Shown here: positions 1-64,000 of the stretch, one piece after another
Numbering within the stretch: the first letter of the stretch is position 1
Layout of the letters: each line of letters opens with the position of its first letter
Virus record (IMG/VR): IMGVR_UViG_3300046820_001270
Coordinates: 1 to 64,000 of that record
From: a virus
Taxonomy: Duplodnaviria > Caudoviricetes
Reading direction: 5' to 3' (one strand)
DNA length: 64,000 bases
Notes under the pieces: model-generated
Seen by the model: only the letters and a program-made list of their open reading frames with translations
Database searches by the model: none
What the model was told of the DNA's origin: nothing
Translations under genes and position numbers: made by a program

Positions 1-1532
1 TGGATAAATCGTTAAAATATTTGGTTGGTATATCTGCAATAGTTATTGCGGGATGTGCTGCTTATTTTTCAATCACAGGGTTAGGTATTTTATTTGCGGG
101 TGCATCTGTATCAGTAATGGTTATGGCGGGATCTTTGGAGTATGCTAAATTAGTTACTGCCACATATCTTAAACAAAAATGGAACGTAATAAAAGGTTTT
201 AATAAATGGTACCTAACAACTTCTGTAGTAATTTTAATGGCAATTACATCTGCCGGTATCTTTGGTTATTTATCTAATGCCTTTCAACAACAAAATATTA
301 AGTTAGACCAAGTTCAACGTGAAATTGACGTTTGGAATAATAAAATAAAAACAGACACTACACAAATTACTTTATACACAAATCAATTAAATCAATTACA
401 ATCAAATAGTAATACGGTTTTAAATAATAACACAAATAGAAGTAGTTTAAGATTTGCAACATCTACAGGTAAAGAACAATCTAAGATTAGAACTAAAATT
501 AGTGTTCTTAACGATTCTGTTGCCGCATATAACGGACACATAAATGATATTAAAAATGCAAACATAGAACTTGAAAGAGAAGTTGGTGGTTTCCGTTTTG
601 TCGCCGAAGCATTTGGGATGAGTTTAAATTCGGTTGTTAAATTTTTTATATTCTTAATTGTAATAGTATTTGATCCATTAGCAATTGCATTAGTAATTGC
701 GTTTAACCAATTGGTTTTAGGTGAAAATAAAAAAGAAGATGAAGAAGTTAAGGAAGACAAAACAAAAGAAATTATTGAAGAAGAATCAAGATTGAAATTA
801 TCTAAAGAAGATTTAGAAATATTGGAAAGTGTTTTATTAAATCCACCACCACCGAATGAAAATTTAAAAGAGGCTGCGAAAACATATAACGAACAAGTTG
901 AAAATAAACAACCATTTGAAGAAATGTTAGATAAACTGCAACCGACACAAGAAGAACGTCATGAACTTTTGGTTGAAATGATGAAGAATGACGAAGAGTT
1001 GGGATTATATAATGAACCAATGGTTATGAAAGATGAAGTTGATTTAAAAGAAATTGCGGAAAAATTACAAGATAGAGAACTATTTCCCGAATCTAATCAA
1101 AGAGAAAAGGAGACTATTGAAAATTCAAATTGGGACGTTACTTTAATGGACGGGTTAGAAGATGAAGAACCATTCTTTACTGAAGAAGAGATCGAGAATA
1201 TTTTACAAGAAGAACCAACCGAAGAAGAAATTGAAAGAAATTTTTCTACTATAGAACCTGAAACGGAGAATATTTTCCAAGAAGAGGATGATTTGACCGA
1301 CGCAATTAGAGAATTCAATCAAGAATCAATAGAGGAAGATGATTTTGATGGGTTTGTTCCTGAACCATTCGCAACACCAGAAGAAGTTGAGGAATTAAAA
1401 ATAGACATTAAGATTGAAATTCCCGAAGACGATGAAAGAATGAACATTATAGGACAGAACGGGAACGAAGGATTACATTACGAAAACGAAGAAACTACAT
1501 CATCCGAACAAGATGATGAAAAAAAAAATTAA
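1..1532 (+). CDS. Membrane-anchored coiled-coil protein with long acidic tail (5' end at or just outside the window edge)
   Basis: Frame is open from nt 3 (GAT AAA TCG TTA AAA TAT TTG...) and nt 1-2 are TG, so the start is probably an ATG beginning one base before the window. Hydrophobic N-terminal helices, N/Q-rich coiled coil, another TM segment (FFIFLIVIVFDPLAIALVIAF), then an E/D-rich tail. Confidence 0.8.
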   Translation, partial: DKSLKYLVGISAIVIAGCAAYFSITGLGILFAGASVSVMVMAGSLEYAKLVTATYLKQKWNVIKGFNKWYLTTSVVILMAITSAGIFGYLSNAFQQQNIKLDQVQREIDVWNNKIKTDTTQITLYTNQLNQLQSNSNTVLNNNTNRSSLRFATSTGKEQSKIRTKISVLNDSVAAYNGHINDIKNANIELEREVGGFRFVAEAFGMSLNSVVKFFIFLIVIVFDPLAIALVIAFNQLVLGENKKEDEEVKEDKTKEIIEEESRLKLSKEDLEILESVLLNPPPPNENLKEAAKTYNEQVENKQPFEEMLDKLQPTQEERHELLVEMMKNDEELGLYNEPMVMKDEVDLKEIAEKLQDRELFPESNQREKETIENSNWDVTLMDGLEDEEPFFTEEEIENILQEEPTEEEIERNFSTIEPETENIFQEEDDLTDAIREFNQESIEEDDFDGFVPEPFATPEEVEELKIDIKIEIPEDDERMNIIGQNGNEGLHYENEETTSSEQDDEKKN

Positions 1533-1552
1533 ACGAATTCCCAATTCCAATA

Positions 1553-1825
1553 TTGGAGGAATTAACGGAGGAATTGGATTTGTTAATAATAGAAGATACA
1601 ATTCCCCTCAAGGAGGAACCTCAAACCTTAGAATCGACAGACTCTAAAGATGAAATTTTGTATTGGGAATCGGATGACGTAAATCCAAATTTAGTAATAT
1701 ACGATTTGGAAAATAACAGAACATTTGTACCGAGTTCTGAGGAAGAAATAATAACACCACAACCATCTCCGGTGGAAAAAGTTATAACAAGAAATGTTAG
1801 TTCAAGACGTAGAAATTTTAGATAA
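1553..1825 (+). CDS. Acidic hypothetical protein, possibly the -1 frame continuation of the previous gene
   Basis: TTG start only. The frame opens exactly at the A10 run (1519-1528). Same E/D-rich composition as the upstream tail. Confidence 0.5.
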   Translation: MEELTEELDLLIIEDTIPLKEEPQTLESTDSKDEILYWESDDVNPNLVIYDLENNRTFVPSSEEEIITPQPSPVEKVITRNVSSRRRNFR

Positions 1826-2396
1826 TTTAATTATTAATCGTAAAAAGTCTAAAAAGACACAAATATTTTTATATGATACCCAAAGAAGATTAGATGATTT
1901 TTTAAACAAAATCAAATATCGTCTTAATGGAAAATATGAAGATGTACCCCATTATGTTATTTCTAAATTAGGGGTAGTATATCAGTTGTTTGATACCGAT
2001 CACAGTTCCAATACATTTGACGACCCTCAGATAGACAAAAAACAGATTAAAATTGCCGTTGAGAACTTAGGTTGGTTGAATAAGAATACCGTTACTGGTG
2101 TCCTTAATAATTGGATTGGTGACCCTTATAGAGGTGAACCACACATTCGTAATTGGAGGAATTACTATTTTTGGGATGTGTACCCCGAAACCCAATTAAA
2201 AACCCTTTCCGAACTCTGTAATGAGTTATGTGATAAACATAATATAACTAAACAAATAGTCCCATCTCACGGATACTTGGAAAATGCCTCAAATTTCAGA
2301 GGAATAGTATGTAAATCCAATTTTTCAAGTATTTATACAGATATAAACCCTTCTTTTAACTTTGGGGTTTTTTTTAACAATGCAAAAGAAAACTAA
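1794..2396 (+). CDS. N-acetylmuramoyl-L-alanine amidase (Amidase_2)-like protein, Zn-ligand His residues apparently lost
   Basis: HYVISKLGVVYQ, IAVENLGWL, YPETQLKTLSELCNELCDKHNI and DINP resemble phage Amidase_2. IFLYDT stands where HHT is expected. Confidence 0.6.
   Translation: MLVQDVEILDNLIINRKKSKKTQIFLYDTQRRLDDFLNKIKYRLNGKYEDVPHYVISKLGVVYQLFDTDHSSNTFDDPQIDKKQIKIAVENLGWLNKNTVTGVLNNWIGDPYRGEPHIRNWRNYYFWDVYPETQLKTLSELCNELCDKHNITKQIVPSHGYLENASNFRGIVCKSNFSSIYTDINPSFNFGVFFNNAKEN
2330..2336 (+). promoter_or_regulatory. TATTTAT motif (putative phage late promoter)
   Basis: AAGTATTTATA lies inside the amidase 3' end, ~44 nt before the ATG at 2380. The same motif precedes several structural genes. 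Confidence 0.45.
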
Positions 2397-2904
2397 AACA
2401 GATTACGACGTAACAAGAAACATGTTAAAGACCATTAGGACTTTAACGGAATCTAAGGTTTCAAACAAGACATTAAACGAGATGGTTGGTTTTCAATCAC
2501 CTGAGGTAGATAAAGCTGAGGAAAATCTTAAAAATGATATCATTGTAGTAAATGATGTTGAAGTTAAAATGAACTCTTCAGATGAAGCCGATTTGAAATT
2601 ACAAGATAGTGAAAAAACGGCGATATCACAGTTAGTTGATAATTTTAAACAACAAGTTTCACAAATTGCAGACTTAAATCCTGGTATCACAATTGCCCCC
2701 GATCAAATTAGATTAGACGGATCATTAACTGATCAAGACATAAGTTTTGTTTTTATTGCGGGTAAAGAATCAGGAGTATACATTAATGCGGATATGTTAA
2801 AATTAGAACAAGACGTAGCAAATGAATTGGAAAAGTTAGCTAAGTTTCATGAGACATACGAAACCGCAATGAATCCATTAATACAAGAGAGAAAAACTAA
2901 CTAA
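2380..2904 (+). CDS. Hypothetical protein (probable virion/late protein)
   Basis: ORF track 2362..2904; the in-frame ATG at 2380 after an A-rich stretch is preferred. No recognised family. Confidence 0.7.
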   Translation: MQKKTKTDYDVTRNMLKTIRTLTESKVSNKTLNEMVGFQSPEVDKAEENLKNDIIVVNDVEVKMNSSDEADLKLQDSEKTAISQLVDNFKQQVSQIADLNPGITIAPDQIRLDGSLTDQDISFVFIAGKESGVYINADMLKLEQDVANELEKLAKFHETYETAMNPLIQERKTN

Positions 2905-2907
2905 TAA

Positions 2908-3147
2908 ATGGCACTAACAGATCAAGATAAGAGGGAGATAGAGAATATCACGAAGAAAGAGATTAAATCTTTTATGGACACAACACAAGCCCATAAGATC
3001 GTCGTGAAAATGATCCAAGACGAGTTAGGTACCAAGAAGATAGACGATAAAATAGTTGATTTATCAACCAAAGTGGTAGTTGAATTATTCAAGACCCTAT
3101 GGCAGAGAAAATCATTCTGGGAAAGTGCTTTAAAATCAGTTAAATAA
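2908..3147 (+). CDS. Small hypothetical protein
   Basis: 79 aa, ATG start, tightly coupled to both neighbours. Confidence 0.75.
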   Translation: MALTDQDKREIENITKKEIKSFMDTTQAHKIVVKMIQDELGTKKIDDKIVDLSTKVVVELFKTLWQRKSFWESALKSVK

Positions 3148-3995
3148 TGAAGTATTCAAAACCAAACTTTGAACATGAATGGAGTGAAGCTCTTCGTTAC
3201 CGTGAATTTGAAAAAATGGGTGAGGAAAAGTGGTTAGAGAAGGCGTCTAAAGATTTTGAGATTTCTAATTTTAATTCAATTAAAAATGTGTTGAATAATG
3301 TGGATTTAGATTATGATACATTAGAGGATGAAAAGAAGAAAAGATTTGAAAAACACTTTAAAGAAGGTGAAGTTGAAATTCCCATTGTTGTTAAATTTGG
3401 TGAGAAGGATTACGATCTTTTAGGAGGTAATACAAGACTTGCTGGTTTAATTAAAAAGGGTATAAACCCAAAATTGTGGGTTGTGGATATGACAAAAAAT
3501 AAAGAAGAGGTTAAAGAGACAGGGGCGGATTCCTCAGGATCGTTTAGTGGACCGGCTTTTGGAGGTGGAGACGGAGATGTAATTAAAAGAAAGATTTCTA
3601 AAATACCTAATTTTGAACCAAATGAACAAGAATTAGGGGAGGTAACTGATTCAAGTTCTTCAGGTGCGTTTGATGTACCAGCGTTCGGTAAATCGACCTA
3701 TGGTGGTCGTAGAGACCCATTGAAGATTGACGGACCTGACAGTATCTATAAAGGTAGAGCGGTTAAGGATAAGAATTTCCCTAAATGGGGAGGACCTGAT
3801 AGTGTCTTTGTTAAAGTTAAAGAGAAATGTAAGAAGTTCCCTTACTGTAATCAAGGAAATACAGGAGCTATTGAATACGTAAGTGAAGACAAAGAAATAC
3901 AACAAATAATAAGTGAAATCTCAAAAACATACGGTTTACCACGTAAACAAGTGGAAAATATCGTATTAAATGAGATTAAAGATATATTTATATAG
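3147..3995 (+). CDS. Hypothetical protein with ParB/Srx-like N-terminal domain and a KCKKFPYCNQG motif
   Basis: PIVVKFGEKDYDLLGGNTRLAG resembles the ParB-like P(I/V)xV...L(I/L)xGxxR motif. The C-terminal half has two ExTxxSSGxFxxPxF repeats. Confidence 0.6.
   Translation: MKYSKPNFEHEWSEALRYREFEKMGEEKWLEKASKDFEISNFNSIKNVLNNVDLDYDTLEDEKKKRFEKHFKEGEVEIPIVVKFGEKDYDLLGGNTRLAGLIKKGINPKLWVVDMTKNKEEVKETGADSSGSFSGPAFGGGDGDVIKRKISKIPNFEPNEQELGEVTDSSSSGAFDVPAFGKSTYGGRRDPLKIDGPDSIYKGRAVKDKNFPKWGGPDSVFVKVKEKCKKFPYCNQGNTGAIEYVSEDKEIQQIISEISKTYGLPRKQVENIVLNEIKDIFI
3985..3991 (+). promoter_or_regulatory. TATTTAT motif (putative late promoter)
   Basis: 6 nt before the ATG at 3998. Confidence 0.5.
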
Positions 3996-3997
3996 AT

Positions 3998-5245
3998 ATG
4001 AAAGTAAGTGAAATCAAACAACTAATAGAAAGTATAGTTACTGACGAAGTTAGAAAGACTATAATGGAAGAATCTGAGGGTAATAAGGAAGTGTATCACA
4101 TCAAATGTGAGGGAGTTCCATTAGGTACCTACAGTTCTCAAGAAGAAGCTGAAAATGATATGGATAAATTTAAAGAAATGCATCCAGGTAAAGAGCTTAT
4201 TATTGAGAAAGGTGTTTACGAATCACATGATGATATGTTAGATAAATTAGATGAAATGAATGATCAATTAGAAGAAACAAACGATATGGAAAATACAGAA
4301 ATGCAACCAGAGGAAGGAAATGCGTTTAGTGGAGCATTGGCTGCCGCTAAATTAAAAGGTGATAAAGAATTTAAAGTTGGGGATAAAGAATATGACGTAA
4401 AAGAGGAAGAAGAGTGTGATGAATGTGGTGGTGGTTATATGGAAGAAGAGGAAGAAGGTGGAGATGATTTTGAAGAAATGTTAAGAGGTAGAAGAAGAAA
4501 ACATAGTTATGTAGATAATGGTGAAGAAACACCTGACGAAATGGGTGAAGAAAAGAAATCTTGTGAAAAATGTGGTAAAGAGATGTGTGAGTGTGGTGGT
4601 GGAATGTATGAATCAAAAAAGAAAACATTACGTTTAACTGAAACTGAATTAACTAAGATGATTGCTAAAATGGTTAGTGAGTCAATACCTGGTTTAGATG
4701 CTGCAAAGAAAGCACATACTGAAAGTGGTAAAGAAAACAAAGCTAATATATCTGCAGTTGAAAAGAAAATCGCAGCAACAATGAAGTTTGATGGTAATGA
4801 TAATCCTGAATTTCCTAAGGCCATTGGTAAAGGTGAAAAAGTTGCAAGAAAGAATACGACAGATCAGGAAGATGAAATTAAGAAAAACTTTGCAGGTTTA
4901 GAAAATTTAGATTACGATATTGAACCAGATAGTAAATTTAAAGATAGATTAAAAAAAGCAATTGAAGGACATACTACAATGGGTAATGCTCCAACAACTG
5001 AGAAGACAGATGTTAAACCATCTAACGGAGCAAAACTTGGAGAAGAACCTAAAGATAAAGACGGTAACGTAATTCCAACACCAGAAACGGCTAAAGGAAT
5101 TGAAAAACAAGTTAAGGACAGACAAAAGGATAAAGATAATAGAGAGTTATACAATAAACAAGCCGTTCCGGTTAAATCTAAATCAATCAACGAAGAAGTT
5201 GAGAAGATGAAGAAAATGTTTAATTACAACAAGAAAACTCAATAA
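3998..5245 (+). CDS. Acidic, probably head-associated/internal virion protein
   Basis: 415 aa, E-rich, with short CxxC motifs (CDECGG, CEKCGK, CECGG), LTETELTKMIAKMVSES and terminal INEEVEKMKKMFNYN. The structural role is inference. Confidence 0.6.
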   Translation: MKVSEIKQLIESIVTDEVRKTIMEESEGNKEVYHIKCEGVPLGTYSSQEEAENDMDKFKEMHPGKELIIEKGVYESHDDMLDKLDEMNDQLEETNDMENTEMQPEEGNAFSGALAAAKLKGDKEFKVGDKEYDVKEEEECDECGGGYMEEEEEGGDDFEEMLRGRRRKHSYVDNGEETPDEMGEEKKSCEKCGKEMCECGGGMYESKKKTLRLTETELTKMIAKMVSESIPGLDAAKKAHTESGKENKANISAVEKKIAATMKFDGNDNPEFPKAIGKGEKVARKNTTDQEDEIKKNFAGLENLDYDIEPDSKFKDRLKKAIEGHTTMGNAPTTEKTDVKPSNGAKLGEEPKDKDGNVIPTPETAKGIEKQVKDRQKDKDNRELYNKQAVPVKSKSINEEVEKMKKMFNYNKKTQ

Positions 5246-5272
5246 TATCTTTTAAATCTTTTCATTAATCTT

Positions 5273-5280
5273 TATATTTG
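5273..5280 (+). promoter_or_regulatory. TATATTTG, Bacteroidota-type -7 promoter element (TAnnTTTG)
   Basis: Exact match to the consensus, 15 nt before the ATG at 5296. Confidence 0.55.
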
Positions 5281-5295
5281 TATTATAATAAAGTT

Positions 5296-5751
5296 ATGGA
5301 AAATAAAGAGAGTTATTTAGAGTTTGTTGGGTCTGAGAATTACAAACAACAAATTGATGTATGGTACAGGGCGTACAATATCAATAGAGAAAAAACAGAA
5401 CTTTTCTATGATTTTCTCATTTCACTATATGATTTGATGGAGGAAACTTATTTAGGTTCAGATGTTATATCTACAACCGACGATCAAATGAAACACTTTA
5501 CATGGTGTTGGGATAAGAATTTAGATAATTTTAATAAAGAAAAGATTTATTTTAAAGAAAGGGGTAATGGGTATGAATATTTTTGGAACTTCTTTTTGGA
5601 GGCCTATTATTACCCAAAAAATACTGAAAATACAATAAGAATACCTGAATACTTTTACGTATTATTTGACTTTGTTCATCGAAAAACCAGATCTGAACTG
5701 GATATGTTAACAGAATTGTACAAATTGTTAGAACAAAACTTGAAAAAGTAA
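5296..5751 (+). CDS. Hypothetical protein (aromatic-rich)
   Basis: ORF track 5278..5751 uses a TTG that overlaps the promoter box; in-frame ATG at 5296 preferred. Confidence 0.75.
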   Translation: MENKESYLEFVGSENYKQQIDVWYRAYNINREKTELFYDFLISLYDLMEETYLGSDVISTTDDQMKHFTWCWDKNLDNFNKEKIYFKERGNGYEYFWNFFLEAYYYPKNTENTIRIPEYFYVLFDFVHRKTRSELDMLTELYKLLEQNLKK

Positions 5752-5790
5752 AATTTTTTCCATATATTGATATTAAAATCGTAATAAAAT

Positions 5791-5982
5791 ATGGAAACCT
5801 TAAAAAAAATAGATGAACTTTTCATGAAGATGAAAGTTGACACGGAGAAGGTTTATGGAAAGGGTAACAGAAGTGCCTCTATTAGAGCAAGAAAATACGC
5901 CCAAGAAATAAAACAATTAATTGGAGTCTACAGAAAAGAGATTCTTGACGAAATGAAAAAACATGATGATGCAACAGATTAA
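5791..5982 (+). CDS. Histone H1-like nucleoid protein (Bacteroidota Hc1-type)
   Basis: 63 aa basic helical protein with KGNRSASIRARK...YRKE, matching the GNKAAGxRARK...FRK signature. Confidence 0.7.
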   Translation: METLKKIDELFMKMKVDTEKVYGKGNRSASIRARKYAQEIKQLIGVYRKEILDEMKKHDDATD

Positions 5983-6145
5983 ACTTTTTTTCTTTGTATT
6001 GAGTATTGTTTATTCATTACGAATTATTGTGGAGTTTGGTATAAAACTTACACAAGAGAATCCGGAACCAATGAAATTAACAAAACTTGAACAAATAGTA
6101 CAAATAATTTTATTGTCCTATATAATAACTTACCTATTAACTTAA
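5963..6145 (+). CDS. Small membrane protein
   Basis: 60 aa with two hydrophobic segments. Confidence 0.65.
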   Translation: MMMQQIKLFFFVLSIVYSLRIIVEFGIKLTQENPEPMKLTKLEQIVQIILLSYIITYLLT

Positions 6146-6149
6146 CAAC

Positions 6150-6605
6150 GTGTTTGAATCAATAAAATCATTAAGACCTTATTTCCATTCTTTAAGAGAA
6201 GTTCAAAATAATGTTAGTTTAGATATTAAATTACCATTAACTTGGAGATATGAAGATATTATAAAACCATATCGAACCATTAGTGTTAAGATACAAGATA
6301 AAAATGATAAGTATAATCTTGTATCATTAGTGTCACAAGCAACACAAGAAGGGTACGATGTTGCGTTTGCCTGTGCAAACGAAATATTTACTTTTAATAA
6401 GGAAGAAGAAGAAAAACAAAAATTATTCCACCAAAAAGTAAAAGAATTACAAGAATTATTTAAAACAGAATCTTTAGACAAGTTAAAAGAAATAAACTTA
6501 ACTGACAATTATGGACAAGAAACTACAACAGGGATTGAATTGGCTGGACAAGGAAATGAAGAAGGATCAGAAGGAAGTGGAGATACAGAAGACGAGGATG
6601 ATTAA
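6150..6605 (+). CDS. Hypothetical protein
   Basis: GTG start, 151 aa, coiled-coil and acidic tail overlapping the next gene by 95 nt. Confidence 0.7.
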   Translation: MFESIKSLRPYFHSLREVQNNVSLDIKLPLTWRYEDIIKPYRTISVKIQDKNDKYNLVSLVSQATQEGYDVAFACANEIFTFNKEEEEKQKLFHQKVKELQELFKTESLDKLKEINLTDNYGQETTTGIELAGQGNEEGSEGSGDTEDEDD

Positions 6606-6708
6606 TGAAATAAAAAAAATTAATAAGGAAGAGTTGTTTAAACCAAAAAAGAAAGTATCTATAATAGATAAATTATTAAAGATATTAGGTTATGGAAAAA
6701 AAAGGTGA
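6511..6708 (+). CDS. Small basic hypothetical protein
   Basis: 65 aa, K-rich, coupled to the next ATG at 6692. Confidence 0.6.
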   Translation: MDKKLQQGLNWLDKEMKKDQKEVEIQKTRMINEIKKINKEELFKPKKKVSIIDKLLKILGYGKKR

Positions 6709-6925
6709 GTTAATAAATCAATTAGCAATTATAAGTGACTTATTAGAAAAGTTAAATACAAATACGGAGTCGACAACTATTATCCTTAACTTAAAAGAGG
6801 ACGAATTTTTAAAGGCGTTCGATTCAATACAAAAAAAATACGGGAGAATAATTGAAAAACCTAACGAAACTTTTACAATAACGATAGGAGAAGTGGATAT
6901 TATTTTTAATATGAGTAATGTCTAA
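6692..6925 (+). CDS. Hypothetical protein
   Basis: 77 aa, ends convergently with the minus-strand gene. Confidence 0.65.
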   Translation: MEKKGELINQLAIISDLLEKLNTNTESTTIILNLKEDEFLKAFDSIQKKYGRIIEKPNETFTITIGEVDIIFNMSNV

Positions 6926-7544
6926 ATAATTCACGTCTATTAAATCCTTTAGACTCTAACAATTTATATAATTGTTTTCTTTGATAGGTAGTGATGTCTT
7001 TGACGAACATGAAGTTCGTCTTTTTTCTTTTTAGAAGGTCTTGTTTTAATAATTCAAACAATCTATCGGCATCATTAAGGTTTTTATTACCATACATTTT
7101 AACGTCATCCTCAATCTGTACAAATAGATTTTTATTTAATGTGAATATTTGGGTAATTTCTGTGATCGGTAGAATTTTGTCTACCATCTCATGATATCTA
7201 ATTCTTTTCTTTGTTTGGAAATCGTAAATTAACTCTTCTTGCCAATATGGTAAGATTTCTTTGATACGAAATTTATCGTCTTCAATCTTAGCTTCCATAT
7301 TTCTACCCAAACTATCTTTAACATATGTTGCAGTTGCCCAACGGTTATTTGGAAAGATTAGTGCAATCTCATATACTAATTCTTGTTTGCGTTTACTACC
7401 CTGTATTTTTAAAAATGGAGGTACACGCTGTGTTTTAAATTCCCTCCAATATTCATATACGGTGGTTCTTTTCATACAACGGTATAATACTTTTACTCTT
7501 TTCTTATTACAAAAAAGAACTATAAAATATTTTCCTTTTTTCAT
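6906..7544 (-). CDS. Basic hypothetical protein
   Basis: 212 aa ORF with natural composition; no competing long + strand ORF. Confidence 0.75.
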   Translation of the reverse strand: MKKGKYFIVLFCNKKRVKVLYRCMKRTTVYEYWREFKTQRVPPFLKIQGSKRKQELVYEIALIFPNNRWATATYVKDSLGRNMEAKIEDDKFRIKEILPYWQEELIYDFQTKKRIRYHEMVDKILPITEITQIFTLNKNLFVQIEDDVKMYGNKNLNDADRLFELLKQDLLKRKKTNFMFVKDITTYQRKQLYKLLESKGFNRRELFRHYSY

Positions 7545-7690
7545 ATTAATTTAGTTATTAAGGTGTATAAACCATATCCACCCAATAAAAACCAAACAAT
7601 AGTAAAAATGACAATACCCGTAGAAACGAATTGAGTTGTTTTCTCAACCTCCTCCCTTAATTGTTTTTTCTTACATGTGTTACAAGCCAT
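7541..7690 (-). CDS. 49-aa membrane peptide with N-terminal CxxC (not in ORF track)
   Basis: Hand translation: MACNTCKKKQLREEVEKTTQFVSTGIVIFTIVWFLLGGYGLYTLITKLI*. Its TGA overlaps the ATG of 6906..7544 (ATGA coupling). Confidence 0.7.
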   Translation of the reverse strand: MACNTCKKKQLREEVEKTTQFVSTGIVIFTIVWFLLGGYGLYTLITKLI

Positions 7691-7760
7691 AATAAAATAT
7701 ATACTTTAAATTTCTCTTTATCAAATATTTTAGGTATATTTTAATATAAATAAATGATTA

Positions 7761-8603
7761 ATGATTAGTTACATTGGAGGAAAGGCACGTATAGGTAAAT
7801 GGATAGTTCCACAAATACCAACAGATATTGAAACATATGTCGAAGGATTCAGTGGTATGTTTTGGGTATTCTTTAATATGGATTTGGCCAAGTTCCCGAA
7901 TCTAAAAACGGTCGTTTATAATGATTATAATAGATTGAACGCCAATCTAATGAAATGGGCTAAACAATATGACGTTTTACGTGAAGCATTATCAAAGTAT
8001 CCATGTCAGGCAGTTGGAGTAGAAGACACACCACCTGAATATGCTCAAATGTTTGCTCAATATCAAAAAGAAGTGTTCAATCCCGATTTAGTAATTACCG
8101 ATGAAAATAGTTTAGAAATTGTTTGTAAGTATGTGTATGTTTTAACACAAGTATTTTCAGGATCTAAACCTGAAACATCATCTTATACAGATTATAAAGG
8201 AAAGTATCGTTGTAAGGTTCTTATCTTTATGGATAAATTAAAGAACCCAAAATATAGAGAACATTTTGATAAGATCTCATTTGTTGAGAATAAAGATTTT
8301 TGTGATGTGGTAAAACAATACGATTCACCGACAACATATTTCTATATGGATCCTCCATATTGGAAAACTGAAAACTATTATTCTAATCATGATTTTGATG
8401 TTAATGATCATATCAGATTGGCGGAATGTATGAAAGGTATTGAAGGTAAATTTAGTTTATCATATTATGATTTTCCTAAGTTAGTTGAATGGTTCCCAAA
8501 AGATCAATATAAATGGAATCAAAAAGATTTTAAGAAAGCAGCGGCAGCAAAAAAAGACGGTACACAGAATGTTGGAACCGAACTTTTAATAATGAATTAT
8601 TAA
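7761..8603 (+). CDS. dam: N6-adenine DNA methyltransferase (Dam/D12 class)
   Basis: ISYIGGK, YVEGFSG, VVYNDYN, FYMDPPY and KFSLSY motifs. Confidence 0.9.
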   Translation: MISYIGGKARIGKWIVPQIPTDIETYVEGFSGMFWVFFNMDLAKFPNLKTVVYNDYNRLNANLMKWAKQYDVLREALSKYPCQAVGVEDTPPEYAQMFAQYQKEVFNPDLVITDENSLEIVCKYVYVLTQVFSGSKPETSSYTDYKGKYRCKVLIFMDKLKNPKYREHFDKISFVENKDFCDVVKQYDSPTTYFYMDPPYWKTENYYSNHDFDVNDHIRLAECMKGIEGKFSLSYYDFPKLVEWFPKDQYKWNQKDFKKAAAAKKDGTQNVGTELLIMNY

Positions 8604-8614
8604 TTTAAACAATT

Positions 8615-9139
8615 ATGAGTACAGCATGGTATGTGGTAAAAGTTTTACCCGGTAAAGAAAGATCATTAACTGAACAATTCAATAAAGATATTGGATTGGG
8701 TAGAATAAACAAAATTGTAAGATTTGTTTGTCCTACTGAGAAAGAATTCGTTGTGGTTAAAAATAAAAAAGTAATTAGAGAAAAAGTATTATATAGTGGA
8801 TATCTTTATTTTGAATCTATTAAACAATTAGAAGATGATGATTTGAAGATAATATCTTTAATACCTAATATTATGGGTATGATGGGAGATAGGATGCCAA
8901 TGTTATTGAAAGAAACTGATGTTAGACGTATATTGAAAGATGATACATTAGAAGAACATATTGAAAGTAAGAAATTAAAATTTGATAATGGAGAACCTAT
9001 TATAGTGTGTGATGGACCATTTAATGATTTTAGTGGTATTATTAAGGAAGTTAAAGGAGACAAGGTAGATGTTGAGATAAAAATATTTGGAAGAAATACC
9101 GCAGTTTCATTAACTTTGGATCAAATACGAAAACCCTAA
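8615..9139 (+). CDS. nusG: Transcription termination/antitermination factor, NusG family
   Basis: NGN domain (WYVVKVLPGKE...VLYSGYLYF) plus KOW domain (GEPIIVCDGPFNDFSG...IFGRNTAV). Confidence 0.9.
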   Translation: MSTAWYVVKVLPGKERSLTEQFNKDIGLGRINKIVRFVCPTEKEFVVVKNKKVIREKVLYSGYLYFESIKQLEDDDLKIISLIPNIMGMMGDRMPMLLKETDVRRILKDDTLEEHIESKKLKFDNGEPIIVCDGPFNDFSGIIKEVKGDKVDVEIKIFGRNTAVSLTLDQIRKP

Positions 9140-9474
9140 TGGATAATATTTCACCTGAAGTTTTAATCTATCTACAAACAGTTAAAAATTATTTTGAAAC
9201 AAACATAGAGGCTAAAGAATTTTTTTTAAGTAATTCTGACGGTGAATTGTTTTATAAACATTTAACTGAAATCGCACAGAAAAATTTTGAAAAAAAAGGA
9301 GAAGCAACATTAGATAGAGAACAATTTGAATTATTAAGAAAAACAATTGCTGCAATAATAATTGCAACGTCGATTACAAAAATCGGACAAGTTGAATACA
9401 AAAAAGAAGATTTTGATTACGATAATGGGGTGTTTATTGAATTCCCTAATTTCGGTTCAATTTGTCTTAATTAA
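9139..9474 (+). CDS. Hypothetical protein
   Basis: 111 aa; TAATG coupling to nusG. Confidence 0.75.
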   Translation: MDNISPEVLIYLQTVKNYFETNIEAKEFFLSNSDGELFYKHLTEIAQKNFEKKGEATLDREQFELLRKTIAAIIIATSITKIGQVEYKKEDFDYDNGVFIEFPNFGSICLN

Positions 9475-9482
9475 GATATTAT

Positions 9483-10565
9483 ATGAATATAAATTTACCA
9501 AACAATTATTCCATATACGATACTGTATATGGTAATGAAATACCAACAGAACAATATTATGTGGTAAAATATGACAAGTTACCATCAAAGTTTACGGATG
9601 TTAGTTTATCATACGAACCTGAAATTATTGAAGAAATAAAAAAGAATGGTTTTGTTGAAGTCGTAAAGATTAATATGAAATCTAAAAGTTATGAATCATC
9701 GACACAATCTTTATTCGTAAATGATCTTGCACAAATATTTGTTAGAACATATAAATCAAGTAGAGGACATAAAGAACCAAAAGAAAATCATATTCATTTA
9801 GAATTTGCTTATAATGGAACAAAGGGAGGGATTAAAGAACAAATTGATTTCGGTGTCTTTAAGAAATATGAGATAACAAAAAAGAAAGCGAGTATCCAAC
9901 TTGTTAAAAGTGATATGGGTCATTTAGATACTGAAGAGTATGATCTACATGTTCCACCGACAGATTTAGAGTTGAATTACGGAAGTGATTTTAGTAAAAT
10001 ACATGAAGTTATTGTGAATAGATTAAATTCCGATAATGATAAGGGAATAATTTTACTTCACGGAGATCCTGGTACTGGTAAGACTTCTTATATTAAACAT
10101 CTAACTACTTTAGTTAAAGACAAAGATATTTTATTTATTCCACCATCGATGGCGGAAATGTTATCAGAACCAACAATCATCCCTTTCTTAATGGATCATA
10201 AGAATTCAATTTTAATTATTGAAGATGCTGAACGAGTAATTAGTGATCGTGAAGGTAATGGTTCGCCCGCAGGAGTATCTAACATCCTTAACCTAACAGA
10301 CGGTATTTTGGGTGATTGTTTAAATATTCAGGTTATTGCCACCTTTAATATGAAAAGAGAGAAGATAGACCAAGCTCTTCTTCGTAAGGGTCGTTTAATC
10401 GCTGAACACAAGTTTGAGAAATTATCAGTTGAAGAAACCAACAAATTATTAAAACATTTAGAAAAAGATCAAGTTGTTGAGGAAGGTATGGTTTTAGCTG
10501 ATATTTATAACATAGACACAGAAGTCTATAAAACATCCAATAAAGGAAATAAAATAGGATTTTAA
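9483..10565 (+). CDS. AAA+ ATPase with N-terminal extension
   Basis: Walker A LHGDPGTGKT, Walker B LIIEDAE, LLNLTDG, ALLRKGR arginine finger. Confidence 0.9.
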   Translation: MNINLPNNYSIYDTVYGNEIPTEQYYVVKYDKLPSKFTDVSLSYEPEIIEEIKKNGFVEVVKINMKSKSYESSTQSLFVNDLAQIFVRTYKSSRGHKEPKENHIHLEFAYNGTKGGIKEQIDFGVFKKYEITKKKASIQLVKSDMGHLDTEEYDLHVPPTDLELNYGSDFSKIHEVIVNRLNSDNDKGIILLHGDPGTGKTSYIKHLTTLVKDKDILFIPPSMAEMLSEPTIIPFLMDHKNSILIIEDAERVISDREGNGSPAGVSNILNLTDGILGDCLNIQVIATFNMKREKIDQALLRKGRLIAEHKFEKLSVEETNKLLKHLEKDQVVEEGMVLADIYNIDTEVYKTSNKGNKIGF

Positions 10566-10574
10566 AATTATAAA

Positions 10575-10880
10575 ATGGAATACGTTACATCTGCACAAGT
10601 TGCACAATTACAATCAGAAGGAAGAAAATTATTAGTTCAGTACACAGCCGATTGGTGTTCACCATGTAAGGCATTAACACCAAGATTATCAAATTTATCT
10701 AATAGATATTCAGAAATTACATTTGTTAAAGTGAATGTTGATGAAAACCAAGATGCTGTTATGGAGTTAGGTATTAATACTGTACCTACAATTATGATTT
10801 ACGATGGTAGTACATTGGTCAATAGATCAACGGGTGCGAATGTTGATAGTATGTACACTAAAATTTTAGATACATTATAA
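10575..10880 (+). CDS. trxA: Thioredoxin
   Basis: ADWCSPCK, VKVNVDE, INTVPT. Confidence 0.9.
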   Translation: MEYVTSAQVAQLQSEGRKLLVQYTADWCSPCKALTPRLSNLSNRYSEITFVKVNVDENQDAVMELGINTVPTIMIYDGSTLVNRSTGANVDSMYTKILDTL

Positions 10881-10881
10881 T

Positions 10882-11151
10882 ATGGATGTTATTATTTTTT
10901 CATTAGCCGATTGTGATCATTGTCAAGATCTAAAAAAAAGATTATTAAATGAACAAATACCTTTTAAAGATTTTGAAATTAATAAACATAAACCATTTTG
11001 GGATGATATTGTAAAACAAACCGGATCGGATTATGTACCCACTATTTATTTAAAAGATGATAAAACAAAAACCGGACGTATTTTAATACCATTAAAAGAC
11101 TTTAATAATGGGGATGAAGCTATCAATATCATAAAAAAATACACATTATAA
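10882..11151 (+). CDS. Glutaredoxin-like protein
   Basis: CDHC active site, YVPTIY. Confidence 0.85.
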   Translation: MDVIIFSLADCDHCQDLKKRLLNEQIPFKDFEINKHKPFWDDIVKQTGSDYVPTIYLKDDKTKTGRILIPLKDFNNGDEAINIIKKYTL

Positions 11152-11179
11152 AAAAAAAGGGTTTGAAACCCTTTTTTTT
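11151..11179. terminator. Intrinsic, potentially bidirectional terminator
   Basis: AAAAAAAAGGGTT-TGA-AACCCTTTTTTTT perfect inverted repeat directly after the glutaredoxin stop. Confidence 0.8.
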
Positions 11180-11201
11180 ATGCCTATTAGTGGAATAAAA
11201 G

Positions 11202-11208
11202 TATTTAT
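11202..11208 (+). promoter_or_regulatory. TATTTAT motif (putative late promoter)
   Basis: AAGTATTTATG between the terminator and the fibre gene start at 11229. Confidence 0.55.
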
Positions 11209-11228
11209 GTAAAAGACTTTACTTTTAC

Positions 11229-13340
11229 ATGGCACTACAAAGAATAAATTGGACACAGATTGAGACGGAAAACGTCACACCAGGTACCACAATTGATCTC
11301 GGTTCGTCAACAACTCCATTAAATGCGGTCTACGCAGATAATTTATATGTTTCAGGAACAAGCTTAAGTAATTTGATTGCGGGTTCATCAGGTACTTCAG
11401 GATCTAATGGTACATCAGGTAATTCTGGTTCTTCAGGATCATCGGGTACTTCGGGATTACGTGGAGTCTCAGGATCTTCAGGATCTAGTGGTACATCTGG
11501 ATTTGGAACTTCAGGTTCGTCAGGTACATCAGGTCAAGATGGTTCTAATGGTTCTTCAGGTACGTCTGGATCTTCAGGAAATGGTACGTCAGGTACTTCA
11601 GGTGTGAGTGGTACTTCAGGAACATCAGGTTCGTCTGGTATTAGAGGTACTGCGGGTACTTCAGGTAGTTCAGGAACTTCAAGTAACGGAACATCAGGGT
11701 CTAGTGGTACATCAGGACAAAACGGTATTAATGGTGCCAACGGCCAAAATGGAACTTCAGGTTCTTCTGGATCGAACGGTACTTCAGGTACGTCAGGTCA
11801 AGATGGTTTAAATGGTAGTAATGGAACTAGTGGATCAAATGGAACAAATGGTACTAGTGGATCGAGCGGTACTAACGGATCTAGTGGTTCATCCGGTACG
11901 TCGGGTATTAGAGGTTCACACGGTACTTCAGGTACTTCAGGAAGTGTATATCAAACATCATCAACAACATACGTTTCAGATATTGATGAACATGACGGTG
12001 AAATATTACCACCATTTATTGTTGATGCTGGTTTGTCATATAGTGAAGGTCAGTTAGTTATTGCCGCATATGATGTAAACAATTATTTAATTGGTCGCGT
12101 TGTAAGTTATTTTGGAACAGAACTTACATTATTAATAGTAGATCATGCGGGTGGTAGTGGACACGATAGTTGGTCTATTAATTTGTATAGTGCAATTAGT
12201 GGAGGTGCCGGTGGATCTTCAACATTAAGAATTACCGATGGTACAACAACCGTTAACGGAGTTGATCAAATAACATTTGACGGAGCCGAAGTTACGGATA
12301 ACGGATTAGGTAATATAACAGTTACAATTATAGGAGGTGGTGGTGGCGGTGTTTCAGGTACTAACGGTACAAGTGGTTCTAATGGATCAAGTGGAACGTC
12401 AGGATCTAATGGATCATCAGGATCAAACGGAACGAATGGTTCTTCGGGAACTTCTGGTGTTACAGGTACAAGTGGTACGTCAGGTACTTCAGGTCCTGCC
12501 GGTGCTACAGGTACAAGTGGAACGTCCGGTTTGAATGGTACTAGTGGTACAAATGGTACAAGTGGTACAAATGGGACGTCCGGAACAGATGGTACAAGTG
12601 GTACTGATGGTTCTTCAGGTTCTAACGGAACAGACGGTACTTCAGGATCTAATGGTACTGATGGGTCTAGTGGTACATCAGGTACAGGTACAAATGGTAC
12701 TTCGGGTTCATCAGGTACATCCGCACCTGGTATAACATCAGGTACAAGTGGTACTGATGGTTATTCAGGTACCGATGGTTCTTCAGGATCTAGTGGATCA
12801 AACGGTACAGATGGTTCTAGTGGAACTTCAGGAGTTAATGGTACTAATGGTACGTCAGGTGTTAACGGAACAAGTGGTACCGATGGTTCTTCAGGAACTT
12901 CAGGTATTGGTATTAATGGTACATCAGGTACAAGTGGAACTGGCGGTGGTTCAGGAGTTTATGTTATAAAATTAGAATATAGTGCGGGTTCGTTAATATC
13001 TTCTCCATTTGTCGCAGCACAAGACCCACAAGGTAATACTATTACATCAGGTGCTGGTGGTTGGACATTTACAAGAGTTGGTGCAACTGAAGTGAGTGTA
13101 ACACATCCATTGGGTGTATGGGGAATAAATTTTATGACACATTCACAACTTGTTGGTGGTGATTTCTTAAGTAGAAATATGGGAGGAACAACAACAGGTC
13201 AATCGGTATGTGTACAAAATGCAGCAAAAACCTTAATGACGTTTAAAGCATTAGGACCTGGTTTTACCGGTGTATATGGAGTTGGATCGGTTGTTCAATA
13301 TATAACATGGCAAGTTCCTACAAATAATATTTATATATAA
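11229..13340 (+). CDS. Gly/Ser/Thr triplet-repeat fibre-like virion protein
   Basis: 703 aa with two long (G-S/T-S/N/D)n blocks separated by beta-rich spacers. Confidence 0.75.
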   Translation: MALQRINWTQIETENVTPGTTIDLGSSTTPLNAVYADNLYVSGTSLSNLIAGSSGTSGSNGTSGNSGSSGSSGTSGLRGVSGSSGSSGTSGFGTSGSSGTSGQDGSNGSSGTSGSSGNGTSGTSGVSGTSGTSGSSGIRGTAGTSGSSGTSSNGTSGSSGTSGQNGINGANGQNGTSGSSGSNGTSGTSGQDGLNGSNGTSGSNGTNGTSGSSGTNGSSGSSGTSGIRGSHGTSGTSGSVYQTSSTTYVSDIDEHDGEILPPFIVDAGLSYSEGQLVIAAYDVNNYLIGRVVSYFGTELTLLIVDHAGGSGHDSWSINLYSAISGGAGGSSTLRITDGTTTVNGVDQITFDGAEVTDNGLGNITVTIIGGGGGGVSGTNGTSGSNGSSGTSGSNGSSGSNGTNGSSGTSGVTGTSGTSGTSGPAGATGTSGTSGLNGTSGTNGTSGTNGTSGTDGTSGTDGSSGSNGTDGTSGSNGTDGSSGTSGTGTNGTSGSSGTSAPGITSGTSGTDGYSGTDGSSGSSGSNGTDGSSGTSGVNGTNGTSGVNGTSGTDGSSGTSGIGINGTSGTSGTGGGSGVYVIKLEYSAGSLISSPFVAAQDPQGNTITSGAGGWTFTRVGATEVSVTHPLGVWGINFMTHSQLVGGDFLSRNMGGTTTGQSVCVQNAAKTLMTFKALGPGFTGVYGVGSVVQYITWQVPTNNIYI

Positions 13341-13342
13341 AA

Positions 13343-16300
13343 ATGGCAAGACTAGAATCGTTACCAATTACATTAGTTGCTAGTATAAAACCTGGCAGTA
13401 TTACTACTAGTACATTTTATAATAATACTGGAAGTACTTATCATGGATATGGATATACATTTAATTGTACATTACAAGTAACAGCAACACTTACTTCAGA
13501 TGATAGAATTACACCAAATCAATTTATGTATGATGCATATTTTGTAAATGAAGGAATGTGGTTCGGTCAAAGTACTAATGGAGCATCTTATAAAATTATA
13601 AGTGTATCCACACCTACAAATGCATATGAAATTGATGTTGTTTTAAAAGATGTTGGTTTATATAATATATTATCTGACACTTCATTTAGTGGTTTTAATA
13701 CACCTAGTGAAGGTAATAACGGATTATTATTTTATTTATCCGATGATGGAGATCCAATATTAAGTGGATTACAATTGTTACAACCTTATTTACCTGACAT
13801 TAACTATTTTGTTAATGACATGTATGCAAAATTTCAATATAGAAATTTTACAACAACACACTATAATAATAACGATATCAATTTAGTATACGGTACAGGT
13901 TATAGTATTAATCAAATAGTTTATTTAAATTCAACTGGAACTTTTCAATTAGTTGATACAACTAATTCAAGTCAAGTTGAGAAATCTTTTGGTATTATTA
14001 CATCGGTTAATGAACCTGAAGATGGAAATATGACAGTTAAACCATTTGGTGAAATCAAAGGTGGTTTAACATTAACAGGATTTTCAATTGGAGATGTATT
14101 ATATTATGACGCAACCGCATCAAATACATCTTATGTTACGGATATAAAACCAACAACAAATCCATTACCTATTTACATTAAAATTAGTGATACCACAGGT
14201 TCATTAATTGGTGGTCAAACAAGTGGTGGAGGAGGTACAGGTGCATCAGGAACAAGTGGTACTTCAGGTACAGACGGTTCATCGGGAAGTAATGGTACAG
14301 ATGGTTCTAGTGGTACATCAGGTTCTAATGGTACCGATGGTTCTTCAGGTACAAGTGGTGTTGACGGAGTAAGTGGAACAAGTGGAACCAGTGGTTCTAA
14401 TGGAACCGACGGTTCCAGCGGTACGTCAGGATCAAATGGTACTGACGGTACTTCAGGTGTAGACGGAGTTTCCGGTACATCAGGTACAAGTGGTTCAGAT
14501 GGTACTTCAGGAGATAGTTTATTTAGTGAAGTATCACCGGGCGTATGGACAACAACAAATAATATTTTAATCACAGGATCTTTAAATGTTGATGGTACTG
14601 TTAATGCAAGAGAATTACATGTTACATATGAAACCTCTTCAGTAATGTATACGTCTGGATCAACAAAGTTCGGAAATACAATCGATGATACACATCAATT
14701 TACGGGATCTTTATTTATCTCAGGTTCGGTAAACATTACAAGTGGTAGTTTAGTTATAGATGGTGTTCCATTCTCAGCAATGACATCAGGAACATCAGGT
14801 TCTAATGGTACTGATGGTAGTTCAGGATCTAATGGTAGTGATGGTTCTTCAGGAACTAGTGGAGTAGACGGGGTATCAGGAACAAGTGGAACGTCAGGAT
14901 CAAATGGTACAGATGGTTCTTCGGGTTCTAGTGGTATTTCAGGAGTAGATGGTACTGACGGTTCTAGTGGTACTTCAGGTGTAGACGGAGTTTCCGGCAC
15001 ATCAGGTACTAGTGGATCAAATGGTACTGATGGTACCAGTGGTATTTCAGGAGTAGATGGTACTGACGGTTCTAGTGGTACTTCAGGTGTAGACGGAGTT
15101 TCAGGTACAAGCGGAACATCAGGTTCAAATGGTACGGATGGTACTAGTGGTATTTCGGGGGTGGATGGTACTGACGGTACTTCAGGAGATAGTTTATTTG
15201 CCGAAACTGGTAGTTTTTGGGCAACGACAAATGATATTCAAATAACGGGTTCATTAACTGTAGGTCAAGGTACCGGTGTTGTGAATTCTTATTTATTTTT
15301 AACGGATAGTAGTTCACTTATATTAACAAGTGGATCAAACATAATAGTAGAAAACGGTGGTTATATTACAGCAGCTTTCTTTGGTGATGGTGCGGGTTTA
15401 TATAACATACCAGCATCTGGTGTAACAGGATTAAATTTAAATTTAATTAGTAGTGGTAGTAATACTGCTTCTATTGGTTTAAATGGTTTTAACATTAATA
15501 CTAATACATCAATTACAGGTGCATTAAACGTTGATGGTATTATTACTGCGAGACAGTTAAATATTGATTACGTAAGTTCATCAATACTTTACACATCAGG
15601 TTCAACTAAGTTCGGTGACACCATTGACGACACTCACGAGTTTACAGGTTCATTGTTTATCAGTGGTTCTGTTAACATTTCAAGTGGTAGTTTAGTTATA
15701 GATGGTGTTCCATTCTCAGCAATGACATCAGGAACATCAGGTTCTAATGGTACGGATGGGACATCTGGTTCTAACGGAACGGATGGTAGTTCTGGATCTA
15801 ATGGTACGGACGGTTCTAGTGGTACATCGGGAGTTGATGGAGTATCAGGAACAAGTGGTACTTCAGGTTCTAACGGTACAGATGGTTCTTCAGGAAGTAA
15901 TGGTACTGACGGTTCATCAGGTTCTAGTGGTATTTCGGGGGTGGATGGTACTGACGGTTCTAGTGGTACGTCAGGTGTAGACGGAGTTTCCGGCACAAGT
16001 GGAACTTCAGGTAGTAATGGTACTGATGGTTCTTCAGGTTCCAGTGGTACAAGTGGGGTTGACGGAGTTTCCGGTACATCAGGTACATCAGGTTCTAACG
16101 GTACTGACGGATCTTCAGGTACTTCAGGAGATAGTTTATTTAGTGAAGTAACATCTGGTGTATGGGCAACAACAAATGATGTATTGATTACAGGTTCGTT
16201 ATTTGTATCTAATACAGTTTATGCTGAATCTGGATCGTTTAATTATGTTCATACAATTTACGAAACTGCTTCAGTTATTTACGGCAGCGGATCAACTAAA

Positions 16301-18589
16301 TTTGGAGACACATTTGATGATACTCATACATTTACAGGTTCAGTTAATATAACCGGTTCGATAACATTAAATGGACAAGCAATTGGTACAGGTAAGTTAG
16401 ACGAAACCGTATTTAATGATTACACGTCTTCGGTTACCTCATCATTCTCAGGTACATCATCATATGCAACATATGCTTTATACGCTGAAAACGCGGTTAT
16501 AGTATCGGGAGCCAACAAACAATTATATGTTTCTTCACCTTTAACGACATGGTCATTTACACATAACTTACATGAAAGATATCCTGTAATAAATGTTTTT
16601 GATGATAATGGTTACATTGTTGTACCTGAAACTATCAGATCAATTGATCAAGATAAAATTGAAGTATATTTTAATGTAGCTACAGCAGGACACGTAGTTG
16701 CATCTGTTGGTGGAGCGGGAACTTCAGGAACAAGTGGTTCAAACGGAACAGACGGTTCTTCAGGTTCTAGTGGATCAAACGGTACAGATGGATCTTCAGG
16801 AACTAGTGGTGTGGATGGTGTAAGTGGTACTAGTGGAACGTCAGGTTCTAACGGAACGGACGGAACATCAGGATCTAGTGGTATTTCAGGAATAGATGGA
16901 ACTGACGGAAGTTCAGGTACTTCAGGTGTGGATGGTGTAAGTGGCACTAGTGGTACTTCAGGTTCTAATGGTACAGATGGAACATCTGGTTCTAACGGAA
17001 CGGATGGTAGTTCGGGGTCTAATGGTACAGATGGAACTTCAGGTAGTAATGGTACTGATGGTAGTTCAGGATCTAGTGGTATTTCAGGGATTGACGGAAC
17101 AGACGGTTCTAGTGGTACAAGTGGGGTAGATGGAGTTTCCGGCACATCAGGTACTAGTGGATCAAATGGTACTGATGGTTCTTCAGGTTCTAGTGGTACA
17201 AGTGGGGTAGATGGTGTAAGTGGTACAAGTGGAACAAGTGGTTCTAATGGTACTGACGGTACGAGTGGAAGTAATGGTACTGATGGTAGTTCAGGTACTT
17301 CAGGAGATAGTTTATTTAGTGAGGTGTCTTCGGGAGTATGGACAACAACAAACGACGTATTAATTACAGGTTCTTTATATGTTTCAAATACAGTTCATGC
17401 GGAATCAGGTTCATTTAATTATATTCACACAATTTACGAAACTGCTTCAGTTATTTACAGTAGTGGATCTACCAAATTCGGAGATACTTTTGACGACACA
17501 CACAATTTTACGGGATCTGTTAATATAACAGGATCAATCACACTTAATGGTCAAGCGGTTGGTGTTGGTAAATTAGATGAAACAACATTTAATGCTTATA
17601 CATCTTCGGTTACGTCATCATTCTCAGGTACATCATCGTACGCAATATTTGCTGAAAATGCGGTGATCGTCTCAGGAGCTAACAAACAATTATATGTTTC
17701 TTCACCTTCAACAACTTGGTCTTTCACACACAATTTACATGAAAGGTACCCTGTTATAAATGTTTTTGATAGTAATGGATACATTGTAGTTCCTGAAACA
17801 ATAAGAAGTGTTAATCAAGATTTAATTGAGGTATATTTCAATACTCCCGAAACAGGTCATATTGTAGCATCGGTCGGTGGTGCGGGTACAAGTGGAACAA
17901 GTGGAAGTAATGGTACTGATGGATCTTCAGGATCTAACGGTACGGACGGTAGTTCTGGTACTTCAGGATCAAACGGTACAGATGGATCTAGTGGTAGTAA
18001 CGGAACGGACGGAACATCAGGATCTAATGGTACTGATGGTTCTTCAGGATCTAGTGGTATTTCGGGTATTGACGGAACAGACGGTTCTAGTGGTACAAGT
18101 GGGGTAGATGGAGTATCGGGTACAAGTGGTACATCAGGTTCTAATGGTACCGACGGTACATCAGGTGATAGTTTATTTGCTCAAACTGGATCTTTTTGGG
18201 CAACGACAAATGACATTCAAATTACAGGGTCTTTAGATGTTGATGGTATTATTACGGCAAGAGAAATACATACATCATACGTAACATCTTCAGTATTATA
18301 TGAATCTGGATCAACAAAATTCGGAGATACGTTAGACGACACACATCAATTTACAGGTTCATTATTAACTACAGGATCAGTAACAATTAATGGAGATTTA
18401 ATTGTAAATGGTACAACAACATTGACGGCAACAGATCCATTAAGAGAATCACTTATTATATCAGGAGCAATGGCGATGATGCAAGCTCAAATACAAGCAC
18501 AAATCGTTTCGGCATCTATATCAATGCAAGGACAACAAGTGATATTTAATCAAAATACGATTAATATAATGGATTTGGGAGGATTTTAA
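13343..18589 (+). CDS. Giant modular fibre protein (1748 aa) with Gly-X-Y repeat blocks and repeated globular modules
   Basis: Triplet blocks alternate with SGSTKFG(D/N)TxDDTHxFTGS modules (five copies) and WSFTHNL...YP modules (two copies). Ends IMDLGGF. Confidence 0.8.
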   Translation: MARLESLPITLVASIKPGSITTSTFYNNTGSTYHGYGYTFNCTLQVTATLTSDDRITPNQFMYDAYFVNEGMWFGQSTNGASYKIISVSTPTNAYEIDVVLKDVGLYNILSDTSFSGFNTPSEGNNGLLFYLSDDGDPILSGLQLLQPYLPDINYFVNDMYAKFQYRNFTTTHYNNNDINLVYGTGYSINQIVYLNSTGTFQLVDTTNSSQVEKSFGIITSVNEPEDGNMTVKPFGEIKGGLTLTGFSIGDVLYYDATASNTSYVTDIKPTTNPLPIYIKISDTTGSLIGGQTSGGGGTGASGTSGTSGTDGSSGSNGTDGSSGTSGSNGTDGSSGTSGVDGVSGTSGTSGSNGTDGSSGTSGSNGTDGTSGVDGVSGTSGTSGSDGTSGDSLFSEVSPGVWTTTNNILITGSLNVDGTVNARELHVTYETSSVMYTSGSTKFGNTIDDTHQFTGSLFISGSVNITSGSLVIDGVPFSAMTSGTSGSNGTDGSSGSNGSDGSSGTSGVDGVSGTSGTSGSNGTDGSSGSSGISGVDGTDGSSGTSGVDGVSGTSGTSGSNGTDGTSGISGVDGTDGSSGTSGVDGVSGTSGTSGSNGTDGTSGISGVDGTDGTSGDSLFAETGSFWATTNDIQITGSLTVGQGTGVVNSYLFLTDSSSLILTSGSNIIVENGGYITAAFFGDGAGLYNIPASGVTGLNLNLISSGSNTASIGLNGFNINTNTSITGALNVDGIITARQLNIDYVSSSILYTSGSTKFGDTIDDTHEFTGSLFISGSVNISSGSLVIDGVPFSAMTSGTSGSNGTDGTSGSNGTDGSSGSNGTDGSSGTSGVDGVSGTSGTSGSNGTDGSSGSNGTDGSSGSSGISGVDGTDGSSGTSGVDGVSGTSGTSGSNGTDGSSGSSGTSGVDGVSGTSGTSGSNGTDGSSGTSGDSLFSEVTSGVWATTNDVLITGSLFVSNTVYAESGSFNYVHTIYETASVIYGSGSTKFGDTFDDTHTFTGSVNITGSITLNGQAIGTGKLDETVFNDYTSSVTSSFSGTSSYATYALYAENAVIVSGANKQLYVSSPLTTWSFTHNLHERYPVINVFDDNGYIVVPETIRSIDQDKIEVYFNVATAGHVVASVGGAGTSGTSGSNGTDGSSGSSGSNGTDGSSGTSGVDGVSGTSGTSGSNGTDGTSGSSGISGIDGTDGSSGTSGVDGVSGTSGTSGSNGTDGTSGSNGTDGSSGSNGTDGTSGSNGTDGSSGSSGISGIDGTDGSSGTSGVDGVSGTSGTSGSNGTDGSSGSSGTSGVDGVSGTSGTSGSNGTDGTSGSNGTDGSSGTSGDSLFSEVSSGVWTTTNDVLITGSLYVSNTVHAESGSFNYIHTIYETASVIYSSGSTKFGDTFDDTHNFTGSVNITGSITLNGQAVGVGKLDETTFNAYTSSVTSSFSGTSSYAIFAENAVIVSGANKQLYVSSPSTTWSFTHNLHERYPVINVFDSNGYIVVPETIRSVNQDLIEVYFNTPETGHIVASVGGAGTSGTSGSNGTDGSSGSNGTDGSSGTSGSNGTDGSSGSNGTDGTSGSNGTDGSSGSSGISGIDGTDGSSGTSGVDGVSGTSGTSGSNGTDGTSGDSLFAQTGSFWATTNDIQITGSLDVDGIITAREIHTSYVTSSVLYESGSTKFGDTLDDTHQFTGSLLTTGSVTINGDLIVNGTTTLTATDPLRESLIISGAMAMMQAQIQAQIVSASISMQGQQVIFNQNTINIMDLGGF
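14739..15753 (+). repeat. 73-bp exact direct repeat (14739-14811 and 15681-15753)
   Basis: caagtggtagtttagttatagatggtgttccattctcagcaatgacatcaggaacatcaggttctaatggtac occurs twice, checked base by base. Confidence 0.9.
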
Positions 18590-18651
18590 TATATAATAAT
18601 AAAAAATATAAAAAATTGATAGAAATAACTCGAGGATCACAAAAAATTAAG

Positions 18652-18658
18652 TATTTAT
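18652..18658 (+). promoter_or_regulatory. TATTTAT motif (putative late promoter)
   Basis: AAGTATTTATA, 21 nt before the ATG at 18680. Confidence 0.55.
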
Positions 18659-18679
18659 AAACTAAACAAACAAACGTAG

Positions 18680-21600
18680 ATGGCACAAATCATTAAACAT
18701 AGGAGGGGTTCGATATCCATCCTAAAAAACACAACAGCGAGAAACGGTGAATTAATCATTGCGACCGGTTCAATAAGTGACTTATCTGGTCCTTTTATCT
18801 TTATTGGTTCTCCAGTAGGTACGGATGAAGGAGTTGCAGGTGCCTTCAACGCGATATCCAAGATATATCAAGGAGCTAACGCACCATCAATTAATGCTGG
18901 CACATATGGTTCTGGATTAGATGGTACACCATTCTATGCCAGTTCTGAGAAGAAATTATACATATTAAACAACAGTAACGTTGGTAATACCTCATTAAAT
19001 TTAGTTGGTAACATTGAAGGTAATACTATCAGTGGTGTAACAATTACTAATTTAACAGGTACGACTGCAACATTTAGTAGTCAAGTTAATGTAAGTGGTT
19101 CATTAAACGTTACGGGTAGTTTATATATAAACGGAACATCATACACTGCAGCAACTTCAGGTACATCGGGTTCTAATGGTACTGATGGAAGTTCAGGTAC
19201 TTCAGGTTCTAACGGTACTGATGGTTCTTCAGGAAGCAATGGTACGAACGGTTCATCAGGTTCATCAGGAAGTAATGGTACAAATGGTTCATCAGGAAGT
19301 AATGGTACCGATGGTTCTTCAGGTTCTAATGGTACCGATGGTTCATCAGGTTCATCAGGAAGTAATGGTACTAATGGTTCATCAGGGTCTAGCGGTTCTA
19401 ATGGTACCGATGGTTCTTCAGGTTCTAATGGTACCGATGGTTCTTCAGGTTCTAATGGTACAAACGGTAGTTCAGGTTCTAGTGGATCAAATGGTACTAA
19501 CGGTTCATCAGGTTCTAACGGAACAGATGGTAGTTCTGGAACTAGTGGTTCTAATGGTACTGATGGTTCTTCAGGTTCTAGTGGTTCTAACGGAACAGAT
19601 GGTTCTTCAGGTTCTAGTGGTTCTAATGGTACTGATGGTTCTTCAGGTTCTAACGGTACAAACGGTTCATCAGGAACATCAGGAGATAGTTTATTTGCTT
19701 TAACAGGTTCAATATGGTCTACAACAAATTCAGTAAGAATTGTAGGTGCGTTAACATCATCAGTAGTATCATCTTCATTTGTAGGTGATGGTGCAGGTTT
19801 ATATAACATTCCAGCAAGTGGAGTTACAGGATTAGAATTAAATAAAATAGTAAGTGGTTCAGTAAGTGCATCAATTCAGTCGGACGGAACGTTCAGAGTA
19901 AACGGTGATACATTTATTAACGGTACAATAACTGCAAACCAATTAAATATAAATTATGTAACATCATCGGTGTTATATTCTTCAGGTTCAACCAAGTTTG
20001 GAGATACATTTGACGATTTACATGAATTTACAGGAAGTGTAAACATTACAGGTTCATTATTCTTAAATGGTGTAACAGTTGGAACGGGTAAACTAAATAC
20101 AACTGATTTCAACTCATATACATCTTCAGTAAACTCACAATTTGCAGGAACATCATCATTTGCAGTTTCTTCATCATATGCGGTTTACGCGGAAAATGCG
20201 GTTATTGTTTCAGGTCAAACTAAAACATTAGTAATTGGTTCAGCATCAACAACATGGTCATTCAACCACAATTTAGGATACAAATATCCTGCAATTAACG
20301 TGTTTGATGGTAGTGATAAAGTTGTTATTCCAACAGAAATTGAAGTTATTGATAGTAATAACTTAAAAGTATACTTTAATGAAGCACAAACAGGTACAGT
20401 AATTGCCACTGTCGGTGGTAATGGTTCTTCAGGTTCTAGTGGAACTGCTGGAACAAACGGTAGTTCAGGTTCTAGTGGATCAAATGGTACTAACGGTTCA
20501 TCAGGTTCTAACGGAACAGATGGTAGTTCTGGTTCTTCAGGTTCTAACGGTACAAACGGTAGTTCTGGAACTAGTGGTTCTAATGGTACTGATGGTTCTT
20601 CAGGTTCTAGTGGTTCTAACGGAACAGATGGTTCTTCAGGTTCTAACGGTACAAACGGTTCATCAGGTTCTTCAGGAAGTAATGGTACAAACGGTTCATC
20701 AGGTTCTAACGGAACAGATGGTTCATCAGGTTCTTCAGGAAGTAATGGTACTAATGGTTCTTCAGGAACTTCAGGTTCTAATGGTACAAATGGTTCTTCA
20801 GGATCAAACGGAACAGATGGTTCTTCAGGATCAAACGGAACAGATGGCTCTAGTGGTTCTTCAGGAAGTAACGGTACTAACGGTTCATCAGGAAGTTCAG
20901 GTTCTAACGGAACTGATGGCTCTTCAGGAACAAGTGGTAGTAATGGTACTAACGGTTCTTCAGGGTCTAGTGGTTCTTCAGGAAGTAATGGTACCGACGG
21001 TTCTTCAGGTACATCAGGTTCTAATGGTACCGACGGTTCTTCAGGTACATCAGTATCAGTAACAGGTACAAACAATTTTATCGGTAAATTCCAATCAGGA
21101 GCAACGATTACATTAGTAGATTCAAGTGTAGTTGATAATGGTACAAATGTAACAGTTAATTCAAACTTAGTTGTTACGGGAACAACGAATATTCAAGGTA
21201 ATACAAGTGTTACAGGAGCGTTCACAGTTGGTTCAGGTTCAATTACATCGTTAGGTGGTGATTTATTTGTATCAGGAAACTTACAAGTATTAGGTTCATC
21301 CACAAATGTAAACATCCAATCAAGTACAGTTGCAATCGGTGATAATATTATCTTAGTAAACGCTTACTCACCATTCCAAAGATACGCAGGTATCAGTGGA
21401 TATGATTCAGGTTCAGCGGATCAATCAGGTTCTTTACTATGGGATTCAACTAATAATAATTGGTTAACAGTTGACGGTTCTAATAACTCAAGTAAAGTAA
21501 TTGGAACAACCGCAGGAGCATTAGGAAGTGAAACAAGTTTAACAAGTGGAACGTTCCCAATCGCATCTTCAGACAACACAATCGGTGATAGTTTATTGAC

Positions 21601-21871
21601 TTATAGTGGTACAACATTACAATTCAACACAGATAAATTCACAGTTGAATCAGCATCAGGAAACACAGTAATAGCGGGTACGTTAAAAGTAAGTGGAAAT
21701 GGAGCGGATGCAGGTACGAACACCTCAACTGTAACATACAAAAACTCAAGTGATGTATTTGGTGAGATTTCAGCAACATCTTCAAGTGTGGCGGTTACAT
21801 CAATGTTAGGATATAAAACATCTGACGGATCATTAACCTTCACAGATACAATCGACGGAGGAACATTCTAA
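18680..21871 (+). CDS. Fibre protein (1063 aa) with SGSNGT(N/D)GS repeat blocks
   Basis: N-terminus MAQIIKHRRG...GELIIATG, shared STKFGDT and WSFNHNL modules, C-terminus TIDGGTF. Confidence 0.8.
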   Translation: MAQIIKHRRGSISILKNTTARNGELIIATGSISDLSGPFIFIGSPVGTDEGVAGAFNAISKIYQGANAPSINAGTYGSGLDGTPFYASSEKKLYILNNSNVGNTSLNLVGNIEGNTISGVTITNLTGTTATFSSQVNVSGSLNVTGSLYINGTSYTAATSGTSGSNGTDGSSGTSGSNGTDGSSGSNGTNGSSGSSGSNGTNGSSGSNGTDGSSGSNGTDGSSGSSGSNGTNGSSGSSGSNGTDGSSGSNGTDGSSGSNGTNGSSGSSGSNGTNGSSGSNGTDGSSGTSGSNGTDGSSGSSGSNGTDGSSGSSGSNGTDGSSGSNGTNGSSGTSGDSLFALTGSIWSTTNSVRIVGALTSSVVSSSFVGDGAGLYNIPASGVTGLELNKIVSGSVSASIQSDGTFRVNGDTFINGTITANQLNINYVTSSVLYSSGSTKFGDTFDDLHEFTGSVNITGSLFLNGVTVGTGKLNTTDFNSYTSSVNSQFAGTSSFAVSSSYAVYAENAVIVSGQTKTLVIGSASTTWSFNHNLGYKYPAINVFDGSDKVVIPTEIEVIDSNNLKVYFNEAQTGTVIATVGGNGSSGSSGTAGTNGSSGSSGSNGTNGSSGSNGTDGSSGSSGSNGTNGSSGTSGSNGTDGSSGSSGSNGTDGSSGSNGTNGSSGSSGSNGTNGSSGSNGTDGSSGSSGSNGTNGSSGTSGSNGTNGSSGSNGTDGSSGSNGTDGSSGSSGSNGTNGSSGSSGSNGTDGSSGTSGSNGTNGSSGSSGSSGSNGTDGSSGTSGSNGTDGSSGTSVSVTGTNNFIGKFQSGATITLVDSSVVDNGTNVTVNSNLVVTGTTNIQGNTSVTGAFTVGSGSITSLGGDLFVSGNLQVLGSSTNVNIQSSTVAIGDNIILVNAYSPFQRYAGISGYDSGSADQSGSLLWDSTNNNWLTVDGSNNSSKVIGTTAGALGSETSLTSGTFPIASSDNTIGDSLLTYSGTTLQFNTDKFTVESASGNTVIAGTLKVSGNGADAGTNTSTVTYKNSSDVFGEISATSSSVAVTSMLGYKTSDGSLTFTDTIDGGTF

Positions 21872-21889
21872 AAATAGAATAAAATTAAT

Positions 21890-21920
21890 AAGGAGGACCC
21901 AAAAAGTCCTCCTTTTTTTT
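21890..21920 (+). terminator. Intrinsic terminator
   Basis: AAGGAGGAC-CCAAAAA-GTCCTCCTT followed by a T-run. Confidence 0.85.
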
Positions 21921-21961
21921 ATTCATATTAAAAAAATATTGTAATTTAAAACATTAAAAGA

Positions 21962-21968
21962 TATTTAT
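21962..21968 (+). promoter_or_regulatory. TATTTAT motif (putative late promoter)
   Basis: 4 nt before the ATG at 21973, downstream of a terminator. Confidence 0.5.
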
Positions 21969-21972
21969 TGGT

Positions 21973-24918
21973 ATGGCAACAACAATTCAAATCTTAACAA
22001 CAAATTATAGTGGTGAAACGGCCACTATTACCTTTTCACCATGTAGTGGAGGAACAATTAATTTAGGTTCACAAGTAATACCTTACAACTATGTAAGTGA
22101 AAATTACTTAGGTGATTATTCTTTATATTTTTCGGATTATGATCAAACATGTACTTTTACAATACCATGTTCGACACCAACTCCAACACCAACAGGTGAC
22201 CCAACTCCAACACCAACAATTGTTGTGACTGCTACACCTCTACCAACAGGAACCGCAACACCAACACCAACGGCAACTGATGTTCCACCAACACCAACGC
22301 CAACGGCTACAGAAGTACCAATACAATCATATGCTTACCAAATAGATGTTAGTGGGCAATATTTTGACCCTTATCAAGCGTGTCAAAATCAAGTAGTTAA
22401 TTACACTGTTTATACCTCTTATCCATCATTAAATACAGGACACATATTATATATTGATCCTGAACTTACTTCAGAGTATAATCCTGGATTAGGAAATTAC
22501 TTTATTATTGAAGATGCGTTTAATACATATGTTATTGATACAAATTATGGAGGAATAAATACCTTAACAAATTGTAATGACGTTCAACAACCCACACCAA
22601 CAGCAACTGCGACACCTACACCAACACCAACTGCAACTGAATATCCAATGGTACATTTAGGTTTAAGTGCCGATAATGGAAACACTGCGTGTGATAATCA
22701 TCTTTATAACTCATATAATGTCACAACTGAAGCTTTCGGATATAGTATGGGAACAAATTTATGTGATTCCAATGGAGTAACATTTACTGGAGTGGACATT
22801 ACAAATCTTGCAAATCCAACAGGTCTTCAATCAATATGGGTGTCTGATGGAACATATTCAAGATTCGGATGGTTAAATTCAATTGGTGTTGTTTTCTCAG
22901 GTTCAACATGTGTATTATGTGGATCTGCAACACCAACACCAACACCAACAGCTACAGATATTATAATTACACCAACTGTAAGTCAAGAACCAACTTCAAC
23001 TCCAACACCGACACCTACACAAACAGAAATGCCACCAACACATACACCAACACCAACACCAACACCAACTGTAAGTCAACAACCAACCCCAACACCAACA
23101 CCTACAAATAATCCTAATTCACCAACAACATTTAATGTATATGTTAGTGAAACGGGTGAGCAAATTGCATGTAATGGAGGAGATACACCTATGGGTGCTT
23201 TCCACCAATTTACAATTGTAGGTGATACAAATGATTTATGTTCATCAACACAATTTACTAATTGTTTTTTCATACCAACATATGATCTTTATACATTTTA
23301 TGTAAGTGATGGTACAAACTCTAGATTACTACAAAGAATAGGTGGAGTTTCAGGTACAACTGCAACTGCAATTGCAAGTTGTGAATTATGTGTTCCATTC
23401 CCAACGGCAACACCAACAGCAACACCAACCCCAACATTATTAATTACATCATTTAACGGTTTACAAATTTCTGGAGGATCAACTTTATACGAGGCTTGTC
23501 AAACTATTGGAACTAATAACGTATACGCAATCAATTCATTAAGTTTATATGATAATGGAATTTATTTGTATATCGATGAAACATTAACACAGGTTGCTCA
23601 AAATAATTATTTATATAAATTAATTTCGACAGATGGTTTAGACACCACATATATTGTAACAGTTGATGAGACAGGCATGATAACAAGTGTTAATGATTGT
23701 TCTACAATAAATCAACCAACACCTACGGCTACTAATGTACCACCAACGGGAACACCAACTAGTACCCCGGTACCACCAACTAGTACTCCTCATATTACAC
23801 CTCCACCACCAACTGTAAGTCCAACACCAACAGCTACAGATATTATAATTACACCAACTGTAAGTCAAGAACCAACTTCAACTCCAACTCCAACACCGAC
23901 ATCAACACCGGTATCATGTGAATGTCTTACAGTTTATAATGAGGGAGGTAGAAATATAACATTCCAATATGTTAGATGTTCAGATGGTATTTTAGTTCCA
24001 TTATCGGTTCCAAGAGGATCAAATAGAACGGTATGTGTACAGTCAGGTACTGATATAATATCTGACGACATTGGATTATTGACTGTGGTAGATAATGGAA
24101 CACCTTGTACTGTAAACGGCGACTGTGCAAACCCACCAACCGCAACACCTGTACCAGATCCAACATCAACTCCAGTACCACCACCAACTAGTACTCCAGT
24201 ACCACCACCAACTAGTACTCCAGTACCACCACCAACATCAACTCCAGTACCACCACCAACAGCAACACCAGATCAAACATCAAATTGGGTTAATATAACA
24301 ACACAATGTTATGGTTGTGATGTTTATTACATTCAAGAAGACCAAAATCCATATTCACCAACATACACTCAAACAAGACAAGGTTCATTAGTGGCAAGTA
24401 ACAGTGCTTCTTGTGGAGGATGTTGTGGTCAATCAACCGCAGCAAATTGGGTTAACGAAAGTACAGATTGTGATGGATTTACATTATATAATGTTCAAAG
24501 AGACACAAATAGTTGTTCAGCAACATATAATAATACAAGAAGAGGAAGTGATATAGCATACAATAGTCCAGCTTGTGGATATGTACCACCACCGACATCA
24601 ACACCGGTACCAGCACCAACACCAACACCTGGAACATCATATACATATCGATTAGGACCATCATACACATTGGCAAGCCAAGCATGTGGAAATTTCGGTA
24701 TGGATTTCTATACTGAAGTCTTCGCAGCAACGAATGTAATATATGAGGTACAACAATTCTTTACAGATTCTGGTTTAACAGCTCCATATTATGGAGAAAA
24801 TGAAACTCACGCATTTCAATTAATGGATGGAGCTTTACCAATTGGTATCTCATATTCAGGAAGAATTTCATACACAGGACAGGTATCGGATAGAACATTC
24901 TGTGCGGAACAACCTTAA
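21973..24918 (+). CDS. Pro/Thr-rich (mucin-like) multidomain surface/virion protein with Cys-containing domains
   Basis: PTPTPT and PPPTSTPV linkers separate about five related xAC-containing domains (YQACQ, TACDN, IACNG, EACQT, QACGN). Confidence 0.8.
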   Translation: MATTIQILTTNYSGETATITFSPCSGGTINLGSQVIPYNYVSENYLGDYSLYFSDYDQTCTFTIPCSTPTPTPTGDPTPTPTIVVTATPLPTGTATPTPTATDVPPTPTPTATEVPIQSYAYQIDVSGQYFDPYQACQNQVVNYTVYTSYPSLNTGHILYIDPELTSEYNPGLGNYFIIEDAFNTYVIDTNYGGINTLTNCNDVQQPTPTATATPTPTPTATEYPMVHLGLSADNGNTACDNHLYNSYNVTTEAFGYSMGTNLCDSNGVTFTGVDITNLANPTGLQSIWVSDGTYSRFGWLNSIGVVFSGSTCVLCGSATPTPTPTATDIIITPTVSQEPTSTPTPTPTQTEMPPTHTPTPTPTPTVSQQPTPTPTPTNNPNSPTTFNVYVSETGEQIACNGGDTPMGAFHQFTIVGDTNDLCSSTQFTNCFFIPTYDLYTFYVSDGTNSRLLQRIGGVSGTTATAIASCELCVPFPTATPTATPTPTLLITSFNGLQISGGSTLYEACQTIGTNNVYAINSLSLYDNGIYLYIDETLTQVAQNNYLYKLISTDGLDTTYIVTVDETGMITSVNDCSTINQPTPTATNVPPTGTPTSTPVPPTSTPHITPPPPTVSPTPTATDIIITPTVSQEPTSTPTPTPTSTPVSCECLTVYNEGGRNITFQYVRCSDGILVPLSVPRGSNRTVCVQSGTDIISDDIGLLTVVDNGTPCTVNGDCANPPTATPVPDPTSTPVPPPTSTPVPPPTSTPVPPPTSTPVPPPTATPDQTSNWVNITTQCYGCDVYYIQEDQNPYSPTYTQTRQGSLVASNSASCGGCCGQSTAANWVNESTDCDGFTLYNVQRDTNSCSATYNNTRRGSDIAYNSPACGYVPPPTSTPVPAPTPTPGTSYTYRLGPSYTLASQACGNFGMDFYTEVFAATNVIYEVQQFFTDSGLTAPYYGENETHAFQLMDGALPIGISYSGRISYTGQVSDRTFCAEQP
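22939..23888 (+). repeat. 68-bp exact direct repeat (22939-23006 and 23821-23888)
   Basis: ccaacaccaacagctacagatattataattacaccaactgtaagtcaagaaccaacttcaactccaac occurs twice (encodes PTPTATDIIITPTVSQEPTSTP). Confidence 0.85.
24154..24270 (+). repeat. 24-bp tandem repeat encoding PPPTSTPV (about 4-5 units)
   Basis: ccaccaccaactagtactccagta units, two identical and the others degenerate. Confidence 0.8.
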
Positions 24919-24949
24919 TAAAAAATAAAATAAATTAAAATAAAATAAA

Positions 24950-25120
24950 ATGGGACATAGATTTAAAGTAGAATATCAAGTAGGTGAAGAAAAAATAATA
25001 TTTCATTGTGGTGCCTTTAGTAATTCAATAGAAGAATCACTAAACATAGCAACAATAGAGATAAACAAATATGTCGAAAGACAGGAAGGAACTGTCCTTT
25101 CAATCGAAAATGTACAATAA
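24950..25120 (+). CDS. 56-aa hypothetical protein (not in ORF track)
   Basis: Hand translation MGHRFKVEYQVGEEKIIFHCGAFSNSIEESLNIATIEINKYVERQEGTVLSIENVQ*; A-rich upstream region; followed by a terminator. Confidence 0.65.
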   Translation: MGHRFKVEYQVGEEKIIFHCGAFSNSIEESLNIATIEINKYVERQEGTVLSIENVQ

Positions 25121-25127
25121 AAACATC

Positions 25128-25157
25128 AAAGGAGACCTTAAATAAGTCTCCTTTTTT
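25128..25157 (+). terminator. Intrinsic terminator
   Basis: AAAGGAGAC-CTTAAATAA-GTCTCCTTT plus TTT. Confidence 0.85.
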
Positions 25158-25169
25158 ATTTATTAAATG

Positions 25170-25176
25170 TATTTAT
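25170..25176 (+). promoter_or_regulatory. TATTTAT motif (putative late promoter; second copy at 25157-25163)
   Basis: ATGTATTTATA followed by two hairpins and the ATG at 25238. Confidence 0.5.
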
Positions 25177-25237
25177 AATAAGACCTACATAGGTCTTTAA
25201 CCGTGATATATATCACAAGGATTTAGAACACATATAT

Positions 25238-28200
25238 ATGAGTCAAATAGTAAAACTACGTAGAAGTTCCACAGGTGGAAATAGACCTACTAACTCCCAA
25301 TTACAATTAGGAGAATTAGCAATAAACACAACCGATGGTAAAATTTATTTCTCCAAATCGGGGTCATTAAACACCTCAATTGAGGAAGTTTTAACTACAA
25401 ATACTCAAAACACAGGTTCATTAAATCTTAGTGGTAGTTTCAATTTAATTGGAGCGGAAAATATAACCGGATCTTTAATCACAACAGGTTCTCTAAGAGT
25501 TTTAGGGGATACATCATTAACGTCATTAGTCGTATCAGGTTCAGACCCCGTTGCAAATGTTCAAGCATTTGTTCCCGATAGTACTGTATACAATAATGCA
25601 AGTTTTAATAGTCCAGATAGAGTCGCTTCGGGTATTCGTTTTAATTGGAGTAATGAAAACTGGACTATAGGTGCCGCAAGAGGTTTAACAACTGATGTTG
25701 ATGGTTTGGTGTTTAGTAGAAATGGTGTTAGACAAATGTTACTCGATGAGAATAATAATTTAGTTCTTTCAGGTTCAATTAATTTAACAGGGTCTATATA
25801 TGTTAATGGTGCGGTTGTTGGAACAGGTAAATTAGATGAAACAACATTTAATACATATACAGGTTCAAATACATCTACATTTGCAGGAACATCATCATAT
25901 GCATCATATGCATTAACAGCTTCTTATGTATCAAACCCAACAATAGTTTCAGGTTCAACAAAGAAAACAACGGTAACATCAGCTTCAACAACATGGTCGT
26001 TGAATCATGCGATGAACGAAAGATATCCATCAATTACAGTATTTGATAGTGATGGTTATGTTGTCATACCAACAGGTGTTAGAGCAATAGATTCAAATAA
26101 TATTGAAGTATATTTTTCAGAGGCACAAACAGGAACAGTAATTGCAACTGTCGGTGGTAGTGGTGCAGTTGGTGCAACAGGTGCCTCAGGTACAAATGGT
26201 ACTTCAGGAACAAGTGGAGCAGACGGTATTGGTGGTTACACACAAACATATGCATCAGCAACAACTTGGTCAGTTGCACACAATTTAGATTTAGATTATC
26301 CAGGTGTAACGGTTTGGGATAGTAATAGAAAAGTTATAATCCCAAGTGAGATAACATCAATAGATTCAAACAATTTACAAATAACATTCCCAATTGCACA
26401 AGCGGGGGAAGTTCATATAGTTAGAGGTGGACACATGATTAGTGGTTCACAAGATTTATCTGCAGTTGGAACAATAACACCATCCGCAAATGGTTTATAT
26501 AATTTAGGTAGTGTATCTAAACAATTTAATAATGTTTATATTTCAGGTAGTCTTTTAGTAAATGGAGTACCATATAGTAGTGGACAAAATATAGATACAA
26601 GTTCATTCGCAACAACAGGTTCAAATACATTTAAAGGAACACAAACATTTAGTGGATCATTAATACCTGTTGGTAGTGGTTCATATGATTTAGGTAGTGA
26701 GTCAAATCCATTTAGACACTTATACTTATCAAGTGCATCATTATATATTGATGGACAAAAAGTTTTAGGTTCAACAAATCAGGAATTACAAATCACAACA
26801 GATAATGGACAATCTATTAAGATTTTAGAGCAAGGTACTGATACAATTACATTTCAAACTGTGGATGGAGATATTCAATTGAAGTCATCCGGTGGAGGTA
26901 ATATATTAATTGATCCAACAACAGGTTCGGTCGATATTAGAGGAAATGTTATAGTTCAAGATGGATTTAAAATATTAAGTTCAGGTGGTAATAGTGTTGT
27001 TTTTGCTGATGACATTATTGTATCAGGTTCGGCTAATTTCACAAATGGAGTTACAATTGGTGGAGTATCATATGCATCGGCAACATCTGGTACATCCGGT
27101 TCTAACGGAACAAATGGTTCTTCAGGAACTAGTGGAAGTAACGGATCATCAGGAACATCAGGGTCTAACGGAACAAATGGATCTAGTGGAACGAATGGTT
27201 CTTCAGGTTCTAACGGAACAAATGGAACTAGTGGAACGAATGGTACGTCAGGTTCTAACGGAACAAATGGTTCTTCAGGTACATCAGTAACTGTTTCCGG
27301 TACTAATGATGTAATAGGTAAATTTAGTTCAGGAACATTAGTTAATTCAAACATAACTGACAACGCTTCATTAGTTAATATTAATTCAAACACAACAATA
27401 ACAGGATCATTGACGATTACACAAAACTTAAATGTTTTGGGATCTTCGTCAATTACTTATACAACTGCATCTCAATTAAGAGTAAACGACAACGTAATCA
27501 CAGTAAACGCTTCATCACCAGGTGTAAGATTTGCGGGTCTGTCGGTAATTGATAGTGGTTCATCACCTTTGGTTTCGGGTTCATTCTTGTTTGACTCATT
27601 AAACAATCAATTTGTTTATGTTCACACAAACCAATCTACGGTGACATCATCGGTAGTTATGGTAGGTGCACAGACTTATAATAGTTTAGGAAACGAAATA
27701 TTACCAACAACAAATAGAGTATTAAAATCTTTAGGTCAAGAACATCTTGGTGATTCAAATATCTCAGATAACGGTACGACAGTATCTATTAATGGAGGTT
27801 TAATTGTAACAGGTTCTATCTTATCAACAGTTACTCCATTAGTTTCAGGTTCTTCACAAATATCATTTAATGGTATAACAGATAAACCAAGTTTAGTTAG
27901 TGGATCATCACAAATAGTTTATTCAGGTTTAACAGGAATACCTTCAGGTATTGTATCGGGTTCATTACAAGTTGATGTAATGTCAACAACAAACATTGCG
28001 AGATTGGCAACAACCGGTTCTAATACATTTACGGCAAATCAAAATATTAGTACAACAAGAACAAATGGTTCTAATACAAATGTACTTACATTATCTGATA
28101 ATGTAACAGGAGTTCAAACTCCTGGATTTGGTTTGAGAATACAATATCAATCAAATGGGACAGGTGTTAATGCTGCTATAGGTTTAGAAAATGGCGGAGG

Positions 28201-28594
28201 AGGTACAAATAACGAATCACAAATTTCATTGTATACTCAAAATACTGCAGGAGCATTAACTAGACAAGTATTAGTAGGTTCAACGGGTAATCTAACCGTT
28301 ACTGGAACTATTACCGAAAACTCATCATTACGATATAAAGAAAATGTTGAAACTATTAAATATGGTTTGGATAAAGTTCTTCAAATGAGAGGTGTTACAT
28401 ATGATAAAAAGGATAATGGTGTGAAGGAAATGGGTGTAATTGCAGAAGAAATTCATGAAGTTTTACCTGAAGTAGTTTTGAAAAATGAAGAAGGTGATAT
28501 AGATTCGGTTTCGTATGGTAGAATTACCGCAGTATTGATTGAAGCCATAAAAGATTTAAAGAAAGAAATTGAAGAATTAAAGGCAAATAAATAA
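25238..28594 (+). CDS. Tail fibre protein with C-terminal intramolecular chaperone (peptidase S74)
   Basis: N-term IVKLRRS...GELAINTTDGKIYF; Gly-X-Y blocks; C-term SSLRYKENV...RGVTY...MGVIAEE...SVSYGRITAVLIEAIKDL coiled coil. Confidence 0.88.
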   Translation: MSQIVKLRRSSTGGNRPTNSQLQLGELAINTTDGKIYFSKSGSLNTSIEEVLTTNTQNTGSLNLSGSFNLIGAENITGSLITTGSLRVLGDTSLTSLVVSGSDPVANVQAFVPDSTVYNNASFNSPDRVASGIRFNWSNENWTIGAARGLTTDVDGLVFSRNGVRQMLLDENNNLVLSGSINLTGSIYVNGAVVGTGKLDETTFNTYTGSNTSTFAGTSSYASYALTASYVSNPTIVSGSTKKTTVTSASTTWSLNHAMNERYPSITVFDSDGYVVIPTGVRAIDSNNIEVYFSEAQTGTVIATVGGSGAVGATGASGTNGTSGTSGADGIGGYTQTYASATTWSVAHNLDLDYPGVTVWDSNRKVIIPSEITSIDSNNLQITFPIAQAGEVHIVRGGHMISGSQDLSAVGTITPSANGLYNLGSVSKQFNNVYISGSLLVNGVPYSSGQNIDTSSFATTGSNTFKGTQTFSGSLIPVGSGSYDLGSESNPFRHLYLSSASLYIDGQKVLGSTNQELQITTDNGQSIKILEQGTDTITFQTVDGDIQLKSSGGGNILIDPTTGSVDIRGNVIVQDGFKILSSGGNSVVFADDIIVSGSANFTNGVTIGGVSYASATSGTSGSNGTNGSSGTSGSNGSSGTSGSNGTNGSSGTNGSSGSNGTNGTSGTNGTSGSNGTNGSSGTSVTVSGTNDVIGKFSSGTLVNSNITDNASLVNINSNTTITGSLTITQNLNVLGSSSITYTTASQLRVNDNVITVNASSPGVRFAGLSVIDSGSSPLVSGSFLFDSLNNQFVYVHTNQSTVTSSVVMVGAQTYNSLGNEILPTTNRVLKSLGQEHLGDSNISDNGTTVSINGGLIVTGSILSTVTPLVSGSSQISFNGITDKPSLVSGSSQIVYSGLTGIPSGIVSGSLQVDVMSTTNIARLATTGSNTFTANQNISTTRTNGSNTNVLTLSDNVTGVQTPGFGLRIQYQSNGTGVNAAIGLENGGGGTNNESQISLYTQNTAGALTRQVLVGSTGNLTVTGTITENSSLRYKENVETIKYGLDKVLQMRGVTYDKKDNGVKEMGVIAEEIHEVLPEVVLKNEEGDIDSVSYGRITAVLIEAIKDLKKEIEELKANK

Positions 28595-29478
28595 TGGCTA
28601 ATTTAAAAAACTTAACAATTAATGATACAGGTTTTTTAGGATTACCTAGTGGTACAACTGCACAAAGACCTGCATCTCCAACTGCTGGAATGATTAGGTA
28701 TAACACATCTTTATCAACAATAGAATTTTATAATGGTTCTTCGTGGGCAAATTATACAACAATATTAGGATTAACAGAATCAGCACCCGCAGCAAATGCC
28801 ACTGAAATATTAACTTATTATCCTAACGCAACTGATGGAGATTATTGGTATAAACCTAACGGATATGGTTCAGCAATTAAATGTTACACAAACTTTTCAA
28901 ACGCACCATCAGGAAAAGGATATGTTATGATTGCTAGAGGTAGAGAATCAACGGATTGGTGGAATAATTCAGGACAAAATACAGGAAGTGATGGTTTAGC
29001 CGCCGCAAATCTTACAACAAACACTCCAATTGCGGTTTCACCTGCAACATTTGTGGACGCATTGATTGGTGGAAGATGGGATTTGTTAAAAATGTTATTA
29101 AATAGAAGAAATAATGGTGATAGTTTTTACTTTGAAGGAAAAACCGCAACATCCGCATTTAATTGGACTTCATTCAATGCCAATTCTTCGGATAGAACTA
29201 CTACTGTTAAAAAAAATAGTGGACTTTTTAGAACAGGAACATTACAATTTGATATTACAGAAACAACTTTATGGACTGATACTTTATCTACAAGTGGATA
29301 TGGTGTAGCAAATAATTGTGATAGAACTTTTACTTGGACTTGGGCAGGACATCAAAGTGCTGGTGGTACACAATATCAAGGTTGGTCTGGTGGTAGTGGT
29401 TGTACACCGGCCGGATCATTTCAAGCTGCGGTGGAAGCCCATGCAATCCAATTAGTAAATCTTTATGTAGTTTGTTAA
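28594..29478 (+). CDS. Adhesin-like protein: shared N-terminal module plus fibrinogen-like head
   Basis: MANLKNLTINDTGFLGLPSGTTAQRP...GMIRYNT...EFYNG..W, then PAANATEI...DGDYWYKP...GYVMI. Confidence 0.65.
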   Translation: MANLKNLTINDTGFLGLPSGTTAQRPASPTAGMIRYNTSLSTIEFYNGSSWANYTTILGLTESAPAANATEILTYYPNATDGDYWYKPNGYGSAIKCYTNFSNAPSGKGYVMIARGRESTDWWNNSGQNTGSDGLAAANLTTNTPIAVSPATFVDALIGGRWDLLKMLLNRRNNGDSFYFEGKTATSAFNWTSFNANSSDRTTTVKKNSGLFRTGTLQFDITETTLWTDTLSTSGYGVANNCDRTFTWTWAGHQSAGGTQYQGWSGGSGCTPAGSFQAAVEAHAIQLVNLYVVC

Positions 29479-29479
29479 T

Positions 29480-30343
29480 ATGGCAACATTAAAAAATATA
29501 ACACTTTCATCAGACACGTCGGCATTACAATTGCCAATTGGTTCATCTGTGCAAAGACCCGTTAGCCCTACAAATGGATATTTAAGATTTAACGATGGAT
29601 TAAAAGTAGTTGAACACTTTCATTCTGAAACTTCAACTTGGAGATATCTACCCGATATTACAAGACAAGGTTTAATAGTTTATTATGATTTTGGTGAAAC
29701 AAATTGTTATAACGGTAGTGGAACAAATATAACAGATTTAAGTGGTGTTGGTAATAATGGAACATTAACAAATTCACCAACGTATAGTACAACCGATGGT
29801 GGAATAATTACATTTAATGGTTCTAATCATCACATATATAGAGGAAGTGTTATAAATCCACCAACTACAATTTTTAGTATGAATGTTGTTGCAAAATTTG
29901 CAGACACAGGTGCCGGTGGTAGATATGTAATGGCGTTAGGTAGAGATATTGGTACAAATGGTGGAATGGCACTTATTGCGTATGGTTATGCGGGTGCAAG
30001 TAATGAACTTATTTTTGAATTAGGTAGTTCATTCGGTAGAGTTAGTGCGGGAATAGTTCCTTCAACCGGTATATGGTATGATTTAACGGTAACCGCAGAT
30101 GGTACAACTACTAAATTTTATATAAATGGTACATTAAGAAATACAGGTACACAGAGTACGGGTCAAATTGCATCATCACCTGGTTTAAGTATTGGTTCTT
30201 ATTTAAGTGCGGCAATTCCACCCACAGCATCAAGTGCTTGGTTTAATGGTAATATAGCATCGGTTAAAATATATAATAGAGAGTTGACACACGCTGATGT
30301 AACTAAAAACTTTAGAGCACATAGAACTAGATTTGGATTATGA
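29480..30343 (+). CDS. Adhesin-like protein with LamG/concanavalin A-like domain
   Basis: Shared N-module; GLIVYYDFG...DLSG.GNNGTL...TFNG...WYDLTVT...FYING...IYNRELT. Confidence 0.8.
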   Translation: MATLKNITLSSDTSALQLPIGSSVQRPVSPTNGYLRFNDGLKVVEHFHSETSTWRYLPDITRQGLIVYYDFGETNCYNGSGTNITDLSGVGNNGTLTNSPTYSTTDGGIITFNGSNHHIYRGSVINPPTTIFSMNVVAKFADTGAGGRYVMALGRDIGTNGGMALIAYGYAGASNELIFELGSSFGRVSAGIVPSTGIWYDLTVTADGTTTKFYINGTLRNTGTQSTGQIASSPGLSIGSYLSAAIPPTASSAWFNGNIASVKIYNRELTHADVTKNFRAHRTRFGL

Positions 30344-30362
30344 TAAAAAAATTAAATAACTA

Positions 30363-31226
30363 ATGGCAAATTTATTAAATATTACAATAAACGATACGGG
30401 ACATATAACATTACCATCTGGTACAACTGCACAAAGACCATCCAGTCCATTAGTCGGTTATATTAGATTTAATACAACTATGGGTTTAGTTGAGTATTAT
30501 AATGGTAGTTATTGGATAGACCAAACAACCGGTAGAATTGCGGAAGGTGGTATTGTAACATCAAACTTATTACTTCATTTAGATAGTAGTAAACCAACAA
30601 GTTATCGTGGTGGTAATGTGTGGTATGATATTAGTTCACAATGTGCACATGGAATATTTGTAAATGGACCAACATATTCCCCAACGGAGAGTTCAGGTGG
30701 AGCAGTTACATTTGATGGAACTAATGATTATGTTAGAATTTCTACATTAAATACATTACCAACAACACAAATAACTATGGAAGGTTGGATTAAACCAACA
30801 AGAACGGTAAGTACAGGTACAGTAAGAGGTGGTGTAGTTTCTGCAACAAATACAACATATTTGGGTATATTTAACTCCGCCGATGGTGGTAGTACACACT
30901 CTTTACATTGGGCAAATACTACCGATAGTAGTAGACCCGCTAGTGCAGTTGGTAATATTCCCAATAATGTTTGGTCACACATTGTAGGTACGTGGGACGG
31001 TTCAACAAGTAGAGCATACGTGAATGGAACAGAAGTTTGGTCGGCAGCACAAACAGGAACAATTGCCGCCGCAACATATGTAGTTGGAACATATGGTAGT
31101 GGATTAGTAGATGCTTTACACAATTTTCAAGGACAAATTGCAATTGCAAGAATGTACAGTATAGGATTAAGTGGTGCTCAAGTTTTACAAAATTATAACG
31201 CGCAAAGAAATAGATTTAATATTTAA
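30363..31226 (+). CDS. Adhesin-like protein with LamG/concanavalin A-like domain
   Basis: Shared N-module; LLLHLDS...FDGTNDY...ITMEGWIK...WSHIVGTWDG...YVNG...NYNAQRNRFNI. Confidence 0.8.
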   Translation: MANLLNITINDTGHITLPSGTTAQRPSSPLVGYIRFNTTMGLVEYYNGSYWIDQTTGRIAEGGIVTSNLLLHLDSSKPTSYRGGNVWYDISSQCAHGIFVNGPTYSPTESSGGAVTFDGTNDYVRISTLNTLPTTQITMEGWIKPTRTVSTGTVRGGVVSATNTTYLGIFNSADGGSTHSLHWANTTDSSRPASAVGNIPNNVWSHIVGTWDGSTSRAYVNGTEVWSAAQTGTIAAATYVVGTYGSGLVDALHNFQGQIAIARMYSIGLSGAQVLQNYNAQRNRFNI

Positions 31227-31231
31227 ATATA

Positions 31232-31939
31232 ATGGCAAGTTTAAAAAATTTAACAATTAACGATACAGGATTTATTAAATTACCAACAGGTAGTACAGGT
31301 GAAAGACCATCTCCGTCCAATGGATACGTTAGATATAATACTACTTTAGGTAGGCCTGAAGTTTATGTTAATAACTGGTTAAATCCTTATGCTAGAATGG
31401 AAAGTTATTTACATTATTACGAAGGTAGAGACGCGAATTTGTATACGGGAAATTGGAATAATAGTACAACATTCACAATGTTAAACTTTGGCGAATTAGG
31501 ACATGTCACTGCACATGGTTGGTCGACAGGTCCTGCAACATATACATTAACATTGGGTTCAATACCAACACATACACAAGTTCGTTATATGGTATTTTGG
31601 CATTTAGTGGACTCATTGGATACCGAAACAAGTAATTTATATTTAATGAATTCATCAGGAACAGAAACTGAATTTTGGAGATTTACAAAAATTTACAATG
31701 CCGCACCATCAACATCAGTTTTACAATCAGGGGCATCCGCAACTTGGAGTAATCCAAAAACATACACTTATAGACCTTGGGGAAACGGTACTTATGGAAA
31801 TGATGGATATGTGATATTTGATAGTGGATATTATGACCACACATCAACATCATTTACAGCAAGACATGTGTGTGGAGCAGATCAGGCACAAGCAGATGAA
31901 GCACATTATCTTTCACATGTTCAATTATGGATAAAATAA
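31232..31939 (+). CDS. Adhesin-like protein: shared N-terminal module plus unrecognised beta-rich head
   Basis: MASLKNLTINDTGFIKLPTGSTGERP...GYVRYNT; aromatic-rich C-domain. Confidence 0.7.
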   Translation: MASLKNLTINDTGFIKLPTGSTGERPSPSNGYVRYNTTLGRPEVYVNNWLNPYARMESYLHYYEGRDANLYTGNWNNSTTFTMLNFGELGHVTAHGWSTGPATYTLTLGSIPTHTQVRYMVFWHLVDSLDTETSNLYLMNSSGTETEFWRFTKIYNAAPSTSVLQSGASATWSNPKTYTYRPWGNGTYGNDGYVIFDSGYYDHTSTSFTARHVCGADQAQADEAHYLSHVQLWIK

Positions 31940-31945
31940 AAAATT

Positions 31946-33595
31946 ATGGCAACACTTAAAAATACAACAATAACAAGTTCTAGTGGATATTTAGGATTAC
32001 CATCGGGAACGGGTACAGAAAGACCTACACCGGCAACAGGTATGATGAGATATAATTCAAGTCGTACTGAGGTTGAGGTGTATGATGGTACTAAGTGGAC
32101 GAGCGCACAAAAAAGAAAAGAAAATTATAGTACATCTGGTTTAGTTTGTTATATAGATGCAGGTGACCCACAATGTTATAGTGGTAATGGAAGTACATTA
32201 ACAGATTTATCAGGAAATTCAAATAATTTAACATTACCTGGCTCTGGAGTTTCGTTTAATACTTTAGGTGGAGGTTCTTTATATTTTAATGGAACCGCAC
32301 GAGCAAACGTTGCACATCATAGTTCATTAGATTTTACAGGTACACAACAATATACGGCTGTAATTTGGGTAAATCCATCTTTGGGTGGAACAACTTGGCA
32401 TGGATTAATAAGTAAAGGAGATGCACAACAATATGCGGCAACATTAAGAAGTGCATTCGGGTATATTCATTACGAAACAAATTATTCATTAGGCCCGATA
32501 GATACACCAACGAATTCAATAGTAGGGAATAAGTGGCAACAAGTTGTCATTAGAAGTAATGGGTCATCAAAAGCAACATTCATTGATACAATAAGATGTG
32601 CATATGTAACGGGATCCGTTAGTTCAACTACAAATACCGAAACATTGAGATTTGGCGAAGGAAATGGTGGGGAATTACTTATTGGATATTTGGGTGCGGT
32701 AATGATATATAATAGAGCATTAAGTGATGAAGAAATCGGAAATTTATTTAATGAACAAAGAGGTAGATATGGTGTAGATGCACCATTAGGTTCAGCATTT
32801 AATCCAGCAGATTCGGCACAAACAATAAAAACCTTAAATACAAATGCACCAAATGGTGTATATTATATAAATTTACCTAACGTTGGCCCAAGAAAAACAT
32901 TTTGTATAATGGATAGTGCCTTTGATGGTGGTGGTTGGATGATGGTAATGAAAGCTACACGAGGAACTACTTTTAATTATGCATCAAGTTATTGGACCAC
33001 TCAAAATGTATTAAATCAAAATAACTTAAATCAAGATGATGGTGATGCTAAATATGATGCATTCAATTATTTTGAAGGTACAGATTTAATGGCAAGATGG
33101 CCCGATATTACAACCAGTGGTGGTAGTATTGCGGGAACAGGAACTTGGACATGGATGGAAAAAGGGTTTAATGGTGGTAGAGATAGTACGCGAACAAATT
33201 TAGTAAATTTCTTTACTAATGCTGGAACATATGAAAATGGTTACGGTGGATACTTCAGAAGAGACGCAAAAACATTTACAGGTTGGGCAAATGGGATATT
33301 TTCAAGTCAGGTGGATATTAGATTTTATGGATTTAATTTTGATGGAGCTGGTAACTATTTTGGAAATGATATGACTAGAGTTAGATGGGGGTTTGGATGG
33401 AATGAAAACGGAGAAGGTTTATATTCATCTCCTGCAACATTAGCAACTGGTGGAGCACCTGGTTCAAATGATGTTGGTGGTGGAATTGGTATGGATACTC
33501 AATTTGGAAGTTATTCAGCAGGTGATAGAATTAATTGTTGTCAAGACACAACCGGTATCAATAGAACCGCTAGAGTAGAGGTCTATATTAGATAG
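31946..33595 (+). CDS. Adhesin-like protein with LamG plus fibrinogen-like domains
   Basis: Shared N-module; GLVCYIDAG...MIYNRALS (LamG); PADSAQTI...NGVYYI...FCIMD...GGGWMMVMK (fibrinogen-like). Confidence 0.8.
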   Translation: MATLKNTTITSSSGYLGLPSGTGTERPTPATGMMRYNSSRTEVEVYDGTKWTSAQKRKENYSTSGLVCYIDAGDPQCYSGNGSTLTDLSGNSNNLTLPGSGVSFNTLGGGSLYFNGTARANVAHHSSLDFTGTQQYTAVIWVNPSLGGTTWHGLISKGDAQQYAATLRSAFGYIHYETNYSLGPIDTPTNSIVGNKWQQVVIRSNGSSKATFIDTIRCAYVTGSVSSTTNTETLRFGEGNGGELLIGYLGAVMIYNRALSDEEIGNLFNEQRGRYGVDAPLGSAFNPADSAQTIKTLNTNAPNGVYYINLPNVGPRKTFCIMDSAFDGGGWMMVMKATRGTTFNYASSYWTTQNVLNQNNLNQDDGDAKYDAFNYFEGTDLMARWPDITTSGGSIAGTGTWTWMEKGFNGGRDSTRTNLVNFFTNAGTYENGYGGYFRRDAKTFTGWANGIFSSQVDIRFYGFNFDGAGNYFGNDMTRVRWGFGWNENGEGLYSSPATLATGGAPGSNDVGGGIGMDTQFGSYSAGDRINCCQDTTGINRTARVEVYIR

Positions 33596-33618
33596 TTTAA
33601 TTATTAAAATATTTTTCT

Positions 33619-33624
33619 TATATT
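33619..33624 (+). promoter_or_regulatory. TATATT box, likely promoter opening the tailoring island
   Basis: T-rich run then TATATT 6 nt before the ATG at 33631; same geometry at 48019-48024 before 48032. Confidence 0.4.
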
Positions 33625-33630
33625 ATCTTA

Positions 33631-34362
33631 ATGATTACTAATCAAGACTTCATAACAAATAATATAACGACCAATTTAGGTGAACCTGTTCCATATAAAT
33701 GGACACACGGGGCAACAACCAAACATATGGGTGATGGACTTATTGTATATTCAATAGTGCAACATATGAGGGCAAAAAATTGTCTTTGTATTGGTTCAGG
33801 TGGTGGTTATATACCCCGTATTATGACACAAGCAAGAATTGATTTACACAAGCAACAAATTTTTGAGGGAAATAGTGATTTAAATTGGGGAGATATTGGA
33901 ACGACCTATCTGGTTGACGCTTGCAATGGGGTAGGAGGACCTAACGACTTACAGGATGAGAATTCACACTTCCGTTATACTTTTCACCCCAGATTGATTA
34001 AATCAACGTCAGAAGAGGCGTATTATAATTTCTTTGTTTTACAGGATATTAAATTAGATTTTATCTTTATTGACGGAGATCATTCATATGAAGGAGTTAA
34101 AAAAGATTTTGAATTATATTCACAATTATTAACGGATAAAGGAATTATAATTATACACGATACAGATTCAGATTATGAGGAAAAACTCATAGTTTCTGAG
34201 GATGCAAAAAAAGATCACCATAGATTTGATGGACCATCTAAGTTTATTGAAGAATTAGAAAAAAACCCATCATATAATTTGATTAATTTATTTAATTTTG
34301 GTATATTACCTAATAAACCGTCATCTAGCGGTATTACGGTAATTAATAAGAAAAATGGTTAG
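33631..34362 (+). CDS. Class I SAM-dependent methyltransferase (Methyltransf_24-like, probable O-methyltransferase)
   Basis: LCIGSGGG, DFIFIDGDHSYEGVKKDF, IIIIHDT. Confidence 0.85.
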   Translation: MITNQDFITNNITTNLGEPVPYKWTHGATTKHMGDGLIVYSIVQHMRAKNCLCIGSGGGYIPRIMTQARIDLHKQQIFEGNSDLNWGDIGTTYLVDACNGVGGPNDLQDENSHFRYTFHPRLIKSTSEEAYYNFFVLQDIKLDFIFIDGDHSYEGVKKDFELYSQLLTDKGIIIIHDTDSDYEEKLIVSEDAKKDHHRFDGPSKFIEELEKNPSYNLINLFNFGILPNKPSSSGITVINKKNG

Positions 34363-35212
34363 ATTATTAACAGTTATTGGTCACGGAGTTAACTTACTTC
34401 CCCATTTCATCAAACATTATGAAAAACATGTAGATGAAATTAACATTGCCGTTTACGAGACTGAATTATATCCTAATTTAACTAAAGAGATTAATGAAGT
34501 AATAAAAAATTATGAAAAAGTTAAGGTTGTAATAACAATACAAGAAAGAGTATTTGATTGGGAAAAGGTAACACACTTATATAATTTTATCAAATCAAAA
34601 CAAAAAGATAGTTGGTATGTTATTGCAGATATTGATGAATTTCATTTATATCCAAATGATGATTTACATAAATTAATATATGACTGTCAAGAAAATAATT
34701 GGGACATTGTTAGAGGTGGATTTATTGATAGAATTGGTAGAGGAGGTGAGTTTAGTGAGTTAGTTAATGATATATCAATATGGGAACAATTCCCAAATGC
34801 GGGATTTTTTAGATATCCTATGAGTCAAGCGTGTCCAAATAAGATTTGTGTGATGAAAGGTTATGTTGACGTAACATCAGGACAACATTATGCTAAAATA
34901 GATGATCACACAACATGGAGGTGGCAAGGATGGGATCACCCGTTGATTGCACCAATTGAGACCCATTCAGTCCAAGTACATCATTTTAAATGGGATTCAA
35001 CATCAATTGAAAGAGTGTTAAATGTTGCAAACATTGACGAAGACTATGCATTTTCAAATGAGTATTTTAAAATGTATAAAGAACTTAAAAAAACAAACTT
35101 TAAAATAGATTTATTAAAGTCTGAATATATGTTTGAATTAGGATTAATTAATCCTGAATTTAATGATTATAAAAATTGGAATAAATTAATTAAAAAAATT
35201 GTTTCAATATAA
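34355..35212 (+). CDS. GT-A fold glycosyltransferase (GT2-like)
   Basis: LPHFIKHY, WYVIADIDEF (DxD), NKICVMK, VHHFKW. Confidence 0.7.
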   Translation: MVRLLTVIGHGVNLLPHFIKHYEKHVDEINIAVYETELYPNLTKEINEVIKNYEKVKVVITIQERVFDWEKVTHLYNFIKSKQKDSWYVIADIDEFHLYPNDDLHKLIYDCQENNWDIVRGGFIDRIGRGGEFSELVNDISIWEQFPNAGFFRYPMSQACPNKICVMKGYVDVTSGQHYAKIDDHTTWRWQGWDHPLIAPIETHSVQVHHFKWDSTSIERVLNVANIDEDYAFSNEYFKMYKELKKTNFKIDLLKSEYMFELGLINPEFNDYKNWNKLIKKIVSI

Positions 35213-36660
35213 TGAAATTAGCAATAATAGTACCGTATAGAGATAGACGTAGTAATTTAGATATATTCATACCACACATGGAAGAATTTTTATCTAACAA
35301 ACAAATAGATTATAAGATTTTTGTTTCAGAACAATCCGACGACAGACCATTTAATTATGGTAAAATTTGTAATGCTATATTTAATGAAATAAAAGATGAC
35401 TACGATTATTTTTGTTTTCATGATGTTGATATGTTACCAATAAACGACGATGCTGATTATTCGTATAAAGAAGAACCAACTCATTTAGTTTTTGAAGATG
35501 AAGATGAAAATGTAATATTACCGTACAATCAATATTTCGGCGGAGTAGTAATATTCAAAAAAGAAGATTTCATCAAAATAAATGGATTTGCAAATGATTA
35601 TTGGGGTAAAGGATATGTTGATTTAGATTTATTATTTAGATGTCAAAAAAACAATTTACCAATAATCAAAAATTATAATTACAGTGTTAAGAATAGTATA
35701 AAACAAGATCTTAAACACCGAAATATAAGTAAAAGATTATCTAAAGTTGAGTTATATGAAAATTCAATAATTGTTAATATGGATTCTAATATAATTGCAA
35801 AAGATTTTACGTTAAGCTTTTACTACACACAAAAACCATTTGTTACAAGTAAAGTTGTTTTATTCAGAACATTAGACACGGTAACAAATGCGGAAAAACA
35901 TAGCCATTTATTTGTTAGTAATAATGATCTACAAATTTTTACCGTAAATGGACAGTTAATTATTCAATTTATGAATAATAATAGTCTATTCCAAATTGAT
36001 ATTAATAGTAATATTGATTTAACCGCACTAAACCACTTTACATTTGTACATAATAGTAAAACAAAAGAATTTACGTTTTACTTAAATGGAATTGAACATA
36101 CAAGTAAAAAATATGACATAGATTACCAATTTTCAAATAAAAATGTTATTATTGGTAATATCGATAATAAAAATATTTTAGAATTATATGATTTAAAATT
36201 ATTTACCACTTCTTTAACAATAAATGAAATTATTAAAAATTATTACTACGGCATTGATTCAAATTGTTTAGATTTTAATCAATTATGTGTTTATCAAGAT
36301 ATTGACGTGTTATTAGATAAACAAATGAATATATGGAAATTAATGGCTAGAACAACGGTTACTAAAGAAAATCAAATTTTAGGTGAAACTAAGATTAATG
36401 ATAAATTAATTCATCAGTTTGGAAAAATAAAATATACACCAATTAAAATGAACGGTAGATATAAATTATTAAATAAAAAATATGAAGAAATTGAAGAAAC
36501 ACATCATCCGGATATTTTGGAAAACAAAAGAACATATTACGAGGACTTATTAAGTGGTAGAATAAAAATTGATAAATTCGGACTTAAGAGTGTAAAATAC
36601 AAATTACTAAATAGGGTGGATTTTAATGAAAACACTGAATGGTTAAAAGTTAGTTTATGA
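35212..36660 (+). CDS. GT7 (beta-1,4-galactosyltransferase-like) glycosyltransferase with lectin-like insert, divergent active site
   Basis: IIVPYRDR, PFNYGKICN, FHDVDMLP, YFGGV, NGFANDYWGKGYVDLD; fold resumes at GRYKLL...GLKSVKYK. Confidence 0.8.
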   Translation: MKLAIIVPYRDRRSNLDIFIPHMEEFLSNKQIDYKIFVSEQSDDRPFNYGKICNAIFNEIKDDYDYFCFHDVDMLPINDDADYSYKEEPTHLVFEDEDENVILPYNQYFGGVVIFKKEDFIKINGFANDYWGKGYVDLDLLFRCQKNNLPIIKNYNYSVKNSIKQDLKHRNISKRLSKVELYENSIIVNMDSNIIAKDFTLSFYYTQKPFVTSKVVLFRTLDTVTNAEKHSHLFVSNNDLQIFTVNGQLIIQFMNNNSLFQIDINSNIDLTALNHFTFVHNSKTKEFTFYLNGIEHTSKKYDIDYQFSNKNVIIGNIDNKNILELYDLKLFTTSLTINEIIKNYYYGIDSNCLDFNQLCVYQDIDVLLDKQMNIWKLMARTTVTKENQILGETKINDKLIHQFGKIKYTPIKMNGRYKLLNKKYEEIEETHHPDILENKRTYYEDLLSGRIKIDKFGLKSVKYKLLNRVDFNENTEWLKVSL

Positions 36661-37070
36661 TAAAGGAGTTATTACAAAATGAGATGTTTGTTCAAAAATT
36701 GGAAACAATTGCTGAAGAAATTAATTTAATAAAAGAAAATAAAGGTGATTTTAGTTTTTTTGTCCCCAAATTTATTATAAACATGGAAGGATTATTAAAA
36801 ATGTTCCATCCTAATGGATCAAATACATTTGATTACGCATCTAAATTTGAATCAACAAAAGAAGAGAAGATAAGATTACAGGAGGAAAAAAAACAACATT
36901 ACGAAACAATTGCAAGTGCGATGGAATTATATAAAAGAATTGAAGTAATTGATGCTAACATATCATATATTGAAAATGATATATCTGATTCAGAATGGAA
37001 AGTATGGAAGGAAGGTCATGAAGGTATCGCGTTTGATAAAGTAAAAAAATATTTAAATAAAAACAATTAA
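36657..37070 (+). CDS. Hypothetical helical protein
   Basis: 137 aa, ATGA-coupled to the upstream gene. Confidence 0.7.
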   Translation: MIKELLQNEMFVQKLETIAEEINLIKENKGDFSFFVPKFIINMEGLLKMFHPNGSNTFDYASKFESTKEEKIRLQEEKKQHYETIASAMELYKRIEVIDANISYIENDISDSEWKVWKEGHEGIAFDKVKKYLNKNN

Positions 37071-37071
37071 A

Positions 37072-37311
37072 ATGGAAAATAAGAAAGAATTAACAACAGA
37101 AGAAAGAGGAGTACAAGCATTAGAGAGTATTGCAAATTCTGCAAGAGACATAAGTGATTGGGTTTATTCTTTAAATACGGAATCGTGGTCTGAAAGACTT
37201 GAGTGGTATTTAAATGAATTTTACTTATTAGCAAAGGCTAAAACAATCGGATCATCAAATAGACCAACAAAAGAATATGAAGAAGAAACTGGCGATAGTA
37301 GTCCCTTATAG
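37072..37311 (+). CDS. Small hypothetical protein
   Basis: 79 aa, overlaps the next start. Confidence 0.65.
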   Translation: MENKKELTTEERGVQALESIANSARDISDWVYSLNTESWSERLEWYLNEFYLLAKAKTIGSSNRPTKEYEEETGDSSPL

Positions 37312-38527
37312 AGATAGACCAACACATTTAAAAACTTTTGTATCTCATATGAAATCTTATTTAAAAGAATATGATTATGAGATTATAGTTGTTGAACAAT
37401 TTAACAATAAACCATTTAATAGAGGTAAATTGTTAAATGTTGGTGCAAAATATGCAAATGACAACGGATTTGATTATTTATGTTTTCATGATGTTGATAT
37501 GTTACCAATTAAGGTAGATTACTCATATCCTGAACACCCAACTAGTTTAATATCTGAATTAGAAAATAAGGATGGTAATATTTTCTTCTCATATTTTGGA
37601 GGTATTACTTTATTTAAGGTAGAGGATTTTTTTGATATAAATGGATACTCAAACAATTATTGGGGGTGGGGGTTTGAAGACACCGACCTTTTTTACAGAG
37701 TAACACATGGAGGACTATTCTTTGATACTGAAACTATCGGTGAAGATAATTATTCATTTATAGGATCAATCAGTTTAAAGGAATTAGATTACATTAAAAT
37801 ACCAATTACATCTTCATTTATCAATAATGATTTTGAAATAAAATTAACGGCTAAAATAGAATCGAAATATCTTGACGAGAATAAAGAATATGACGAGTTT
37901 CCAATTCTATCAATACCTGGTTATAACATAGGTTTATTTTATAATTCATTTAATAGGTATTTTATTCAGATATACGATCAAAATAAAAAACCATATTCAA
38001 TAACGAGTGACATATTAGACGATATTACATCAATTTTTAAATTTATTAAAGTAGGAAATAAAGTTTCTTTTCATATTAATGAAAAACTAATAGGTGAAAT
38101 TGAAATGGATAAACCAATTTTAGATTTAAACAATAAATTTATGTATGTTGGTTCATTTTCAGAAAAGGAAAATATTGAATTTGACATGGATTTAATCGAT
38201 TTAAATATTAATGGATATTCATTAGGTACTAACGATTTTGAGATGTTTGGAGGAATAATAAATGAAGAAAAAGTAATACCACATAAAACATCTTTACCAA
38301 AACCAGTTAGAAGAGAAGGGTTATTTAGAGAATTATATCATGATACTAACGCATCTATAAATAAATCTTGGGTACACCAAGAAACAAGAAAGAATCAAAT
38401 TTATTATAACAATTTTGTAAAACAAAATTTAATTGATTTTACAAAAGAGGGATTGAACTCATTAAATTATAATTTGATATCGGAAAGTGATAATTTAGAT
38501 TATAAAATTTTATCAGTAGAAATATGA
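37277..38527 (+). CDS. GT7 glycosyltransferase with lectin-like insert
   Basis: IVVPYRDR, FNRGKLLNVG, FHDVDMLP, YFGG, NGYSNNYWGWGFEDTD; after the insert EGLFRELYH...EGLNSLNY. Confidence 0.85.
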   Translation: MKKKLAIVVPYRDRPTHLKTFVSHMKSYLKEYDYEIIVVEQFNNKPFNRGKLLNVGAKYANDNGFDYLCFHDVDMLPIKVDYSYPEHPTSLISELENKDGNIFFSYFGGITLFKVEDFFDINGYSNNYWGWGFEDTDLFYRVTHGGLFFDTETIGEDNYSFIGSISLKELDYIKIPITSSFINNDFEIKLTAKIESKYLDENKEYDEFPILSIPGYNIGLFYNSFNRYFIQIYDQNKKPYSITSDILDDITSIFKFIKVGNKVSFHINEKLIGEIEMDKPILDLNNKFMYVGSFSEKENIEFDMDLIDLNINGYSLGTNDFEMFGGIINEEKVIPHKTSLPKPVRREGLFRELYHDTNASINKSWVHQETRKNQIYYNNFVKQNLIDFTKEGLNSLNYNLISESDNLDYKILSVEI

Positions 38528-39936
38528 GTCATAAGTTAGGTATTTGTATACCATATAGAAACAGAGAAGAACATTTAAAAAAATTAATTCCACATTTATC
38601 TAAACACCTAAATGACCAAGAAATTGAACATAAGTTCTATGTTGGACACCAAGTTGATGATAAGTTATTTAATAGAGGCGCAATGAAAAATATTGCGGCA
38701 AAATATGCATTTGACGATGGTTGCGATTATGTGGCTTGGCACGATGTTGATATGTTACCTAAATTAGACGCTGATTATTCTTATCCAACCGAAAACCCAT
38801 TACATATTGCAACTAAGTTATCTAAATATAACTACACTTTAGGGTATGATCAGTATTTCGGAGGAGTTATTTTATTTACCAAAGAACAAGTTGAAAAGAC
38901 CAATGGTTATTCAAACGACTATTGGGATTGGGGTATGGAGGACGATGATTTATTTTGGAGATGTTATTTTGAGGGAATGACGACAGGTAAAATATTTAAA
39001 AACTACACAGATAAATCATTTGGATATTTCGATGGAACATCTTCACATGTTGAAATTGCAAATAGAACTGCCGCAGAATGTTTAAATAAAAATCATACAA
39101 TTTCCGTGTTAGTTAGTGCAGAACAACAAACAAACAAAGTACCCATATTTTTAATTGGAGATGAAGAAAAACAATTTATTGAGTACCCAATTTTAACTAA
39201 AAGTGGTGGTTATAGTTATATGTTATCTTTCAATAATTCAAGGGCATATACAATGAGGTTATTTAACGATGCACGTACACAAATATACAATTGGATCAAA
39301 AGATTTGAAAACATGTGGACTTGGATAACCATATCAGTTAATACCGATACTAAGGAAATTTATTTTTATCTAAATGACGAATTGGTAAGAAATATCAATG
39401 ACGTTAAAGAAAAACTACCTGTTTCAATTACTGGAAATGGATTATTAAGGTACGATATGAGAAACCCATTTTATTTAGGGTTTGATAAACAAACAAATAA
39501 TAGATTTAAAGGTAAAATTTCGGAGATTAAAGTTTATAACAAGTACTTTACCCCTGAAGAAATATCTACCGTTCTTGAGAAGAAAACTACCGAAGGATTG
39601 GTATTTGAGTACGATTTCACAAACAATGATAATATAGTTTTAAATAATGTTAAAATAGAGAAAGAAAACATCAACATTATTGAAAATATCATACCATATA
39701 GAAAAGAAGGTAGTTTTGAATGTTTAGAACATATAGATGAGGGATTTAAGAACGGAACATGGGCTAAAGGTGAAACCACCGCAAGAAATGAAAAGAGATT
39801 TATCATGGAAATGCAACAAAATAAGATTAATTACAAATCGGAAGGTTATAATGAAGTTTTAGATATTATGGAAATTGTTAATATAAATGAAACTGATTAT
39901 CATAACACAGTATTTATTAATGTTAATATGAAATAA
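38524..39936 (+). CDS. GT7 glycosyltransferase with LamG-like insert
   Basis: ICIPYRNR, FNRGAMKN, WHDVDMLP, YFGGV, NGYSNDYWDWGMEDDD; insert has FDG...WTWITI...FYLN...IKVYN; resumes EGSFECLEH. Confidence 0.85.
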   Translation: MSHKLGICIPYRNREEHLKKLIPHLSKHLNDQEIEHKFYVGHQVDDKLFNRGAMKNIAAKYAFDDGCDYVAWHDVDMLPKLDADYSYPTENPLHIATKLSKYNYTLGYDQYFGGVILFTKEQVEKTNGYSNDYWDWGMEDDDLFWRCYFEGMTTGKIFKNYTDKSFGYFDGTSSHVEIANRTAAECLNKNHTISVLVSAEQQTNKVPIFLIGDEEKQFIEYPILTKSGGYSYMLSFNNSRAYTMRLFNDARTQIYNWIKRFENMWTWITISVNTDTKEIYFYLNDELVRNINDVKEKLPVSITGNGLLRYDMRNPFYLGFDKQTNNRFKGKISEIKVYNKYFTPEEISTVLEKKTTEGLVFEYDFTNNDNIVLNNVKIEKENINIIENIIPYRKEGSFECLEHIDEGFKNGTWAKGETTARNEKRFIMEMQQNKINYKSEGYNEVLDIMEIVNINETDYHNTVFINVNMK

Positions 39937-39961
39937 ATTATGTTATTACAAATATTTTTTG

Positions 39962-39969
39962 TATATTTG
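39962..39969 (+). promoter_or_regulatory. TATATTTG, Bacteroidota-type -7 element
   Basis: Exact consensus 23 nt before the first radical SAM gene. Confidence 0.55.
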
Positions 39970-39992
39970 TTATAACATACAAAAAATTAAAA

Positions 39993-41375
39993 ATGGATTA
40001 CTTAGAAGAAGTCAAACATAATTTAGACGGGGTGGGTTGCGGTTTTTGTTTAGCGAAATGGACACAAGTTACTATGCATTTACATAATGGATTTACCCAT
40101 TCTTGTCACCATCCGAGTCCACATAAAATACCTTTAGAGGAGTTAGAAACAAACCCAACCGCATTACATAACACATCATTTAAGAAGAAGATTCGAGAAG
40201 AAATGTTATTAGGTAAAAAACCTAGCGAGTGTAATTATTGTTGGAATATTGAAAAGAATTCAGAATCATATTCTGATAGAGTTTTTAAAAGTTCAGAAGA
40301 GTGGTCATTAAAACATTTTAAAGAGATTAAGGAATTACCTTGGGACGCTAACTATAACCCAAAATACGTCGAAGTTAGTTTTTCAAATACATGTAATTTC
40401 AAATGTTCATATTGTGGACCTACGTTTTCATCTCGATGGGTGGAAGAATCCGAACAACATGGAGGTTACCCAACATCAAATAATTTTAATAATTTAGATT
40501 GGCTTAAAAATACAAATCAGATCCCTTACAAACAAACTGAAGATAATCCATATTTGGAGGCATTTTGGAAATGGTGGCCTGTATTATATACAACTTTAGA
40601 CACATTTAGAATAACAGGAGGAGAACCTTTATTATCAAAAGACACATGGGGTATTTTAGAATATATTGCAACAACTGAAAATCCAAACAGAGATTTAAAT
40701 ATATCAATCAATTCTAATTTAGGAGTACCAAAAAACTTGATAGAAAAAATGGTAGATCTATGTGAAAAAATAATTAACGAAGGAAGAGTTAAGACTTTAA
40801 TAATTTTTACATCTTGTGAATCATATGGTGAACAGGCAGAGTACGGTAGACATGGATTAAATTATAGTAATTTTATTGAAAATGTTGAATATATATTACA
40901 AAGATTACCAAAGGTTACTATTAACATTATGGCAGCCTTTAACGTATTTTCTCCATTTGGTTATACTAAATTAGTTGACGAAGTCTTCCAATTAAAAAAG
41001 AAGTACCATAATAATGAGAGATATTGGGTTTCCGCAATTCAGTTAGATACGTCGTATATTAGATCCCCATCATTCTTATCTGTTAAAATATTAGAAGATG
41101 ATCATAAGAAATTAATTTTGGAAAGTGCAAAGAAGAGTTTTTATTATGCTATGCCTGAATTTACAAATGAATATTATGGTTTTTCAAATACCGAAGTTCA
41201 AAAAATAAAAAGATTGTATGATTATGCAATTGGTAACGATTATTTATATGACGTTGAACAAAATAGAGTTGATTTTGTAAACTTTGTCGATGAACATGAT
41301 AAAAGAAGAGGAACAAACTTTTTACAAACATTTCCTGAATTAGAAAATTTATATAACAATGTTAAAAATAGATAA
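39993..41375 (+). CDS. Radical SAM protein with N-terminal twitch/SPASM-like Cys motif
   Basis: FCLAKW..SCHH..CNYCW, then CNFKCSYC, ITGGEP, D.RRGTNF..TFPEL. Confidence 0.9.
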   Translation: MDYLEEVKHNLDGVGCGFCLAKWTQVTMHLHNGFTHSCHHPSPHKIPLEELETNPTALHNTSFKKKIREEMLLGKKPSECNYCWNIEKNSESYSDRVFKSSEEWSLKHFKEIKELPWDANYNPKYVEVSFSNTCNFKCSYCGPTFSSRWVEESEQHGGYPTSNNFNNLDWLKNTNQIPYKQTEDNPYLEAFWKWWPVLYTTLDTFRITGGEPLLSKDTWGILEYIATTENPNRDLNISINSNLGVPKNLIEKMVDLCEKIINEGRVKTLIIFTSCESYGEQAEYGRHGLNYSNFIENVEYILQRLPKVTINIMAAFNVFSPFGYTKLVDEVFQLKKKYHNNERYWVSAIQLDTSYIRSPSFLSVKILEDDHKKLILESAKKSFYYAMPEFTNEYYGFSNTEVQKIKRLYDYAIGNDYLYDVEQNRVDFVNFVDEHDKRRGTNFLQTFPELENLYNNVKNR

Positions 41376-41943
41376 GGGACAACCATGGGTTATGTGGCCA
41401 GATAATTTGGTTAGTAATTTCATTGAAAACCCATCCAATAAAATATTTGATCACGACGGGGATTTTAATTTCACAATGAAATTTGAATTACCTGAACCGA
41501 TTAAAGAAAAGAAAACGTTAATTGCAAAATTACCAAGTTATTTCGGTCTTGATATTGTACCCGATGGTTGTCTCTTAATTTACAGATATAAATCGGCAAT
41601 TGAAACATTTCATTTATTTGAGGAATGTACTTGGGATATGAACATTATATATACATTAGTTATTGAGAAAATTGGTGATAAATTAACCATAAAAATAGAT
41701 GATAAAGTATCGTTTAATCTTGATTTAATTTTTAGATTGGGTTATGATGATAATTCACATATTATTTTTGGAGCAGGTAATTTTCCTAAAAATGGATTTA
41801 ATTTAAATTATTTACCGGTTAATTTACACTACCTATCAATAACTAAGGATAACGAATTAATATCAGAACATAATTTTGAGACTTTTATATACGATAAAAG
41901 TTTTGACTTAACTGATAATTGTAATTTTATACATAAAATTTAA
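41359..41943 (+). CDS. Hypothetical protein, possibly a stand-alone beta-sandwich (LamG-like)
   Basis: FNFTMKF...YTLVIEK...LTIKID...HIIFGAG pattern is similar to the GT7 inserts; weak. Confidence 0.5.
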   Translation: MLKIDKGQPWVMWPDNLVSNFIENPSNKIFDHDGDFNFTMKFELPEPIKEKKTLIAKLPSYFGLDIVPDGCLLIYRYKSAIETFHLFEECTWDMNIIYTLVIEKIGDKLTIKIDDKVSFNLDLIFRLGYDDNSHIIFGAGNFPKNGFNLNYLPVNLHYLSITKDNELISEHNFETFIYDKSFDLTDNCNFIHKI

Positions 41944-41946
41944 AAT

Positions 41947-43515
41947 ATGGGAGTTTTTGCAAAAAAAGAAGATGAGAGTTATATTGAATATCGCGATCGT
42001 GCGATTAATTCCATTTCACCATCTTTCTGTGGTGCTAAATGGTTCAATGCAACAATATGGTTAGGTAATGGTACAACTGCGAGTTGTCACCACCCACCAG
42101 CACATAAAATACCGTTAGAAGAAGTTGCTACTAGTTACAAGGCAATCCATAACACTCAGTATAAAAAGTTAATTAGAAAACAAATGCTTGAAGGTGAAAG
42201 ACCTAAAGAGTGTGAATATTGTTGGAAGATTGAGGACATGGGTAAGGATAAGGTTTCTGATAGAGTTTATAAGTCAATCATCTACACAGATGAAGAATTA
42301 AAAAACGCAAAAACAGAATTGGGTTGGCAAGAAGATGTTGATTTAAAAACATTGGAGATTGCTTTTGATCCTAATTGTAATTTTGCTTGTTCATATTGTA
42401 ACGCATCATTTTCAACAACGTGGCAAAATGACATTAAGAAAAGTGGACCATATCAAAATTTAGTAAGTGATGGTGCTGCGGCATTTCAACATGATGGAGT
42501 ACATTCGATGCCGTATGGTAAAAAGAATGAAGGTAATCCTTATGTTGAAGCATTTTGGAAATGGTGGGAAGGTGAACTACAATTTAGTTTAAGAGAATTA
42601 AGAGTTACGGGTGGAGAACCAACGATGTCTCAAGATTTTTGGAAGTTAATGAAGTGGTGGGAGACTAATAAAGATTGTGAAGTTGAATTCGCAGTTAATT
42701 CAAACTTAGGACAAAAAGATGAATTGTTTGAAGAATTACTAAAGGCAAGTCACAATATTAAAAGTTTTCATTTATATACGAGTTGTGAATCTAAAGGAGC
42801 ACATGCGGAATATATCAGAGATGGTTTGAAATGGGAAAAATGGATTGGTAATGTTGAAAGAATGTTAAAAGAAGGTAATGTTCAATCCATAAATTGTATG
42901 ATGACAATAAATGCATTATGTTTATTTTCAATTACAGATTTTATGGATGAAATATTGAGATTAAAAAGGGAATACAGAACGTCATCACCTAATTGTTCAT
43001 TCAATATTCTTCGTTTTCCTTCATTTCAATCAATTGTAACACTACCAAAACACGTCAGAGAGGAGAGAGCAAACCATATTGAAAAATGGATCCAAGATAA
43101 TTATGACGGAGGAGCAAATTTCTTCTTAGATTGGGAAAGAGACGGTATGTTAAGAATGGTATCTTATATAAGAGAAATTGAAACAGGACATAGTCATACG
43201 TCTTCAATAGAATCAAGAGAAAGAGATTTTAAATCATTTTATACTCAATATGATATTAGAAGAAATAAAAACTTTGTTGAAACATTCCCTGAATTAAAAG
43301 AATGGTTTGAATCAATTCCTGAAACTAAATTAGAGTATACTACAGAGTTAATAGATGGAGACGACGCTAAATCAAATAGATATGTCGATGAGGTTATGGA
43401 GACAGCTAAAAAAGAAGGATGGGTATTAAATCCTCAATGGCATAATCCAGGTGCACAGGAGTATGTTGAACCGGATATTCAGGACGAAATGATAAACTTT
43501 ATTAATAATAAATAA
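41947..43515 (+). CDS. Radical SAM protein with N-terminal twitch/SPASM-like motif
   Basis: FCGAKW..SCHH..CEYCW; CNFACSYC; VTGGEP; closest paralogue of 39993. Confidence 0.9.
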   Translation: MGVFAKKEDESYIEYRDRAINSISPSFCGAKWFNATIWLGNGTTASCHHPPAHKIPLEEVATSYKAIHNTQYKKLIRKQMLEGERPKECEYCWKIEDMGKDKVSDRVYKSIIYTDEELKNAKTELGWQEDVDLKTLEIAFDPNCNFACSYCNASFSTTWQNDIKKSGPYQNLVSDGAAAFQHDGVHSMPYGKKNEGNPYVEAFWKWWEGELQFSLRELRVTGGEPTMSQDFWKLMKWWETNKDCEVEFAVNSNLGQKDELFEELLKASHNIKSFHLYTSCESKGAHAEYIRDGLKWEKWIGNVERMLKEGNVQSINCMMTINALCLFSITDFMDEILRLKREYRTSSPNCSFNILRFPSFQSIVTLPKHVREERANHIEKWIQDNYDGGANFFLDWERDGMLRMVSYIREIETGHSHTSSIESRERDFKSFYTQYDIRRNKNFVETFPELKEWFESIPETKLEYTTELIDGDDAKSNRYVDEVMETAKKEGWVLNPQWHNPGAQEYVEPDIQDEMINFINNK

Positions 43516-44756
43516 TGGAAGAACAAATATCGGATATATTTCCAATTAAAACAGACACCGCATGCCAATTTAAATGGACATGGAGTACTTTGTTTTTATC
43601 GGTAGGAACATCATCAAGTTGTCACAGATGTAAAGGTTTTGATGTTAGTGAAAATATGCAAGATTTTCATAATCACCCTGATAAAATTAAGGATAGAGAA
43701 AATATGTTGGAGGGAAAATGGCCAGGTAATGGATGTGAGTACTGTAAAAAGATAGAAGATGCTGGAGGTGAGAGCGAAAGAACTTCGTTCATAAATGATT
43801 TACATTTATCACCTAAAGAATTGGTCAACAATCCAACAGCCACTAATGTAACCCCAAGAATATTGGAAGTATATTTTACAAACTTATGTAATCAAAAGTG
43901 TGTATATTGTTCACCATTTTTTAGTTCATTAATACAAACCGAAATTGAAAAATTTGGTCCGTTGGAAGACATATATGATTTAAATGGATTTAATGGTAGG
44001 GATGATTACGAAAAATTAAAATCTGATTTTTGGATTTGGATGGAAAAAAACTCAACCGAATTATATCAGTTTCAAATATTAGGTGGAGAACCAATGTACC
44101 AACCAGAATTTAATGAGTGTTTGGAATATTTGGAATCAAGAAATCACCCTAAAATGAATTGGAAAATATTCAGTAATTTGAAACATAATCCAACAAAATT
44201 TAAAGAGAAAATTGATAGGATTAGTCAACTAATTGAATCTAATAAATTAAAATCTTTTGAAATTGTTTGTAGCCAAGATAGTTGGGGACCACAGGCAGAA
44301 TTTAGTAGATATGGAATGAGTTTAGTAGAATGGGAAGAAAATTTTAATATATTATTAAATTCACCTTACGTTACTATATCCATACACTCAACAATTTCAC
44401 CAACAACGTTACCAACTATGGCAGATTTTTATAGAAAGATAATGGAATGGAATAAAATTAAAAGAGTAGACTATGGATGGAATACAATAGCTAACCCTGT
44501 TTTTATGAATCCAGAGATATTGGGACATTATGCAGAACCATTTTTTGATGATTTATTATCTGTAATACCTGATAATGATCATAGAAAACTTTATTTAGAG
44601 GGATTTAAAACACAAGTAACAACTCATCCTGTTGACTCAATAAGATTAAAAAGACTTAGTGATTATTTAGATCGTATTGACCAAAGAAGAAACACTGATT
44701 GGAAAAGTCTATATCCATGGTTAGTTGATGTTTGTGAAAAAGAAATTATTAATTAA
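43515..44756 (+). CDS. Radical SAM protein with N-terminal twitch/SPASM-like motif
   Basis: ACQFKW..SCHRC..CEYC; CNQKCVYC; ILGGEP. Confidence 0.9.
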   Translation: MEEQISDIFPIKTDTACQFKWTWSTLFLSVGTSSSCHRCKGFDVSENMQDFHNHPDKIKDRENMLEGKWPGNGCEYCKKIEDAGGESERTSFINDLHLSPKELVNNPTATNVTPRILEVYFTNLCNQKCVYCSPFFSSLIQTEIEKFGPLEDIYDLNGFNGRDDYEKLKSDFWIWMEKNSTELYQFQILGGEPMYQPEFNECLEYLESRNHPKMNWKIFSNLKHNPTKFKEKIDRISQLIESNKLKSFEIVCSQDSWGPQAEFSRYGMSLVEWEENFNILLNSPYVTISIHSTISPTTLPTMADFYRKIMEWNKIKRVDYGWNTIANPVFMNPEILGHYAEPFFDDLLSVIPDNDHRKLYLEGFKTQVTTHPVDSIRLKRLSDYLDRIDQRRNTDWKSLYPWLVDVCEKEIIN

Positions 44757-44759
44757 AAT

Positions 44760-46103
44760 ATGAAAATAAAACCATCAGAAGGAAATCAAACATTTTGTAT
44801 GGCACCTTGGGCACATACATACCTTTCACCACAAAGTGAGAGGAGATTATGTTGTGCATCAAGAGAAAAGGCTGAATGGGCAACACAATATTTGGATTCT
44901 GAAAGTGCAAATAAAAATTCAAAATATAATCCAGGAACATTAGAAGATCATTGGAACTCTGAATATATGAAAGGTATTCGTAGAGATTTAATGGAAGGTA
45001 AAGAAATACCACAATGTTCTGTTTGTAATGGAAAATTATTAAACATATCAATTTATAGAGATTATTTTACTAAGACATTATTTCCTGATAAAATAGAAGA
45101 AGCATTTGAAAAAACAAACGATGATGGATATACCGAAATGAAACCAATATCTTTTGATTATCGAATAAAAAACCTTTGCAATTTTAAATGTAGAATGTGT
45201 GGAGACCAATTGTCATCTTCTTGGGAGGCTGAAAGAAGATCAATGGGTCATTATGATGCGAATGGTAATACGGATTATTGGGCACACAAAGAAAATAAAC
45301 CAATAATAGAAAAATTTCAAAGAGAAGTTGCGGAAAAGGAATTGTGGGATGCAGTTAAAGAAGGTAGAATTGAGGAGATATATTGGGTTGGAGGTGAACC
45401 ACTTATGTGGGACATTCATTGGGAAATCATGGAGTACTTAGTCCAAACCGGAGGTGCTAAAAATGTGTGGGTAAGATATAATACTAATTTTTCAAGAACA
45501 ACTTATAAACATTATAATTTAAAAGATTATTTACCACACTTTAAACAAGTACAGATTTGCGCATCAATAGATGGTACGGGGAAAATTGTTGAATACGTTA
45601 GACATGGAATAATTTGGGAAAATTGGATTAATAATTTTAAAAATTATACATTTTTGAATGAACAGTATGGTAGTTATGGAATTGCATTTGATTTAACAAT
45701 AACAACACCTGGATTATTTGCATTAAAAGATCTTTTTGATTTATCCGTTGAATTAGGTGTTCACACATTAATTAAAACAACCTTTGCATTTGACGGTACA
45801 ATTGTGATGTGTCCTCAGGTTTTACCAAGAGAATTATTCGATGAAGTTATTGATGATATCATTAATTATATTAAACCTAAATTAGAAGGTAGAGAATATT
45901 ATTCATATTGGATAACTTGCTTAGAAGATTTAAAAACAAGACAGACGTTCCAAGAAAAATATGAGAATTGGGAAAGTGAGTTAAAACACGGAAAAGAAAG
46001 ATTAGGTATTACCGACATGTGGAGAGGAGATGTAAATAAACTTGAAGAAATATTTAGTATAAATCCAAAAGTACTAAATTGGTGGCAAAATATTAAAATA
46101 TAA
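44760..46103 (+). CDS. Radical SAM protein with N-terminal twitch/SPASM-like motif
   Basis: FCMAPW..LCC..CSVC; CNFKCRMC; WVGGEP. Confidence 0.9.
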   Translation: MKIKPSEGNQTFCMAPWAHTYLSPQSERRLCCASREKAEWATQYLDSESANKNSKYNPGTLEDHWNSEYMKGIRRDLMEGKEIPQCSVCNGKLLNISIYRDYFTKTLFPDKIEEAFEKTNDDGYTEMKPISFDYRIKNLCNFKCRMCGDQLSSSWEAERRSMGHYDANGNTDYWAHKENKPIIEKFQREVAEKELWDAVKEGRIEEIYWVGGEPLMWDIHWEIMEYLVQTGGAKNVWVRYNTNFSRTTYKHYNLKDYLPHFKQVQICASIDGTGKIVEYVRHGIIWENWINNFKNYTFLNEQYGSYGIAFDLTITTPGLFALKDLFDLSVELGVHTLIKTTFAFDGTIVMCPQVLPRELFDEVIDDIINYIKPKLEGREYYSYWITCLEDLKTRQTFQEKYENWESELKHGKERLGITDMWRGDVNKLEEIFSINPKVLNWWQNIKI

Positions 46104-47332
46104 TGGAAAAACAAAATGTTTTTTGTGTATTACCTTGGATACACTTAGCAACACATCCAATAGGAACAGTTACTCCTTGTTGTATCACTGACATGACTAA
46201 CGCCATATCAACGGCAGCTAAAGAGCATGATCCCGCACAACATTTATTCTTAAGTAGAGATACTTTAGACGATATTACTAATTCAGTTAGATTTAATCAA
46301 GTTCGTAAAGAAATGATGAACGGAGAATTCCCTAAAATTTGTCAGAAGTGTTATAAGTACGATCAAGGAGGAGTTAAGTCAAAAAGAATTGAATCAAATG
46401 AAAAATTTAAAGAATACATTGACCAATGTTTTGCTAACACCAACCCTGACGGATCACTTAAAGAAGTAAATTACAAATATATTGAATTGAGATTAGGGAC
46501 TGTATGTAATTTAAAATGTGTTACATGTAATCCATTTTCATCAAATAGATGGAATCAAGATTTACATATTTTTGAAGGAACAGAATTTGAAAAAGATTAT
46601 TTCAAAGTAGATATTAAAACTGAGTGGTTTAGAGATCATAATTTTTATGACGAACTATACAGTAAGAGTAATGGTTTAAAAGAAATATGGATTAATGGAG
46701 GAGAACCAACATTAATTAAGGAACATAGTTATTTTTTAGAGAAGTTTGTTAATGACGGAACGAGTAAAGATATCGATTTACATTATAGTTTAAATTGCAC
46801 TCAATTTCCCAATAAATTTATTGAAATATGGAAGAATTTTAATAAAGTAAGGATACAACTATCTATCGATGACTTAGGGGATAGAAATACATATATTAGA
46901 TATCCGTCCGATTGGAACGTTATCTATGACTCATTTCAAAAAATATTACAATATAAAAATGATTTTGATTTAGAAGTATGTCAAACTGTTAGTGTTTTAA
47001 ACGTAATGAATATAGATAATTTTAAAAAGTTTACCTTAGATCACGATATTATGGTTTCACATAATTTTGTTCATTATCCATCTCATTTACAAGTTAATTT
47101 AATTCCTGAAGAGTATAAAGAAAAATTATTAAATGATTTAAAATATTTGAGAATAGACGAGGTAGAAAGGTTAAAAATTGAACTGTTTAAACCACATGAT
47201 CAAGATGATGTAATAAAATTTTATAATTTCACCAGTTTATTAGATTCAAGTAGGAATATTGAAATAGGAGATCATTTAGAAGAATGGAAAATCCCATTTG
47301 ATGATTATATTAGTAAAGGAATAATTTTTTAA
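46103..47332 (+). CDS. Radical SAM protein with N-terminal twitch/SPASM-like motif
   Basis: FCVLPW..PCC..CQKC; CNLKCVTC; INGGEP. Confidence 0.9.
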   Translation: MEKQNVFCVLPWIHLATHPIGTVTPCCITDMTNAISTAAKEHDPAQHLFLSRDTLDDITNSVRFNQVRKEMMNGEFPKICQKCYKYDQGGVKSKRIESNEKFKEYIDQCFANTNPDGSLKEVNYKYIELRLGTVCNLKCVTCNPFSSNRWNQDLHIFEGTEFEKDYFKVDIKTEWFRDHNFYDELYSKSNGLKEIWINGGEPTLIKEHSYFLEKFVNDGTSKDIDLHYSLNCTQFPNKFIEIWKNFNKVRIQLSIDDLGDRNTYIRYPSDWNVIYDSFQKILQYKNDFDLEVCQTVSVLNVMNIDNFKKFTLDHDIMVSHNFVHYPSHLQVNLIPEEYKEKLLNDLKYLRIDEVERLKIELFKPHDQDDVIKFYNFTSLLDSSRNIEIGDHLEEWKIPFDDYISKGIIF

Positions 47333-47338
47333 AAAATT

Positions 47339-47992
47339 ATGAAAAATACTTTATGGATTTTTGGAGATTCAACAAGCGACGAATTTACACCAAAAAATTT
47401 AAATGATAATTTTGATTTTAGGACCAAATATTATAATTATAAAGGTTTTACACCAAAAGTGTTTGGTCAAATAATATCCGAAACATTAAATTTAAATTAT
47501 AAAAATAATTCAGGTCAGGGATTTTGTAATGATAGTATTTTTCAAACTATTTGTGACGTGTCAGACCAAATTAAAAAAGAAGATATATTAATAATTAATT
47601 GGACCTCAATTACAAGATTTAGAATGATAAGTAAAATTAATGTTTGGACACATATTGTCCCTAATTTTAATGTCGACACTAAATTATTTAATAATATTAG
47701 TAATAATACAATAAACGAAATATTAATTAATAGAGATAATGATCTATACGTTAATGACGTAAATTCAAAAATAAAATTAATTAAAAACGCATATAAAGAT
47801 AATATTGTTATTAATTGGACACCTTTCATACATAAATTTGATGCGGAAATGTTATTTGATGATTTTGAAACAATATTTAAAGAAACTTCAGGTGAGATAA
47901 ATGATTATCATTTTAGTGAAAACGGACATTTAAAATTAGCGGATTATTTATTATCAATTATAGATCAAATAATGAATAAAAAATTAATTTAA
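47339..47992 (+). CDS. SGNH/GDSL-like protein
   Basis: WIFGDST, GFCNDSI, INWTSITR, DYHFSENGH; ends KKLI. Confidence 0.7.
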   Translation: MKNTLWIFGDSTSDEFTPKNLNDNFDFRTKYYNYKGFTPKVFGQIISETLNLNYKNNSGQGFCNDSIFQTICDVSDQIKKEDILIINWTSITRFRMISKINVWTHIVPNFNVDTKLFNNISNNTINEILINRDNDLYVNDVNSKIKLIKNAYKDNIVINWTPFIHKFDAEMLFDDFETIFKETSGEINDYHFSENGHLKLADYLLSIIDQIMNKKLI

Positions 47993-48031
47993 AATTTTAT
48001 TTATTCATTATTTTTAATTATATTAGTTTAA

Positions 48032-48463
48032 ATGAAACTAATATCACATAGAGGTAATTTGTATGGGCCTAATCCAAATGAAGAAAATAACCCTCAATAC
48101 ATTATAGATACTCTTGAATTAGGATACGACGTAGAAATTGACGTTTGGTATATAGACAATAAATTCTATTTAGGTCACGACTATGCTAAATATGAAATAG
48201 ACATTAAGTTTCTATTAAATGAAAAATTATGGTGTCATTCTAAAAATTTAGATGCGTTAAATGAAATGTTAAACAATGGAATTAGATGTTTTTGGCATCA
48301 AAATGATGATTTTACATTAACTAGTGATGGTTTTATATGGACATACCCAAATAAAGAAACAACAATAAAATCAATAATTGTTTGTTTAGATGATACTTTA
48401 CCAAATAATTTAAATAAAAATAATATATATGGAATTTGCGGAGACAATGTCGGATCTTGGTAA
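48032..48463 (+). CDS. Short PLC/GDPD-like phosphodiesterase-fold protein
   Basis: LISHRGN, EENNP, YDVEIDVW, LGHD, LWCHSKN, GIC.D. Confidence 0.7.
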   Translation: MKLISHRGNLYGPNPNEENNPQYIIDTLELGYDVEIDVWYIDNKFYLGHDYAKYEIDIKFLLNEKLWCHSKNLDALNEMLNNGIRCFWHQNDDFTLTSDGFIWTYPNKETTIKSIIVCLDDTLPNNLNKNNIYGICGDNVGSW

Positions 48464-49226
48464 AATTAAACGAATTGCTGTATGTTTAAGTGGTAATTTT
48501 AGAACTTGGAAAACAGTTGTTAAAACTTGGGATAATGTTATAAAAATCGATAACGTTGAAGTGGATTATTTTATTCATACATGGGATAAAGTATCTCCGT
48601 CAATGCAAATAATCGGAAATTTAAAAAAAACTGGTATTACGGATGAAGAGATACTAAAAGACTATTACAAACCATTAGATATGAATTTACTTAATGAAGT
48701 ATTAGATTATCATAAACCTGTTAGTTATTTAATCGAATCTCCAAAAGATTTAAGTTTTAAAAACCCTAAACAATCGATATTTGAAAAATCACATTTATCA
48801 CAATTTTTTGGGATAATGATGGTAGGTAAATTAAAGAGAGAACATGAAATTAAAAATGACTTCACATATGATTTAGTAATACGAATGAGATTCGATACAT
48901 ATTTTACTACACCAATAATAATTGATAACATTAAACCCAAATTAAACACAGTGTATGGAAATCACTATGATTATTATTATGATGAAGTATATAAAAGACA
49001 TAATGGTAGATTGGGGGACATTTTTTGGTGTTCAGATTCACTAACTTATGATATACTGTCGGATTTTTATTTAGAATTACAAAACATTACAGATATACCA
49101 CATGGGACACCACCAGAATTTAGTTGGTTGCGTTATATAAAGAAAAACGGGATTAACATAACACCAAATCCTAGATGGGACTTACATATTCTAAGGGAGA
49201 ATGATACGTTAAAAAAATTAATATAA
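48429..49226 (+). CDS. Putative nucleotide-sugar transferase (IAVCxSG family)
   Basis: IAVCLSGNFRT, DYFIHTW, YDLVIRMRFD, GDIFWC..S; alternative ATG at 48447; ends KKLI. Confidence 0.6.
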   Translation: MEFAETMSDLGKIKRIAVCLSGNFRTWKTVVKTWDNVIKIDNVEVDYFIHTWDKVSPSMQIIGNLKKTGITDEEILKDYYKPLDMNLLNEVLDYHKPVSYLIESPKDLSFKNPKQSIFEKSHLSQFFGIMMVGKLKREHEIKNDFTYDLVIRMRFDTYFTTPIIIDNIKPKLNTVYGNHYDYYYDEVYKRHNGRLGDIFWCSDSLTYDILSDFYLELQNITDIPHGTPPEFSWLRYIKKNGINITPNPRWDLHILRENDTLKKLI

Positions 49227-50000
49227 ATGGAAAAAAGAAAAATTGCAGTTTGTATAAGTGGACAAATAAGAACAGCGATTGAAGCCGTATCTAATTTTAA
49301 TTTATTTTTTCAGGATGAAGATATAGATGTGTTTATTCACACATGGTATGACCCATCATTAGAAGATCATGAAAATGTAATAAATCAAATAAAAACACTA
49401 TATAAACCAAAAAAATTTCAAATTGATATATCACCAAATACCAATAGACTTAATTTTGAGGTAATGTTAAAGACCATTATGTTATCAAATGAATTAAAAA
49501 GGAAATATGAAGTTGAGAATGATATTAGGTATGATGTCGTTGTAAAATATAGATTTGACATTTTATTTCCACAAATTACCAAATTTACAGTAAATAACAT
49601 AGAACCACGTACATTATATTACCCACAAGGGAATAACGGAGTACAACATACGGACTATAATAATCACGGGATGACTGATGTTATATTTTGGGGAGATTCC
49701 CAAACGATGGATATTGCTTGTGATACTTATAGATATTATAAATTCGTATTATTGCCAATTAGAAACACATTTGTCGAAAAAACTGGACATATTGTATATG
49801 ACATGTCAGAATCATTAATGAGTCCAGGACAAATCATATTTAAGTATGCAACAAAACATAATATTTTCCCGATGGTTCTTAAAAAAGACGATAATAATTT
49901 TATGAATTTTACATTATGGAGAAAGGAAGTAAAAAATCTAAATTGGATAAACGATTTCGATAAAATAGAACATTTTTATCTAAATCAATATAACGACTAA
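49227..50000 (+). CDS. Putative nucleotide-sugar transferase, paralogue of the upstream gene
   Basis: IAVCISGQIRT, DVFIHTW, YDVVVKYRFD, DVIFWGDS..MD. Confidence 0.6.
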   Translation: MEKRKIAVCISGQIRTAIEAVSNFNLFFQDEDIDVFIHTWYDPSLEDHENVINQIKTLYKPKKFQIDISPNTNRLNFEVMLKTIMLSNELKRKYEVENDIRYDVVVKYRFDILFPQITKFTVNNIEPRTLYYPQGNNGVQHTDYNNHGMTDVIFWGDSQTMDIACDTYRYYKFVLLPIRNTFVEKTGHIVYDMSESLMSPGQIIFKYATKHNIFPMVLKKDDNNFMNFTLWRKEVKNLNWINDFDKIEHFYLNQYND

Positions 50001-50012
50001 AAAAATAATATT

Positions 50013-50888
50013 ATGAAATTATTGGTAACAGGAGATAGTTGGACATATGGTAGTGAATTAAGATCCCCTGAATTAAAAAAAGAAGACTTAGATACTCATA
50101 AAAATAATACTGAGTATAGAACTAAAAATGCTTGGCCACATAAATTAAGTAAATTAATGGGTAATGTTGATGAAATGGTAAATATTTCAAAACCATCCGC
50201 TAGTAATGATCGAATAGTGAGAGAATTAATTGATTATTTAACTAAAAATTACATTAAAGATAAAAAACCTGTTGACGATTTATTTGTAATTGTTGGATTT
50301 TCATCGTTAGATAGAGTTGATTTTTTTTACGACGGTTTATTTGGTAGAGGTTGGGAAACGATTTGGCCAAAATTTAATCATCATTATAGATTTTCCGATA
50401 TTGAGGATTTTAGTAAATTATATAATGAAGGCTTCTCAACAATTTATGGAGACTTCAATAGATATGTAAATCAAATACAATTTTTAGAATTATTTTTTGA
50501 AAAACATCATATAAAATATATGTTTTTTCATGGATTTTATCATCATCAAAATAAATATATAAGTAATTGGGAAGATGTGTTATATGTAAACGGATTAGCT
50601 TACGAATCTGGTACTTATTATTCTAAATTACATAATGAATTTGATTTAGATAGATGGATTGATATTGATCCAATACGTTTTGTTGATAAGGATAAACCAA
50701 TTCATAGTTTTCATAATAGAATAAAAAAAATTGCGAATGACCAAGACATATCATTAGACAAAATATTTGCGAAAAATATTGGTATGCATCCGTCAGAACT
50801 TGGACATACCTTATGGGCGGAATATCTTTATGAATATATGAAAGAAAATAAAAAGTTATTTAAGTTTATTGAAAAAACATTAATATGA
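50013..50888 (+). CDS. SGNH/GDSL-like protein
   Basis: VTGDSWTYG, SASNDRI, VGFSSLDR, MHPSELGH; ends KTLI. Confidence 0.7.
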   Translation: MKLLVTGDSWTYGSELRSPELKKEDLDTHKNNTEYRTKNAWPHKLSKLMGNVDEMVNISKPSASNDRIVRELIDYLTKNYIKDKKPVDDLFVIVGFSSLDRVDFFYDGLFGRGWETIWPKFNHHYRFSDIEDFSKLYNEGFSTIYGDFNRYVNQIQFLELFFEKHHIKYMFFHGFYHHQNKYISNWEDVLYVNGLAYESGTYYSKLHNEFDLDRWIDIDPIRFVDKDKPIHSFHNRIKKIANDQDISLDKIFAKNIGMHPSELGHTLWAEYLYEYMKENKKLFKFIEKTLI

Positions 50889-51655
50889 TAAAAAAATTAA
50901 TGATTTGTGGAGATAGTTATGCATCAGGAATTGGATTAGATGAAAGTTATAATTTAGAAAAATCTTTTGGAGGTTTAATTTCTGAAAAATTAAGTATACC
51001 CTCAATAAATTACTCACGAGCAGGTATTTGTAATTTTGGAATATTTTTACAAGTTAAAAAATCTATTGAGGATAATAAAAATGATTTAGATAAATCATTA
51101 GTTATTATTTCATTAACACAATCTAGTAGATTAATGATTGCTTCCGAAAATATAACATCTGAGGATTTGGATTTATCAAATGTTGATTACATTAATAATC
51201 GACCATTTTCATATAGTGAAAAAAGAAAAAGAGACGTACCATTTATATTAAACAAAAGTCCTAAATTATTTAGCCAAACTATTTTAGATGTATTGGCACA
51301 TTTAAATAATAAAGTGTCGGGTGCAATGGAAGATGCTTATAAGATTTTACCAAAATATAAAATTGAAACATTAGGACAATATATACAAGATGTTTACTCC
51401 GATCCAATAAAAGATGAATATGACGTGGCTTTGGTTGCAAGAACACATCTATTATTAAAGATGAACAATATTAAACACATATTTTTAGGATCTCCAAGAA
51501 GTAAATTTGATTTTGTACCTGATGAAAATTTTTGTGAAGTAAATTGGAGAGAAATATCGGATAAATATCCAGACGAAATAGGATCAAGTCATTGTAATGA
51601 ATTTGGCCACGAAATGGTAAGAGATTTAATTTTAAAAAAAATATCAAATGAATAA
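50885..51655 (+). CDS. SGNH/GDSL-like protein
   Basis: ICGDSYASG, AGICNFGI, LTQSSR, SHCNEFGH. Confidence 0.7.
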   Translation: MIKKLMICGDSYASGIGLDESYNLEKSFGGLISEKLSIPSINYSRAGICNFGIFLQVKKSIEDNKNDLDKSLVIISLTQSSRLMIASENITSEDLDLSNVDYINNRPFSYSEKRKRDVPFILNKSPKLFSQTILDVLAHLNNKVSGAMEDAYKILPKYKIETLGQYIQDVYSDPIKDEYDVALVARTHLLLKMNNIKHIFLGSPRSKFDFVPDENFCEVNWREISDKYPDEIGSSHCNEFGHEMVRDLILKKISNE

Positions 51656-52835
51656 AGACACATTCTGCATAATGACGTACAAAGGTTTATTCGTTGAACC
51701 TACAAAACATGTGAAACCATGTTGTGTATTCAAAGATTTTGAAACCCCGTTAATATATGATGAAAATAAAACATTTGATGAAATGTTTAATTCCCCTCAA
51801 TTTATTGAATTAAGAGAAAAAATGGACAATGGTATTGTTCATAGTGGTTGTGTAAATTGTTTTAATGGCACTATTAACCATAGAGAGGGTATGAACATTA
51901 TGTTTTTTGGTAACGACTATGAAAAACTTAAAGAATTAAATATAAGTGAAGATTATAAATCGGACGAGATTCTTTATTTAGATTTAAGAATTTCCAATTT
52001 ATGTAATTTTAAATGTAGAATGTGTAATGCAACATATTCTTCCTCATGGGAAGACGAAATGAAACAAATTGAACCTAATTTTATATCTGAACCGAAATGT
52101 GGACATAATTGGATTAATCCTATTGTAGATAAAATAGATAAGATAAAATATCTTTATTTAGCAGGAGGAGAACCTTTAATAATGAAGGAAACATTTCAAT
52201 TATTAAAGTTAATAGAAAATAGAAAAAATGAAATTACATTATTTTTAAATACTAATTTGTCAAATTTAGAGTATAAAAAAATAGATGTTATTAATGAAAT
52301 AATAGAATTTAATAAAATACATTTATTTGTATCTTGTGATGGGTTTGGAGAAGTCGGTGAATACCAAAGAACAGGATTTAATACGGAAAAGTTTAAAACT
52401 AATTTAAAGACATTACTAAGTAGGATTAATAACTTAGATAAAATAAAATTAGATATAATTTATGCGTTAAGTTCAATAAATGTCTATAACCTGTTTAATT
52501 TTATGAAAGAACTAAAGGAAGAATTTAATTTAGGAGATGAAGTTATTAATTTTCAGTTTGTTAGTTCACCATGGTATTTTAGTGTGGCATCTATGGATGA
52601 AACACATAAAAAAGATGTGGTAAGTTTTATAAAAGATAATTATCATTTTTGTAATGAAAAAACTAAAAATCAATTAGATAATTTTATATATTTTGTCGAA
52701 AACAATAAAGACAACATAACCACATATCAAAAAGAAAAAGACTATGAATTCTTAAAAAAATTAGATATATTTAGAAATACAAATATAAATGAGGTTTCAC
52801 CTTGGATTTTTAAAAGTATTTTTAATGAGTTATAA
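51648..52835 (+). CDS. Radical SAM protein with N-terminal twitch/SPASM-like motif
   Basis: FCIMTY..PCC..CVNC; CNFKCRMC; LAGGEP. Confidence 0.9.
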   Translation: MNKDTFCIMTYKGLFVEPTKHVKPCCVFKDFETPLIYDENKTFDEMFNSPQFIELREKMDNGIVHSGCVNCFNGTINHREGMNIMFFGNDYEKLKELNISEDYKSDEILYLDLRISNLCNFKCRMCNATYSSSWEDEMKQIEPNFISEPKCGHNWINPIVDKIDKIKYLYLAGGEPLIMKETFQLLKLIENRKNEITLFLNTNLSNLEYKKIDVINEIIEFNKIHLFVSCDGFGEVGEYQRTGFNTEKFKTNLKTLLSRINNLDKIKLDIIYALSSINVYNLFNFMKELKEEFNLGDEVINFQFVSSPWYFSVASMDETHKKDVVSFIKDNYHFCNEKTKNQLDNFIYFVENNKDNITTYQKEKDYEFLKKLDIFRNTNINEVSPWIFKSIFNEL

Positions 52836-53538
52836 ATGTTTATACGCAAATGGAGATAGTTGGACGGAAGGGGATGAAATCGGAGATGAAAAGGATCATC
52901 GTAACACGCCGACCCTTAGATATTACAACTCTTGGCCTTGGTTTTTATCACAAGAATTGAATATCGGTGTTTGTGTAAATGACGGTGCCAACGGAAGATC
53001 AAATTATAGAATTTTCAGAAGAACCATTAAATTTATATTTGAATGGATAGAAAATGGAAAAAATCCATCTGAGTTAATTATTATTAATGGATGGACAACG
53101 CCAGAAAGATTTGAACTACCTGTTATAGATAAAAAAGGAAAAGGTAGTTATACTCATCTATTAATCAATACCCCGATATATGATAAAATTAAGTATGATT
53201 CATTAACTATTGATAAAATTAATAAATTTAGCAATTTATTTTATGAATTAATTGACTTAAATGAATTAGATAAAAATATGATTAACCATATGAGAATATT
53301 GAGAATTATTACCAAATATTTTGGTATAACTTATTTTGATTTTATTGGTGTTGGTAATCACCCGAATAACATTAAATTAAATTATAAAGATGATTTTAGT
53401 AATCTTTTTTCTAAAAGTTTTTTAAATACGGTATATGAAAATAAATGGAGTACTCACGAACAAAAACACCCAACAATCGAAACCCACAAAAAATGGGCAA
53501 CACTATTGAAAAATTTTATTAATGAATATAATTTATAG
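52825..53538 (+). CDS. SGNH/GDSL-like protein
   Basis: In-frame ATG at 52825 preferred over 52789; ANGDSWTEG, GRSNYRI, GWTTPER, KHPTIETH. Confidence 0.7.
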   Translation: MSYKCLYANGDSWTEGDEIGDEKDHRNTPTLRYYNSWPWFLSQELNIGVCVNDGANGRSNYRIFRRTIKFIFEWIENGKNPSELIIINGWTTPERFELPVIDKKGKGSYTHLLINTPIYDKIKYDSLTIDKINKFSNLFYELIDLNELDKNMINHMRILRIITKYFGITYFDFIGVGNHPNNIKLNYKDDFSNLFSKSFLNTVYENKWSTHEQKHPTIETHKKWATLLKNFINEYNL

Positions 53539-54244
53539 TTTATGTGGTAATGGACAAAGATTTAAAGATAAGGGATATGATACAATAAAATACCTTATCA
53601 AATATGGTAATGCACCTATGTTGTATCATTCTGTAAATACATTAGGTATTAGTGGTAATTTACATTTTATTGTTAGAGACGTACATTTAAAAGAATATAA
53701 ATTTTTAGAAAAGTTTCTATTAGATTTAGGTGGTAAAATAACAATTTGTTATAAGGAAACTTCGGGAGCAGCAGAATCTTTGTTATTATGTGAAAATGAT
53801 ATTGAAAATAAAGATTTACCATTTATATCGGTAAATTCAGATCAATATATGAATTGGAATGCTAAACCATTTATAAAAAAATTATTAGAAAATCCCGATA
53901 CTTCATATACACTAACATTTCAATCAACCGATCCAAAATGTAGTTATGTTAGATTGTTAAATGATAAAATAGTCGAAGTTAGAGAAAAATTAGTAATTAG
54001 CAATCAAGCAACTGTTGGGGTATATCATTGGAAAACAAGTAAAGATTTTTTTATTGATGCTAAACAAATGATTAATGATAATGTTAGAGACAATAATGAA
54101 TTTTACGTTGCACCAGTTTATAACTTTTCAATAAAAAGAGGATTAGTGGTTAAACCACATGAAATAAATCCAGATAATTTTATACCAGTCGGTACTCCAT
54201 ATGACTTGGTAAATTTTATGGCAGAACAAAGATTTTTTGATTAA
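53522..54244 (+). CDS. Sugar-phosphate nucleotidyltransferase-like protein (NTP_transferase fold)
   Basis: GNGQRFKDKGY..KYLI, TSGAAES, VNSDQ, ATVGVYHW, EFYVAPVYN, VGTPYDL. Confidence 0.8.
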   Translation: MNIIYSLCGNGQRFKDKGYDTIKYLIKYGNAPMLYHSVNTLGISGNLHFIVRDVHLKEYKFLEKFLLDLGGKITICYKETSGAAESLLLCENDIENKDLPFISVNSDQYMNWNAKPFIKKLLENPDTSYTLTFQSTDPKCSYVRLLNDKIVEVREKLVISNQATVGVYHWKTSKDFFIDAKQMINDNVRDNNEFYVAPVYNFSIKRGLVVKPHEINPDNFIPVGTPYDLVNFMAEQRFFD

Positions 54245-54576
54245 TGGAAAAATACAATATAAATGATTTTAAGAGAGGGTGGTTTATTGGTAATTTTGAA
54301 CCATCATTATTTAAGGGTAATTTTGAAGTAGGTCTTCAAAAATCAAAAATGGGAGATAGCCATGACGACCATTTCCATAAAAAAAATACCGAATATAATT
54401 TAGTTATTAGCGGTAGAATCAAAATAAACGATGAGGTATTTATTAAGGATGATATATTCATAATTAAACCATATACAGTAAGTCATAGTGTAGAATATCT
54501 TGAAGATACTGAAATTTTGGTTGTAAGAGATATGAGCGATTCTACAGATAAGTACATTTATAAAATAATTAATTAA
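54244..54576 (+). CDS. Cupin-fold protein
   Basis: GWFIGNFEPS, HDDHFHKKNTEY...ISG. Confidence 0.7.
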   Translation: MEKYNINDFKRGWFIGNFEPSLFKGNFEVGLQKSKMGDSHDDHFHKKNTEYNLVISGRIKINDEVFIKDDIFIIKPYTVSHSVEYLEDTEILVVRDMSDSTDKYIYKIIN

Positions 54577-54578
54577 CA

Positions 54579-55802
54579 ATGAATATATATAAAAAAACGG
54601 CACCCGATAATCATTTTGTGGTCGAGTATTATTTGGAAGCAAAAACATCATTAAAAGATGCGGCTTGGAACATCGCTATAGGACAGAGTATAGGAAATCC
54701 AAATAATCGAAGTATTTGGGAAACTGAAGAAATGTATGAAAATCACATTTGTTTTATACTCGAAGATGAGGATTACTTAAAATCACATAAAAATGGTATT
54801 GTAAAAATTTCATTTCCACTTTCAAACATTAATTTAGAAGAAGACGGAATTTCACAAATTTTATGTCACATTGCTGGAGGACAAGTTGATATCTTAGAAA
54901 TTCAAAAATGTCATGTTTTAAATATTGAATTACCTGAAGATGTTGAAAACTCATTTAAATTAAAACCAGCATACGGTATAGACGGATTTAGAAAATTAAA
55001 TGGTGTTTACGAAAAACCATTTTTAGGTGGGATCATTAAACCAAAAGTTGGTATGTCACCGGAAGTGTTATTAGAAGTGGTAAAAGAAATGGTCAACGGA
55101 GGGGTTAATTTTATCAAAGAAGACGAGTTATTAGGAAACCCAAATCACTGTCCATTAGAACAAAGAGTACCACTTATTACAAAATGGTTAAAAGAAAATG
55201 CTCCTGATGTGATATATTGTTTTTGTATTAATGGAGATAGTCCATATGCATTACAAAGAGCCCAATTTGTGGTGGATAATGGGGGTAATGGTATTCATAT
55301 AAACGTTTGGAGTGGATTAGGTGTGTACCGAGCAATCAGGAAACAAAACCCAAATTTATGGATACATTTTCAAAAAAGTGGTGATAAATTTTTCACAGAT
55401 AAAAGAGCACCGTTTCACATATATTGGCCCGTGATTTGTAAAATTGCAGGATGGTCTGGTGTAGATTCAATTCATGCGGGTATGATTGGTGGGTATATGA
55501 ATCAGGATGAAGAAGAATTAAAAGACACTTTAAAAATGTTATGGAAATACAATATTGTTCCAGCTCTAAGTTGTGGTATGCATCCAGGATTAGTACAATA
55601 TGTTAATGAATCTTTAAAAAGTTTTGATTGGATGGCAAATGTCGGTGGAGCAATGCATGCACATCCGATGGGAACTTTGGGAGGAGGAATTGCCATGAAA
55701 CAAGCAATAAATAAAAACTTTGACGGACAAGAATTCAAAATTGCAACTGAGAAATGGGGCAATAAAGAGTTTAACCCAGATTTGGCTTATCGATATTTTT
55801 AA
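54579..55802 (+). CDS. RuBisCO large-subunit-like protein (RLP, form IV-like)
   Basis: GGIIKPKVG, GGVNFIKEDE, DSIHAG, PALSCGMHPG, VGGAMHAHPMG; several carboxylase residues are substituted. Confidence 0.9.
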   Translation: MNIYKKTAPDNHFVVEYYLEAKTSLKDAAWNIAIGQSIGNPNNRSIWETEEMYENHICFILEDEDYLKSHKNGIVKISFPLSNINLEEDGISQILCHIAGGQVDILEIQKCHVLNIELPEDVENSFKLKPAYGIDGFRKLNGVYEKPFLGGIIKPKVGMSPEVLLEVVKEMVNGGVNFIKEDELLGNPNHCPLEQRVPLITKWLKENAPDVIYCFCINGDSPYALQRAQFVVDNGGNGIHINVWSGLGVYRAIRKQNPNLWIHFQKSGDKFFTDKRAPFHIYWPVICKIAGWSGVDSIHAGMIGGYMNQDEEELKDTLKMLWKYNIVPALSCGMHPGLVQYVNESLKSFDWMANVGGAMHAHPMGTLGGGIAMKQAINKNFDGQEFKIATEKWGNKEFNPDLAYRYF

Positions 55803-55816
55803 AAAATAATTTAATA

Positions 55817-57484
55817 ATGTATATAATAGGTATATCCGCATTTTATCACGATTCGTCTGTTTGTTTATTTAGAGACAATCAATTAATTTTTGCTTGTGAA
55901 GAAGAAAAGTTCACAGGTATTAAACATGATAGTTCGTTCCCAACGAATGCCTTGGAATATATCTATAAACAATATAAGATTACATCCAAAAATTTACAAG
56001 CAGTTTGTTATTATGAGGATCCTAAATTAAAATATCAAAGAGTAATGGAGAACATTAAACCTCAATGGTTTAAAAATCCAATATACTCATTGAAGTCTTA
56101 TTTTAAAATACGTAGTAATGTAAAGAATGTTGATAAGAAATTAAAAGAGATCTGCCCAACGATATTTTATTCAACACATCATGAAGCACATCAGTATTAT
56201 GCACATTATACATCACATTTTGAGGAATCAACTTGTTTATCAGTTGACGGTGTAGGTGAGATTGATACGGTGTCATTGGGAGTTGCAGATTATAATGGAA
56301 TCAAATACAGTTCACTTGCAAAGTATCCACATTCAATGGGTCTTTATTACTCCGCATTGACCTCATATTTAGGGTTTAGACCGAACGAAGGTGAGTATAA
56401 GGTAATGGGATTAGCGTCTTATGGTGATCCTCAAAAGTACATTAAAGAGGTACGTGATTTGATTTCATTTAAAAGTGGTAAGTTGGTGTGTAATATGAAT
56501 GTATTTTGTTGGAATAAGACCGATAAATCTATGTTCAATGAGAAACTTGTGGAACTATTAAGTGTTCCACAAAGATTACCTGAAGAAACATTGGAACAAA
56601 CACATAAAGACTTGGCTGCTGCCGTTCAACTAAGATATGAGGAGGTATTGTTTGAAATTATCAAATCAATTAGACACGTAAGTAAAAGTCCAAACTTAAC
56701 ATTAAGTGGTGGTTGTGCGTATAATGGAACGGCTAATGGTAAAATTGTTGATAAATCACATTTTACACACCTTTGGATTCCACCGGCACCATCTGATGCG
56801 GGATCGGCAATTGGATCAGTCGTTCATTATTTGGTTAAAGAACGTAAAGTAAGAAGTAAAATTACAAGAAATCCATTTTTAGGACCTCAATATTATTTTG
56901 ATGATATTAGACGAGCAATTCATAGAAATAATTTTAAAAAGTTTGAATCTGAAAATAAATTAAGAACACATATTGCTCAAAAATTATTCGAAGGTAAAGT
57001 TGTGGGATGGTTTAATGGTCACATTGAATTCGGAGCAAGATCTTTAGGTAATAGATCAATATTGGCAAATCCAACATTACCTGATATGAAAGATAGAATT
57101 AATAAGGTCATTAAGAAAAGAGAAGGATTTAGACCGTTTGCACCAATGGTGACCAAAGAGAAACAAGATCAATTCTTTGAGATGACGGATGACGTTCCTT
57201 ATATGAATCAGGTTGTTAAGGTAAAGGAAGAATATCGAGATAAATTACCTGCGGTCACACACGTAGATGGTAGTGCAAGAGTTCAAACAGTTTACAAATA
57301 CACCGTTATTTATGATTTATTAAACGAATTTGAAAAATTAAGTGGTTATCCAATTTTATTGAATACCTCATTCAATGTTAAAGATAAGACAATGGTGTTG
57401 ACACCGAAAGATGCGGTTGATACTTTCTTTGATACTGATATGGATATATTAGTAATGGGTAATTATGTTATGTATAAAAATTAA
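55817..57484 (+). CDS. Carbamoyltransferase (NodU/CmcH/TobZ family)
   Basis: HDSSVCL, EEEKFTGIKH, HHEAH, VDGVGE, EYKVMGLASYG, PSDAGSAIG, EFGARSLGNRSIL, RPFAP, HVDGSARVQTV, LNTSFN. Confidence 0.95.
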   Translation: MYIIGISAFYHDSSVCLFRDNQLIFACEEEKFTGIKHDSSFPTNALEYIYKQYKITSKNLQAVCYYEDPKLKYQRVMENIKPQWFKNPIYSLKSYFKIRSNVKNVDKKLKEICPTIFYSTHHEAHQYYAHYTSHFEESTCLSVDGVGEIDTVSLGVADYNGIKYSSLAKYPHSMGLYYSALTSYLGFRPNEGEYKVMGLASYGDPQKYIKEVRDLISFKSGKLVCNMNVFCWNKTDKSMFNEKLVELLSVPQRLPEETLEQTHKDLAAAVQLRYEEVLFEIIKSIRHVSKSPNLTLSGGCAYNGTANGKIVDKSHFTHLWIPPAPSDAGSAIGSVVHYLVKERKVRSKITRNPFLGPQYYFDDIRRAIHRNNFKKFESENKLRTHIAQKLFEGKVVGWFNGHIEFGARSLGNRSILANPTLPDMKDRINKVIKKREGFRPFAPMVTKEKQDQFFEMTDDVPYMNQVVKVKEEYRDKLPAVTHVDGSARVQTVYKYTVIYDLLNEFEKLSGYPILLNTSFNVKDKTMVLTPKDAVDTFFDTDMDILVMGNYVMYKN

Positions 57485-57487
57485 AAT

Positions 57488-57604
57488 ATGAAAAAATTAA
57501 TCAATTGGGTAAAAGACTACTTTGAAAGAAGAAAAAGAAAGAAAGAATTTAAAAAGAAATTAGAAGATTTACGTAAAAGAGATCCATTTATTTATAATCA
57601 CTAA
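57488..57604 (+). CDS. 38-aa basic peptide (not in ORF track)
   Basis: MKKLINWVKDYFERRKRKKEFKKKLEDLRKRDPFIYNH*, starting 3 nt after the carbamoyltransferase stop. Confidence 0.65.
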   Translation: MKKLINWVKDYFERRKRKKEFKKKLEDLRKRDPFIYNH

Positions 57605-57612
57605 TTTCGTGA

Positions 57613-57619
57613 TATTTAT
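57613..57619 (+). promoter_or_regulatory. TATTTAT motif (putative late promoter)
   Basis: 13 nt before the ATG at 57633. Confidence 0.45.
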
Positions 57620-57632
57620 ATAAAAACAAATC

Positions 57633-57836
57633 ATGACATTCAAAATCAATGCACTTAAAACAATCGTAGGAAACGAAGAATTCGTATTATTGGACAATAT
57701 TTTTAACTCTGCTCAAGAAGCATTGGACTTTGTAAAGGCAAACTTATCATTAAATGATACTTTAGGACCAAAAAACGTTGTAAGTATTAAAATAAATGAC
57801 GTTTACTATCATTATTTTGAAATTATCGAAGGATAA
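57633..57836 (+). CDS. Small hypothetical protein
   Basis: 67 aa with its own upstream motif. Confidence 0.65.
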   Translation: MTFKINALKTIVGNEEFVLLDNIFNSAQEALDFVKANLSLNDTLGPKNVVSIKINDVYYHYFEIIEG

Positions 57837-57837
57837 T

Positions 57838-57866
57838 TTGACAATTTGAGGTATTTTTAGTATATT
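57838..57866 (+). promoter_or_regulatory. sigma70-type promoter TTGACA-N17-TATATT
   Basis: TTGACA 57838-57843, 17-nt spacer, TATATT 57861-57866; ATG at 57875. Confidence 0.65.
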
Positions 57867-57874
57867 ATATCATT

Positions 57875-58312
57875 ATGATATACTGGTTAACTGGACAACC
57901 CGCAGCAGGTAAAACAACATTAGGTACTTGGATTCAATCAAGTTTCCCTAATAAGTCCATAATTGTGGACGGAGACGATATCCGAGAAATATTCGTAAAT
58001 AAAGACTATTCTGAGGAAGGAAGGAAGAAAAACATTGAAAAGGCACAGATTTTGGCTAAGTTCCTTCATCATAAGGGTTATACCGTTATCGTATCGTTAG
58101 TTTCACCATATAGAGATCAAAGAGAAGAGTTTAAGAACGAAATGGGTGATAACTTAAGAGAAATCTATGTACATACCACCCAAGATAGAGGACGTAATCA
58201 TTTTCATGTTGAGGGGTATGAGCCACCTTTAGATAACTACTACGATTGTAATACTACAGATAGTAGTGAATATCAAACATTTTTAGAATTAAGAAGAAAA
58301 TTAAACATTTAA
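57875..58312 (+). CDS. cysC: Adenylyl-sulfate (APS) kinase
   Basis: WLTGQPAAGKTT, VDGDDIRE, RKKNI, VSLVSPY, EIYV, YEPP. Confidence 0.85.
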   Translation: MIYWLTGQPAAGKTTLGTWIQSSFPNKSIIVDGDDIREIFVNKDYSEEGRKKNIEKAQILAKFLHHKGYTVIVSLVSPYRDQREEFKNEMGDNLREIYVHTTQDRGRNHFHVEGYEPPLDNYYDCNTTDSSEYQTFLELRRKLNI

Positions 58313-58316
58313 TAAT

Positions 58317-58682
58317 ATGAGTAAGAAATATGCAATGTATGTTGGCAGATGGCAGAATTGGCACAAGGGCCACGAATGGTTAATTAACCAACAGTTAGAA
58401 AAGGGTAAGGATATTTGGGTTGCAATTAGAAATGTTCCGACAGATGAAAATAATCCTAAAACGGCCCAAGAAGTAATGATGGAATTAGCTGGTGAACCAT
58501 ATTTTATGGAAAATTCACATAGAATTAATATATCCATTATTCCAGATATTGAAAGTATCAATTATGGTAGAGGGGTTGGTTATGACGTTATTTATCACGA
58601 ACCACCACCTGAAGTTGAAGTAATAAGTGGAACTAAAATCCGTAATGGAGAAATGACAACTGACGGTAAAGTTAAAGGATAA
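58317..58682 (+). CDS. HxGH nucleotidyltransferase (cytidylyltransferase-like)
   Basis: YVGRWQNWHKGH, YGRGVGY, ISGTKIR. Confidence 0.75.
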   Translation: MSKKYAMYVGRWQNWHKGHEWLINQQLEKGKDIWVAIRNVPTDENNPKTAQEVMMELAGEPYFMENSHRINISIIPDIESINYGRGVGYDVIYHEPPPEVEVISGTKIRNGEMTTDGKVKG

Positions 58683-59197
58683 TGATACACCAAAGAGTTT
58701 TATTTACCAAAGACGAATGTGATTACCTTATAAATTACAGAAATAATGGTGTTTACCGAAATAACGGAGGGTATGTAAACCATGTTGATATAAATTATAA
58801 ACAGTGGTCAATTTTCAGAAATAGTGATTTAGAATTTTTGTTTGATAGAATTATATCTTTTGCTGAAATATCCTTTGATGTAAAAATAGAAAATTTTAAA
58901 GAGGAAAGTTGGATCTATCAGTGGGAAGTGAATGACGGTTATGGAATGCATAGGGATAATGTTAAAAATAGGAAATTCATAATAGGTGTACAATTGAATG
59001 ACGATTATGTTGGAGGGGATTTAATGGTTGATTATGGTAATCAAATATTAATTGCGGATAAAACAATTGGTAATTGTTATACTTTTGAATCCGCAATGTT
59101 ACACGGAGTTTCACCTATAATATCGGGTAATAGATTTAATATGTTAACTTTTTTTCCAACGTATAATATAAAACAGAATAAAGTTAGTTTAATATGA
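58682..59197 (+). CDS. 2OG-Fe(II) oxygenase
   Basis: GMHRD, QLNDDYVGGDL, LHGVSPI..G.RF; ends VSLI. Confidence 0.85.
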   Translation: MIHQRVLFTKDECDYLINYRNNGVYRNNGGYVNHVDINYKQWSIFRNSDLEFLFDRIISFAEISFDVKIENFKEESWIYQWEVNDGYGMHRDNVKNRKFIIGVQLNDDYVGGDLMVDYGNQILIADKTIGNCYTFESAMLHGVSPIISGNRFNMLTFFPTYNIKQNKVSLI

Positions 59198-59403
59198 TAG
59201 TAGAAAGAAAAAGACACATAGTTAAAACAATATCGTATCGTGTTATTAGTACTTTAATAGGGTTTGTTATAATGTGGTGGGTAAGTGGATCAATTAAAGT
59301 TGGTGCGGCATTTGGTGTGGCGGAATTGATATATAAACCCATACAATATTACATTCACGAAAGAATATGGTATAAGTGGATAAAATATGGATTAAAAAAA
59401 TAA
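59194..59403 (+). CDS. DUF2061-like membrane protein
   Basis: RHIVKTISYR...YYIHERIW. Confidence 0.8.
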   Translation: MIVERKRHIVKTISYRVISTLIGFVIMWWVSGSIKVGAAFGVAELIYKPIQYYIHERIWYKWIKYGLKK

Positions 59404-59439
59404 AAAAAGAAAAAACAATAATCTAATATATAATAAGTT

Positions 59440-60003
59440 ATGATTGGTAATATAGACATATTTGAAAAATTCCTATCACCCGAAGAATGCGACCTTATTT
59501 TAAATAAATGTAAAGGAGAATTAACATTATCAAAGGCGAAAGTATACGGGGATAATTCTAACGATACTCATACTAAAACAATTAGAAAATCATCAATCGG
59601 GTGGATATCTGATTTAGGATTTTTAAATGAAAGATTAACAAATATATTAAAAAAAACATTCACAATAAACGGTATGGAAGTTACTGGATTAGGTAATTAT
59701 CAATTTACTGAATACAAAGAAGACGAATATTTTGATTGGCATACTGATAGTACGGACACTATATATAGAGATAGATTTACATCAATAGTAATTCAATTAA
59801 ACGATACATATCAAGGTGGAATATTGGAAATAAAAAATATTAAAGGAGAACTAGTACCAATAGAAAATAAAATAGGAACGTTATATATTTTTAATTCAAG
59901 ATTATCACATAGAGTAACACCTGTGGTAGATGGTATTAGATACTCATTAGTAAATTGGGTATCATTAGTTAAAACCGATTCAAAAAAACAAAATCTTTTA
60001 TAA
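59440..60003 (+). CDS. 2OG-Fe(II) oxygenase (prolyl-4-hydroxylase-like)
   Basis: FDWHTD, QLNDTYQGGIL, SHRVTPVVDGIRYSLVNW; ends QNLL. Confidence 0.9.
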   Translation: MIGNIDIFEKFLSPEECDLILNKCKGELTLSKAKVYGDNSNDTHTKTIRKSSIGWISDLGFLNERLTNILKKTFTINGMEVTGLGNYQFTEYKEDEYFDWHTDSTDTIYRDRFTSIVIQLNDTYQGGILEIKNIKGELVPIENKIGTLYIFNSRLSHRVTPVVDGIRYSLVNWVSLVKTDSKKQNLL

Positions 60004-60023
60004 TAATAAAAAAACAAAAACAA

Positions 60024-60233
60024 ATGAAAATTTTTAATTTAGGTGATGCCTCACCATCAGGTAGAATGACATTCCTTTCAATAGGGGTGGTGGTATTTAT
60101 AGCCAATTGTTTAGCTGGTTTTGATAACATTAGTTGGGTACATTGGCTACCTCCGGTTCTTTTACCTTTGGCCGCTTTAACTGGAATTTGTCCTTTTAAG
60201 ATCGTATGGGAAAAATTAGGATTTAGAAAATAA
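60024..60233 (+). CDS. DUF2892/YgaP-like membrane protein
   Basis: Two TM segments and AALTGICPF...KLG. Confidence 0.7.
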   Translation: MKIFNLGDASPSGRMTFLSIGVVVFIANCLAGFDNISWVHWLPPVLLPLAALTGICPFKIVWEKLGFRK

Positions 60234-60242
60234 AAAAATAAA

Positions 60243-60578
60243 ATGAAATTTATATTAACATTTGCAATTGCTATTATAATTTTATATTCTATTATTGGTT
60301 GGAAACGAATATTTGATAGATATAAAATGTTTATGAATAAAACTTATTGGACAGATTATAATACAATTGAGTTTGCTGCTTGGTTTGCTAAGGCGATCAT
60401 CATAATACCTGGATTAGTATTCGGAATTGAAATATGGTATCTACATTTCCTAACACTACTTACGTCTTCATTATTGATTTGGGCATCAATGAAAAAGGAT
60501 TTACCTACATTAATTGCTTTTAATACGATATGGATTTGTTTATCATTAACGATATTAATAAGACATTTAATACCATAA
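60243..60578 (+). CDS. Membrane protein
   Basis: 111 aa, about four hydrophobic segments. Confidence 0.75.
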   Translation: MKFILTFAIAIIILYSIIGWKRIFDRYKMFMNKTYWTDYNTIEFAAWFAKAIIIIPGLVFGIEIWYLHFLTLLTSSLLIWASMKKDLPTLIAFNTIWICLSLTILIRHLIP

Positions 60579-60579
60579 T

Positions 60580-61821
60580 ATGAAAGTTACAATTATAGGT
60601 GGAGGAACTGCCGGTTGGTTATCGGGTTTATATTTTAATTCTCAGGGATATGAAGATATTACAATTATAGATAGTTCCAAAGTTGGAATATTAGGTGCGG
60701 GAGAGGCATCTACACCAAATTTAAATGGATTATTATTAAATTTAGGAATTGATAAGATTGATTTTTTAAAAACAACCGGAGCAACCATAAAGGTATCGAA
60801 TGATTTTATAAATTGGTCTCCCTTCGGAGGTAAATACGAAAACCCATTCGGTCACCCCAATAGATTAAAAGAAGAAAATGATAATACATATGGTTATCAT
60901 TTTGATGCGAGAGAATGTGCTAAGTATTTTAAAAATATAGGAATTAATAGAGGAATAAAACATTTAGATGTTAATATTACACATTTTACTCAAAATGAAA
61001 ACGGAGATATTACCAATATTCATACCGAAGAAAAAATAAACATTGAAACAGAATTTGTTATCGATTGTAGTGGTTTTGGTAGATTATGTATCGGTAAATT
61101 ATATAATAGTAAATGGAAATCGTATTCGGAATATTTGAAGGCTAACTGTGCAATTGCATATTTTCTACCACAGGATAGAGTATTGACAGAAAATTCTAAA
61201 ACACATACCCAATCCATTGCTATGAAAAACGGATGGATGTGGCAAGCACCACTACAACATAGATGGGGATGTGGATATGTGTTTAATGATACTTACATTA
61301 CAAATGAAGAGGCTAAAAAAGAAGTTGAAGATTACTTGGGTAGAGAAATTGAAATTGTTAAAACTTTCAAATTTGATGCTGGTGGGTATGAAGAAACATG
61401 GATTAATAATTGTGTTGCACTTGGGTTATCTAGCGGATTTTTAGAACCATTAGAAGGAACATCGTTAATGTCCGTTATATGGTCTTTAAATAAATTAAGT
61501 GATATTAGGTTAGAAAATTGTAATTTTGAAAATAGAAAATTATATAATGAATATGTTAATAATGTAAATTATCAATCTATGTTGTTTGTTAGACATCATT
61601 ATAATTGTGGTCGAACTGATACTAAATTTTGGAGAGATATAAATAATACTAAATTACCATCAGATTTAATTAAAATACTTAGAAGTTTAGAAAAGAATAT
61701 TGAAGACGATTCATTGATTTATATTACAAGTAAAAAAGATGGATTACCAATATTTGGTAAAAATCATTATCAAATAGTTGATTTGGGTCATAAATCAAAA
61801 ACAATAAAAACATTTTTATAA
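60580..61821 (+). CDS. Flavin-dependent halogenase (tryptophan halogenase family)
   Basis: IIGGGTAGW, GAGEAS, GATIK, FVIDCSGF, WMWQAP, GFLEPLEGT; ends KTFL. Confidence 0.88.
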   Translation: MKVTIIGGGTAGWLSGLYFNSQGYEDITIIDSSKVGILGAGEASTPNLNGLLLNLGIDKIDFLKTTGATIKVSNDFINWSPFGGKYENPFGHPNRLKEENDNTYGYHFDARECAKYFKNIGINRGIKHLDVNITHFTQNENGDITNIHTEEKINIETEFVIDCSGFGRLCIGKLYNSKWKSYSEYLKANCAIAYFLPQDRVLTENSKTHTQSIAMKNGWMWQAPLQHRWGCGYVFNDTYITNEEAKKEVEDYLGREIEIVKTFKFDAGGYEETWINNCVALGLSSGFLEPLEGTSLMSVIWSLNKLSDIRLENCNFENRKLYNEYVNNVNYQSMLFVRHHYNCGRTDTKFWRDINNTKLPSDLIKILRSLEKNIEDDSLIYITSKKDGLPIFGKNHYQIVDLGHKSKTIKTFL

Positions 61822-61822
61822 G

Positions 61823-62332
61823 ATGAATCATATATTAGTTGATAATTTTTTTAACGACCCCCATTCAATCAGAAAACTTGCATTGTCTATGGAATATGTT
61901 AAATCATCTAAAAAAACAGGATGGAAAGGATATAGAGTCATTATAAATAATGATGATATAAAAAAATATATTAAATATAAATTAATTGAAATAGATAAAA
62001 AATTTGAAAATTTATTGATAGATGAAATTTTTTTTCATTATATTTTAGAGGAAAATAGAAATGATTTAAAAAAAAGATTACACAAAGACACAACAGATTT
62101 TGCTGGAGTTATTTACCTCACACCAAACCCACCTAAAAATTCAGGAACAACCTTACATAACGATAATACCAATTTGGAGAACGTAATTGATAATGTATAT
62201 AATAGATTTATTTTCTATGACGGAAAAAAATTACACGGCCCACAAGATACTTTTGGTAATAGTATTGAAAATGGTAGATTAACATTAACCATGTTTGCAA
62301 ATATTAGTAAGAATAAAAAAACAATAATATAA
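61823..62332 (+). CDS. 2OG-Fe(II) oxygenase-like protein
   Basis: VDNFFNDP, LHKD, AGVIYLTP, SGTT, NVYNRFIFY, LHG, RLT; ends KTII. Confidence 0.75.
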   Translation: MNHILVDNFFNDPHSIRKLALSMEYVKSSKKTGWKGYRVIINNDDIKKYIKYKLIEIDKKFENLLIDEIFFHYILEENRNDLKKRLHKDTTDFAGVIYLTPNPPKNSGTTLHNDNTNLENVIDNVYNRFIFYDGKKLHGPQDTFGNSIENGRLTLTMFANISKNKKTII

Positions 62333-62334
62333 TT

Positions 62335-62937
62335 ATGATTGAAGAAATAAAATTAAATGATAATACTAATATCTATAAATCAAAAATAAAAATTACCGAT
62401 AAAAATAAATTGATATCGGATATAAAACTTAATTTAGATATTTCCATAAATTCAAAAAATTCAACCCCCACCGAACCTGGTATCCAATCAACTATTGTAA
62501 TATCAACACCTTCCATACGAGAATTAAATGAAAAAATAATAGATGTATTATTTAAAAATTCTAAGATAGATATAAATACACCATATATCACAAATCAATG
62601 GGTTTATATTAGTGATAAGAAGAATACATATTATGGATTTCATTCCCACGATAAGAAAAATCACACAAACATACCGTTACAATGGACATATACTTATTAT
62701 GTCCAAATGCCAAATAATTTAGTTGGGGATGATGGTAAATTAGTTTTTAAATTAGATAATGATACTACACATTCCATATTGCCTGAAGTTGGTGATTTAC
62801 TTATATTTCCCACAACATTATTACATGCACCAATGACTAATACTAATTCGGAAATAGAAAGAATTGTATTTGCTGGAGTTTGGAGTTATATTGACACAAC
62901 AATTCAAATTAGAAAAAAAAATAAAACATTATTATAA
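62335..62937 (+). CDS. 2OG-Fe(II) oxygenase-like protein
   Basis: HSHD, YTYYVQMP, GKLVF, PEVGDLLIFP..LLHAP, RIVFAG; ends KTLL. Confidence 0.75.
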   Translation: MIEEIKLNDNTNIYKSKIKITDKNKLISDIKLNLDISINSKNSTPTEPGIQSTIVISTPSIRELNEKIIDVLFKNSKIDINTPYITNQWVYISDKKNTYYGFHSHDKKNHTNIPLQWTYTYYVQMPNNLVGDDGKLVFKLDNDTTHSILPEVGDLLIFPTTLLHAPMTNTNSEIERIVFAGVWSYIDTTIQIRKKNKTLL

Positions 62938-62938
62938 T

Positions 62939-63226
62939 ATGTTAAATTTTAAAGAAATATTTACATCTTGGGCGAAACTTTCAAATCCAACAGAACAAGA
63001 GGAACGATTAGCTAAAATTAGATTTTCAATATGTGAAGGTTGTCAATATAAGAAAGAGATTATTAAGACAAAGAAGTGGTCGTTATTATGTGGAAAATGT
63101 GGATGTCCTATACGGGCAAAAGTTTTTTCAGATCAGATTAATCCGTGTCCTATGGGATATTGGAAAGATATCGATAAAAATTTTGGATTAGATATTGATG
63201 AAAAGAATAAAAAATCAATAATTTAA
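62939..63226 (+). CDS. Small Cys-rich metal-binding protein
   Basis: ATG at 62939 preferred; R..ICEGC...CGKCGCPIRAK...CPMGYW; ends KSII. Confidence 0.75.
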   Translation: MLNFKEIFTSWAKLSNPTEQEERLAKIRFSICEGCQYKKEIIKTKKWSLLCGKCGCPIRAKVFSDQINPCPMGYWKDIDKNFGLDIDEKNKKSII

Positions 63227-63255
63227 TATATACATATATATAAGTATATTTCAAA

Positions 63256-63292
63256 TTAAATATATAATTTAAATATTAAATTATATATTTAA
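63256..63292. repeat. Perfect 17-bp inverted repeat with a 3-nt spacer, all A/T
   Basis: TTAAATATATAATTTAA-ATA-TTAAATTATATATTTAA. Confidence 0.85.
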
Positions 63293-63315
63293 GAGAACAA
63301 TTACTAAAAATAAAC

Positions 63316-63322
63316 TATTTAT
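63316..63322 (+). promoter_or_regulatory. TATTTAT motif (putative late promoter)
   Basis: AACTATTTATC, 26 nt before the ATG at 63349. Confidence 0.5.
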
Positions 63323-63348
63323 CAAATAACATAAATAATATAAAGAAT

Positions 63349-64000
63349 ATGAAAGGTACAATTATTGGGACGGACTTATTAGAATTTAACAATTCGGTAA
63401 AAATTTTAGAAATAAACACAAATACAACTATCTTCAACAGTGCAGTTGATTTGTTAGATTATACATTATTTTTTGAAATGTTAGTTAATAATAATATTAA
63501 CGAATTACATTTTATTTATAATGAGTCGGATGCGTATATAAATGATACCGATACAATGCTTTTTTTATTTGAAGAAAGATTAAAAACAAAATGTATTGAG
63601 AATGGTATCACATATTTTGATTACAAAGTACCAGCTAATTCTGTAACTGTACCGTTTATTGAAGATGCTAATAATAAATTTATTTTAAGACAGGCATTTG
63701 ATACGACTGCGTTGGTAGATGAAACATATTGTGCAGATAAATTTGAATTTTTTAATTTAATGAAAGATTCACAATATATTCCAAAAACATATATAAATAA
63801 TGGTACTGAATTATCTTTTGACACCTTTAATACTATAAGTAATTATACAAACGGTAGACCAAATTTAGTTAAAAAAGATAGATACCCAAGTTATGATTTT
63901 CATTTATATCCTGCTTTATCTAAATTAACTACCGATGTACAATTATCTCAATTAAAAACATCAGTAGATAATACCACGTTTTTGATACAAGAATTTATTT
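63349..64000 (+). CDS. ATP-grasp-like protein, circularly permuted type (3' truncated, not in ORF track)
   Basis: Hand translation is open to the window end: MKGTIIGTDLLE...KILEINTN...DKFEFF..M...IPKTY...PNLVKK...LIQEFI. Confidence 0.6.
   Translation, partial: MKGTIIGTDLLEFNNSVKILEINTNTTIFNSAVDLLDYTLFFEMLVNNNINELHFIYNESDAYINDTDTMLFLFEERLKTKCIENGITYFDYKVPANSVTVPFIEDANNKFILRQAFDTTALVDETYCADKFEFFNLMKDSQYIPKTYINNGTELSFDTFNTISNYTNGRPNLVKKDRYPSYDFHLYPALSKLTTDVQLSQLKTSVDNTTFLIQEFI

What the first reader, a model, noticed from the sequence alone, without database searches (positions are those of the whole stretch)
11229..28594. Proline-free collagen-like (Gly-X-Y)n fibres made of Ser/Thr/Asn/Asp
Seen: in four genes Gly recurs every third residue over long blocks (GTS GSN GTD GSS), with Pro almost absent. 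Established: Gly-X-Y periodicity underlies collagen triple helices and polyproline-II bundles; glycosylated Thr stabilises some Pro-poor collagens, and the Bacillus BclA collagen region is O-glycosylated. Inference: these stalks may need sugar decoration to fold or resist proteases, which would explain the adjacent enzyme island.
Basis: partly seen in the sequence, partly recalled or inferred. Interest (0 to 1): 0.72.

Follow-up and report, generated by a model that had tools for sequence, protein, structure and literature searches.

The report
Proline-free collagen-like phage tail fibres
Four fibre genes of a 334-kb uncultured lake phage carry long collagen-type Gly-X-Y stalks made of Ser, Thr, Asn and Asp with no proline; this stalk type is common but unstudied, and a protein-serine sugar transferase encoded further along the same genome probably sugar-coats it.

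Summary
ORFs A, B, C and E (11229-21871 and 25238-28594) contain 511 Gly-X-Y triplets in runs of up to 71. Only 1 of the 1022 X/Y residues is Pro. X is Thr or Ser and Y is Ser, Asn or Asp. The fifth gene in the interval (21973-24918) has no Gly-X-Y and is 12% Pro.

These are phage fibre proteins. They match Pfam Collagen and PHROG tail-fibre families, and E ends in a Peptidase_S74 chaperone. The stalks are modular, and their length varies between orthologues.

The conserved GT7/radical-SAM cassette also occurs in a 93%-complete relative that has no collagen-like gene. A different enzyme tracks these stalks: a TibC/Aah-type protein-serine heptosyltransferase. In this genome it lies 4.7 kb past the window end, directly before a fifth such fibre gene. 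In 29 of 79 viral loci it is followed at once by a proline-free Gly-X-Y gene. The cultured Microcystis phage Mel-JY01 shows the same pairing.

Neither the triple helix nor the sugars are shown, and a need for sugar in folding is untested. The scan has noted this stalk type before in at least five other genomes and next door in this one. Verdict: a new variant of phage collagen-like fibres.

The parts
11229..13340 (+). Fibre protein A, 703 aa. Gly-X-Y blocks lie at 11382-11948 (four sub-blocks with small register shifts), 12339-12689 and 12741-12962. Globular middle and C-terminal domains.
   Evidence: PF01391, E 2e-44; PHROG tail fibre families; block coordinates.
13343..18589 (+). Fibre protein B, 1748 aa. 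Five Gly-X-Y blocks (14231-14518, 14789-15193, 15731-16135, 16709-17311, 17876-18172) alternate with 90-190-aa knob and Ig-like modules, like beads on a string.
   Evidence: (PF01391, E 2e-86, 14 stretches).
18680..21871 (+). Fibre protein C, 1063 aa. Its N-terminus has an IKHRRG...GEL motif. Gly-X-Y blocks lie at 19160-19690 (59 triplets) and 20414-21052 (71 triplets).
   Evidence: (PF01391, E 8e-56).
21973..24918 (+). Protein D, 981 aa. It is not collagen-like: it has TPTPTP-type Pro/Thr linkers between Cys-rich domains and is 11.9% Pro. It serves as an internal control showing that the phage does not avoid Pro codons.
   Evidence: no Pfam match; homologues between the fibre genes of relatives.
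25238..28594 (+). Fibre protein E, 1118 aa. Gly-X-Y blocks lie at 26153-26242 (10 triplets, between two Ig-like domains) and 27089-27286 (22 triplets). The C-terminal Peptidase_S74 intramolecular chaperone is at 28322-28480, preceded by SSLRYK.
   Evidence: PF13884, 48 bits against cut-off 22; PF01391; trimer model of residues 596-770.
28594..33595 (+). Five small proteins share an N-terminal motif (MA-x-LKN-x-T...QRP...RYN). Three of them have a ConA/LamG-like domain. They are probably fibre-associated binding proteins, not enzymes.
33631..39936 (+). Start of the enzyme island: methyltransferase (33631-34362), a 285-aa protein with an invariant AD-x-DEF motif (34355-35212), and three GT7-like transferases (35212-36660, 37277-38527, 38524-39936). 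The methyltransferase, the 285-aa protein, two GT7 enzymes and a radical-SAM gene form a cassette conserved in 80 viral loci, whether or not Gly-X-Y genes are present.

Best explanation
A, B, C and E are subunits of long homotrimeric fibres of a jumbo phage, most likely tail fibres. Their Gly-X-Y tracts form collagen-type triple-helical rods that act as rigid spacers of adjustable length between trimeric knob, Ig-like and tip domains. If fully helical, the rods would be about 27-190 nm long per protein at 0.286 nm per residue. Capping sequences are conserved: NGTSYTAATSG or VGG-x-G before each tract, and SGDSLF or SGTSVTVSGTN after it. Trimerising flanks set the register, and in E these include the S74 chaperone. 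The proline-free G-[T/S]-[S/N/D] make-up is a common class in environmental phages. Its Ser residues are probably O-glycosylated in the host cytoplasm by the phage's own GT4-FkbM-TibC/Aah-type heptosyltransferase fusion, encoded 40 kb downstream beside a fifth such fibre gene. Shown here: the repeat, its positional rule, its modular evolution, the fibre homology and the enzyme-fibre gene pairing. Inferred: the triple helix (about 70%), glycosylation of these four proteins (about 45-50%), and any stabilising role of the sugar (about 25%).
For: Repeat statistics and the strict X/Y asymmetry: T 223 at X against 5 at Y, N+D 8 at X against 211 at Y.
The periodicity is kept although the DNA repeats are only 61-91% alike. 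Gly uses four codons and Ser uses both the TCN and AGY families.
All four proteins match PF01391, E carries S74, and all match PHROG tail-fibre families.
The same proline-free rule holds in 31 of the 120 best homologues and in about 55 of 80 unrelated viral loci, with runs of up to 786 triplets.
At homologous sites in orthologues a block varies from 4 to 32 triplets, and whole block-plus-knob modules come and go.
Three copies of E 596-770 modelled with ESMFold2 scored 0.78 against 0.00 for the best of 3 controls. That mark was reached by 21 of 30 proteins solved as pairs of one chain and by 0 of 23 solved as single chains. The calibration used two copies, not three. The runs agree in at least 80% of contacts, and the partner's pLDDT is at least 59. 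The confident interface covers residues 90-175 of the segment, which is the domain right after the tract.
On the same contig, L220 16374-19376 is a 1000-aa GT4 + FkbM + TIGR04414 protein (281 bits, cut-off 200). The next gene is a Collagen + S74 fibre.
The four iron-finger Cys are invariant in the phage enzymes (compare PMC4358343).
Of 79 viral loci with this enzyme, 51 hold a Gly-X-Y gene. In 29 it is the next gene downstream on the same strand, 50-80 bp away, with no Pro and X close to 100% Ser/Thr.
In Microcystis phage Mel-JY01 the enzyme (317 bits) lies 1.7 kb from a roughly 1016-aa Gly-X-Y ORF.
Across whole records, 4 of 6 with Ser/Thr-type tracts carry the enzyme and 0 of 7 without them do. 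A relative that lacks the enzyme has a Pro-rich collagen-like protein instead.
TibC modifies Ser, not Thr (PMC4358343).
Against: No structure or chemistry is available for this repeat class.
Ser, Asn and Asp at Y rank low on the host-guest collagen propensity scale (my recollection of Persikov et al. 2000). PMC7824840 gives only the range: replacing Hyp at Y costs 0-21 degrees C.
The heptosyltransferase is 40 kb from genes A-E and adjoins a different fibre gene.
Two records with Ser/Thr-type tracts lack the enzyme. One is 86% complete (G008) and the other 40% complete (G014), so the enzyme is either not obligatory or lies in unassembled parts.
The records are related to one another and mostly fragments, so the 2x2 table is weak (one-sided Fisher p about 0.02-0.05, not corrected for relatedness).
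Known substrates of this enzyme family are beta-helical autotransporter repeats, not collagen.
Confidence: 0.55

Rival explanations
1. The tracts form the same collagen-type rods but are unmodified. Stability comes from length, the trimeric flanking domains, side-chain and water hydrogen-bond networks, and the cool habitat. The heptosyltransferase serves only its neighbouring fibre or some other target.
For: Recombinant bacterial collagens longer than about 150 residues level off at a Tm of 36-39 degrees C with little dependence on sequence (PMC7824840). The prophage collagen EPclA melts at 42 degrees C with no modification (PMC3368898). G008 (86% complete) has an 82-triplet Ser/Thr-type tract and no TIGR04414 match. 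The enzyme lies 40 kb from A-E.
Against: The enzyme and a Gly-X-Y fibre gene are paired tightly (50-80 bp apart) in 29 of 79 loci, including an unrelated cyanophage. The studied stable bacterial collagens do contain Pro or charge pairs; these tracts have neither.
Confidence: 0.25
2. The adjacent GT7/radical-SAM island (33631 onward) exists to decorate the Gly-X-Y stalks.
For: The island lies between the fibre genes and the heptosyltransferase-plus-fifth-fibre pair. About half of 80 loci with the conserved cassette have a Gly-X-Y gene within 10 kb upstream.
Against: G006 (310,691 bp, 93% complete) keeps the cassette and three GT7 matches but has no Collagen match anywhere. Five further fragments (43-60% complete, 106-199 kb) carry the cassette without any Gly-X-Y. 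Mel-JY01 has a long Ser/Thr tract and no GT7 match. Similar fibre-plus-glycosyltransferase islands in pelagimyophages were read as modifying the host surface (PMC7029224).
Confidence: 0.15
3. The tracts are not helical rods. They are flexible, disordered Gly/Ser-type tethers, possibly mucin-like when glycosylated, that give the fibres reach.
For: Gly/Ser-rich sequences are classic flexible linkers (general knowledge). Neither structure model gave a confident structure for the tracts.
Against: Gly falls at exactly every third residue, without a break, for up to 71 triplets here and 786 elsewhere, despite diverged DNA. The X/Y asymmetry is strict and shared across unrelated phages. The capping motifs are conserved. 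A disordered tether needs none of these.
Confidence: 0.12
4. The tracts fold into another ordered glycine-dependent structure, such as a polyglycine-II helix bundle like those of snow-flea antifreeze protein or T-even gp38 adhesins.
For: Gly falls at every third residue with small polar side chains. Such bundles occur in phage adhesins (general knowledge; preprint 10.1101/2023.11.25.568672 is listed but was not read in detail).
Against: Those bundles need short helices joined by turns. The tracts here run up to 213 residues with no turn-like break and vary freely in length. The tracts sit within proteins of trimeric context.
Confidence: 0.04

Closest known systems
Bacteriophage collagen: Gly-X-Y tracts in phage tail-fibre genes (Smith et al. 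1998, cited in PMC1079782; for example Prochlorococcus phage P-SSM2 orf028)
   Same: Long Gly-X-Y runs sit inside tail-fibre candidates of large aquatic myoviruses and are read as trimeric rods. In P-SSM2 orf028, X and Y are often Pro, Ser or Thr.
   Different: Pro is absent here (1 in 1022), positions are strictly partitioned (T/S at X, S/N/D at Y), and the tracts come as multiple modules per protein.
EPclA/EPclB, prophage collagen-like tail-fibre proteins of E. coli O157:H7 (PMC3368898)
   Same: This is the only phage-type collagen shown experimentally to be a trimeric triple helix (Tm 42 degrees C). It is also flanked by phage-fibre trimerisation domains.
   Different: EPclA has Pro at about half of its X positions plus Asp/Glu-Lys/Arg pairs. 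The tracts here have no Pro, Lys or Glu and carry a net negative charge.
BclA exosporium glycoprotein of Bacillus anthracis/cereus (PMC8968730)
   Same: It is a microbial collagen-like stalk that is O-glycosylated, with the sugars thought to help hydration and stability.
   Different: BclA repeats are Gly-Pro-Thr (my recollection), with Thr at Y and Pro at X. Here Thr is at X, Pro is absent, and the candidate enzyme family modifies Ser.
TibC/TibA and Aah/AIDA-I autotransporter heptosyltransferases (BAHT, TIGR04414; PDB 4RAP, 4RB4; PMC4358343)
   Same: The phage enzyme scores above the equivalog cut-off and keeps the four iron-finger Cys. Like TibC, it is encoded next to a repetitive Ser-rich surface adhesin gene.
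   Different: The phage enzyme is fused to GT4 and FkbM domains and is encoded by a virus. Its candidate substrate is a collagen-like tract, not a beta-helix. Its activity and sugar donor are untested.
Host recognition cluster of pelagimyophages and cyanomyophages (PMC7029224)
   Same: Tail fibres with collagen repeats, ConA-like and Mtd-like domains are interleaved with glycosyltransferases and radical-SAM cassettes.
   Different: That paper attributes the enzymes to modification of the host surface. It does not describe the proline-free repeat class or the heptosyltransferase-fibre pairing.
Giant-virus collagen-like proteins with viral glycosylation, such as Mimivirus (as summarised in PMC8968730)
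   Same: A virus encodes both collagen-like proteins and the enzymes that glycosylate them.
   Different: The Mimivirus system hydroxylates and glycosylates Lys in a eukaryotic host. Here there is no Lys, the host is bacterial, and the enzyme family is different.

Membership tests
Collagen triple helix repeat proteins (Pfam PF01391; bacterial and phage collagen-like proteins) | Uninterrupted Gly at every third residue over long runs | tested here: met
   Runs of 22-71 triplets against at most 9 in shuffles. Only A has small register shifts.
Collagen triple helix repeat proteins (Pfam PF01391; bacterial and phage collagen-like proteins) | Profile match above Pfam's gathering score | tested here: met
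   A 149.6, B 283.9, C 186.1 and E 38.7 bits against a cut-off of 27.2.
Collagen triple helix repeat proteins (Pfam PF01391; bacterial and phage collagen-like proteins) | Substantial Pro (imino acid) content at X/Y, or charge pairs, as in all members shown to fold | tested here: not met
   1 Pro in 1022 X/Y positions, with 0 Lys, 0 Glu and 3 Arg.
Collagen triple helix repeat proteins (Pfam PF01391; bacterial and phage collagen-like proteins) | Three parallel chains wound into a triple helix | not testable with these tools
   The trimer model places only the flanking domain with confidence. The AF2 monomer is uninformative at pLDDT 33.6.
Collagen triple helix repeat proteins (Pfam PF01391; bacterial and phage collagen-like proteins) | An adjoining trimerisation domain | tested here: met
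   E has an S74 chaperone. Three copies of E 596-770 scored 0.78 against a control of 0.00, with the interface in residues 685-770.
Phage fibres/spikes with a C-terminal intramolecular chaperone (Peptidase_S74) | PF13884 domain at the C-terminus, above cut-off | tested here: met
   E residues 1029-1081, 48 bits against a cut-off of 22.
Phage fibres/spikes with a C-terminal intramolecular chaperone (Peptidase_S74) | Ser...Lys self-cleavage motif just before the domain | tested here: inconclusive
   E reads SSLRYK where the relative L015 reads SDERLK. The S-x-x-R-x-K pattern is recalled from memory and was not checked against a reference.
Substrates of TibC/Aah-type heptosyltransferases (BAHT) | A BAHT enzyme encoded in the same genome | tested here: met
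   L220 16374-19376 on the window's contig matches TIGR04414 at 281 bits against a cut-off of 200. The four Cys are invariant.
Substrates of TibC/Aah-type heptosyltransferases (BAHT) | Substrate gene adjacent to the enzyme gene | tested here: not met
   The adjacent gene is a fifth fibre outside the window. A-E lie 40-57 kb upstream. The pairing holds for the repeat class as a whole (29 of 79 loci).
Substrates of TibC/Aah-type heptosyltransferases (BAHT) | Heptose on Ser residues of the repeats | not testable with these tools
   This needs mass spectrometry.
BclA-type glycosylated collagen (Gly-Pro-Thr repeats) | Thr at the Y position as sugar acceptor, Pro at X | tested here: not met
   Thr fills 5 of 511 Y positions and Pro 1 of 511 X positions.
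Polyglycine-II helix bundle domains | Short Gly-rich helices joined by turns within one chain | tested here: not met
   The tracts run unbroken for up to 213 residues, and their length varies freely between orthologues.

The most novel reading that the evidence does not exclude
These phages build collagen triple helices with no proline at all. The helices become stable, or protease-proof, only because a virus-encoded TibC/Aah-type enzyme loads their serines with heptose in the host cytoplasm. That would be a third route to collagen stabilisation, after hydroxyproline and charge pairs, and it would be a widespread virion glycosylation system in phages of Gram-negative bacteria and cyanobacteria. 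The relative that lacks the enzyme and has a Pro-rich collagen-like protein instead (G007) would fit such a trade-off.
Probability: 0.25. Interest if true: 0.85.

Novelty: new variant of a known kind. Interest (0 to 1): 0.6.

Why it matters
Collagen-like tracts in phage fibres have been known since 1998, but every microbial collagen shown to fold contains proline or charge pairs. This class has neither. It reaches hundreds of triplets, is common in environmental phages, and has a strict positional code (T/S at X, S/N/D at Y) that runs against the standard propensity scale.

If it is a triple helix, it widens the sequence rules for collagen and offers very simple building blocks for designed fibres. 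If the serines are heptosylated by the paired enzyme, phage virion glycosylation would extend well beyond mycobacteriophages. It would also bear on host recognition, particle stability and the reading of the large "host recognition clusters" of aquatic jumbo phages. The cultured phage Mel-JY01 makes the question testable.

Tried and rejected
- **Identifying the phage:** Megablast of 12 kb against cultured phages found nothing. Protein searches with flanking genes and with a GT7 gene against cultured phages also found nothing. No whole genome is held for the window.
- **AF2 monomer:** B residues 1070-1536 without an alignment gave pLDDT 33.6, which says nothing about any fold.
- **Trimer job:** It passed for the segment, but no residue of the Gly-X-Y tract except one appears in the confident interface. 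It therefore gives no verdict on the triple helix itself.
- **Alignment A1:** The four-sequence alignment for that job was too shallow and gappy, and I did not use it.
- **PDB sequence searches:** They returned only generic animal collagens and one fibril chain (8zxl/9ius) whose repeats contain Pro (GAPGSQGAPGLQ). No structural precedent was found.
- **Pfam on the non-repeat domains at E up to 1:** Only a sub-threshold Mtd_N hint at the N-terminus of E (E 0.12).
- **GT7/radical-SAM cassette as the explanation for the stalks:** Rejected as the main link after the whole-record checks.
- **Slippage only:** I considered whether the repeat is a recent DNA slippage product under no protein selection. 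I rejected this because the units are only 61-91% alike, codon use is mixed, and the Gly phase is unbroken.
- **Proline avoidance through base composition:** Rejected, because the neighbouring gene D has 117 Pro.
- **Literature:** Searches for proline-free phage collagen, for a phage BAHT and for Mel-JY01 found no description.
Full report
**Observation.** All genes in the region lie on the + strand. The interval 11229-28594 holds five large ORFs, and four of them (A, B, C, E) carry long Gly-X-Y blocks totalling 511 triplets in runs of at least five. The longest runs are 39, 67, 71 and 22 triplets, whereas 500 shuffles of each protein never exceed 9. Pro fills 1 of 1022 X/Y positions, while the non-repeat parts of the same proteins contain 67 Pro. 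The fifth gene in the interval (D, 21973-24918) has 117 Pro and no Gly-X-Y, so base composition does not explain the absence of Pro.

The positions are sharply partitioned. Thr is 223 at X against 5 at Y, Asn+Asp is 8 against 211, and Val+Ile is 53 against 2. The blocks contain no Lys or Glu and only 3 Arg, and 97 Asp give them a net negative charge. At the DNA level the repeats are degenerate: 61-91% matches, with periods of 18-108 nt, mostly 27, 36, 63 or 72. Gly uses four codons, and Ser uses both the TCN and AGY families. The Gly phase is never lost despite this divergence, which points to selection on the protein rather than recent slippage.

**What the genes are.** All four match Pfam Collagen far above threshold, and E ends in a Peptidase_S74 intramolecular chaperone. 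PHROG places them in tail-fibre and "collagen like minor tail" families. tblastn links the C-terminus of E to the long tail fibre proteins of cyanophages and of Vibrio and Rhizobium phages.

The window belongs to a 334-kb contig of an uncultured phage with no close cultured relative. Upstream lie NusG-like, AAA, thioredoxin and glutaredoxin genes. Downstream come five small proteins with a shared N-terminal motif, three of them with a LamG domain. Only then does the enzyme island begin at 33631, with a methyltransferase, three GT7-like transferases, many radical-SAM enzymes and others.

**Anatomy and evolution.** The fibres are modular. Each Gly-X-Y block begins after a conserved cap (NGTSYTAATSG, or an Ig-like domain ending in VGG-x-G). 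Each block ends in SGDSLF plus a roughly 90-aa knob, in SGTSVTVSGTN, or in SGTTTITNAVDN.

Orthologues in related IMG/VR contigs keep the caps but change block length. The block between the two Ig-like domains of E has 10 triplets here, 4 in L012 and about 32 in L010. Whole block-plus-knob modules are present or absent. This is the behaviour expected of spacer rods whose length is tuned. At the canonical collagen rise of 0.286 nm per residue, the tracts would add about 109, 190, 112 and 27 nm to A, B, C and E. That figure is an inference.

**Trimer evidence.** Three copies of E 596-770 were modelled with ESMFold2. The score was 0.78 against 0.00 for the best of 3 controls. That mark was reached by 21 of 30 proteins solved as pairs of one chain and by 0 of 23 solved as single chains, in a calibration that used two copies rather than three. 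The runs agree in at least 80% of contacts, and the partner's pLDDT is at least 59. The confident interface lies in the domain immediately after the tract. The tract itself is not placed, so the triple helix remains an inference from periodicity, the X/Y code, the trimeric context and family resemblance.

**How common is the class?** Among the 120 best homologues of C, the 31 that carry at least 10 triplets all have zero Pro and follow the same X/Y rule. In the 80 loci returned, about 55 have X = Ser/Thr and Y = Ser (with some Asn/Asp) and 0-2 Pro, with runs of up to 786 triplets. The repeat class is therefore widespread in uncultured viruses. The scan's own earlier notes report it in at least five other genomes. 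I found no paper that describes it. Described phage collagens are Pro-containing: EPclA has Pro at about half of its X positions, and P-SSM2 orf028 has Pro, Ser and Thr.

**Testing the sugar idea: the adjacent island.** The core cassette (methyltransferase, a 285-aa protein with an invariant AD-x-DEF motif, two GT7 enzymes and a radical-SAM gene) is conserved in 80 viral loci. About half have a Gly-X-Y gene within 10 kb upstream and half do not.

Whole-record searches decide the matter. G006 (310,691 bp, 93% complete) has three GT7 matches and no Collagen match at all. Five more fragments of 106-199 kb carry the cassette without any Gly-X-Y. Conversely, Mel-JY01 has a long Ser/Thr tract and no GT7 match. 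The adjacent GT7/radical-SAM enzymes are therefore not explained by the stalks.

**Testing the sugar idea: the heptosyltransferase.** Earlier notes of this scan pointed to TibC/Aah-type heptosyltransferases, and I tested that lead. Fetching the window's own contig beyond its end (L220; window coordinate = L220 coordinate + 52334) shows a 1000-aa protein at window-equivalent 68,708-71,710. It combines GT4, FkbM methyltransferase and TIGR04414 domains (281 bits, curated cut-off 200). It is followed 62 bp later by a fifth Pro-free Gly-X-Y fibre with an S74 domain. The cap region of that fibre is 69% identical to the cap of E.

The four iron-finger Cys of TibC are invariant in the phage enzymes (PMC4358343). 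A profile of the phage enzymes finds 454 viral stretches. Of the best 79 loci, 51 hold a Gly-X-Y gene. In 29 it is the very next gene on the same strand, 50-80 bp downstream, with no Pro and X close to 100% Ser/Thr.

The cultured Microcystis phage Mel-JY01 repeats the pairing. Its CDS annotated "methyltransferase FkbM" contains the TIGR04414 domain (317 bits). It lies 1.7 kb downstream of a roughly 1016-aa Gly-X-Y open frame that the record annotates on the wrong strand.

Across whole records, the enzyme is present in 4 of 6 records with Ser/Thr-type tracts and in 0 of 7 without them. One enzyme-negative relative, G007, has a Pro-rich collagen-like protein instead. These records are related to one another and mostly incomplete, so the table is only suggestive. 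The operon-like adjacency is the stronger evidence. TibC transfers heptose to Ser, not Thr (PMC4358343), and Ser makes up 54% of Y and 40% of X here.

**Verdict on the interpretation.** The collagen-like fibre reading is supported. Sugar decoration is plausible and now rests on a specific candidate enzyme, though that enzyme adjoins a different fibre gene 40 kb away. Nothing tests a requirement of sugar for folding or protease resistance. The analogy to glycosylated Thr at Y (BclA and, from my own recollection, worm cuticle collagen) does not fit, because Thr sits at X. Long bacterial collagens reach similar stability whatever their sequence (PMC7824840), and the habitat is cool, so unmodified rods remain a serious rival. 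A disordered Gly/Ser tether is made unlikely by the unbroken phase, the positional code and the conserved caps.

**Novelty.** The kind is known: phage collagen-like fibres, and fibre-plus-glycosyltransferase "host recognition clusters" (PMC7029224). Three things appear undescribed: the proline-free polar variant, its strict positional code, and its genomic pairing with a protein-serine heptosyltransferase. All three can be tested in a cultured phage.

Noticed in passing
L097 1-3052 (GenBank PP395634.1, Microcystis phage Mel-JY01): A + strand open frame of about 1016 aa, made mostly of GTS/GSS/GTR/GTD triplets, runs from the first bases of the record. The record annotates two hypothetical proteins on the opposite strand there, so the collagen-like gene seems to be missed, and it may continue across the record's ends.
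   Followed up: partly
window 21973-24918: Protein D has repeated TPTPTP-type linkers between Cys-rich domains of about 100 residues and matches no Pfam family. Homologues sit between the fibre genes of related phages. Pro/Thr linkers are classic O-glycosylation sites in secreted bacterial enzymes.
   Followed up: no
window 28594-33595: Five consecutive small proteins begin with the same motif (MA-x-LKN-x-T...LP-x-G...QRP...G-x-RYN), and three of them continue into a LamG/ConA-like domain. They look like interchangeable fibre-tip or baseplate binding proteins.
   Followed up: no
window 34355-35212: The 285-aa protein with no family match keeps an invariant AD-x-DEF motif and an HFKW motif across 80 viral loci. 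It is probably a GT-A-type glycosyltransferase that the profile libraries miss.
   Followed up: partly
window 11229-28594, Gly-X-Y blocks: Nearly every Y-position Asn is followed by Gly and then Ser/Thr, giving 127 N-G-[S/T] sequons in the four proteins. These are potential sites for cytoplasmic N-glycosyltransferases and also the dipeptide most prone to deamidation. The 115 Asp-Gly pairs could partly reflect the same chemistry over evolutionary time.
   Followed up: no
L301 342-3473 (G007, a 269-kb relative, 81% complete): This relative has no TibC/Aah-type enzyme in the assembled part. Its collagen-like protein is of a different type: X is Asn or Pro (102 Pro in 248 triplets) and Y is Gln or Thr.
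   Followed up: partly
L161 (IMGVR_UViG_3300034062_003964): One open frame has 786 uninterrupted Gly-[T/S]-[S/N] triplets with no Pro. As a triple helix it would be about 0.67 micrometres long.
   Followed up: no
L001, L002, L003 and other metagenome contigs: Contigs of related phages often end inside or just after the Gly-X-Y fibre genes. Assemblies seem to break at these repeats, so such genes will be under-counted in surveys.
   Followed up: no
window 24919-25237: The 319-bp gap between D and E holds a possible 57-codon ORF and a GC-rich hairpin followed by a T run (GGAGACCTTAAATAAGTCTCC TTTTTT), which looks like an intrinsic terminator. E and the LamG genes may therefore be a separate transcription unit.
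   Followed up: no
window 54579-55802: A RuBisCO large-subunit-like protein (PF00016, E 9e-33) sits inside the enzyme island, next to a carbamoyltransferase and an APS-kinase-like gene.
   Followed up: no

Follow-up and report, generated by a model that had tools for sequence, protein, structure and literature searches.

The enzyme-rich stretch at 33631-64000 of the window (the whole 64,000 nt of DNA that was analysed, from the 334 kb genome of an uncultured freshwater phage) is pieced together from at least three glycan modules, each inherited independently, and is not one unit. The best explanation places it within the hypervariable 'host recognition' region of a large freshwater phage of T4-like type, as the part that is rich in enzymes. 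Taken as a whole, the modules would make and tailor a glycan for which the phage's own fibre and receptor-binding proteins act as acceptors, a reading to which we give a probability of roughly 45%. That the product is a glycan, synthesised and tailored in the cytoplasm, is highly probable; the virion fibres are its most likely, if tentative, target. The first-pass annotation, which proposed a single ~30 kb tailoring system for a decorated glycan coat, was largely right in what it saw and is confirmed in part.

Layout of the locus

The region contains 38 ORFs, 34 of them at least 100 aa in length, all on the + strand (as is every feature given below) and with a coding share of 98%, in agreement with the earlier count of about 40 tightly packed genes. 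From position 25238 onward, 29 of 43 junctions overlap or lie at most 5 nt apart. Between the fibre gene at 25238 and position 57484 no intergenic gap exceeds 56 nt, and the first gap of more than 100 nt (148 nt) follows 57484, directly 3' of the carbamoyltransferase gene. A transmembrane scan placed membrane segments in only three small proteins and in no enzyme, so that every enzyme looks cytoplasmic. Family-model searches of the window gave no matches for a flippase, polymerase or priming transferase, and neither a sulfotransferase nor a sulfurylase was found in it; the absence of a recognised flippase, polymerase or sulfotransferase had been remarked before. A search of RNA runs returned no run containing the sequence.

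Fibre and lectin-type genes upstream

The Ser/Thr-rich fibre and lectin genes described upstream of the island are real. Four large fibre proteins (11229..24918) have Pfam Collagen (E 2e-44 to 2e-86) and PHROG tail-fibre matches. Three of the four carry long collagen-type G-[TS]-[SND] repeats (G-X-Y, with T or S at X and S, N or D at Y), for which a triplet census gives 33-36% Ser+Thr, 1-2% Pro and ~1% Lys, and one (21973-24918) has Pro/Thr-rich linkers. They are followed by a protein resembling a long-tail-fibre distal subunit (25238..28594; PHROG 'long tail fiber protein distal subunit' matches) with a C-terminal S74 intramolecular chaperone (Pfam Peptidase_S74, E 1.5e-12), homologues of which were located in 34 related loci, ~9 kb 5' of the GT7 cassette. 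The next five proteins (28594..33595) are lectin-type, with a common N-terminus of ~50 aa (48-64% identity across residues 1-50 in pairwise BLAST) and differing heads, LamG/ConA-like in three of the five (Laminin_G_3, E 1e-11 to 3e-20). With PHROG matches to virion structural proteins, they probably serve as alternative fibre tips or receptor binders.

GT7 enzymes with a lectin-like insert and N-terminal-twitch radical SAM enzymes

Module 1 (33.6-47.3 kb) comprises a methyltransferase, a GT92-like protein, a small helical protein, GT7 enzymes and radical SAM enzymes, and the synteny of its GT7 cassette is kept in 64-70 of 80 viral loci. The conserved cassette begins at 33631..35212 with a class I SAM methyltransferase (33631; Pfam Methyltransf_24), bearing out the proposed methyl chemistry, and a GT-A-like protein of GT92/GT2_4 type (34355), which scores below the Pfam cut-off and for which an Atlas feature search gave GT92 clusters, as a lead only; homologues of the two occur in 65/80 and 67/80 GT7 loci, respectively.

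Three GT7 (beta4GalT-like) paralogues occupy 35212..39936 (starts 35212, 37277 and 38524), each matching GT7N, GT7C and Laminin_G_3 in Pfam. The AF2 model (pLDDT 92) finds beta4GalT7 and beta4GalT1 as its best Foldseek matches, at 35-40% identity over the catalytic core, and phmmer against the PDB finds beta4GalT7 at E 1e-27. The motifs of these animal enzymes, HDVD (DxD), WGWGxED (WGxGxED), the loop His and the GLNSL-Y tail, are kept in two of the three phage copies; in the first copy the catalytic motifs have diverged, and one copy is without the Glu and the loop His. Unlike the animal enzymes, the phage proteins have no signal anchor and carry a LamG/pentraxin-like insert of 200-250 aa within the GT7 fold, just before the acceptor-site flexible loop and its His. 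The inserts show no close relationship to the LamG heads of the fibre-tip proteins encoded nearby (best E 0.009), and tblastn found no match to the GT7-LamG protein among 50,697 GenBank phage records. Between the GT7 copies lie a 137-aa ORF and a 79-aa helical protein (37072-37311), the latter kept in 64/80 loci. Of six GT-like genes counted previously, the three GT7 genes are thus secure and the others weaker, one being the below-cut-off GT2_4/GT92-like gene and two of DUF7796/capsule type.

Five N-terminal-twitch radical SAM paralogues (starts 39993, 41947, 43515, 44760 and 46103) and a conserved 194-aa partner (41359-41943), whose homologue follows the first radical SAM gene in 64 loci, fill 39993..47332, and a sixth radical SAM gene lies at 51648. 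All six match NF033640 (E 1e-64 to 1e-100; 219-335 bits, cut-off 170), confirming the radical chemistry. They are deeply diverged, at ~20% mutual identity, with four N-terminal Cys and a CxxxCxxC motif invariant. No characterised member of NF033640 (N_Twi_rSAM) was found, and a fold search gave no close solved relative, the nearest structures being SkfB, viperin, BlsE, anSME and MoaA at only E 1e-5 to 1e-3. Cellular N_Twi radical SAM arrays, in Bdellovibrionota, adjoin GT2 transferases and carbamoyltransferases.

The RuBisCO-like cassette and the carbamoyltransferase

Module 2 (48.0-50.0 kb and 53.5-55.8 kb) contains a nucleotidyltransferase, a cupin, a RuBisCO-like enolase-type enzyme, a GDPD-like protein and DUF7796 transferase-like proteins, and module 3 (50.0-57.5 kb) a radical SAM enzyme, SGNH-like DUF6071 proteins and a carbamoyltransferase. 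Members of both are found in a mixed block at 47339..53538 (Pfam, profile versus PDB and Atlas), in which a GDPD-like protein (143 aa; profile versus PDB, GDPD E 5e-5) and two DUF7796-like proteins (Pfam DUF7796; Atlas 'capsular polysaccharide biosynthesis') are displaced members of the RuBisCO-like cassette. The DUF6071/SGNH-like proteins at 50013, 50885 and 52789 flank the sixth radical SAM enzyme (Pfam Radical_SAM). The SGNH assignment made earlier is a weak call, with Pfam DUF6071 matches at 50013 and 52789 and no more than an N-terminal GDS motif at 47339 and 50885.

The core of the RuBisCO-like cassette (53522..55802) is a trio of genes that overlap or lie at most 2 nt apart, encoding a sugar-phosphate nucleotidyltransferase (53522; NCBIfam RmlA-like, E 4e-8, below cut-off, which makes the claimed sugar activation a weak call), a metal cupin (profile versus PDB, E 3e-7) and a RuBisCO-like protein (54579; RuBisCO_large, E 9e-33). 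The cassette is present in at least 121 viral contigs (IMG/VR loci), with synteny kept in 76-77/80 loci. Phage form IV-like RuBisCO-like proteins were described as a divergent clade that comes from many environments and is carried by Myoviridae-type contigs ~200 kb or longer, with function and gene context left open (Jaffe et al. 2019, PMC6389311), whereas here the protein belongs to a fixed cassette of nucleotidyltransferase, cupin, RuBisCO-like, GDPD-like and DUF7796 proteins. The adjoining NodU/CmcH/TobZ-type carbamoyltransferase (55817..57484) has both Pfam domains (E 1e-59 and 1e-65), which confirms the proposed carbamoyl chemistry, and matches in 148 GenBank phage records; the order of radical SAM, DUF6071 and carbamoyltransferase genes recurs in Ralstonia phage RsoM2USA.

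In other phages the RuBisCO-like cassette adjoins gp32 and helicase genes, not fibres, and T4-like phages glycosylate their DNA with unusual pentoses by means of nucleotidyltransferase/isomerase cassettes (PMC13326640, PMC6024577). Both points favour DNA hypermodification, in which an unusual activated sugar, for example from this cassette, would be placed on modified bases to evade restriction. We nevertheless judge this the least probable of the explanations weighed here, since neither a base hydroxymethylase nor a dNMP kinase nor a DNA-binding enzyme is encoded in the window and the GT7 cassette goes with fibre genes rather than with those of replication. Phage DNA glycosyltransferases of the BshA, PimA and sucrose-phosphate-synthase types are presumably GT-B enzymes. 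It was these bacterial and archaeal types, and not GT7, that phage DNA glycosyltransferases matched (PMC13326640), which also speaks against DNA as the target.

Kinase pair, oxygenases and halogenase

The last 6.5 kb (the kinase/nucleotidyltransferase pair, 2OG oxygenases and halogenase) may consist of unrelated accessory genes. The segment 57633..58682 encodes a 67-aa ORF, a truncated APS-kinase-like P-loop kinase (145 aa; Pfam APS_kinase, E 5e-18; PDB matches cover residues 3-102 only) and an HxGH nucleotidyltransferase (121 aa; NMNAT-like, E 6e-6), the latter two possibly a PAPS-like activated-donor pair. Of the suggested sulfate-donor chemistry, only the truncated kinase-like protein was recovered, with no sulfurylase or sulfotransferase. 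Nod factors are decorated by NodU, NodS and NodPQ; the island is similar in its carbamoyl, methyl and possibly PAPS-like-donor tailoring of a putative glycan but has neither a NodPQ equivalent (no sulfurylase) nor a sulfotransferase. Downstream, 58682..63226 encodes three 2OG-Fe(II) oxygenases (58682, 59440 and 62335, by Pfam), a DUF6445 protein (61823), three small membrane proteins, a flavin-dependent halogenase (60580; Trp-halogenase family, Pfam E 3e-86) and a Cys-rich protein (120 aa), so the hydroxylation and halogenation previously proposed both hold. Most of these proteins end in a K-K/T-x-[LI]-[LI] tail, a tag that is confined to genes from 47.3 kb onward. A putative ligase ORF starting at 63349 has no Pfam match.

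The mix of radical SAM enzymes, TobZ-family carbamoyltransferase, halogenase, methyltransferase, GTs and 2OG enzymes resembles antibiotic gene clusters, the radical SAM fold matches include BlsE and DesII (nucleoside or NDP-sugar substrates), and a cyanomyovirus paper took similar genes for 'antibiotic synthesis genes' (PMC12801897). A diffusible aminoglycoside- or nucleoside-like glycoside (halogenated, carbamoylated, methylated) is still a very unlikely product: a tandem set of two or three GT7 enzymes, each with a lectin-like insert, better suits a polymer or a protein as acceptor, no enzyme that could form a scaffold (PKS, NRPS or cyclitol synthase) and no exporter was seen, and the fibre-gene synteny would be left unexplained.

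Separate inheritance of the modules

Related T4-like phages inherit each of the three modules separately. GT7 and N_Twi radical SAM genes co-occur in 13/13 records versus 1/23, and none of 36 related records, all at least 100 kb long, combines the GT7/radical-SAM cassette with the RuBisCO-like one, which does not bear out a single tailoring system. In relatives the GT7 cassette runs on into RmlC-like, NAD epimerase/dehydratase and TPP enzymes, that is, NDP-deoxysugar synthesis. Records bearing either cassette have Gp23 matches and no NCLDV capsid and, judged by these matches, are T4-like. Giant viruses glycosylate their own fibrils with their own enzymes; the records here are, by contrast, T4-like phages and not NCLDV.

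If the 30 kb were a hyperplastic accessory region in which unrelated modules (the glycan cassette, the RuBisCO-like cassette, the halogenase/2OG set and an ATP-grasp gene) had accumulated, each with its own target, then 'one tailoring island' would be an artefact of adjacency. This fits the absence of any record with both cassettes, the split and rearranged RuBisCO-like cassette compared with its canonical order, the gap at 57484 that sets off the last module, the confined C-terminal tag, and halogenase and 2OG genes that are generic accessory genes of cyano- and pelagimyophages. We consider it distinctly unlikely, however, that no pathway is shared, as most modules still indicate carbohydrate chemistry, and radical SAM, DUF6071 and carbamoyltransferase genes travel together in an unrelated cultured jumbo phage and in Bdellovibrionota, which hints that modules 1 and 3, at the least, are functionally coupled.

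Fibre proteins or host envelope as possible acceptor

The virion reading builds on the observed enzyme families, synteny, modularity and absence of membrane or export components. Soluble enzymes in the cytoplasm of the infected cell would build a short glycan, with module 2 making and delivering an unusual activated sugar or sugar phosphate, and the lectin-like insert would help the GT7 enzymes to keep hold of an acceptor that is repetitive or already bears sugars. The glycan would next be methylated, carbamoylated, (de)acylated and radically modified, a tailoring that module 3 would serve, and the acceptors would most likely be fibre and receptor-binding proteins of the phage itself, which are rich in Ser/Thr and whose genes lie just upstream in the same uninterrupted array. 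Of the earlier glycan-decoration proposal, some parts stand: family matches support glycan synthesis and tailoring machinery as the bulk of 33.6-57.5 kb, and this runs on from the fibre gene with no gap of more than 56 nt. The single system and a correlation with the repeats do not. The co-occurrence check, which the first-pass annotation had itself named as a way to refute its proposal, went against it: collagen-type repeats occur in 4/13 cassette-bearing versus 10/23 cassette-free records, and they are absent from two complete cassette-bearing genomes. Most phages have Ser/Thr-rich fibre proteins, and such fibres are therefore weak evidence for a virion target. The missing correlation counts against that target, as do the lack of close kinship between LamG inserts and heads, the position of the RuBisCO-like cassette near gp32 and helicase genes in other phages, the failure of the radical SAM fold search to give a close solved relative, and the interpretation of such genes in the literature as host O-chain remodelling (PMC7029224).

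A precedent for the mechanism is the O-glycosylation of mycobacteriophage virions (Freeman et al. 2023, cited in PMC12619734), where GT genes lie among structural genes and phage-encoded soluble GTs act cytoplasmically on virion proteins. As far as the citing account goes, that system involves other hosts and other GT families, its acceptors are the C-termini of the capsid and tail tube, and it has no radical SAM enzyme, lectin-insert GT or carbamoyl tailoring.

The one form in which the literature mentions such islands is the pelagimyophage and cyanomyophage 'host recognition cluster' (Zaragoza-Solas et al. 2020, PMC7029224). This too is a large hypervariable region of aquatic T4-like phages that adjoins their tail-fibre genes and is dense in glycosyltransferase and LPS-type genes, with radical SAM cassettes gained and lost between close relatives. 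The island also shares carbamoyltransferase and halogenase homologues with HTVC008M and cyanophages. That study differs in naming GT8-type and sugar-precursor genes and proposing a change of the host O-chain, and the GT7 with inserted LamG, N-terminal-twitch radical SAM and RuBisCO-like cassettes are undescribed in it.

The standard reading of GT-rich host recognition clusters (PMC7029224) supplies the main rival, which we regard as unlikely: soluble phage enzymes would modify lipid-linked O-antigen, capsule or S-layer precursors at the inner membrane face, and the host would export an altered glycan that changes the cell surface and so prevents either superinfection or the loss of progeny by adsorption to debris of lysed cells. 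DUF7796 relatives are linked weakly to WavE, and their automatic naming as capsular polysaccharide biosynthesis proteins agrees with this, as does the frequency of carbamoyltransferase and similar accessory genes in cyano- and pelagimyophages, and the host could supply the missing export genes. Against it, there is no priming phosphoglycosyltransferase, flippase, polymerase, ligase or membrane-anchored enzyme in the window, and the array is uninterrupted with late-type fibre genes, whereas superinfection exclusion would be expected early. In relatives the GT7 cassette is, moreover, placed preferentially behind fibre genes, and a Ser/Thr-rich ORF of at least 700 aa precedes it in 25/45 loci versus 10/54 control loci.

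Fibre genes and the enzyme block that follows them

The source phage record (334,492 bp) comes from a freshwater metagenome, and every gene called in the window lies on the + strand save one ORF of 212 residues (6906-7544). The fibre block (11229-24918, + strand) encodes four very large proteins with matches to PHROG tail-fibre families, three of which contain long collagen-type repeats (Pfam Collagen, E 2e-44 to 2e-86). A census of the repeat triplets gives the form G-[T/S]-[S/N/D], and Pro and Lys make up only 1-2% and ~1% of the fibre proteins, respectively, so that the 'GTSG repeats' of the first-pass annotation are collagen-like helices without Pro or Lys. A 981-residue protein (21973-24918) is free of G-X-Y repeats and consists of Cys-containing modules joined by many (Thr-Pro)n linkers, with a Lys content of 0.1%; judged from its sequence, this architecture is mucin-like and would also be a natural substrate for O-glycosylation. 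Next comes a protein resembling the distal subunit of long tail fibres, with an S74 intramolecular chaperone (25238-28594, +; Pfam Peptidase_S74 and PHROG matches), and then five consecutive proteins (28594-33595, +) which share an N-terminus of ~50 residues (48-64% identity) and differ in their C-terminal heads, three of the five being LamG/ConA-like. The arrangement looks like a set of interchangeable or alternative fibre tips, or receptor-binding proteins, on one attachment domain.

The enzyme genes begin at 33631, where the G+C content falls from ~36% to 25-31%, and the island (33631-64000) holds 38 ORFs at 98% coding density. Between the start of a fibre gene (25238) and the end of the carbamoyltransferase gene (57484), neighbouring genes are never more than 56 nt apart. 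We judge this dense run of enzyme genes to be genuine rather than a product of chance. Ahead of the fibre block lie two candidate lysis genes, one for a multi-pass membrane protein (3-1532), a homologue of which is also encoded by Ralstonia phage RsoM2USA, and one for an Amidase_2 protein (1794-2396).

GT7 glycosyltransferases carry an inserted LamG domain

Three island genes (35212, 37277 and 38524) match both halves of the GT7 family above the Pfam gathering score (Glyco_transf_7N, 66-79 bits; Glyco_transf_7C, 52-71 bits), and a phmmer search of the PDB with GT7 returned matches at E 1e-27. An AlphaFold model of 38524 (pLDDT 92) matches beta4GalT7 and beta4GalT1, with 35-40% identity over the catalytic core. 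The DxD metal site, the WGxEDD-type catalytic motif (as WGxGxEDD) and the flexible-loop His are kept in 37277 and 38524. The first paralogue (35212-36660) keeps HDVD and has WGKGYVDLD in place of WGxGxEDDD, with loss of the Glu, and a Lys where the loop His would be; it may be inactive or work by an altered mechanism. Between the WGxGxEDD helix and the loop bearing the metal-binding His lies an inserted LamG/pentraxin-like domain, after which the GT7 tail resumes. In a comparison within the window, these inserts showed no close kinship to the LamG domains that form heads of fibre-tip proteins. The GT7-LamG protein forms 1,734 clusters at 90% identity in metagenomes, every one of them unnamed, and has no match among 50,697 GenBank phage records.

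Six radical SAM enzymes of one family

All six radical SAM proteins (39993, 41947, 43515, 44760, 46103 and 51648) belong to the N-terminal-twitch family NF033640, with scores of 219-335 bits against a cut-off of 170 bits. Their mutual identity is only ~20%, but four N-terminal Cys and the CxxxCxxC motif are common to the whole set (invariant residues C8, C27, C80, C83 and C135/C139/C142), and they look like six distinct enzymes rather than recent copies. A fold search gave generic matches only, and we draw no inference from it as to substrate. Cellular relatives of the family occur in tandem arrays (231 ORFs in 80 loci), mostly in metagenome-assembled genomes of Bdellovibrionota, which are predatory bacteria; these loci also contain large GT2 transferases (19/80), carbamoyltransferases (6/80) and further radical SAMs. 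That the island enzymes instead modify ribosomally made peptides (RiPPs) is unlikely, since the cassette contains no Cys-rich or conserved precursor-like peptide, and no conserved position of its conserved small protein is a Ser, Thr or Cys.

Further enzymes of the island

The methyl, carbamoyl, hydroxylation, halogenation and radical chemistries proposed in the first-pass annotation agree with family models (Methyltransf_24, carbamoyltransferase, 2OG oxygenase, halogenase and radical SAM). These models support one Methyltransf_24 protein, two DUF6071 proteins, a RuBisCO-like protein (RLP), a carbamoyltransferase, an APS-kinase-like protein, three 2OG oxygenases, one DUF6445 protein and one enzyme of the tryptophan-halogenase family. 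The RLP (54579) scores 114 bits with Pfam RuBisCO_large, has a form III enzyme and the RLP 3nwr as its best PDB matches, and shows IKPK and KEDE motifs by eye. The carbamoyltransferase (55817-57484) is of the NodU/CmcH/TobZ type (Carbam_trans_N and Carbam_trans_C, 200 and 219 bits). Profile searches identify 54244 as a metal cupin (E 3e-7) and 48032 as a half-length GDPD-like protein (E 5e-5), and 48429 and 49227 are DUF7796/'capsular polysaccharide'-type proteins; single-sequence PDB searches with 48032 and 48429 returned nothing. The 285-residue protein 34355 resembles GT92 and GT2_4 transferases at the level of a lead, and its profile search against the PDB gave no match. For the proposed ligase, placed at the end of the window (63349 onward), Pfam gave no match either.

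In animals and mimivirus, collagen is hydroxylated and glycosylated by P4H or lysyl hydroxylase together with a GT. Hydroxylation of Pro or Lys in this style by the 2OG oxygenases is rejected, as the Y positions of the repeats are Ser, Asn or Asp and there is almost no Pro or Lys.

The 'sulfate donor' proposed earlier corresponds to a truncated APS-kinase-like protein (145 residues, with the match confined to residues 3-102) that directly adjoins a minimal, 121-residue HxGH nucleotidyltransferase of NMNAT-like type (57875-58682). Pfam finds no ATP sulfurylase, no full APS kinase and no sulfotransferase in the island. The pair recalls the two-step logic by which nucleotide-activated donors are made, as in the synthesis of PAPS or of the Campylobacter phosphoramidate, and its donor need not involve sulfate. 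The reported lack of a flippase, polymerase or sulfotransferase is borne out by the Pfam families of the island genes, among which a priming phosphoglycosyltransferase and an ABC exporter, further components of Wzx/Wzy- or ABC-dependent O-antigen and capsule loci, are likewise absent. Membrane segments were found by TM scan only in three small proteins (59194, 60024 and 60243).

The island is a mosaic of modules found in related phages

Scans of IMG/VR recovered relatives of GT7-LamG at no fewer than 195 loci, of the RLP at 121 or more, and close relatives of radical SAM 46103 at 11. The GT7-LamG neighbourhood has a fixed order, namely methyltransferase, GT92-like protein, small helical protein, two or three GT7-LamG proteins, radical SAM and a 244-residue partner related to 41359, each member being found in 64-70 of 80 loci. 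This cassette often runs on into RmlC-like, NAD epimerase/dehydratase and TPP-dependent enzymes, that is, into NDP-deoxysugar synthesis. The RLP neighbourhood is also ordered (nucleotidyltransferase, cupin, RLP, GDPD-like, DUF7796-like; 60-77 of 80 loci), and in the window SGNH-like and radical SAM genes have been inserted into it and break it up. In a third sub-module, common to the window and RsoM2USA, a radical SAM of the 41947 type (53% identical) is joined by DUF6071 proteins and a carbamoyltransferase. RsoM2USA is a cultured Ralstonia jumbo phage (MG752970) with related genes at two loci (L252 and L253, at 123-130 kb and 217-237 kb): its genes 199-203 encode a carbamoyltransferase, two DUF6071 proteins, an NF033640 radical SAM and a further DUF6071 protein, and gene 349, which follows an ORF of over 2500 residues at a distance of ~10 kb, encodes a second NF033640 radical SAM, all annotated as hypothetical. 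Homologues of the halogenase and the carbamoyltransferase are common in cyano- and pelagimyophages (82 and 148 GenBank records, respectively).

The assessment of co-occurrence covered 36 related records, each 100 kb or longer, 13 with GT7-LamG and 23 RLP-bearing records without it. NF033640 radical SAMs are present in 13/13 of the former versus 1/23 of the latter, the exception being a 518-kb phage with 16 copies. The RLP was found in none of the 13 GT7-LamG records, in a search run without a positive control, and GT7-LamG in none of the 23 RLP-bearing records. The 518-kb phage (G022, 518,643 bp; locus L055) is complete and T4-like, and its 16 NF033640 genes stand in several arrays; it also carries the RLP cassette, and is without GT7-LamG. 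The association with GTSG-repeat genes proposed for the island is not seen: collagen-type repeats occur in 4/13 records with the GT7 cassette versus 10/23 without it, and two complete genomes (G002 and G028) carry the cassette with no collagen match.

The Gp23 capsid gene is present in 3/3 GT7-cassette records and 4/5 RLP-bearing records searched. A giant-virus (NCLDV) origin, considered because some contigs bear GVMAG labels and GenBank phages gave no match, is rejected for the records searched; an NCLDV capsid gave no match in three GT7-cassette records, in a search run without a positive control. The window contains no capsid gene, and its T4-like status is therefore taken from its relatives. 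The description that fits best is of several glycan modules brought together in the hypervariable stretch next to the fibre genes of a large T4-like phage. A single decorated-glycan system tied to repeat fibres, as first conceived, is supported only in part.

Product and acceptor

Three lines of evidence point to carbohydrate chemistry: which genes are present, the occurrence of NDP-sugar genes in relatives, and the cellular setting in which the radical SAM family is found. We consider it probable (roughly 0.8) that the island serves glycan synthesis and tailoring. Virion proteins are a tentative choice of acceptor, at slightly under even odds. They are favoured by the continuity of the enzyme array with the fibre genes and by the position of the GT7 cassette in relatives, behind an ORF that is Ser/Thr-rich, 700 residues or longer and often an S74 fibre homologue (25/45 GT7-cassette loci with full flanks versus 10/54 RLP loci). 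The solubility of all the enzymes, with no priming transferase, flippase, polymerase or exporter, points the same way, as does the joining of the GT7 catalytic domain to a lectin-like domain, a pairing which recalls transferases acting on densely glycosylated proteins. Against virion proteins stand the failed co-occurrence with collagen-type repeats, the distance of the LamG inserts from the fibre-tip heads, and the RLP cassette, which adjoins replication genes in other phages. Of a virion-glycosylation system of the mycobacteriophage type, the region shows the genomic predictor, GT genes beside structural genes.

The main rival is remodelling of the host envelope. Aquatic T4-like phages carry a hypervariable 'host recognition cluster', rich in GTs and radical SAMs, beside their tail fibres, and it has been read as a means of modifying the host O-chain (Zaragoza-Solas et al., PMC7029224). 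The present region shows the same features, with fibre distal-subunit PHROG matches, an enzyme region adjoining the fibres, GTs, radical SAM cassettes and modularity. The all-soluble enzyme set without export functions favours the virion as target over the envelope.

A more specific form of virion glycosylation, which we regard as improbable, is that the phage makes proteoglycan-like fibres by a pathway that would be the viral, cytoplasmic equivalent of linker-region biosynthesis in the Golgi. The Gly-Thr-Ser and Gly-Ser-Ser repeats would offer hundreds of Ser-Gly sites, the class of motif at which animals attach glycosaminoglycan. These sites would be O-glycosylated and extended by the beta4GalT7-like enzymes, whose inserted lectin domain would let them travel along an already glycosylated repeat, and the six twitch radical SAMs would then perform carbohydrate radical chemistry, for which we know of no precedent, together with carbamoylation and use of a PAPS-like donor.

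Relation to earlier work

Enzyme-rich clusters beside fibres are already in the literature as a general phenomenon, and 12 radical SAM genes have been noted in one T4-like marine genome (PMC5332604). RuBisCO-like proteins of phages have been reported, with their function left unknown (PMC6389311), and virion glycosylation is established in mycobacteriophages according to Freeman et al. 2023, as cited in PMC12619734. We found no description in the literature of a GT7 family with an inserted LamG domain, of its strict linkage to NF033640 radical SAMs or of the fixed five-gene RLP cassette.

Should the glycan be carried by the fibres, it would be routine for large aquatic phages to coat the receptor-binding apparatus with sugar by means of uncharacterised enzymes, which would bear on host range, protease resistance and recognition by grazers; the enzyme families of the island are abundant in metagenomes. 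Several questions become testable: the role of an animal-type GT7 with an internal lectin in the bacterial cytoplasm, the reactions of the NF033640 enzymes and the reason for their sharing between Bdellovibrionota and phages, and the product of the phage RLP. Cultured RsoM2USA, which bears part of the system, provides an experimental entry point.

Expression signals and a shared C-terminal tail

The T4-type late promoter TATAAATA and the TATTTATA motif are no commoner in the window than in shuffled sequence, and a terminator scan gave chance-level counts. On the + strand, copies of TATTTATA precede the start codons of several fibre genes, and that of the ORF at 57633, by 7-70 nt (positions include 13328, 18652, 25170 and 57613), with a total count equal to chance expectation. 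The sequence occurs in no RNA run.

Nine otherwise unrelated proteins encoded between 47339 and 63226 (two SGNH-like proteins, one DUF7796 protein, the three 2OG oxygenases, the DUF6445 protein, the halogenase and a Cys-rich protein) end in [K/N]-[K/T]-x(0-2)-[L/I/F]-[L/I]-COOH. The motif is absent from the remainder of the window and from homologues of these proteins in other phages, and occurs at 1.4% of ORF ends in related viral loci and at 0.16% of internal positions. It could be a phage-specific tag for docking, sorting or degradation.

Follow-up and report, generated by a model that had tools for sequence, protein, structure and literature searches.

Galactosyltransferase-like GT7 enzymes with a LamG-type domain nested in the catalytic fold, encoded by an uncultured aquatic phage

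The window analyzed here, a stretch of 64,000 nucleotides from IMG/VR record IMGVR_UViG_3300046820_001270, encodes three galactosyltransferase-like GT7 enzymes, in each of which a LamG-type domain is nested within the catalytic fold. The genome that carries them is that of a giant uncultured aquatic phage. Our best explanation, in which we place middling confidence, is that these soluble GT7 enzymes of the beta-1,4-galactosyltransferase (beta4GalT) type build an oligosaccharide on a fiber-type acceptor, with the nested LamG domain setting acceptor choice; a glycan on the virion is probably what the surrounding gene cassette produces. Literature searches on the nested GT7-LamG architecture found no paper describing it. 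New here are the positional ortholog clades, the conserved cassette including a 79-aa open reading frame (ORF), the absence of predicted membrane helices, and the genes added in relatives.

All three enzymes are encoded on the plus strand. GT7-1 (positions 35212-36660; 482 aa) comprises a GT7 core (aa 1-149), a LamG-type insert (approximately aa 150-411; nt 35659-36444), and a GT7 tail (aa 412-482). The same organization is seen in GT7-2 (37277-38527; 416 aa), with its core at aa 1-147, a LamG sandwich insert at approximately aa 148-343 (nt 37718-38305), and a tail at aa 344-416, and in GT7-3 (38524-39936; 470 aa), with its core at aa 1-155, a LamG module plus beta-rich linker at approximately aa 156-392 (nt 38989-39699), and a tail at aa 393-470. 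Each of them matches the Pfam families Glyco_transf_7N and Glyco_transf_7C far over the gathering cutoffs (66-79 and 52-71 bits, respectively), and phmmer searches against beta4GalT1 give an E value of 1e-32. AlphaFold2 (AF2) models, which cover GT7-2 and GT7-3, reach a whole-chain pTM of 0.84-0.85 and have a GT-A fold that can be superposed on beta4GalT1, with the C-terminal segment included; they suggest that the GT7 core and the LamG module are packed rigidly as two domains. We compared the enzymes with animal beta4GalT1 and beta4GalT7 (CAZy GT7; PDB 1TVY, 1NF5, 2AE7, 4IRQ, and 3LW6). Unlike these, the phage proteins lack a membrane anchor, a stem, and any equivalent of residues 130-177, which points to a cytoplasmic location. 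As part of the best explanation, and with the same middling confidence, we predict that they are soluble cytoplasmic inverting GT-A transferases of the beta4GalT type.

Comparison with insert-less homologs, in which 24 residues separate the EDDD motif from the conserved His, places the insert of all three paralogs at one common site, between the helix that follows WGxEDDD and the strand bearing that His. This agrees with the original prediction of a fixed insertion site inside the GT7 fold. The His-bearing strand leads in turn into the GT7 flexible loop. Measured against the insert-less homologs, the inserts are about 258 aa (GT7-1), 194 aa (GT7-2), and 237 aa (GT7-3) long, in line with the roughly 190-250 aa first proposed; relative to the animal enzymes, a module of 190-260 aa replaces about 10 residues at a point that we take to be the R334-A337 region of bovine beta4GalT1. 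The Pfam domain Laminin_G_3 is matched by GT7-3 with 40.5 bits and by GT7-1 with 27.9 bits at residues 196-316 (cutoff, 27.6), and GT7-2 gives no match to it; the typical LamG strand F.G.I..V.IYN..L...E is present in GT7-3. In the models, the insert is a discrete jelly-roll beta-sandwich (LamG/ConA-like), as had been anticipated. A short beta-rich linker accompanies the sandwich in GT7-1 and GT7-3.

The DXD motif (D252-V-D254 of bovine beta4GalT1) is kept in all three enzymes as HDVD at residues 70, 71, and 73 of GT7-1, GT7-2, and GT7-3, respectively. One canonical GT7 motif order and a tail His had been claimed for every paralog, and both are fully present in GT7-2 (HDVD71, YFGG106, YWGWGFEDTD128-137, and H355). 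GT7-3 is likewise canonical (HDVD73, YFGG111, YWDWGMEDDD133-142, and H403), except that its tail reads EGYNEV and not GL.S..Y. In GT7-1, HDVD70 and YFGG108 are retained, but the loop reads YWGKGYVDLD (130-139) and not WG.ED.D, and a Lys (K421) takes the position of the tail His. Hence, the catalytic loop residues W314/E317/D318 of the animal enzyme (WGxEDD) are present in GT7-2 and GT7-3, whereas GT7-1 keeps the Asp alone. The YWGKGYVDLD-type loop is common to about 35 orthologs, and the K421 position varies freely within the GT7-1 subclade. Because this loop and the absence of the tail His extend to its orthologs, the active site of GT7-1, as judged from sequence, is noncanonical: the Trp, Glu, and His found in animal beta4GalT are gone, and the DVD and the catalytic Asp remain. 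These losses could reflect a different donor or metal arrangement or a role as a noncatalytic partner. H355 of GT7-2 and H403 of GT7-3, the predicted metal-ligand His residues, are at least 95% conserved and are candidate counterparts of M344 or H347, in the segment of beta4GalT1 that precedes the long flexible loop. The phage enzymes retain the Tyr that in beta4GalT1 favors Gal over GalNAc.

In a phylogenetic tree, a single split (support, 99/94) separates the inserted from the short proteins, which suggests a single origin of the inserted form. The positional clades are supported by values of 100/99 for GT7-1 and of 91/87 and 100/100 for the others. By tree and gene position, the three genes are old positional ortholog clades in a fixed order and not recent copies that differ in their inserts only, which calls for a revision of the original interpretation; GT7-1 of this phage has in addition lost three canonical active-site features. 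The insert-less homologs (216-225 aa) read ...RCxxxGLxxxR-KxxxFxSLxH without interruption and align to beta4GalT1 across the whole domain (E value, 2.5e-39). More broadly, microbial and viral proteins of 210-260 aa that are GT7-like but lack the insert (e.g., P0427, P0457, and BFVD A0A5J6VLB6, a Megaviridae "glycosyltransferase group 7-like" protein) are 35-40% identical to the phage cores and share their equally short N terminus and C-terminal ...KV.L strand, differing in that ...GLxxxR joins KxxxFxSLxH directly. This form occurs in bacterial genomes (Steroidobacter and Peristeroidobacter) and giant viruses; the inserted form, by contrast, is labeled viral only (100% Uroviricota in ESM Atlas clusters). 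The C-terminal ...KVSL and ...SVEI endings of the phage enzymes form the final strand of the GT7 fold and recur in bacterial and animal homologs, so that we reject a reading of them as an enzyme end tag.

Between clades, the insert shows 16-21% identity versus 44-50% in the N-terminal core; it is thus the most divergent part of the proteins, as originally proposed. Within clades, identity of at least 95% across 110-120 homologs is reached at 32 (GT7-2) and 51 (GT7-3) positions of the insert, many of them polar or aromatic, and a motif of the form E-[YF]-P-I ... F-x-N-S-x-R is common to these two clades. This conservation supports the view that the insert is under functional constraint and is no passive spacer. 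The conserved patch of the GT7-3 insert comprises E220/Y221/P222, F236-R240, and the loop K205-D213, which is modeled with low confidence; its GT7-2 counterpart comprises Y205-G215 and F221-R227. The catalytic residues of GT7-3 are D141 and H403. We infer that the LamG insert recognizes the acceptor, although two observations count against this: the clade 1 insert is poorly conserved in a broadly sampled set, and a single insert residue (G228 of GT7-3) is near-invariant across all three clades, which argues against a binding site common to all of them and so weighs on the best explanation.

That this one Gly is all that the clades have in common favors instead a rather unlikely alternative, namely, that the insert serves for scaffolding or docking and tethers the transferases to each other, to upstream free-standing LamG proteins and fibers, or into the virion, while the GT7 core alone sets the acceptor. 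Laminin_G_3 domains are indeed frequent in phage structural proteins, three free-standing LamG_3 proteins are encoded just upstream of the GT7 genes, and GT7-1 is conserved despite its seemingly compromised active site, as a structural partner would be. However, the dense polar conservation in clades 2 and 3 fits a ligand site or an active-site interface better than a generic adaptor, and the inserts resemble the neighboring LamG proteins at the family level only (best E value, 0.001). The latter result also led us to reject recent copying of the inserts from those free-standing genes.

The three genes are part of a cassette that lies 3' of fiber genes in the order methyltransferase, GT2-like enzyme, (GT7-1), 79-aa ORF, GT7-2, GT7-3, and radical SAM enzyme, all on the plus strand. 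By synteny, its first conserved gene codes for a Methyltransf_24 SAM-dependent methyltransferase (33631-34362). Directly 5' of the GT7 genes, in a conserved position, is a GT2-like (GT-A) glycosyltransferase of 285 aa (34355-35212), a candidate for the transferase that starts the chain or for a fourth one in the cassette; its match to Pfam Glyco_tranf_2_4 is subthreshold (E value, 0.0015), and the corresponding phage clusters in the Atlas are named GT2-like or Glyco_transf_92. Between GT7-1 and GT7-2 lies a 137-aa ORF (36657-37070) with weak similarity (27-32% identity at the N terminus) to short ORFs that occupy the equivalent place in two related loci. It is followed by the unannotated 79-aa ORF (37072-37311), which overlaps the start of GT7-2 by 35 nt. 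This ORF is found at L001, L002, L003, L005, L009, and L013, directly 5' of the clade 2 GT7 gene in all related cassettes examined, with 41-58% identity over five loci and 16 invariant columns (e.g., EER..ALE.IA ... WS.R..YL.EF), and it matched no Pfam family. Its product is a candidate partner of the cassette enzymes; a predicted complex with GT7-2 scored 0.01, with a pLDDT of <50 for the partner, and is evidence neither way. The radical SAM gene (39993-41375) always follows GT7-3. The cassette adjoins Peptidase_S74 fibers in five metagenome contigs, and the methyltransferase/GT2-like/small ORF/GT7/radical SAM core, which is what this comparison covers, recurs in six MAG-binned contigs.

We infer that the fibers are the glycosylation target. 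Five fiber genes lie upstream of the cassette (11229-28594, plus strand) and are candidate acceptors; four of the five contain Pro-free collagen-like (G-[TS]-[SND])n runs, and one has a terminal Peptidase_S74. Pro and Thr account for 12% and 18%, respectively, of the fiber ORF at 21973-24918, which has PTPTPT and STPVPPPT linkers. Candidate acceptor peptides from the fibers are GTSGSNGTDGSS, PTPTPTPT, and STPVPPPT. The collagen-like repeats first put forward as acceptor peptides, which lack Pro, are just one candidate among several. Collagen-type hydroxyproline or hydroxylysine glycosylation of G-X-Y repeats was rejected for the window, as its repeats are G-[TS]-[SND], with Pro or Lys almost absent. 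In relatives, the GT7 block is accompanied by a prolyl-hydroxylase-like gene (2OG-FeII_Oxy_3), a PF11397 "GlcNAc" gene (Gnt1-type GlcNAc transferase; E value, 3e-34), and poly-Pro/(TPPP)n ORFs between fiber and cassette, which together give these loci a protein-glycosylation flavor. GlcNAc is the classical beta4GalT acceptor. Nevertheless, this Hyp-GlcNAc route may be inapplicable to the window phage, given that no PF11397 gene is found among the ORFs scanned in the window and that the collagen-like repeats have no Pro.

Under the best explanation, the cassette would assemble a short oligosaccharide, itself decorated, on an acceptor that is soluble, most likely Ser/Thr/Pro-rich fiber or fiber-associated proteins, which would be modified ahead of virion assembly. 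Each GT7 in turn would add one beta-linked hexose, as the retained Gal-over-GalNAc Tyr suggests, and the LamG module, with its rigid packing, would keep the growing glycan or the fiber beside the catalytic pocket and thereby govern acceptor choice. A more specific form of this proposal, which we advance tentatively, is that LamG is a built-in specifier that plays in cis the part that alpha-lactalbumin plays in trans, placed at the hinge of the flexible loop so as to link loop closure with the capture of the acceptor. The GT2-like enzyme, GT7-1, the 79-aa protein, GT7-2, and GT7-3 would then form a fixed assembly line that writes a defined, methylated oligosaccharide on Ser/Thr/(hydroxy)Pro-rich fibers in the host cytoplasm.

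The cassette belongs to a 30-kb island with six radical SAM genes, a carbamoyltransferase, an APS kinase, 2OG oxygenases, and a Trp halogenase; its radical SAM and carbamoyl-, sulfate-, and halogenase-type genes would suit a small-molecule or peptide product as well, which speaks against the best explanation. No membrane helices are predicted in the island (maximum 19-residue hydropathy, <1.4 in each of the 35 ORFs between 28.6 and 63 kb). Both features would fit GT7 enzymes acting on a soluble decorated oligosaccharide, a glycosylated peptide, or a small molecule (Nod-factor-like or RiPP-like). We regard this as unlikely: the GT7 block stays with the fiber module, away from the halogenase/ligase end of the island, NDP-sugar enzymes come after it in other phages, and in relatives it adjoins the hydroxylase-like and Hyp-GlcNAc-transferase-like genes and Pro-rich proteins noted above.

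Serotype conversion and DNA glucosylation are the best-known activities of phage glycosyltransferases and would fit remodeling of host envelope glycans (lipopolysaccharide, capsule, or S-layer glycan) during infection or glycosylation of phage DNA, although DNA glucosyltransferases are not known to belong to GT7. We consider such a role very unlikely even though it is the general reading given for moraphage core glycosyltransferases (PMC12619734), since neither a lipid-carrier transferase nor a flippase, a polymerase, or any membrane helix is present in the island, the genes are in a late structural module on the fiber strand, and no base-hydroxymethylation genes were seen in the 64-kb window.

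Other systems offer partial parallels to the soluble fiber-modifying cassette that we favor. The GT27 polypeptide GalNAc-transferases have a C-terminal ricin-type lectin domain, and alpha-lactalbumin specifies beta4GalT1. In both, a sugar-binding or protein module beside a GT-A site redirects acceptor choice, as predicted by analogy for the phage enzymes, but there it is appended or a separate protein, whereas the phage module is nested in the catalytic domain and is LamG rather than ricin. The hydroxyproline glycosylation of Skp1 proceeds through P4H1, Gnt1 (GT60), and then extension, all by cytoplasmic, soluble enzymes, and the virion glycosylation of mycobacteriophages likewise relies on soluble enzymes that modify protein in the cytoplasm. 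The related phages resemble it in having a P4H-like gene, PF11397, and Pro-rich proteins beside the GT7 block. Unlike the Skp1 system, the window lacks PF11397, the extension enzymes are GT7 rather than GT2, GT74, or GT77, and the phage glycan is a predicted one.

Known from textbooks as animal Golgi biochemistry, GT7 here forms a large phage-specific family that marks a conserved, fully soluble cassette beside fiber genes in uncultured aquatic jumbo phages, and a domain nested in the catalytic fold is a rare route to glycosyltransferase substrate selectivity. Should the cassette make a virion glycan, the phages with glycosylated virions would include abundant aquatic ones in addition to mycobacteriophages (Freeman et al. 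2023, as cited in PMC12619734), and glyco-engineering would gain compact, soluble enzymes of the beta4GalT kind whose recognition modules can be exchanged. If the specifier and assembly-line proposal also holds, thousands of aquatic phages would have an uncharacterized protein-glycosylation system of animal GT7 ancestry. The locus yields testable objects in the three enzymes, a natural insert-less loop, the 79-aa partner candidate, and the candidate acceptor peptides. Moraphages, which have Bacteroidota hosts, possess four core glycosyltransferase groups (PMC12619734), and a relationship of the source phage to them is only a possibility. Among 50,697 GenBank phage records, tblastn searches with GT7-3 (E-value cutoff, 1e-5) and GT7-2 (E-value cutoff, 0.01) and a blastn search with the whole stretch gave no matches, so that no cultured or deposited phage is usable as a model, and matches in PHROGs are marginal (phrog_1721 "galactosyl transferase"; E value, 4e-4). 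The family itself numbers 1,683-1,734 word-matched hits for GT7-2 and GT7-3 and 339 for GT7-1, with an additional 2,522 cluster representatives at an E value of 1e-10 or better.

All three GT7 (β4GalT-like) paralogues of the window, GT7#1 (35212-36660, + strand; 482 aa), GT7#2 (37277-38527, +; 416 aa), and GT7#3 (38524-39936, +; 470 aa), match the Pfam domains Glyco_transf_7N and Glyco_transf_7C far over threshold, with the latter matches ending at position 60 to 63 of the 78 in the profile; residues 2 to 155 of GT7#3 align with β4GalT1 with an E value of 1e-32. The Pfam scan also recovered a Laminin_G_3 domain in GT7#3 (40.5 bits) and, marginally, in GT7#1 (27.9 bits), and found no Laminin_G_3 match in GT7#2. 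AlphaFold2 models of GT7#2 and GT7#3 built on 40 to 42 homologues, a check that the original prediction had proposed, are confident (pLDDT 88.7 and 90.2 and pTM 0.85 and 0.84, respectively) and predict a LamG-type domain that lies inside the GT7 fold, not beside it. The same picture emerges from GT7 relatives of 210 to 225 aa that lack the insert and display the pattern EDDDxxxRCxxxGLxxxR-KxxxFxSLxH, one of which aligns with β4GalT1 over its whole length (E value of 2.5e-39). Measured against these proteins, the insert spans about 258 aa in GT7#1, 194 aa in GT7#2, and 237 aa in GT7#3, and its point of insertion is common to all three. The nested LamG module is a real and robust observation, and the models and insert-less relatives bear out in silico the structural half of the original interpretation, namely, a lectin-like domain placed within the catalytic fold at a fixed site. 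The two lowest-confidence stretches of the models lie directly C terminal to the tail His (residues 408 to 412 of GT7#3 and 357 to 365 of GT7#2), which is the site of the long flexible loop in β4GalT1.

The full GT7 motif set had been ascribed to all three proteins, but this does not hold for GT7#1, which reads YWGKGYVDLD at the WG.ED.D site and has K421 in the position of the tail His. The canonical Trp/Glu/Asp/His set is present in 254 of the family members gathered in this analysis. In about 35 close relatives of GT7#1, the Trp, Glu, and Asp sites are occupied by Lys, Val/Ile/Leu, and Asp, and the His position varies freely; GT7#1 and these relatives retain the DVD motif and the catalytic Asp. 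More distant clade 1 proteins (orthologues of GT7#1) keep the His and are variable at the Glu position (G, A, Q, H, S, T, or N). The Tyr of the YFGG motif, which in β4GalT1 favors Gal over GalNAc, is retained in GT7#1, GT7#2, and GT7#3. HMMER aligned the phage tail His to M340H of a human mutant chain (M344 in bovine numbering), whereas manual alignment on the G-x7-H spacing equates it with H347; both M344 and H347 are metal ligands in β4GalT1.

A maximum-likelihood tree of the three window proteins, 14 from five further contigs, and seven proteins that lack the insert resolved three clades that follow gene order (support of 100/99, 91/87, and 100/100 for clades 1, 2, and 3), with the insert-less proteins separated from the inserted ones at 99/94. 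The simplest history suggested by this topology is a single insertion and then triplication, well ahead of the divergence of these phages. Identity within clades is 63 to 72% for the N-terminal core, 44 to 53% for the tail, and 33 to 47% for the insert; between clades, the values are 44 to 50%, 21 to 26%, and 16 to 21%. Insert positions with ≥95% identity among 110 to 120 homologues number 51 in clade 3 and 32 in clade 2. Many of these positions are polar or aromatic, and an E-[YF]-P-I ... F-x-N-S-x-R motif is common to both clades; across all three clades, a single Gly is the only nearly invariant insert residue. Of the three parts of the protein, the insert evolves fastest, yet it is constrained. 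One conserved stretch, K205-D213 of GT7#3, is modeled with a pLDDT of <50, as would be expected of a functional loop. It is plausible that the LamG insert, under visible selection, recognizes the acceptor and sets specificity.

The genes belong to a conserved cassette, comprising a Methyltransf_24 gene, a ~283-aa GT2-like GT-A enzyme (34355-35212, +, in the window), GT7#1 (in some cases absent), one or more small ORFs, GT7#2, GT7#3, and a ~470-aa radical SAM protein, which recurs in five independent metagenome contigs (122 to 636 kb) and six MAG-binned contigs. A giant fiber gene lies a few genes upstream in all five metagenome contigs, with Peptidase_S74 in three of them; a form with two GT7 genes, lacking GT7#1, occurs in L085, L001, L002, L003, L005, and L009. 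A 79-aa ORF (37072-37311, +), below the 100- to 120-aa cutoffs of the first ORF listings, runs 35 nt into the start of GT7#2. It lies directly upstream of the clade 2 GT7 in 11/11 related cassettes examined, shows 41 to 58% identity and 16 invariant columns over five loci, and matched no family in a Pfam search; we consider it a strong candidate for a GT7#2 partner or, alternatively, a candidate specifier.

The window belongs to a contig of 334,492 bp, with a GC content of 25 to 40% and nearly all genes on the + strand. Its collagen-repeat and Peptidase_S74 fiber genes, amidase, and many tailoring enzymes identify the source as an uncultured jumbo phage. A D12-class N6-adenine DNA methyltransferase and a NusG/KOW-like protein (7761-8603 and 8615-9139, +) immediately precede an AAA ATPase and fiber genes, and a 509-aa ORF open at the window start (3-1532, +) has a TacA1-like antitoxin domain match (E value of 1.4e-6).

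None of the 35 consecutive ORFs at 28594-62937 (+) has a 19-residue hydropathy window of >1.4 or a predicted membrane helix, which indicates that this island encodes no lipid-carrier transferase, flippase, or polymerase and that the pathway is soluble. Many enzymes from 47339 onward have K-x-[LI]-[ILF]-like C-terminal tails (NKKLI, LKKLI, EKTLI, KVSLI, KKTII, and NKTLL). Candidate acceptors include four fiber genes (11229-21871 and 25238-28594, +) with long collagen-like (G-[TS]-[SND])n runs almost devoid of Pro; an N-G-[TS] sequon arises at every Y-position Asn of these runs. A 981-aa ORF (21973-24918, +; 12% Pro and 18% Thr) has PTPTPT and five STPVPPPT repeats linking Cys-containing globular modules, which amounts to mucin- or extensin-like linkers. 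In relatives, the gene next after the S74 fiber encodes a poly-Pro or (TPPP)n protein and is followed by a 2OG-FeII_Oxy_3 (prolyl hydroxylase-type) gene; L084 has a solid match to the PF11397 "GlcNAc" (Gnt1-type) transferase (E value of 3e-34), to which family the Skp1 Hyp-GlcNAc transferase belongs, and L086 has a weak HPAT match. This looks like a hydroxyproline glycosylation set (L084, 4071-7128; L081, 1956-3882; L086, 3346-6667) and, since GlcNAc is the classical β4GalT acceptor, suggests that Pro would be hydroxylated, Hyp-GlcNAc added, and the product extended by GT7. In the window, three 2OG-FeII_Oxy_3 genes lie farther downstream, and no PF11397 gene was found among the ORFs scanned; hence, the GT2-like enzyme may be the one that initiates here, on Ser or Thr.

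Word-seeded searches with the three GT7 proteins retrieved 1,734, 1,683, and 339 relatives (the last with GT7#1), nearly all labeled "hypothetical protein" and from freshwater and marine metagenomes, Tara included; an exhaustive search yielded 2,522 cluster representatives at an E value of ≤1e-10. ESM Atlas clusters with the 7N-Laminin_G_3-7C architecture are 100% viral by label (Uroviricota), and a single cluster of this kind is present in the AlphaFold DB (A0A2E0BNI5, generic name only). A search of 185,579 species genomes located the full-length form on only about eleven MAG contigs, all carrying the phage cassette; the insert-less form sits on real bacterial chromosomes (e.g., Steroidobacter) and is the only form among viral GT7s in BFVD. 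The GT7-LamG form was not found in GenBank phages, and a literature search for the nested architecture found no paper. The family is best filed as a GT7 with a nested LamG module that is abundant, phage specific, and unstudied. Four unnamed core glycosyltransferase groups have been described in "moraphage" aquatic jumbo phages of Bacteroidota (PMC12619734), and these may be the same genes. A 506-aa GT7 relative, P0162, is deposited under the ostracod Cyprideis torosa as an "unnamed protein product" and probably represents phage DNA included in an animal assembly.
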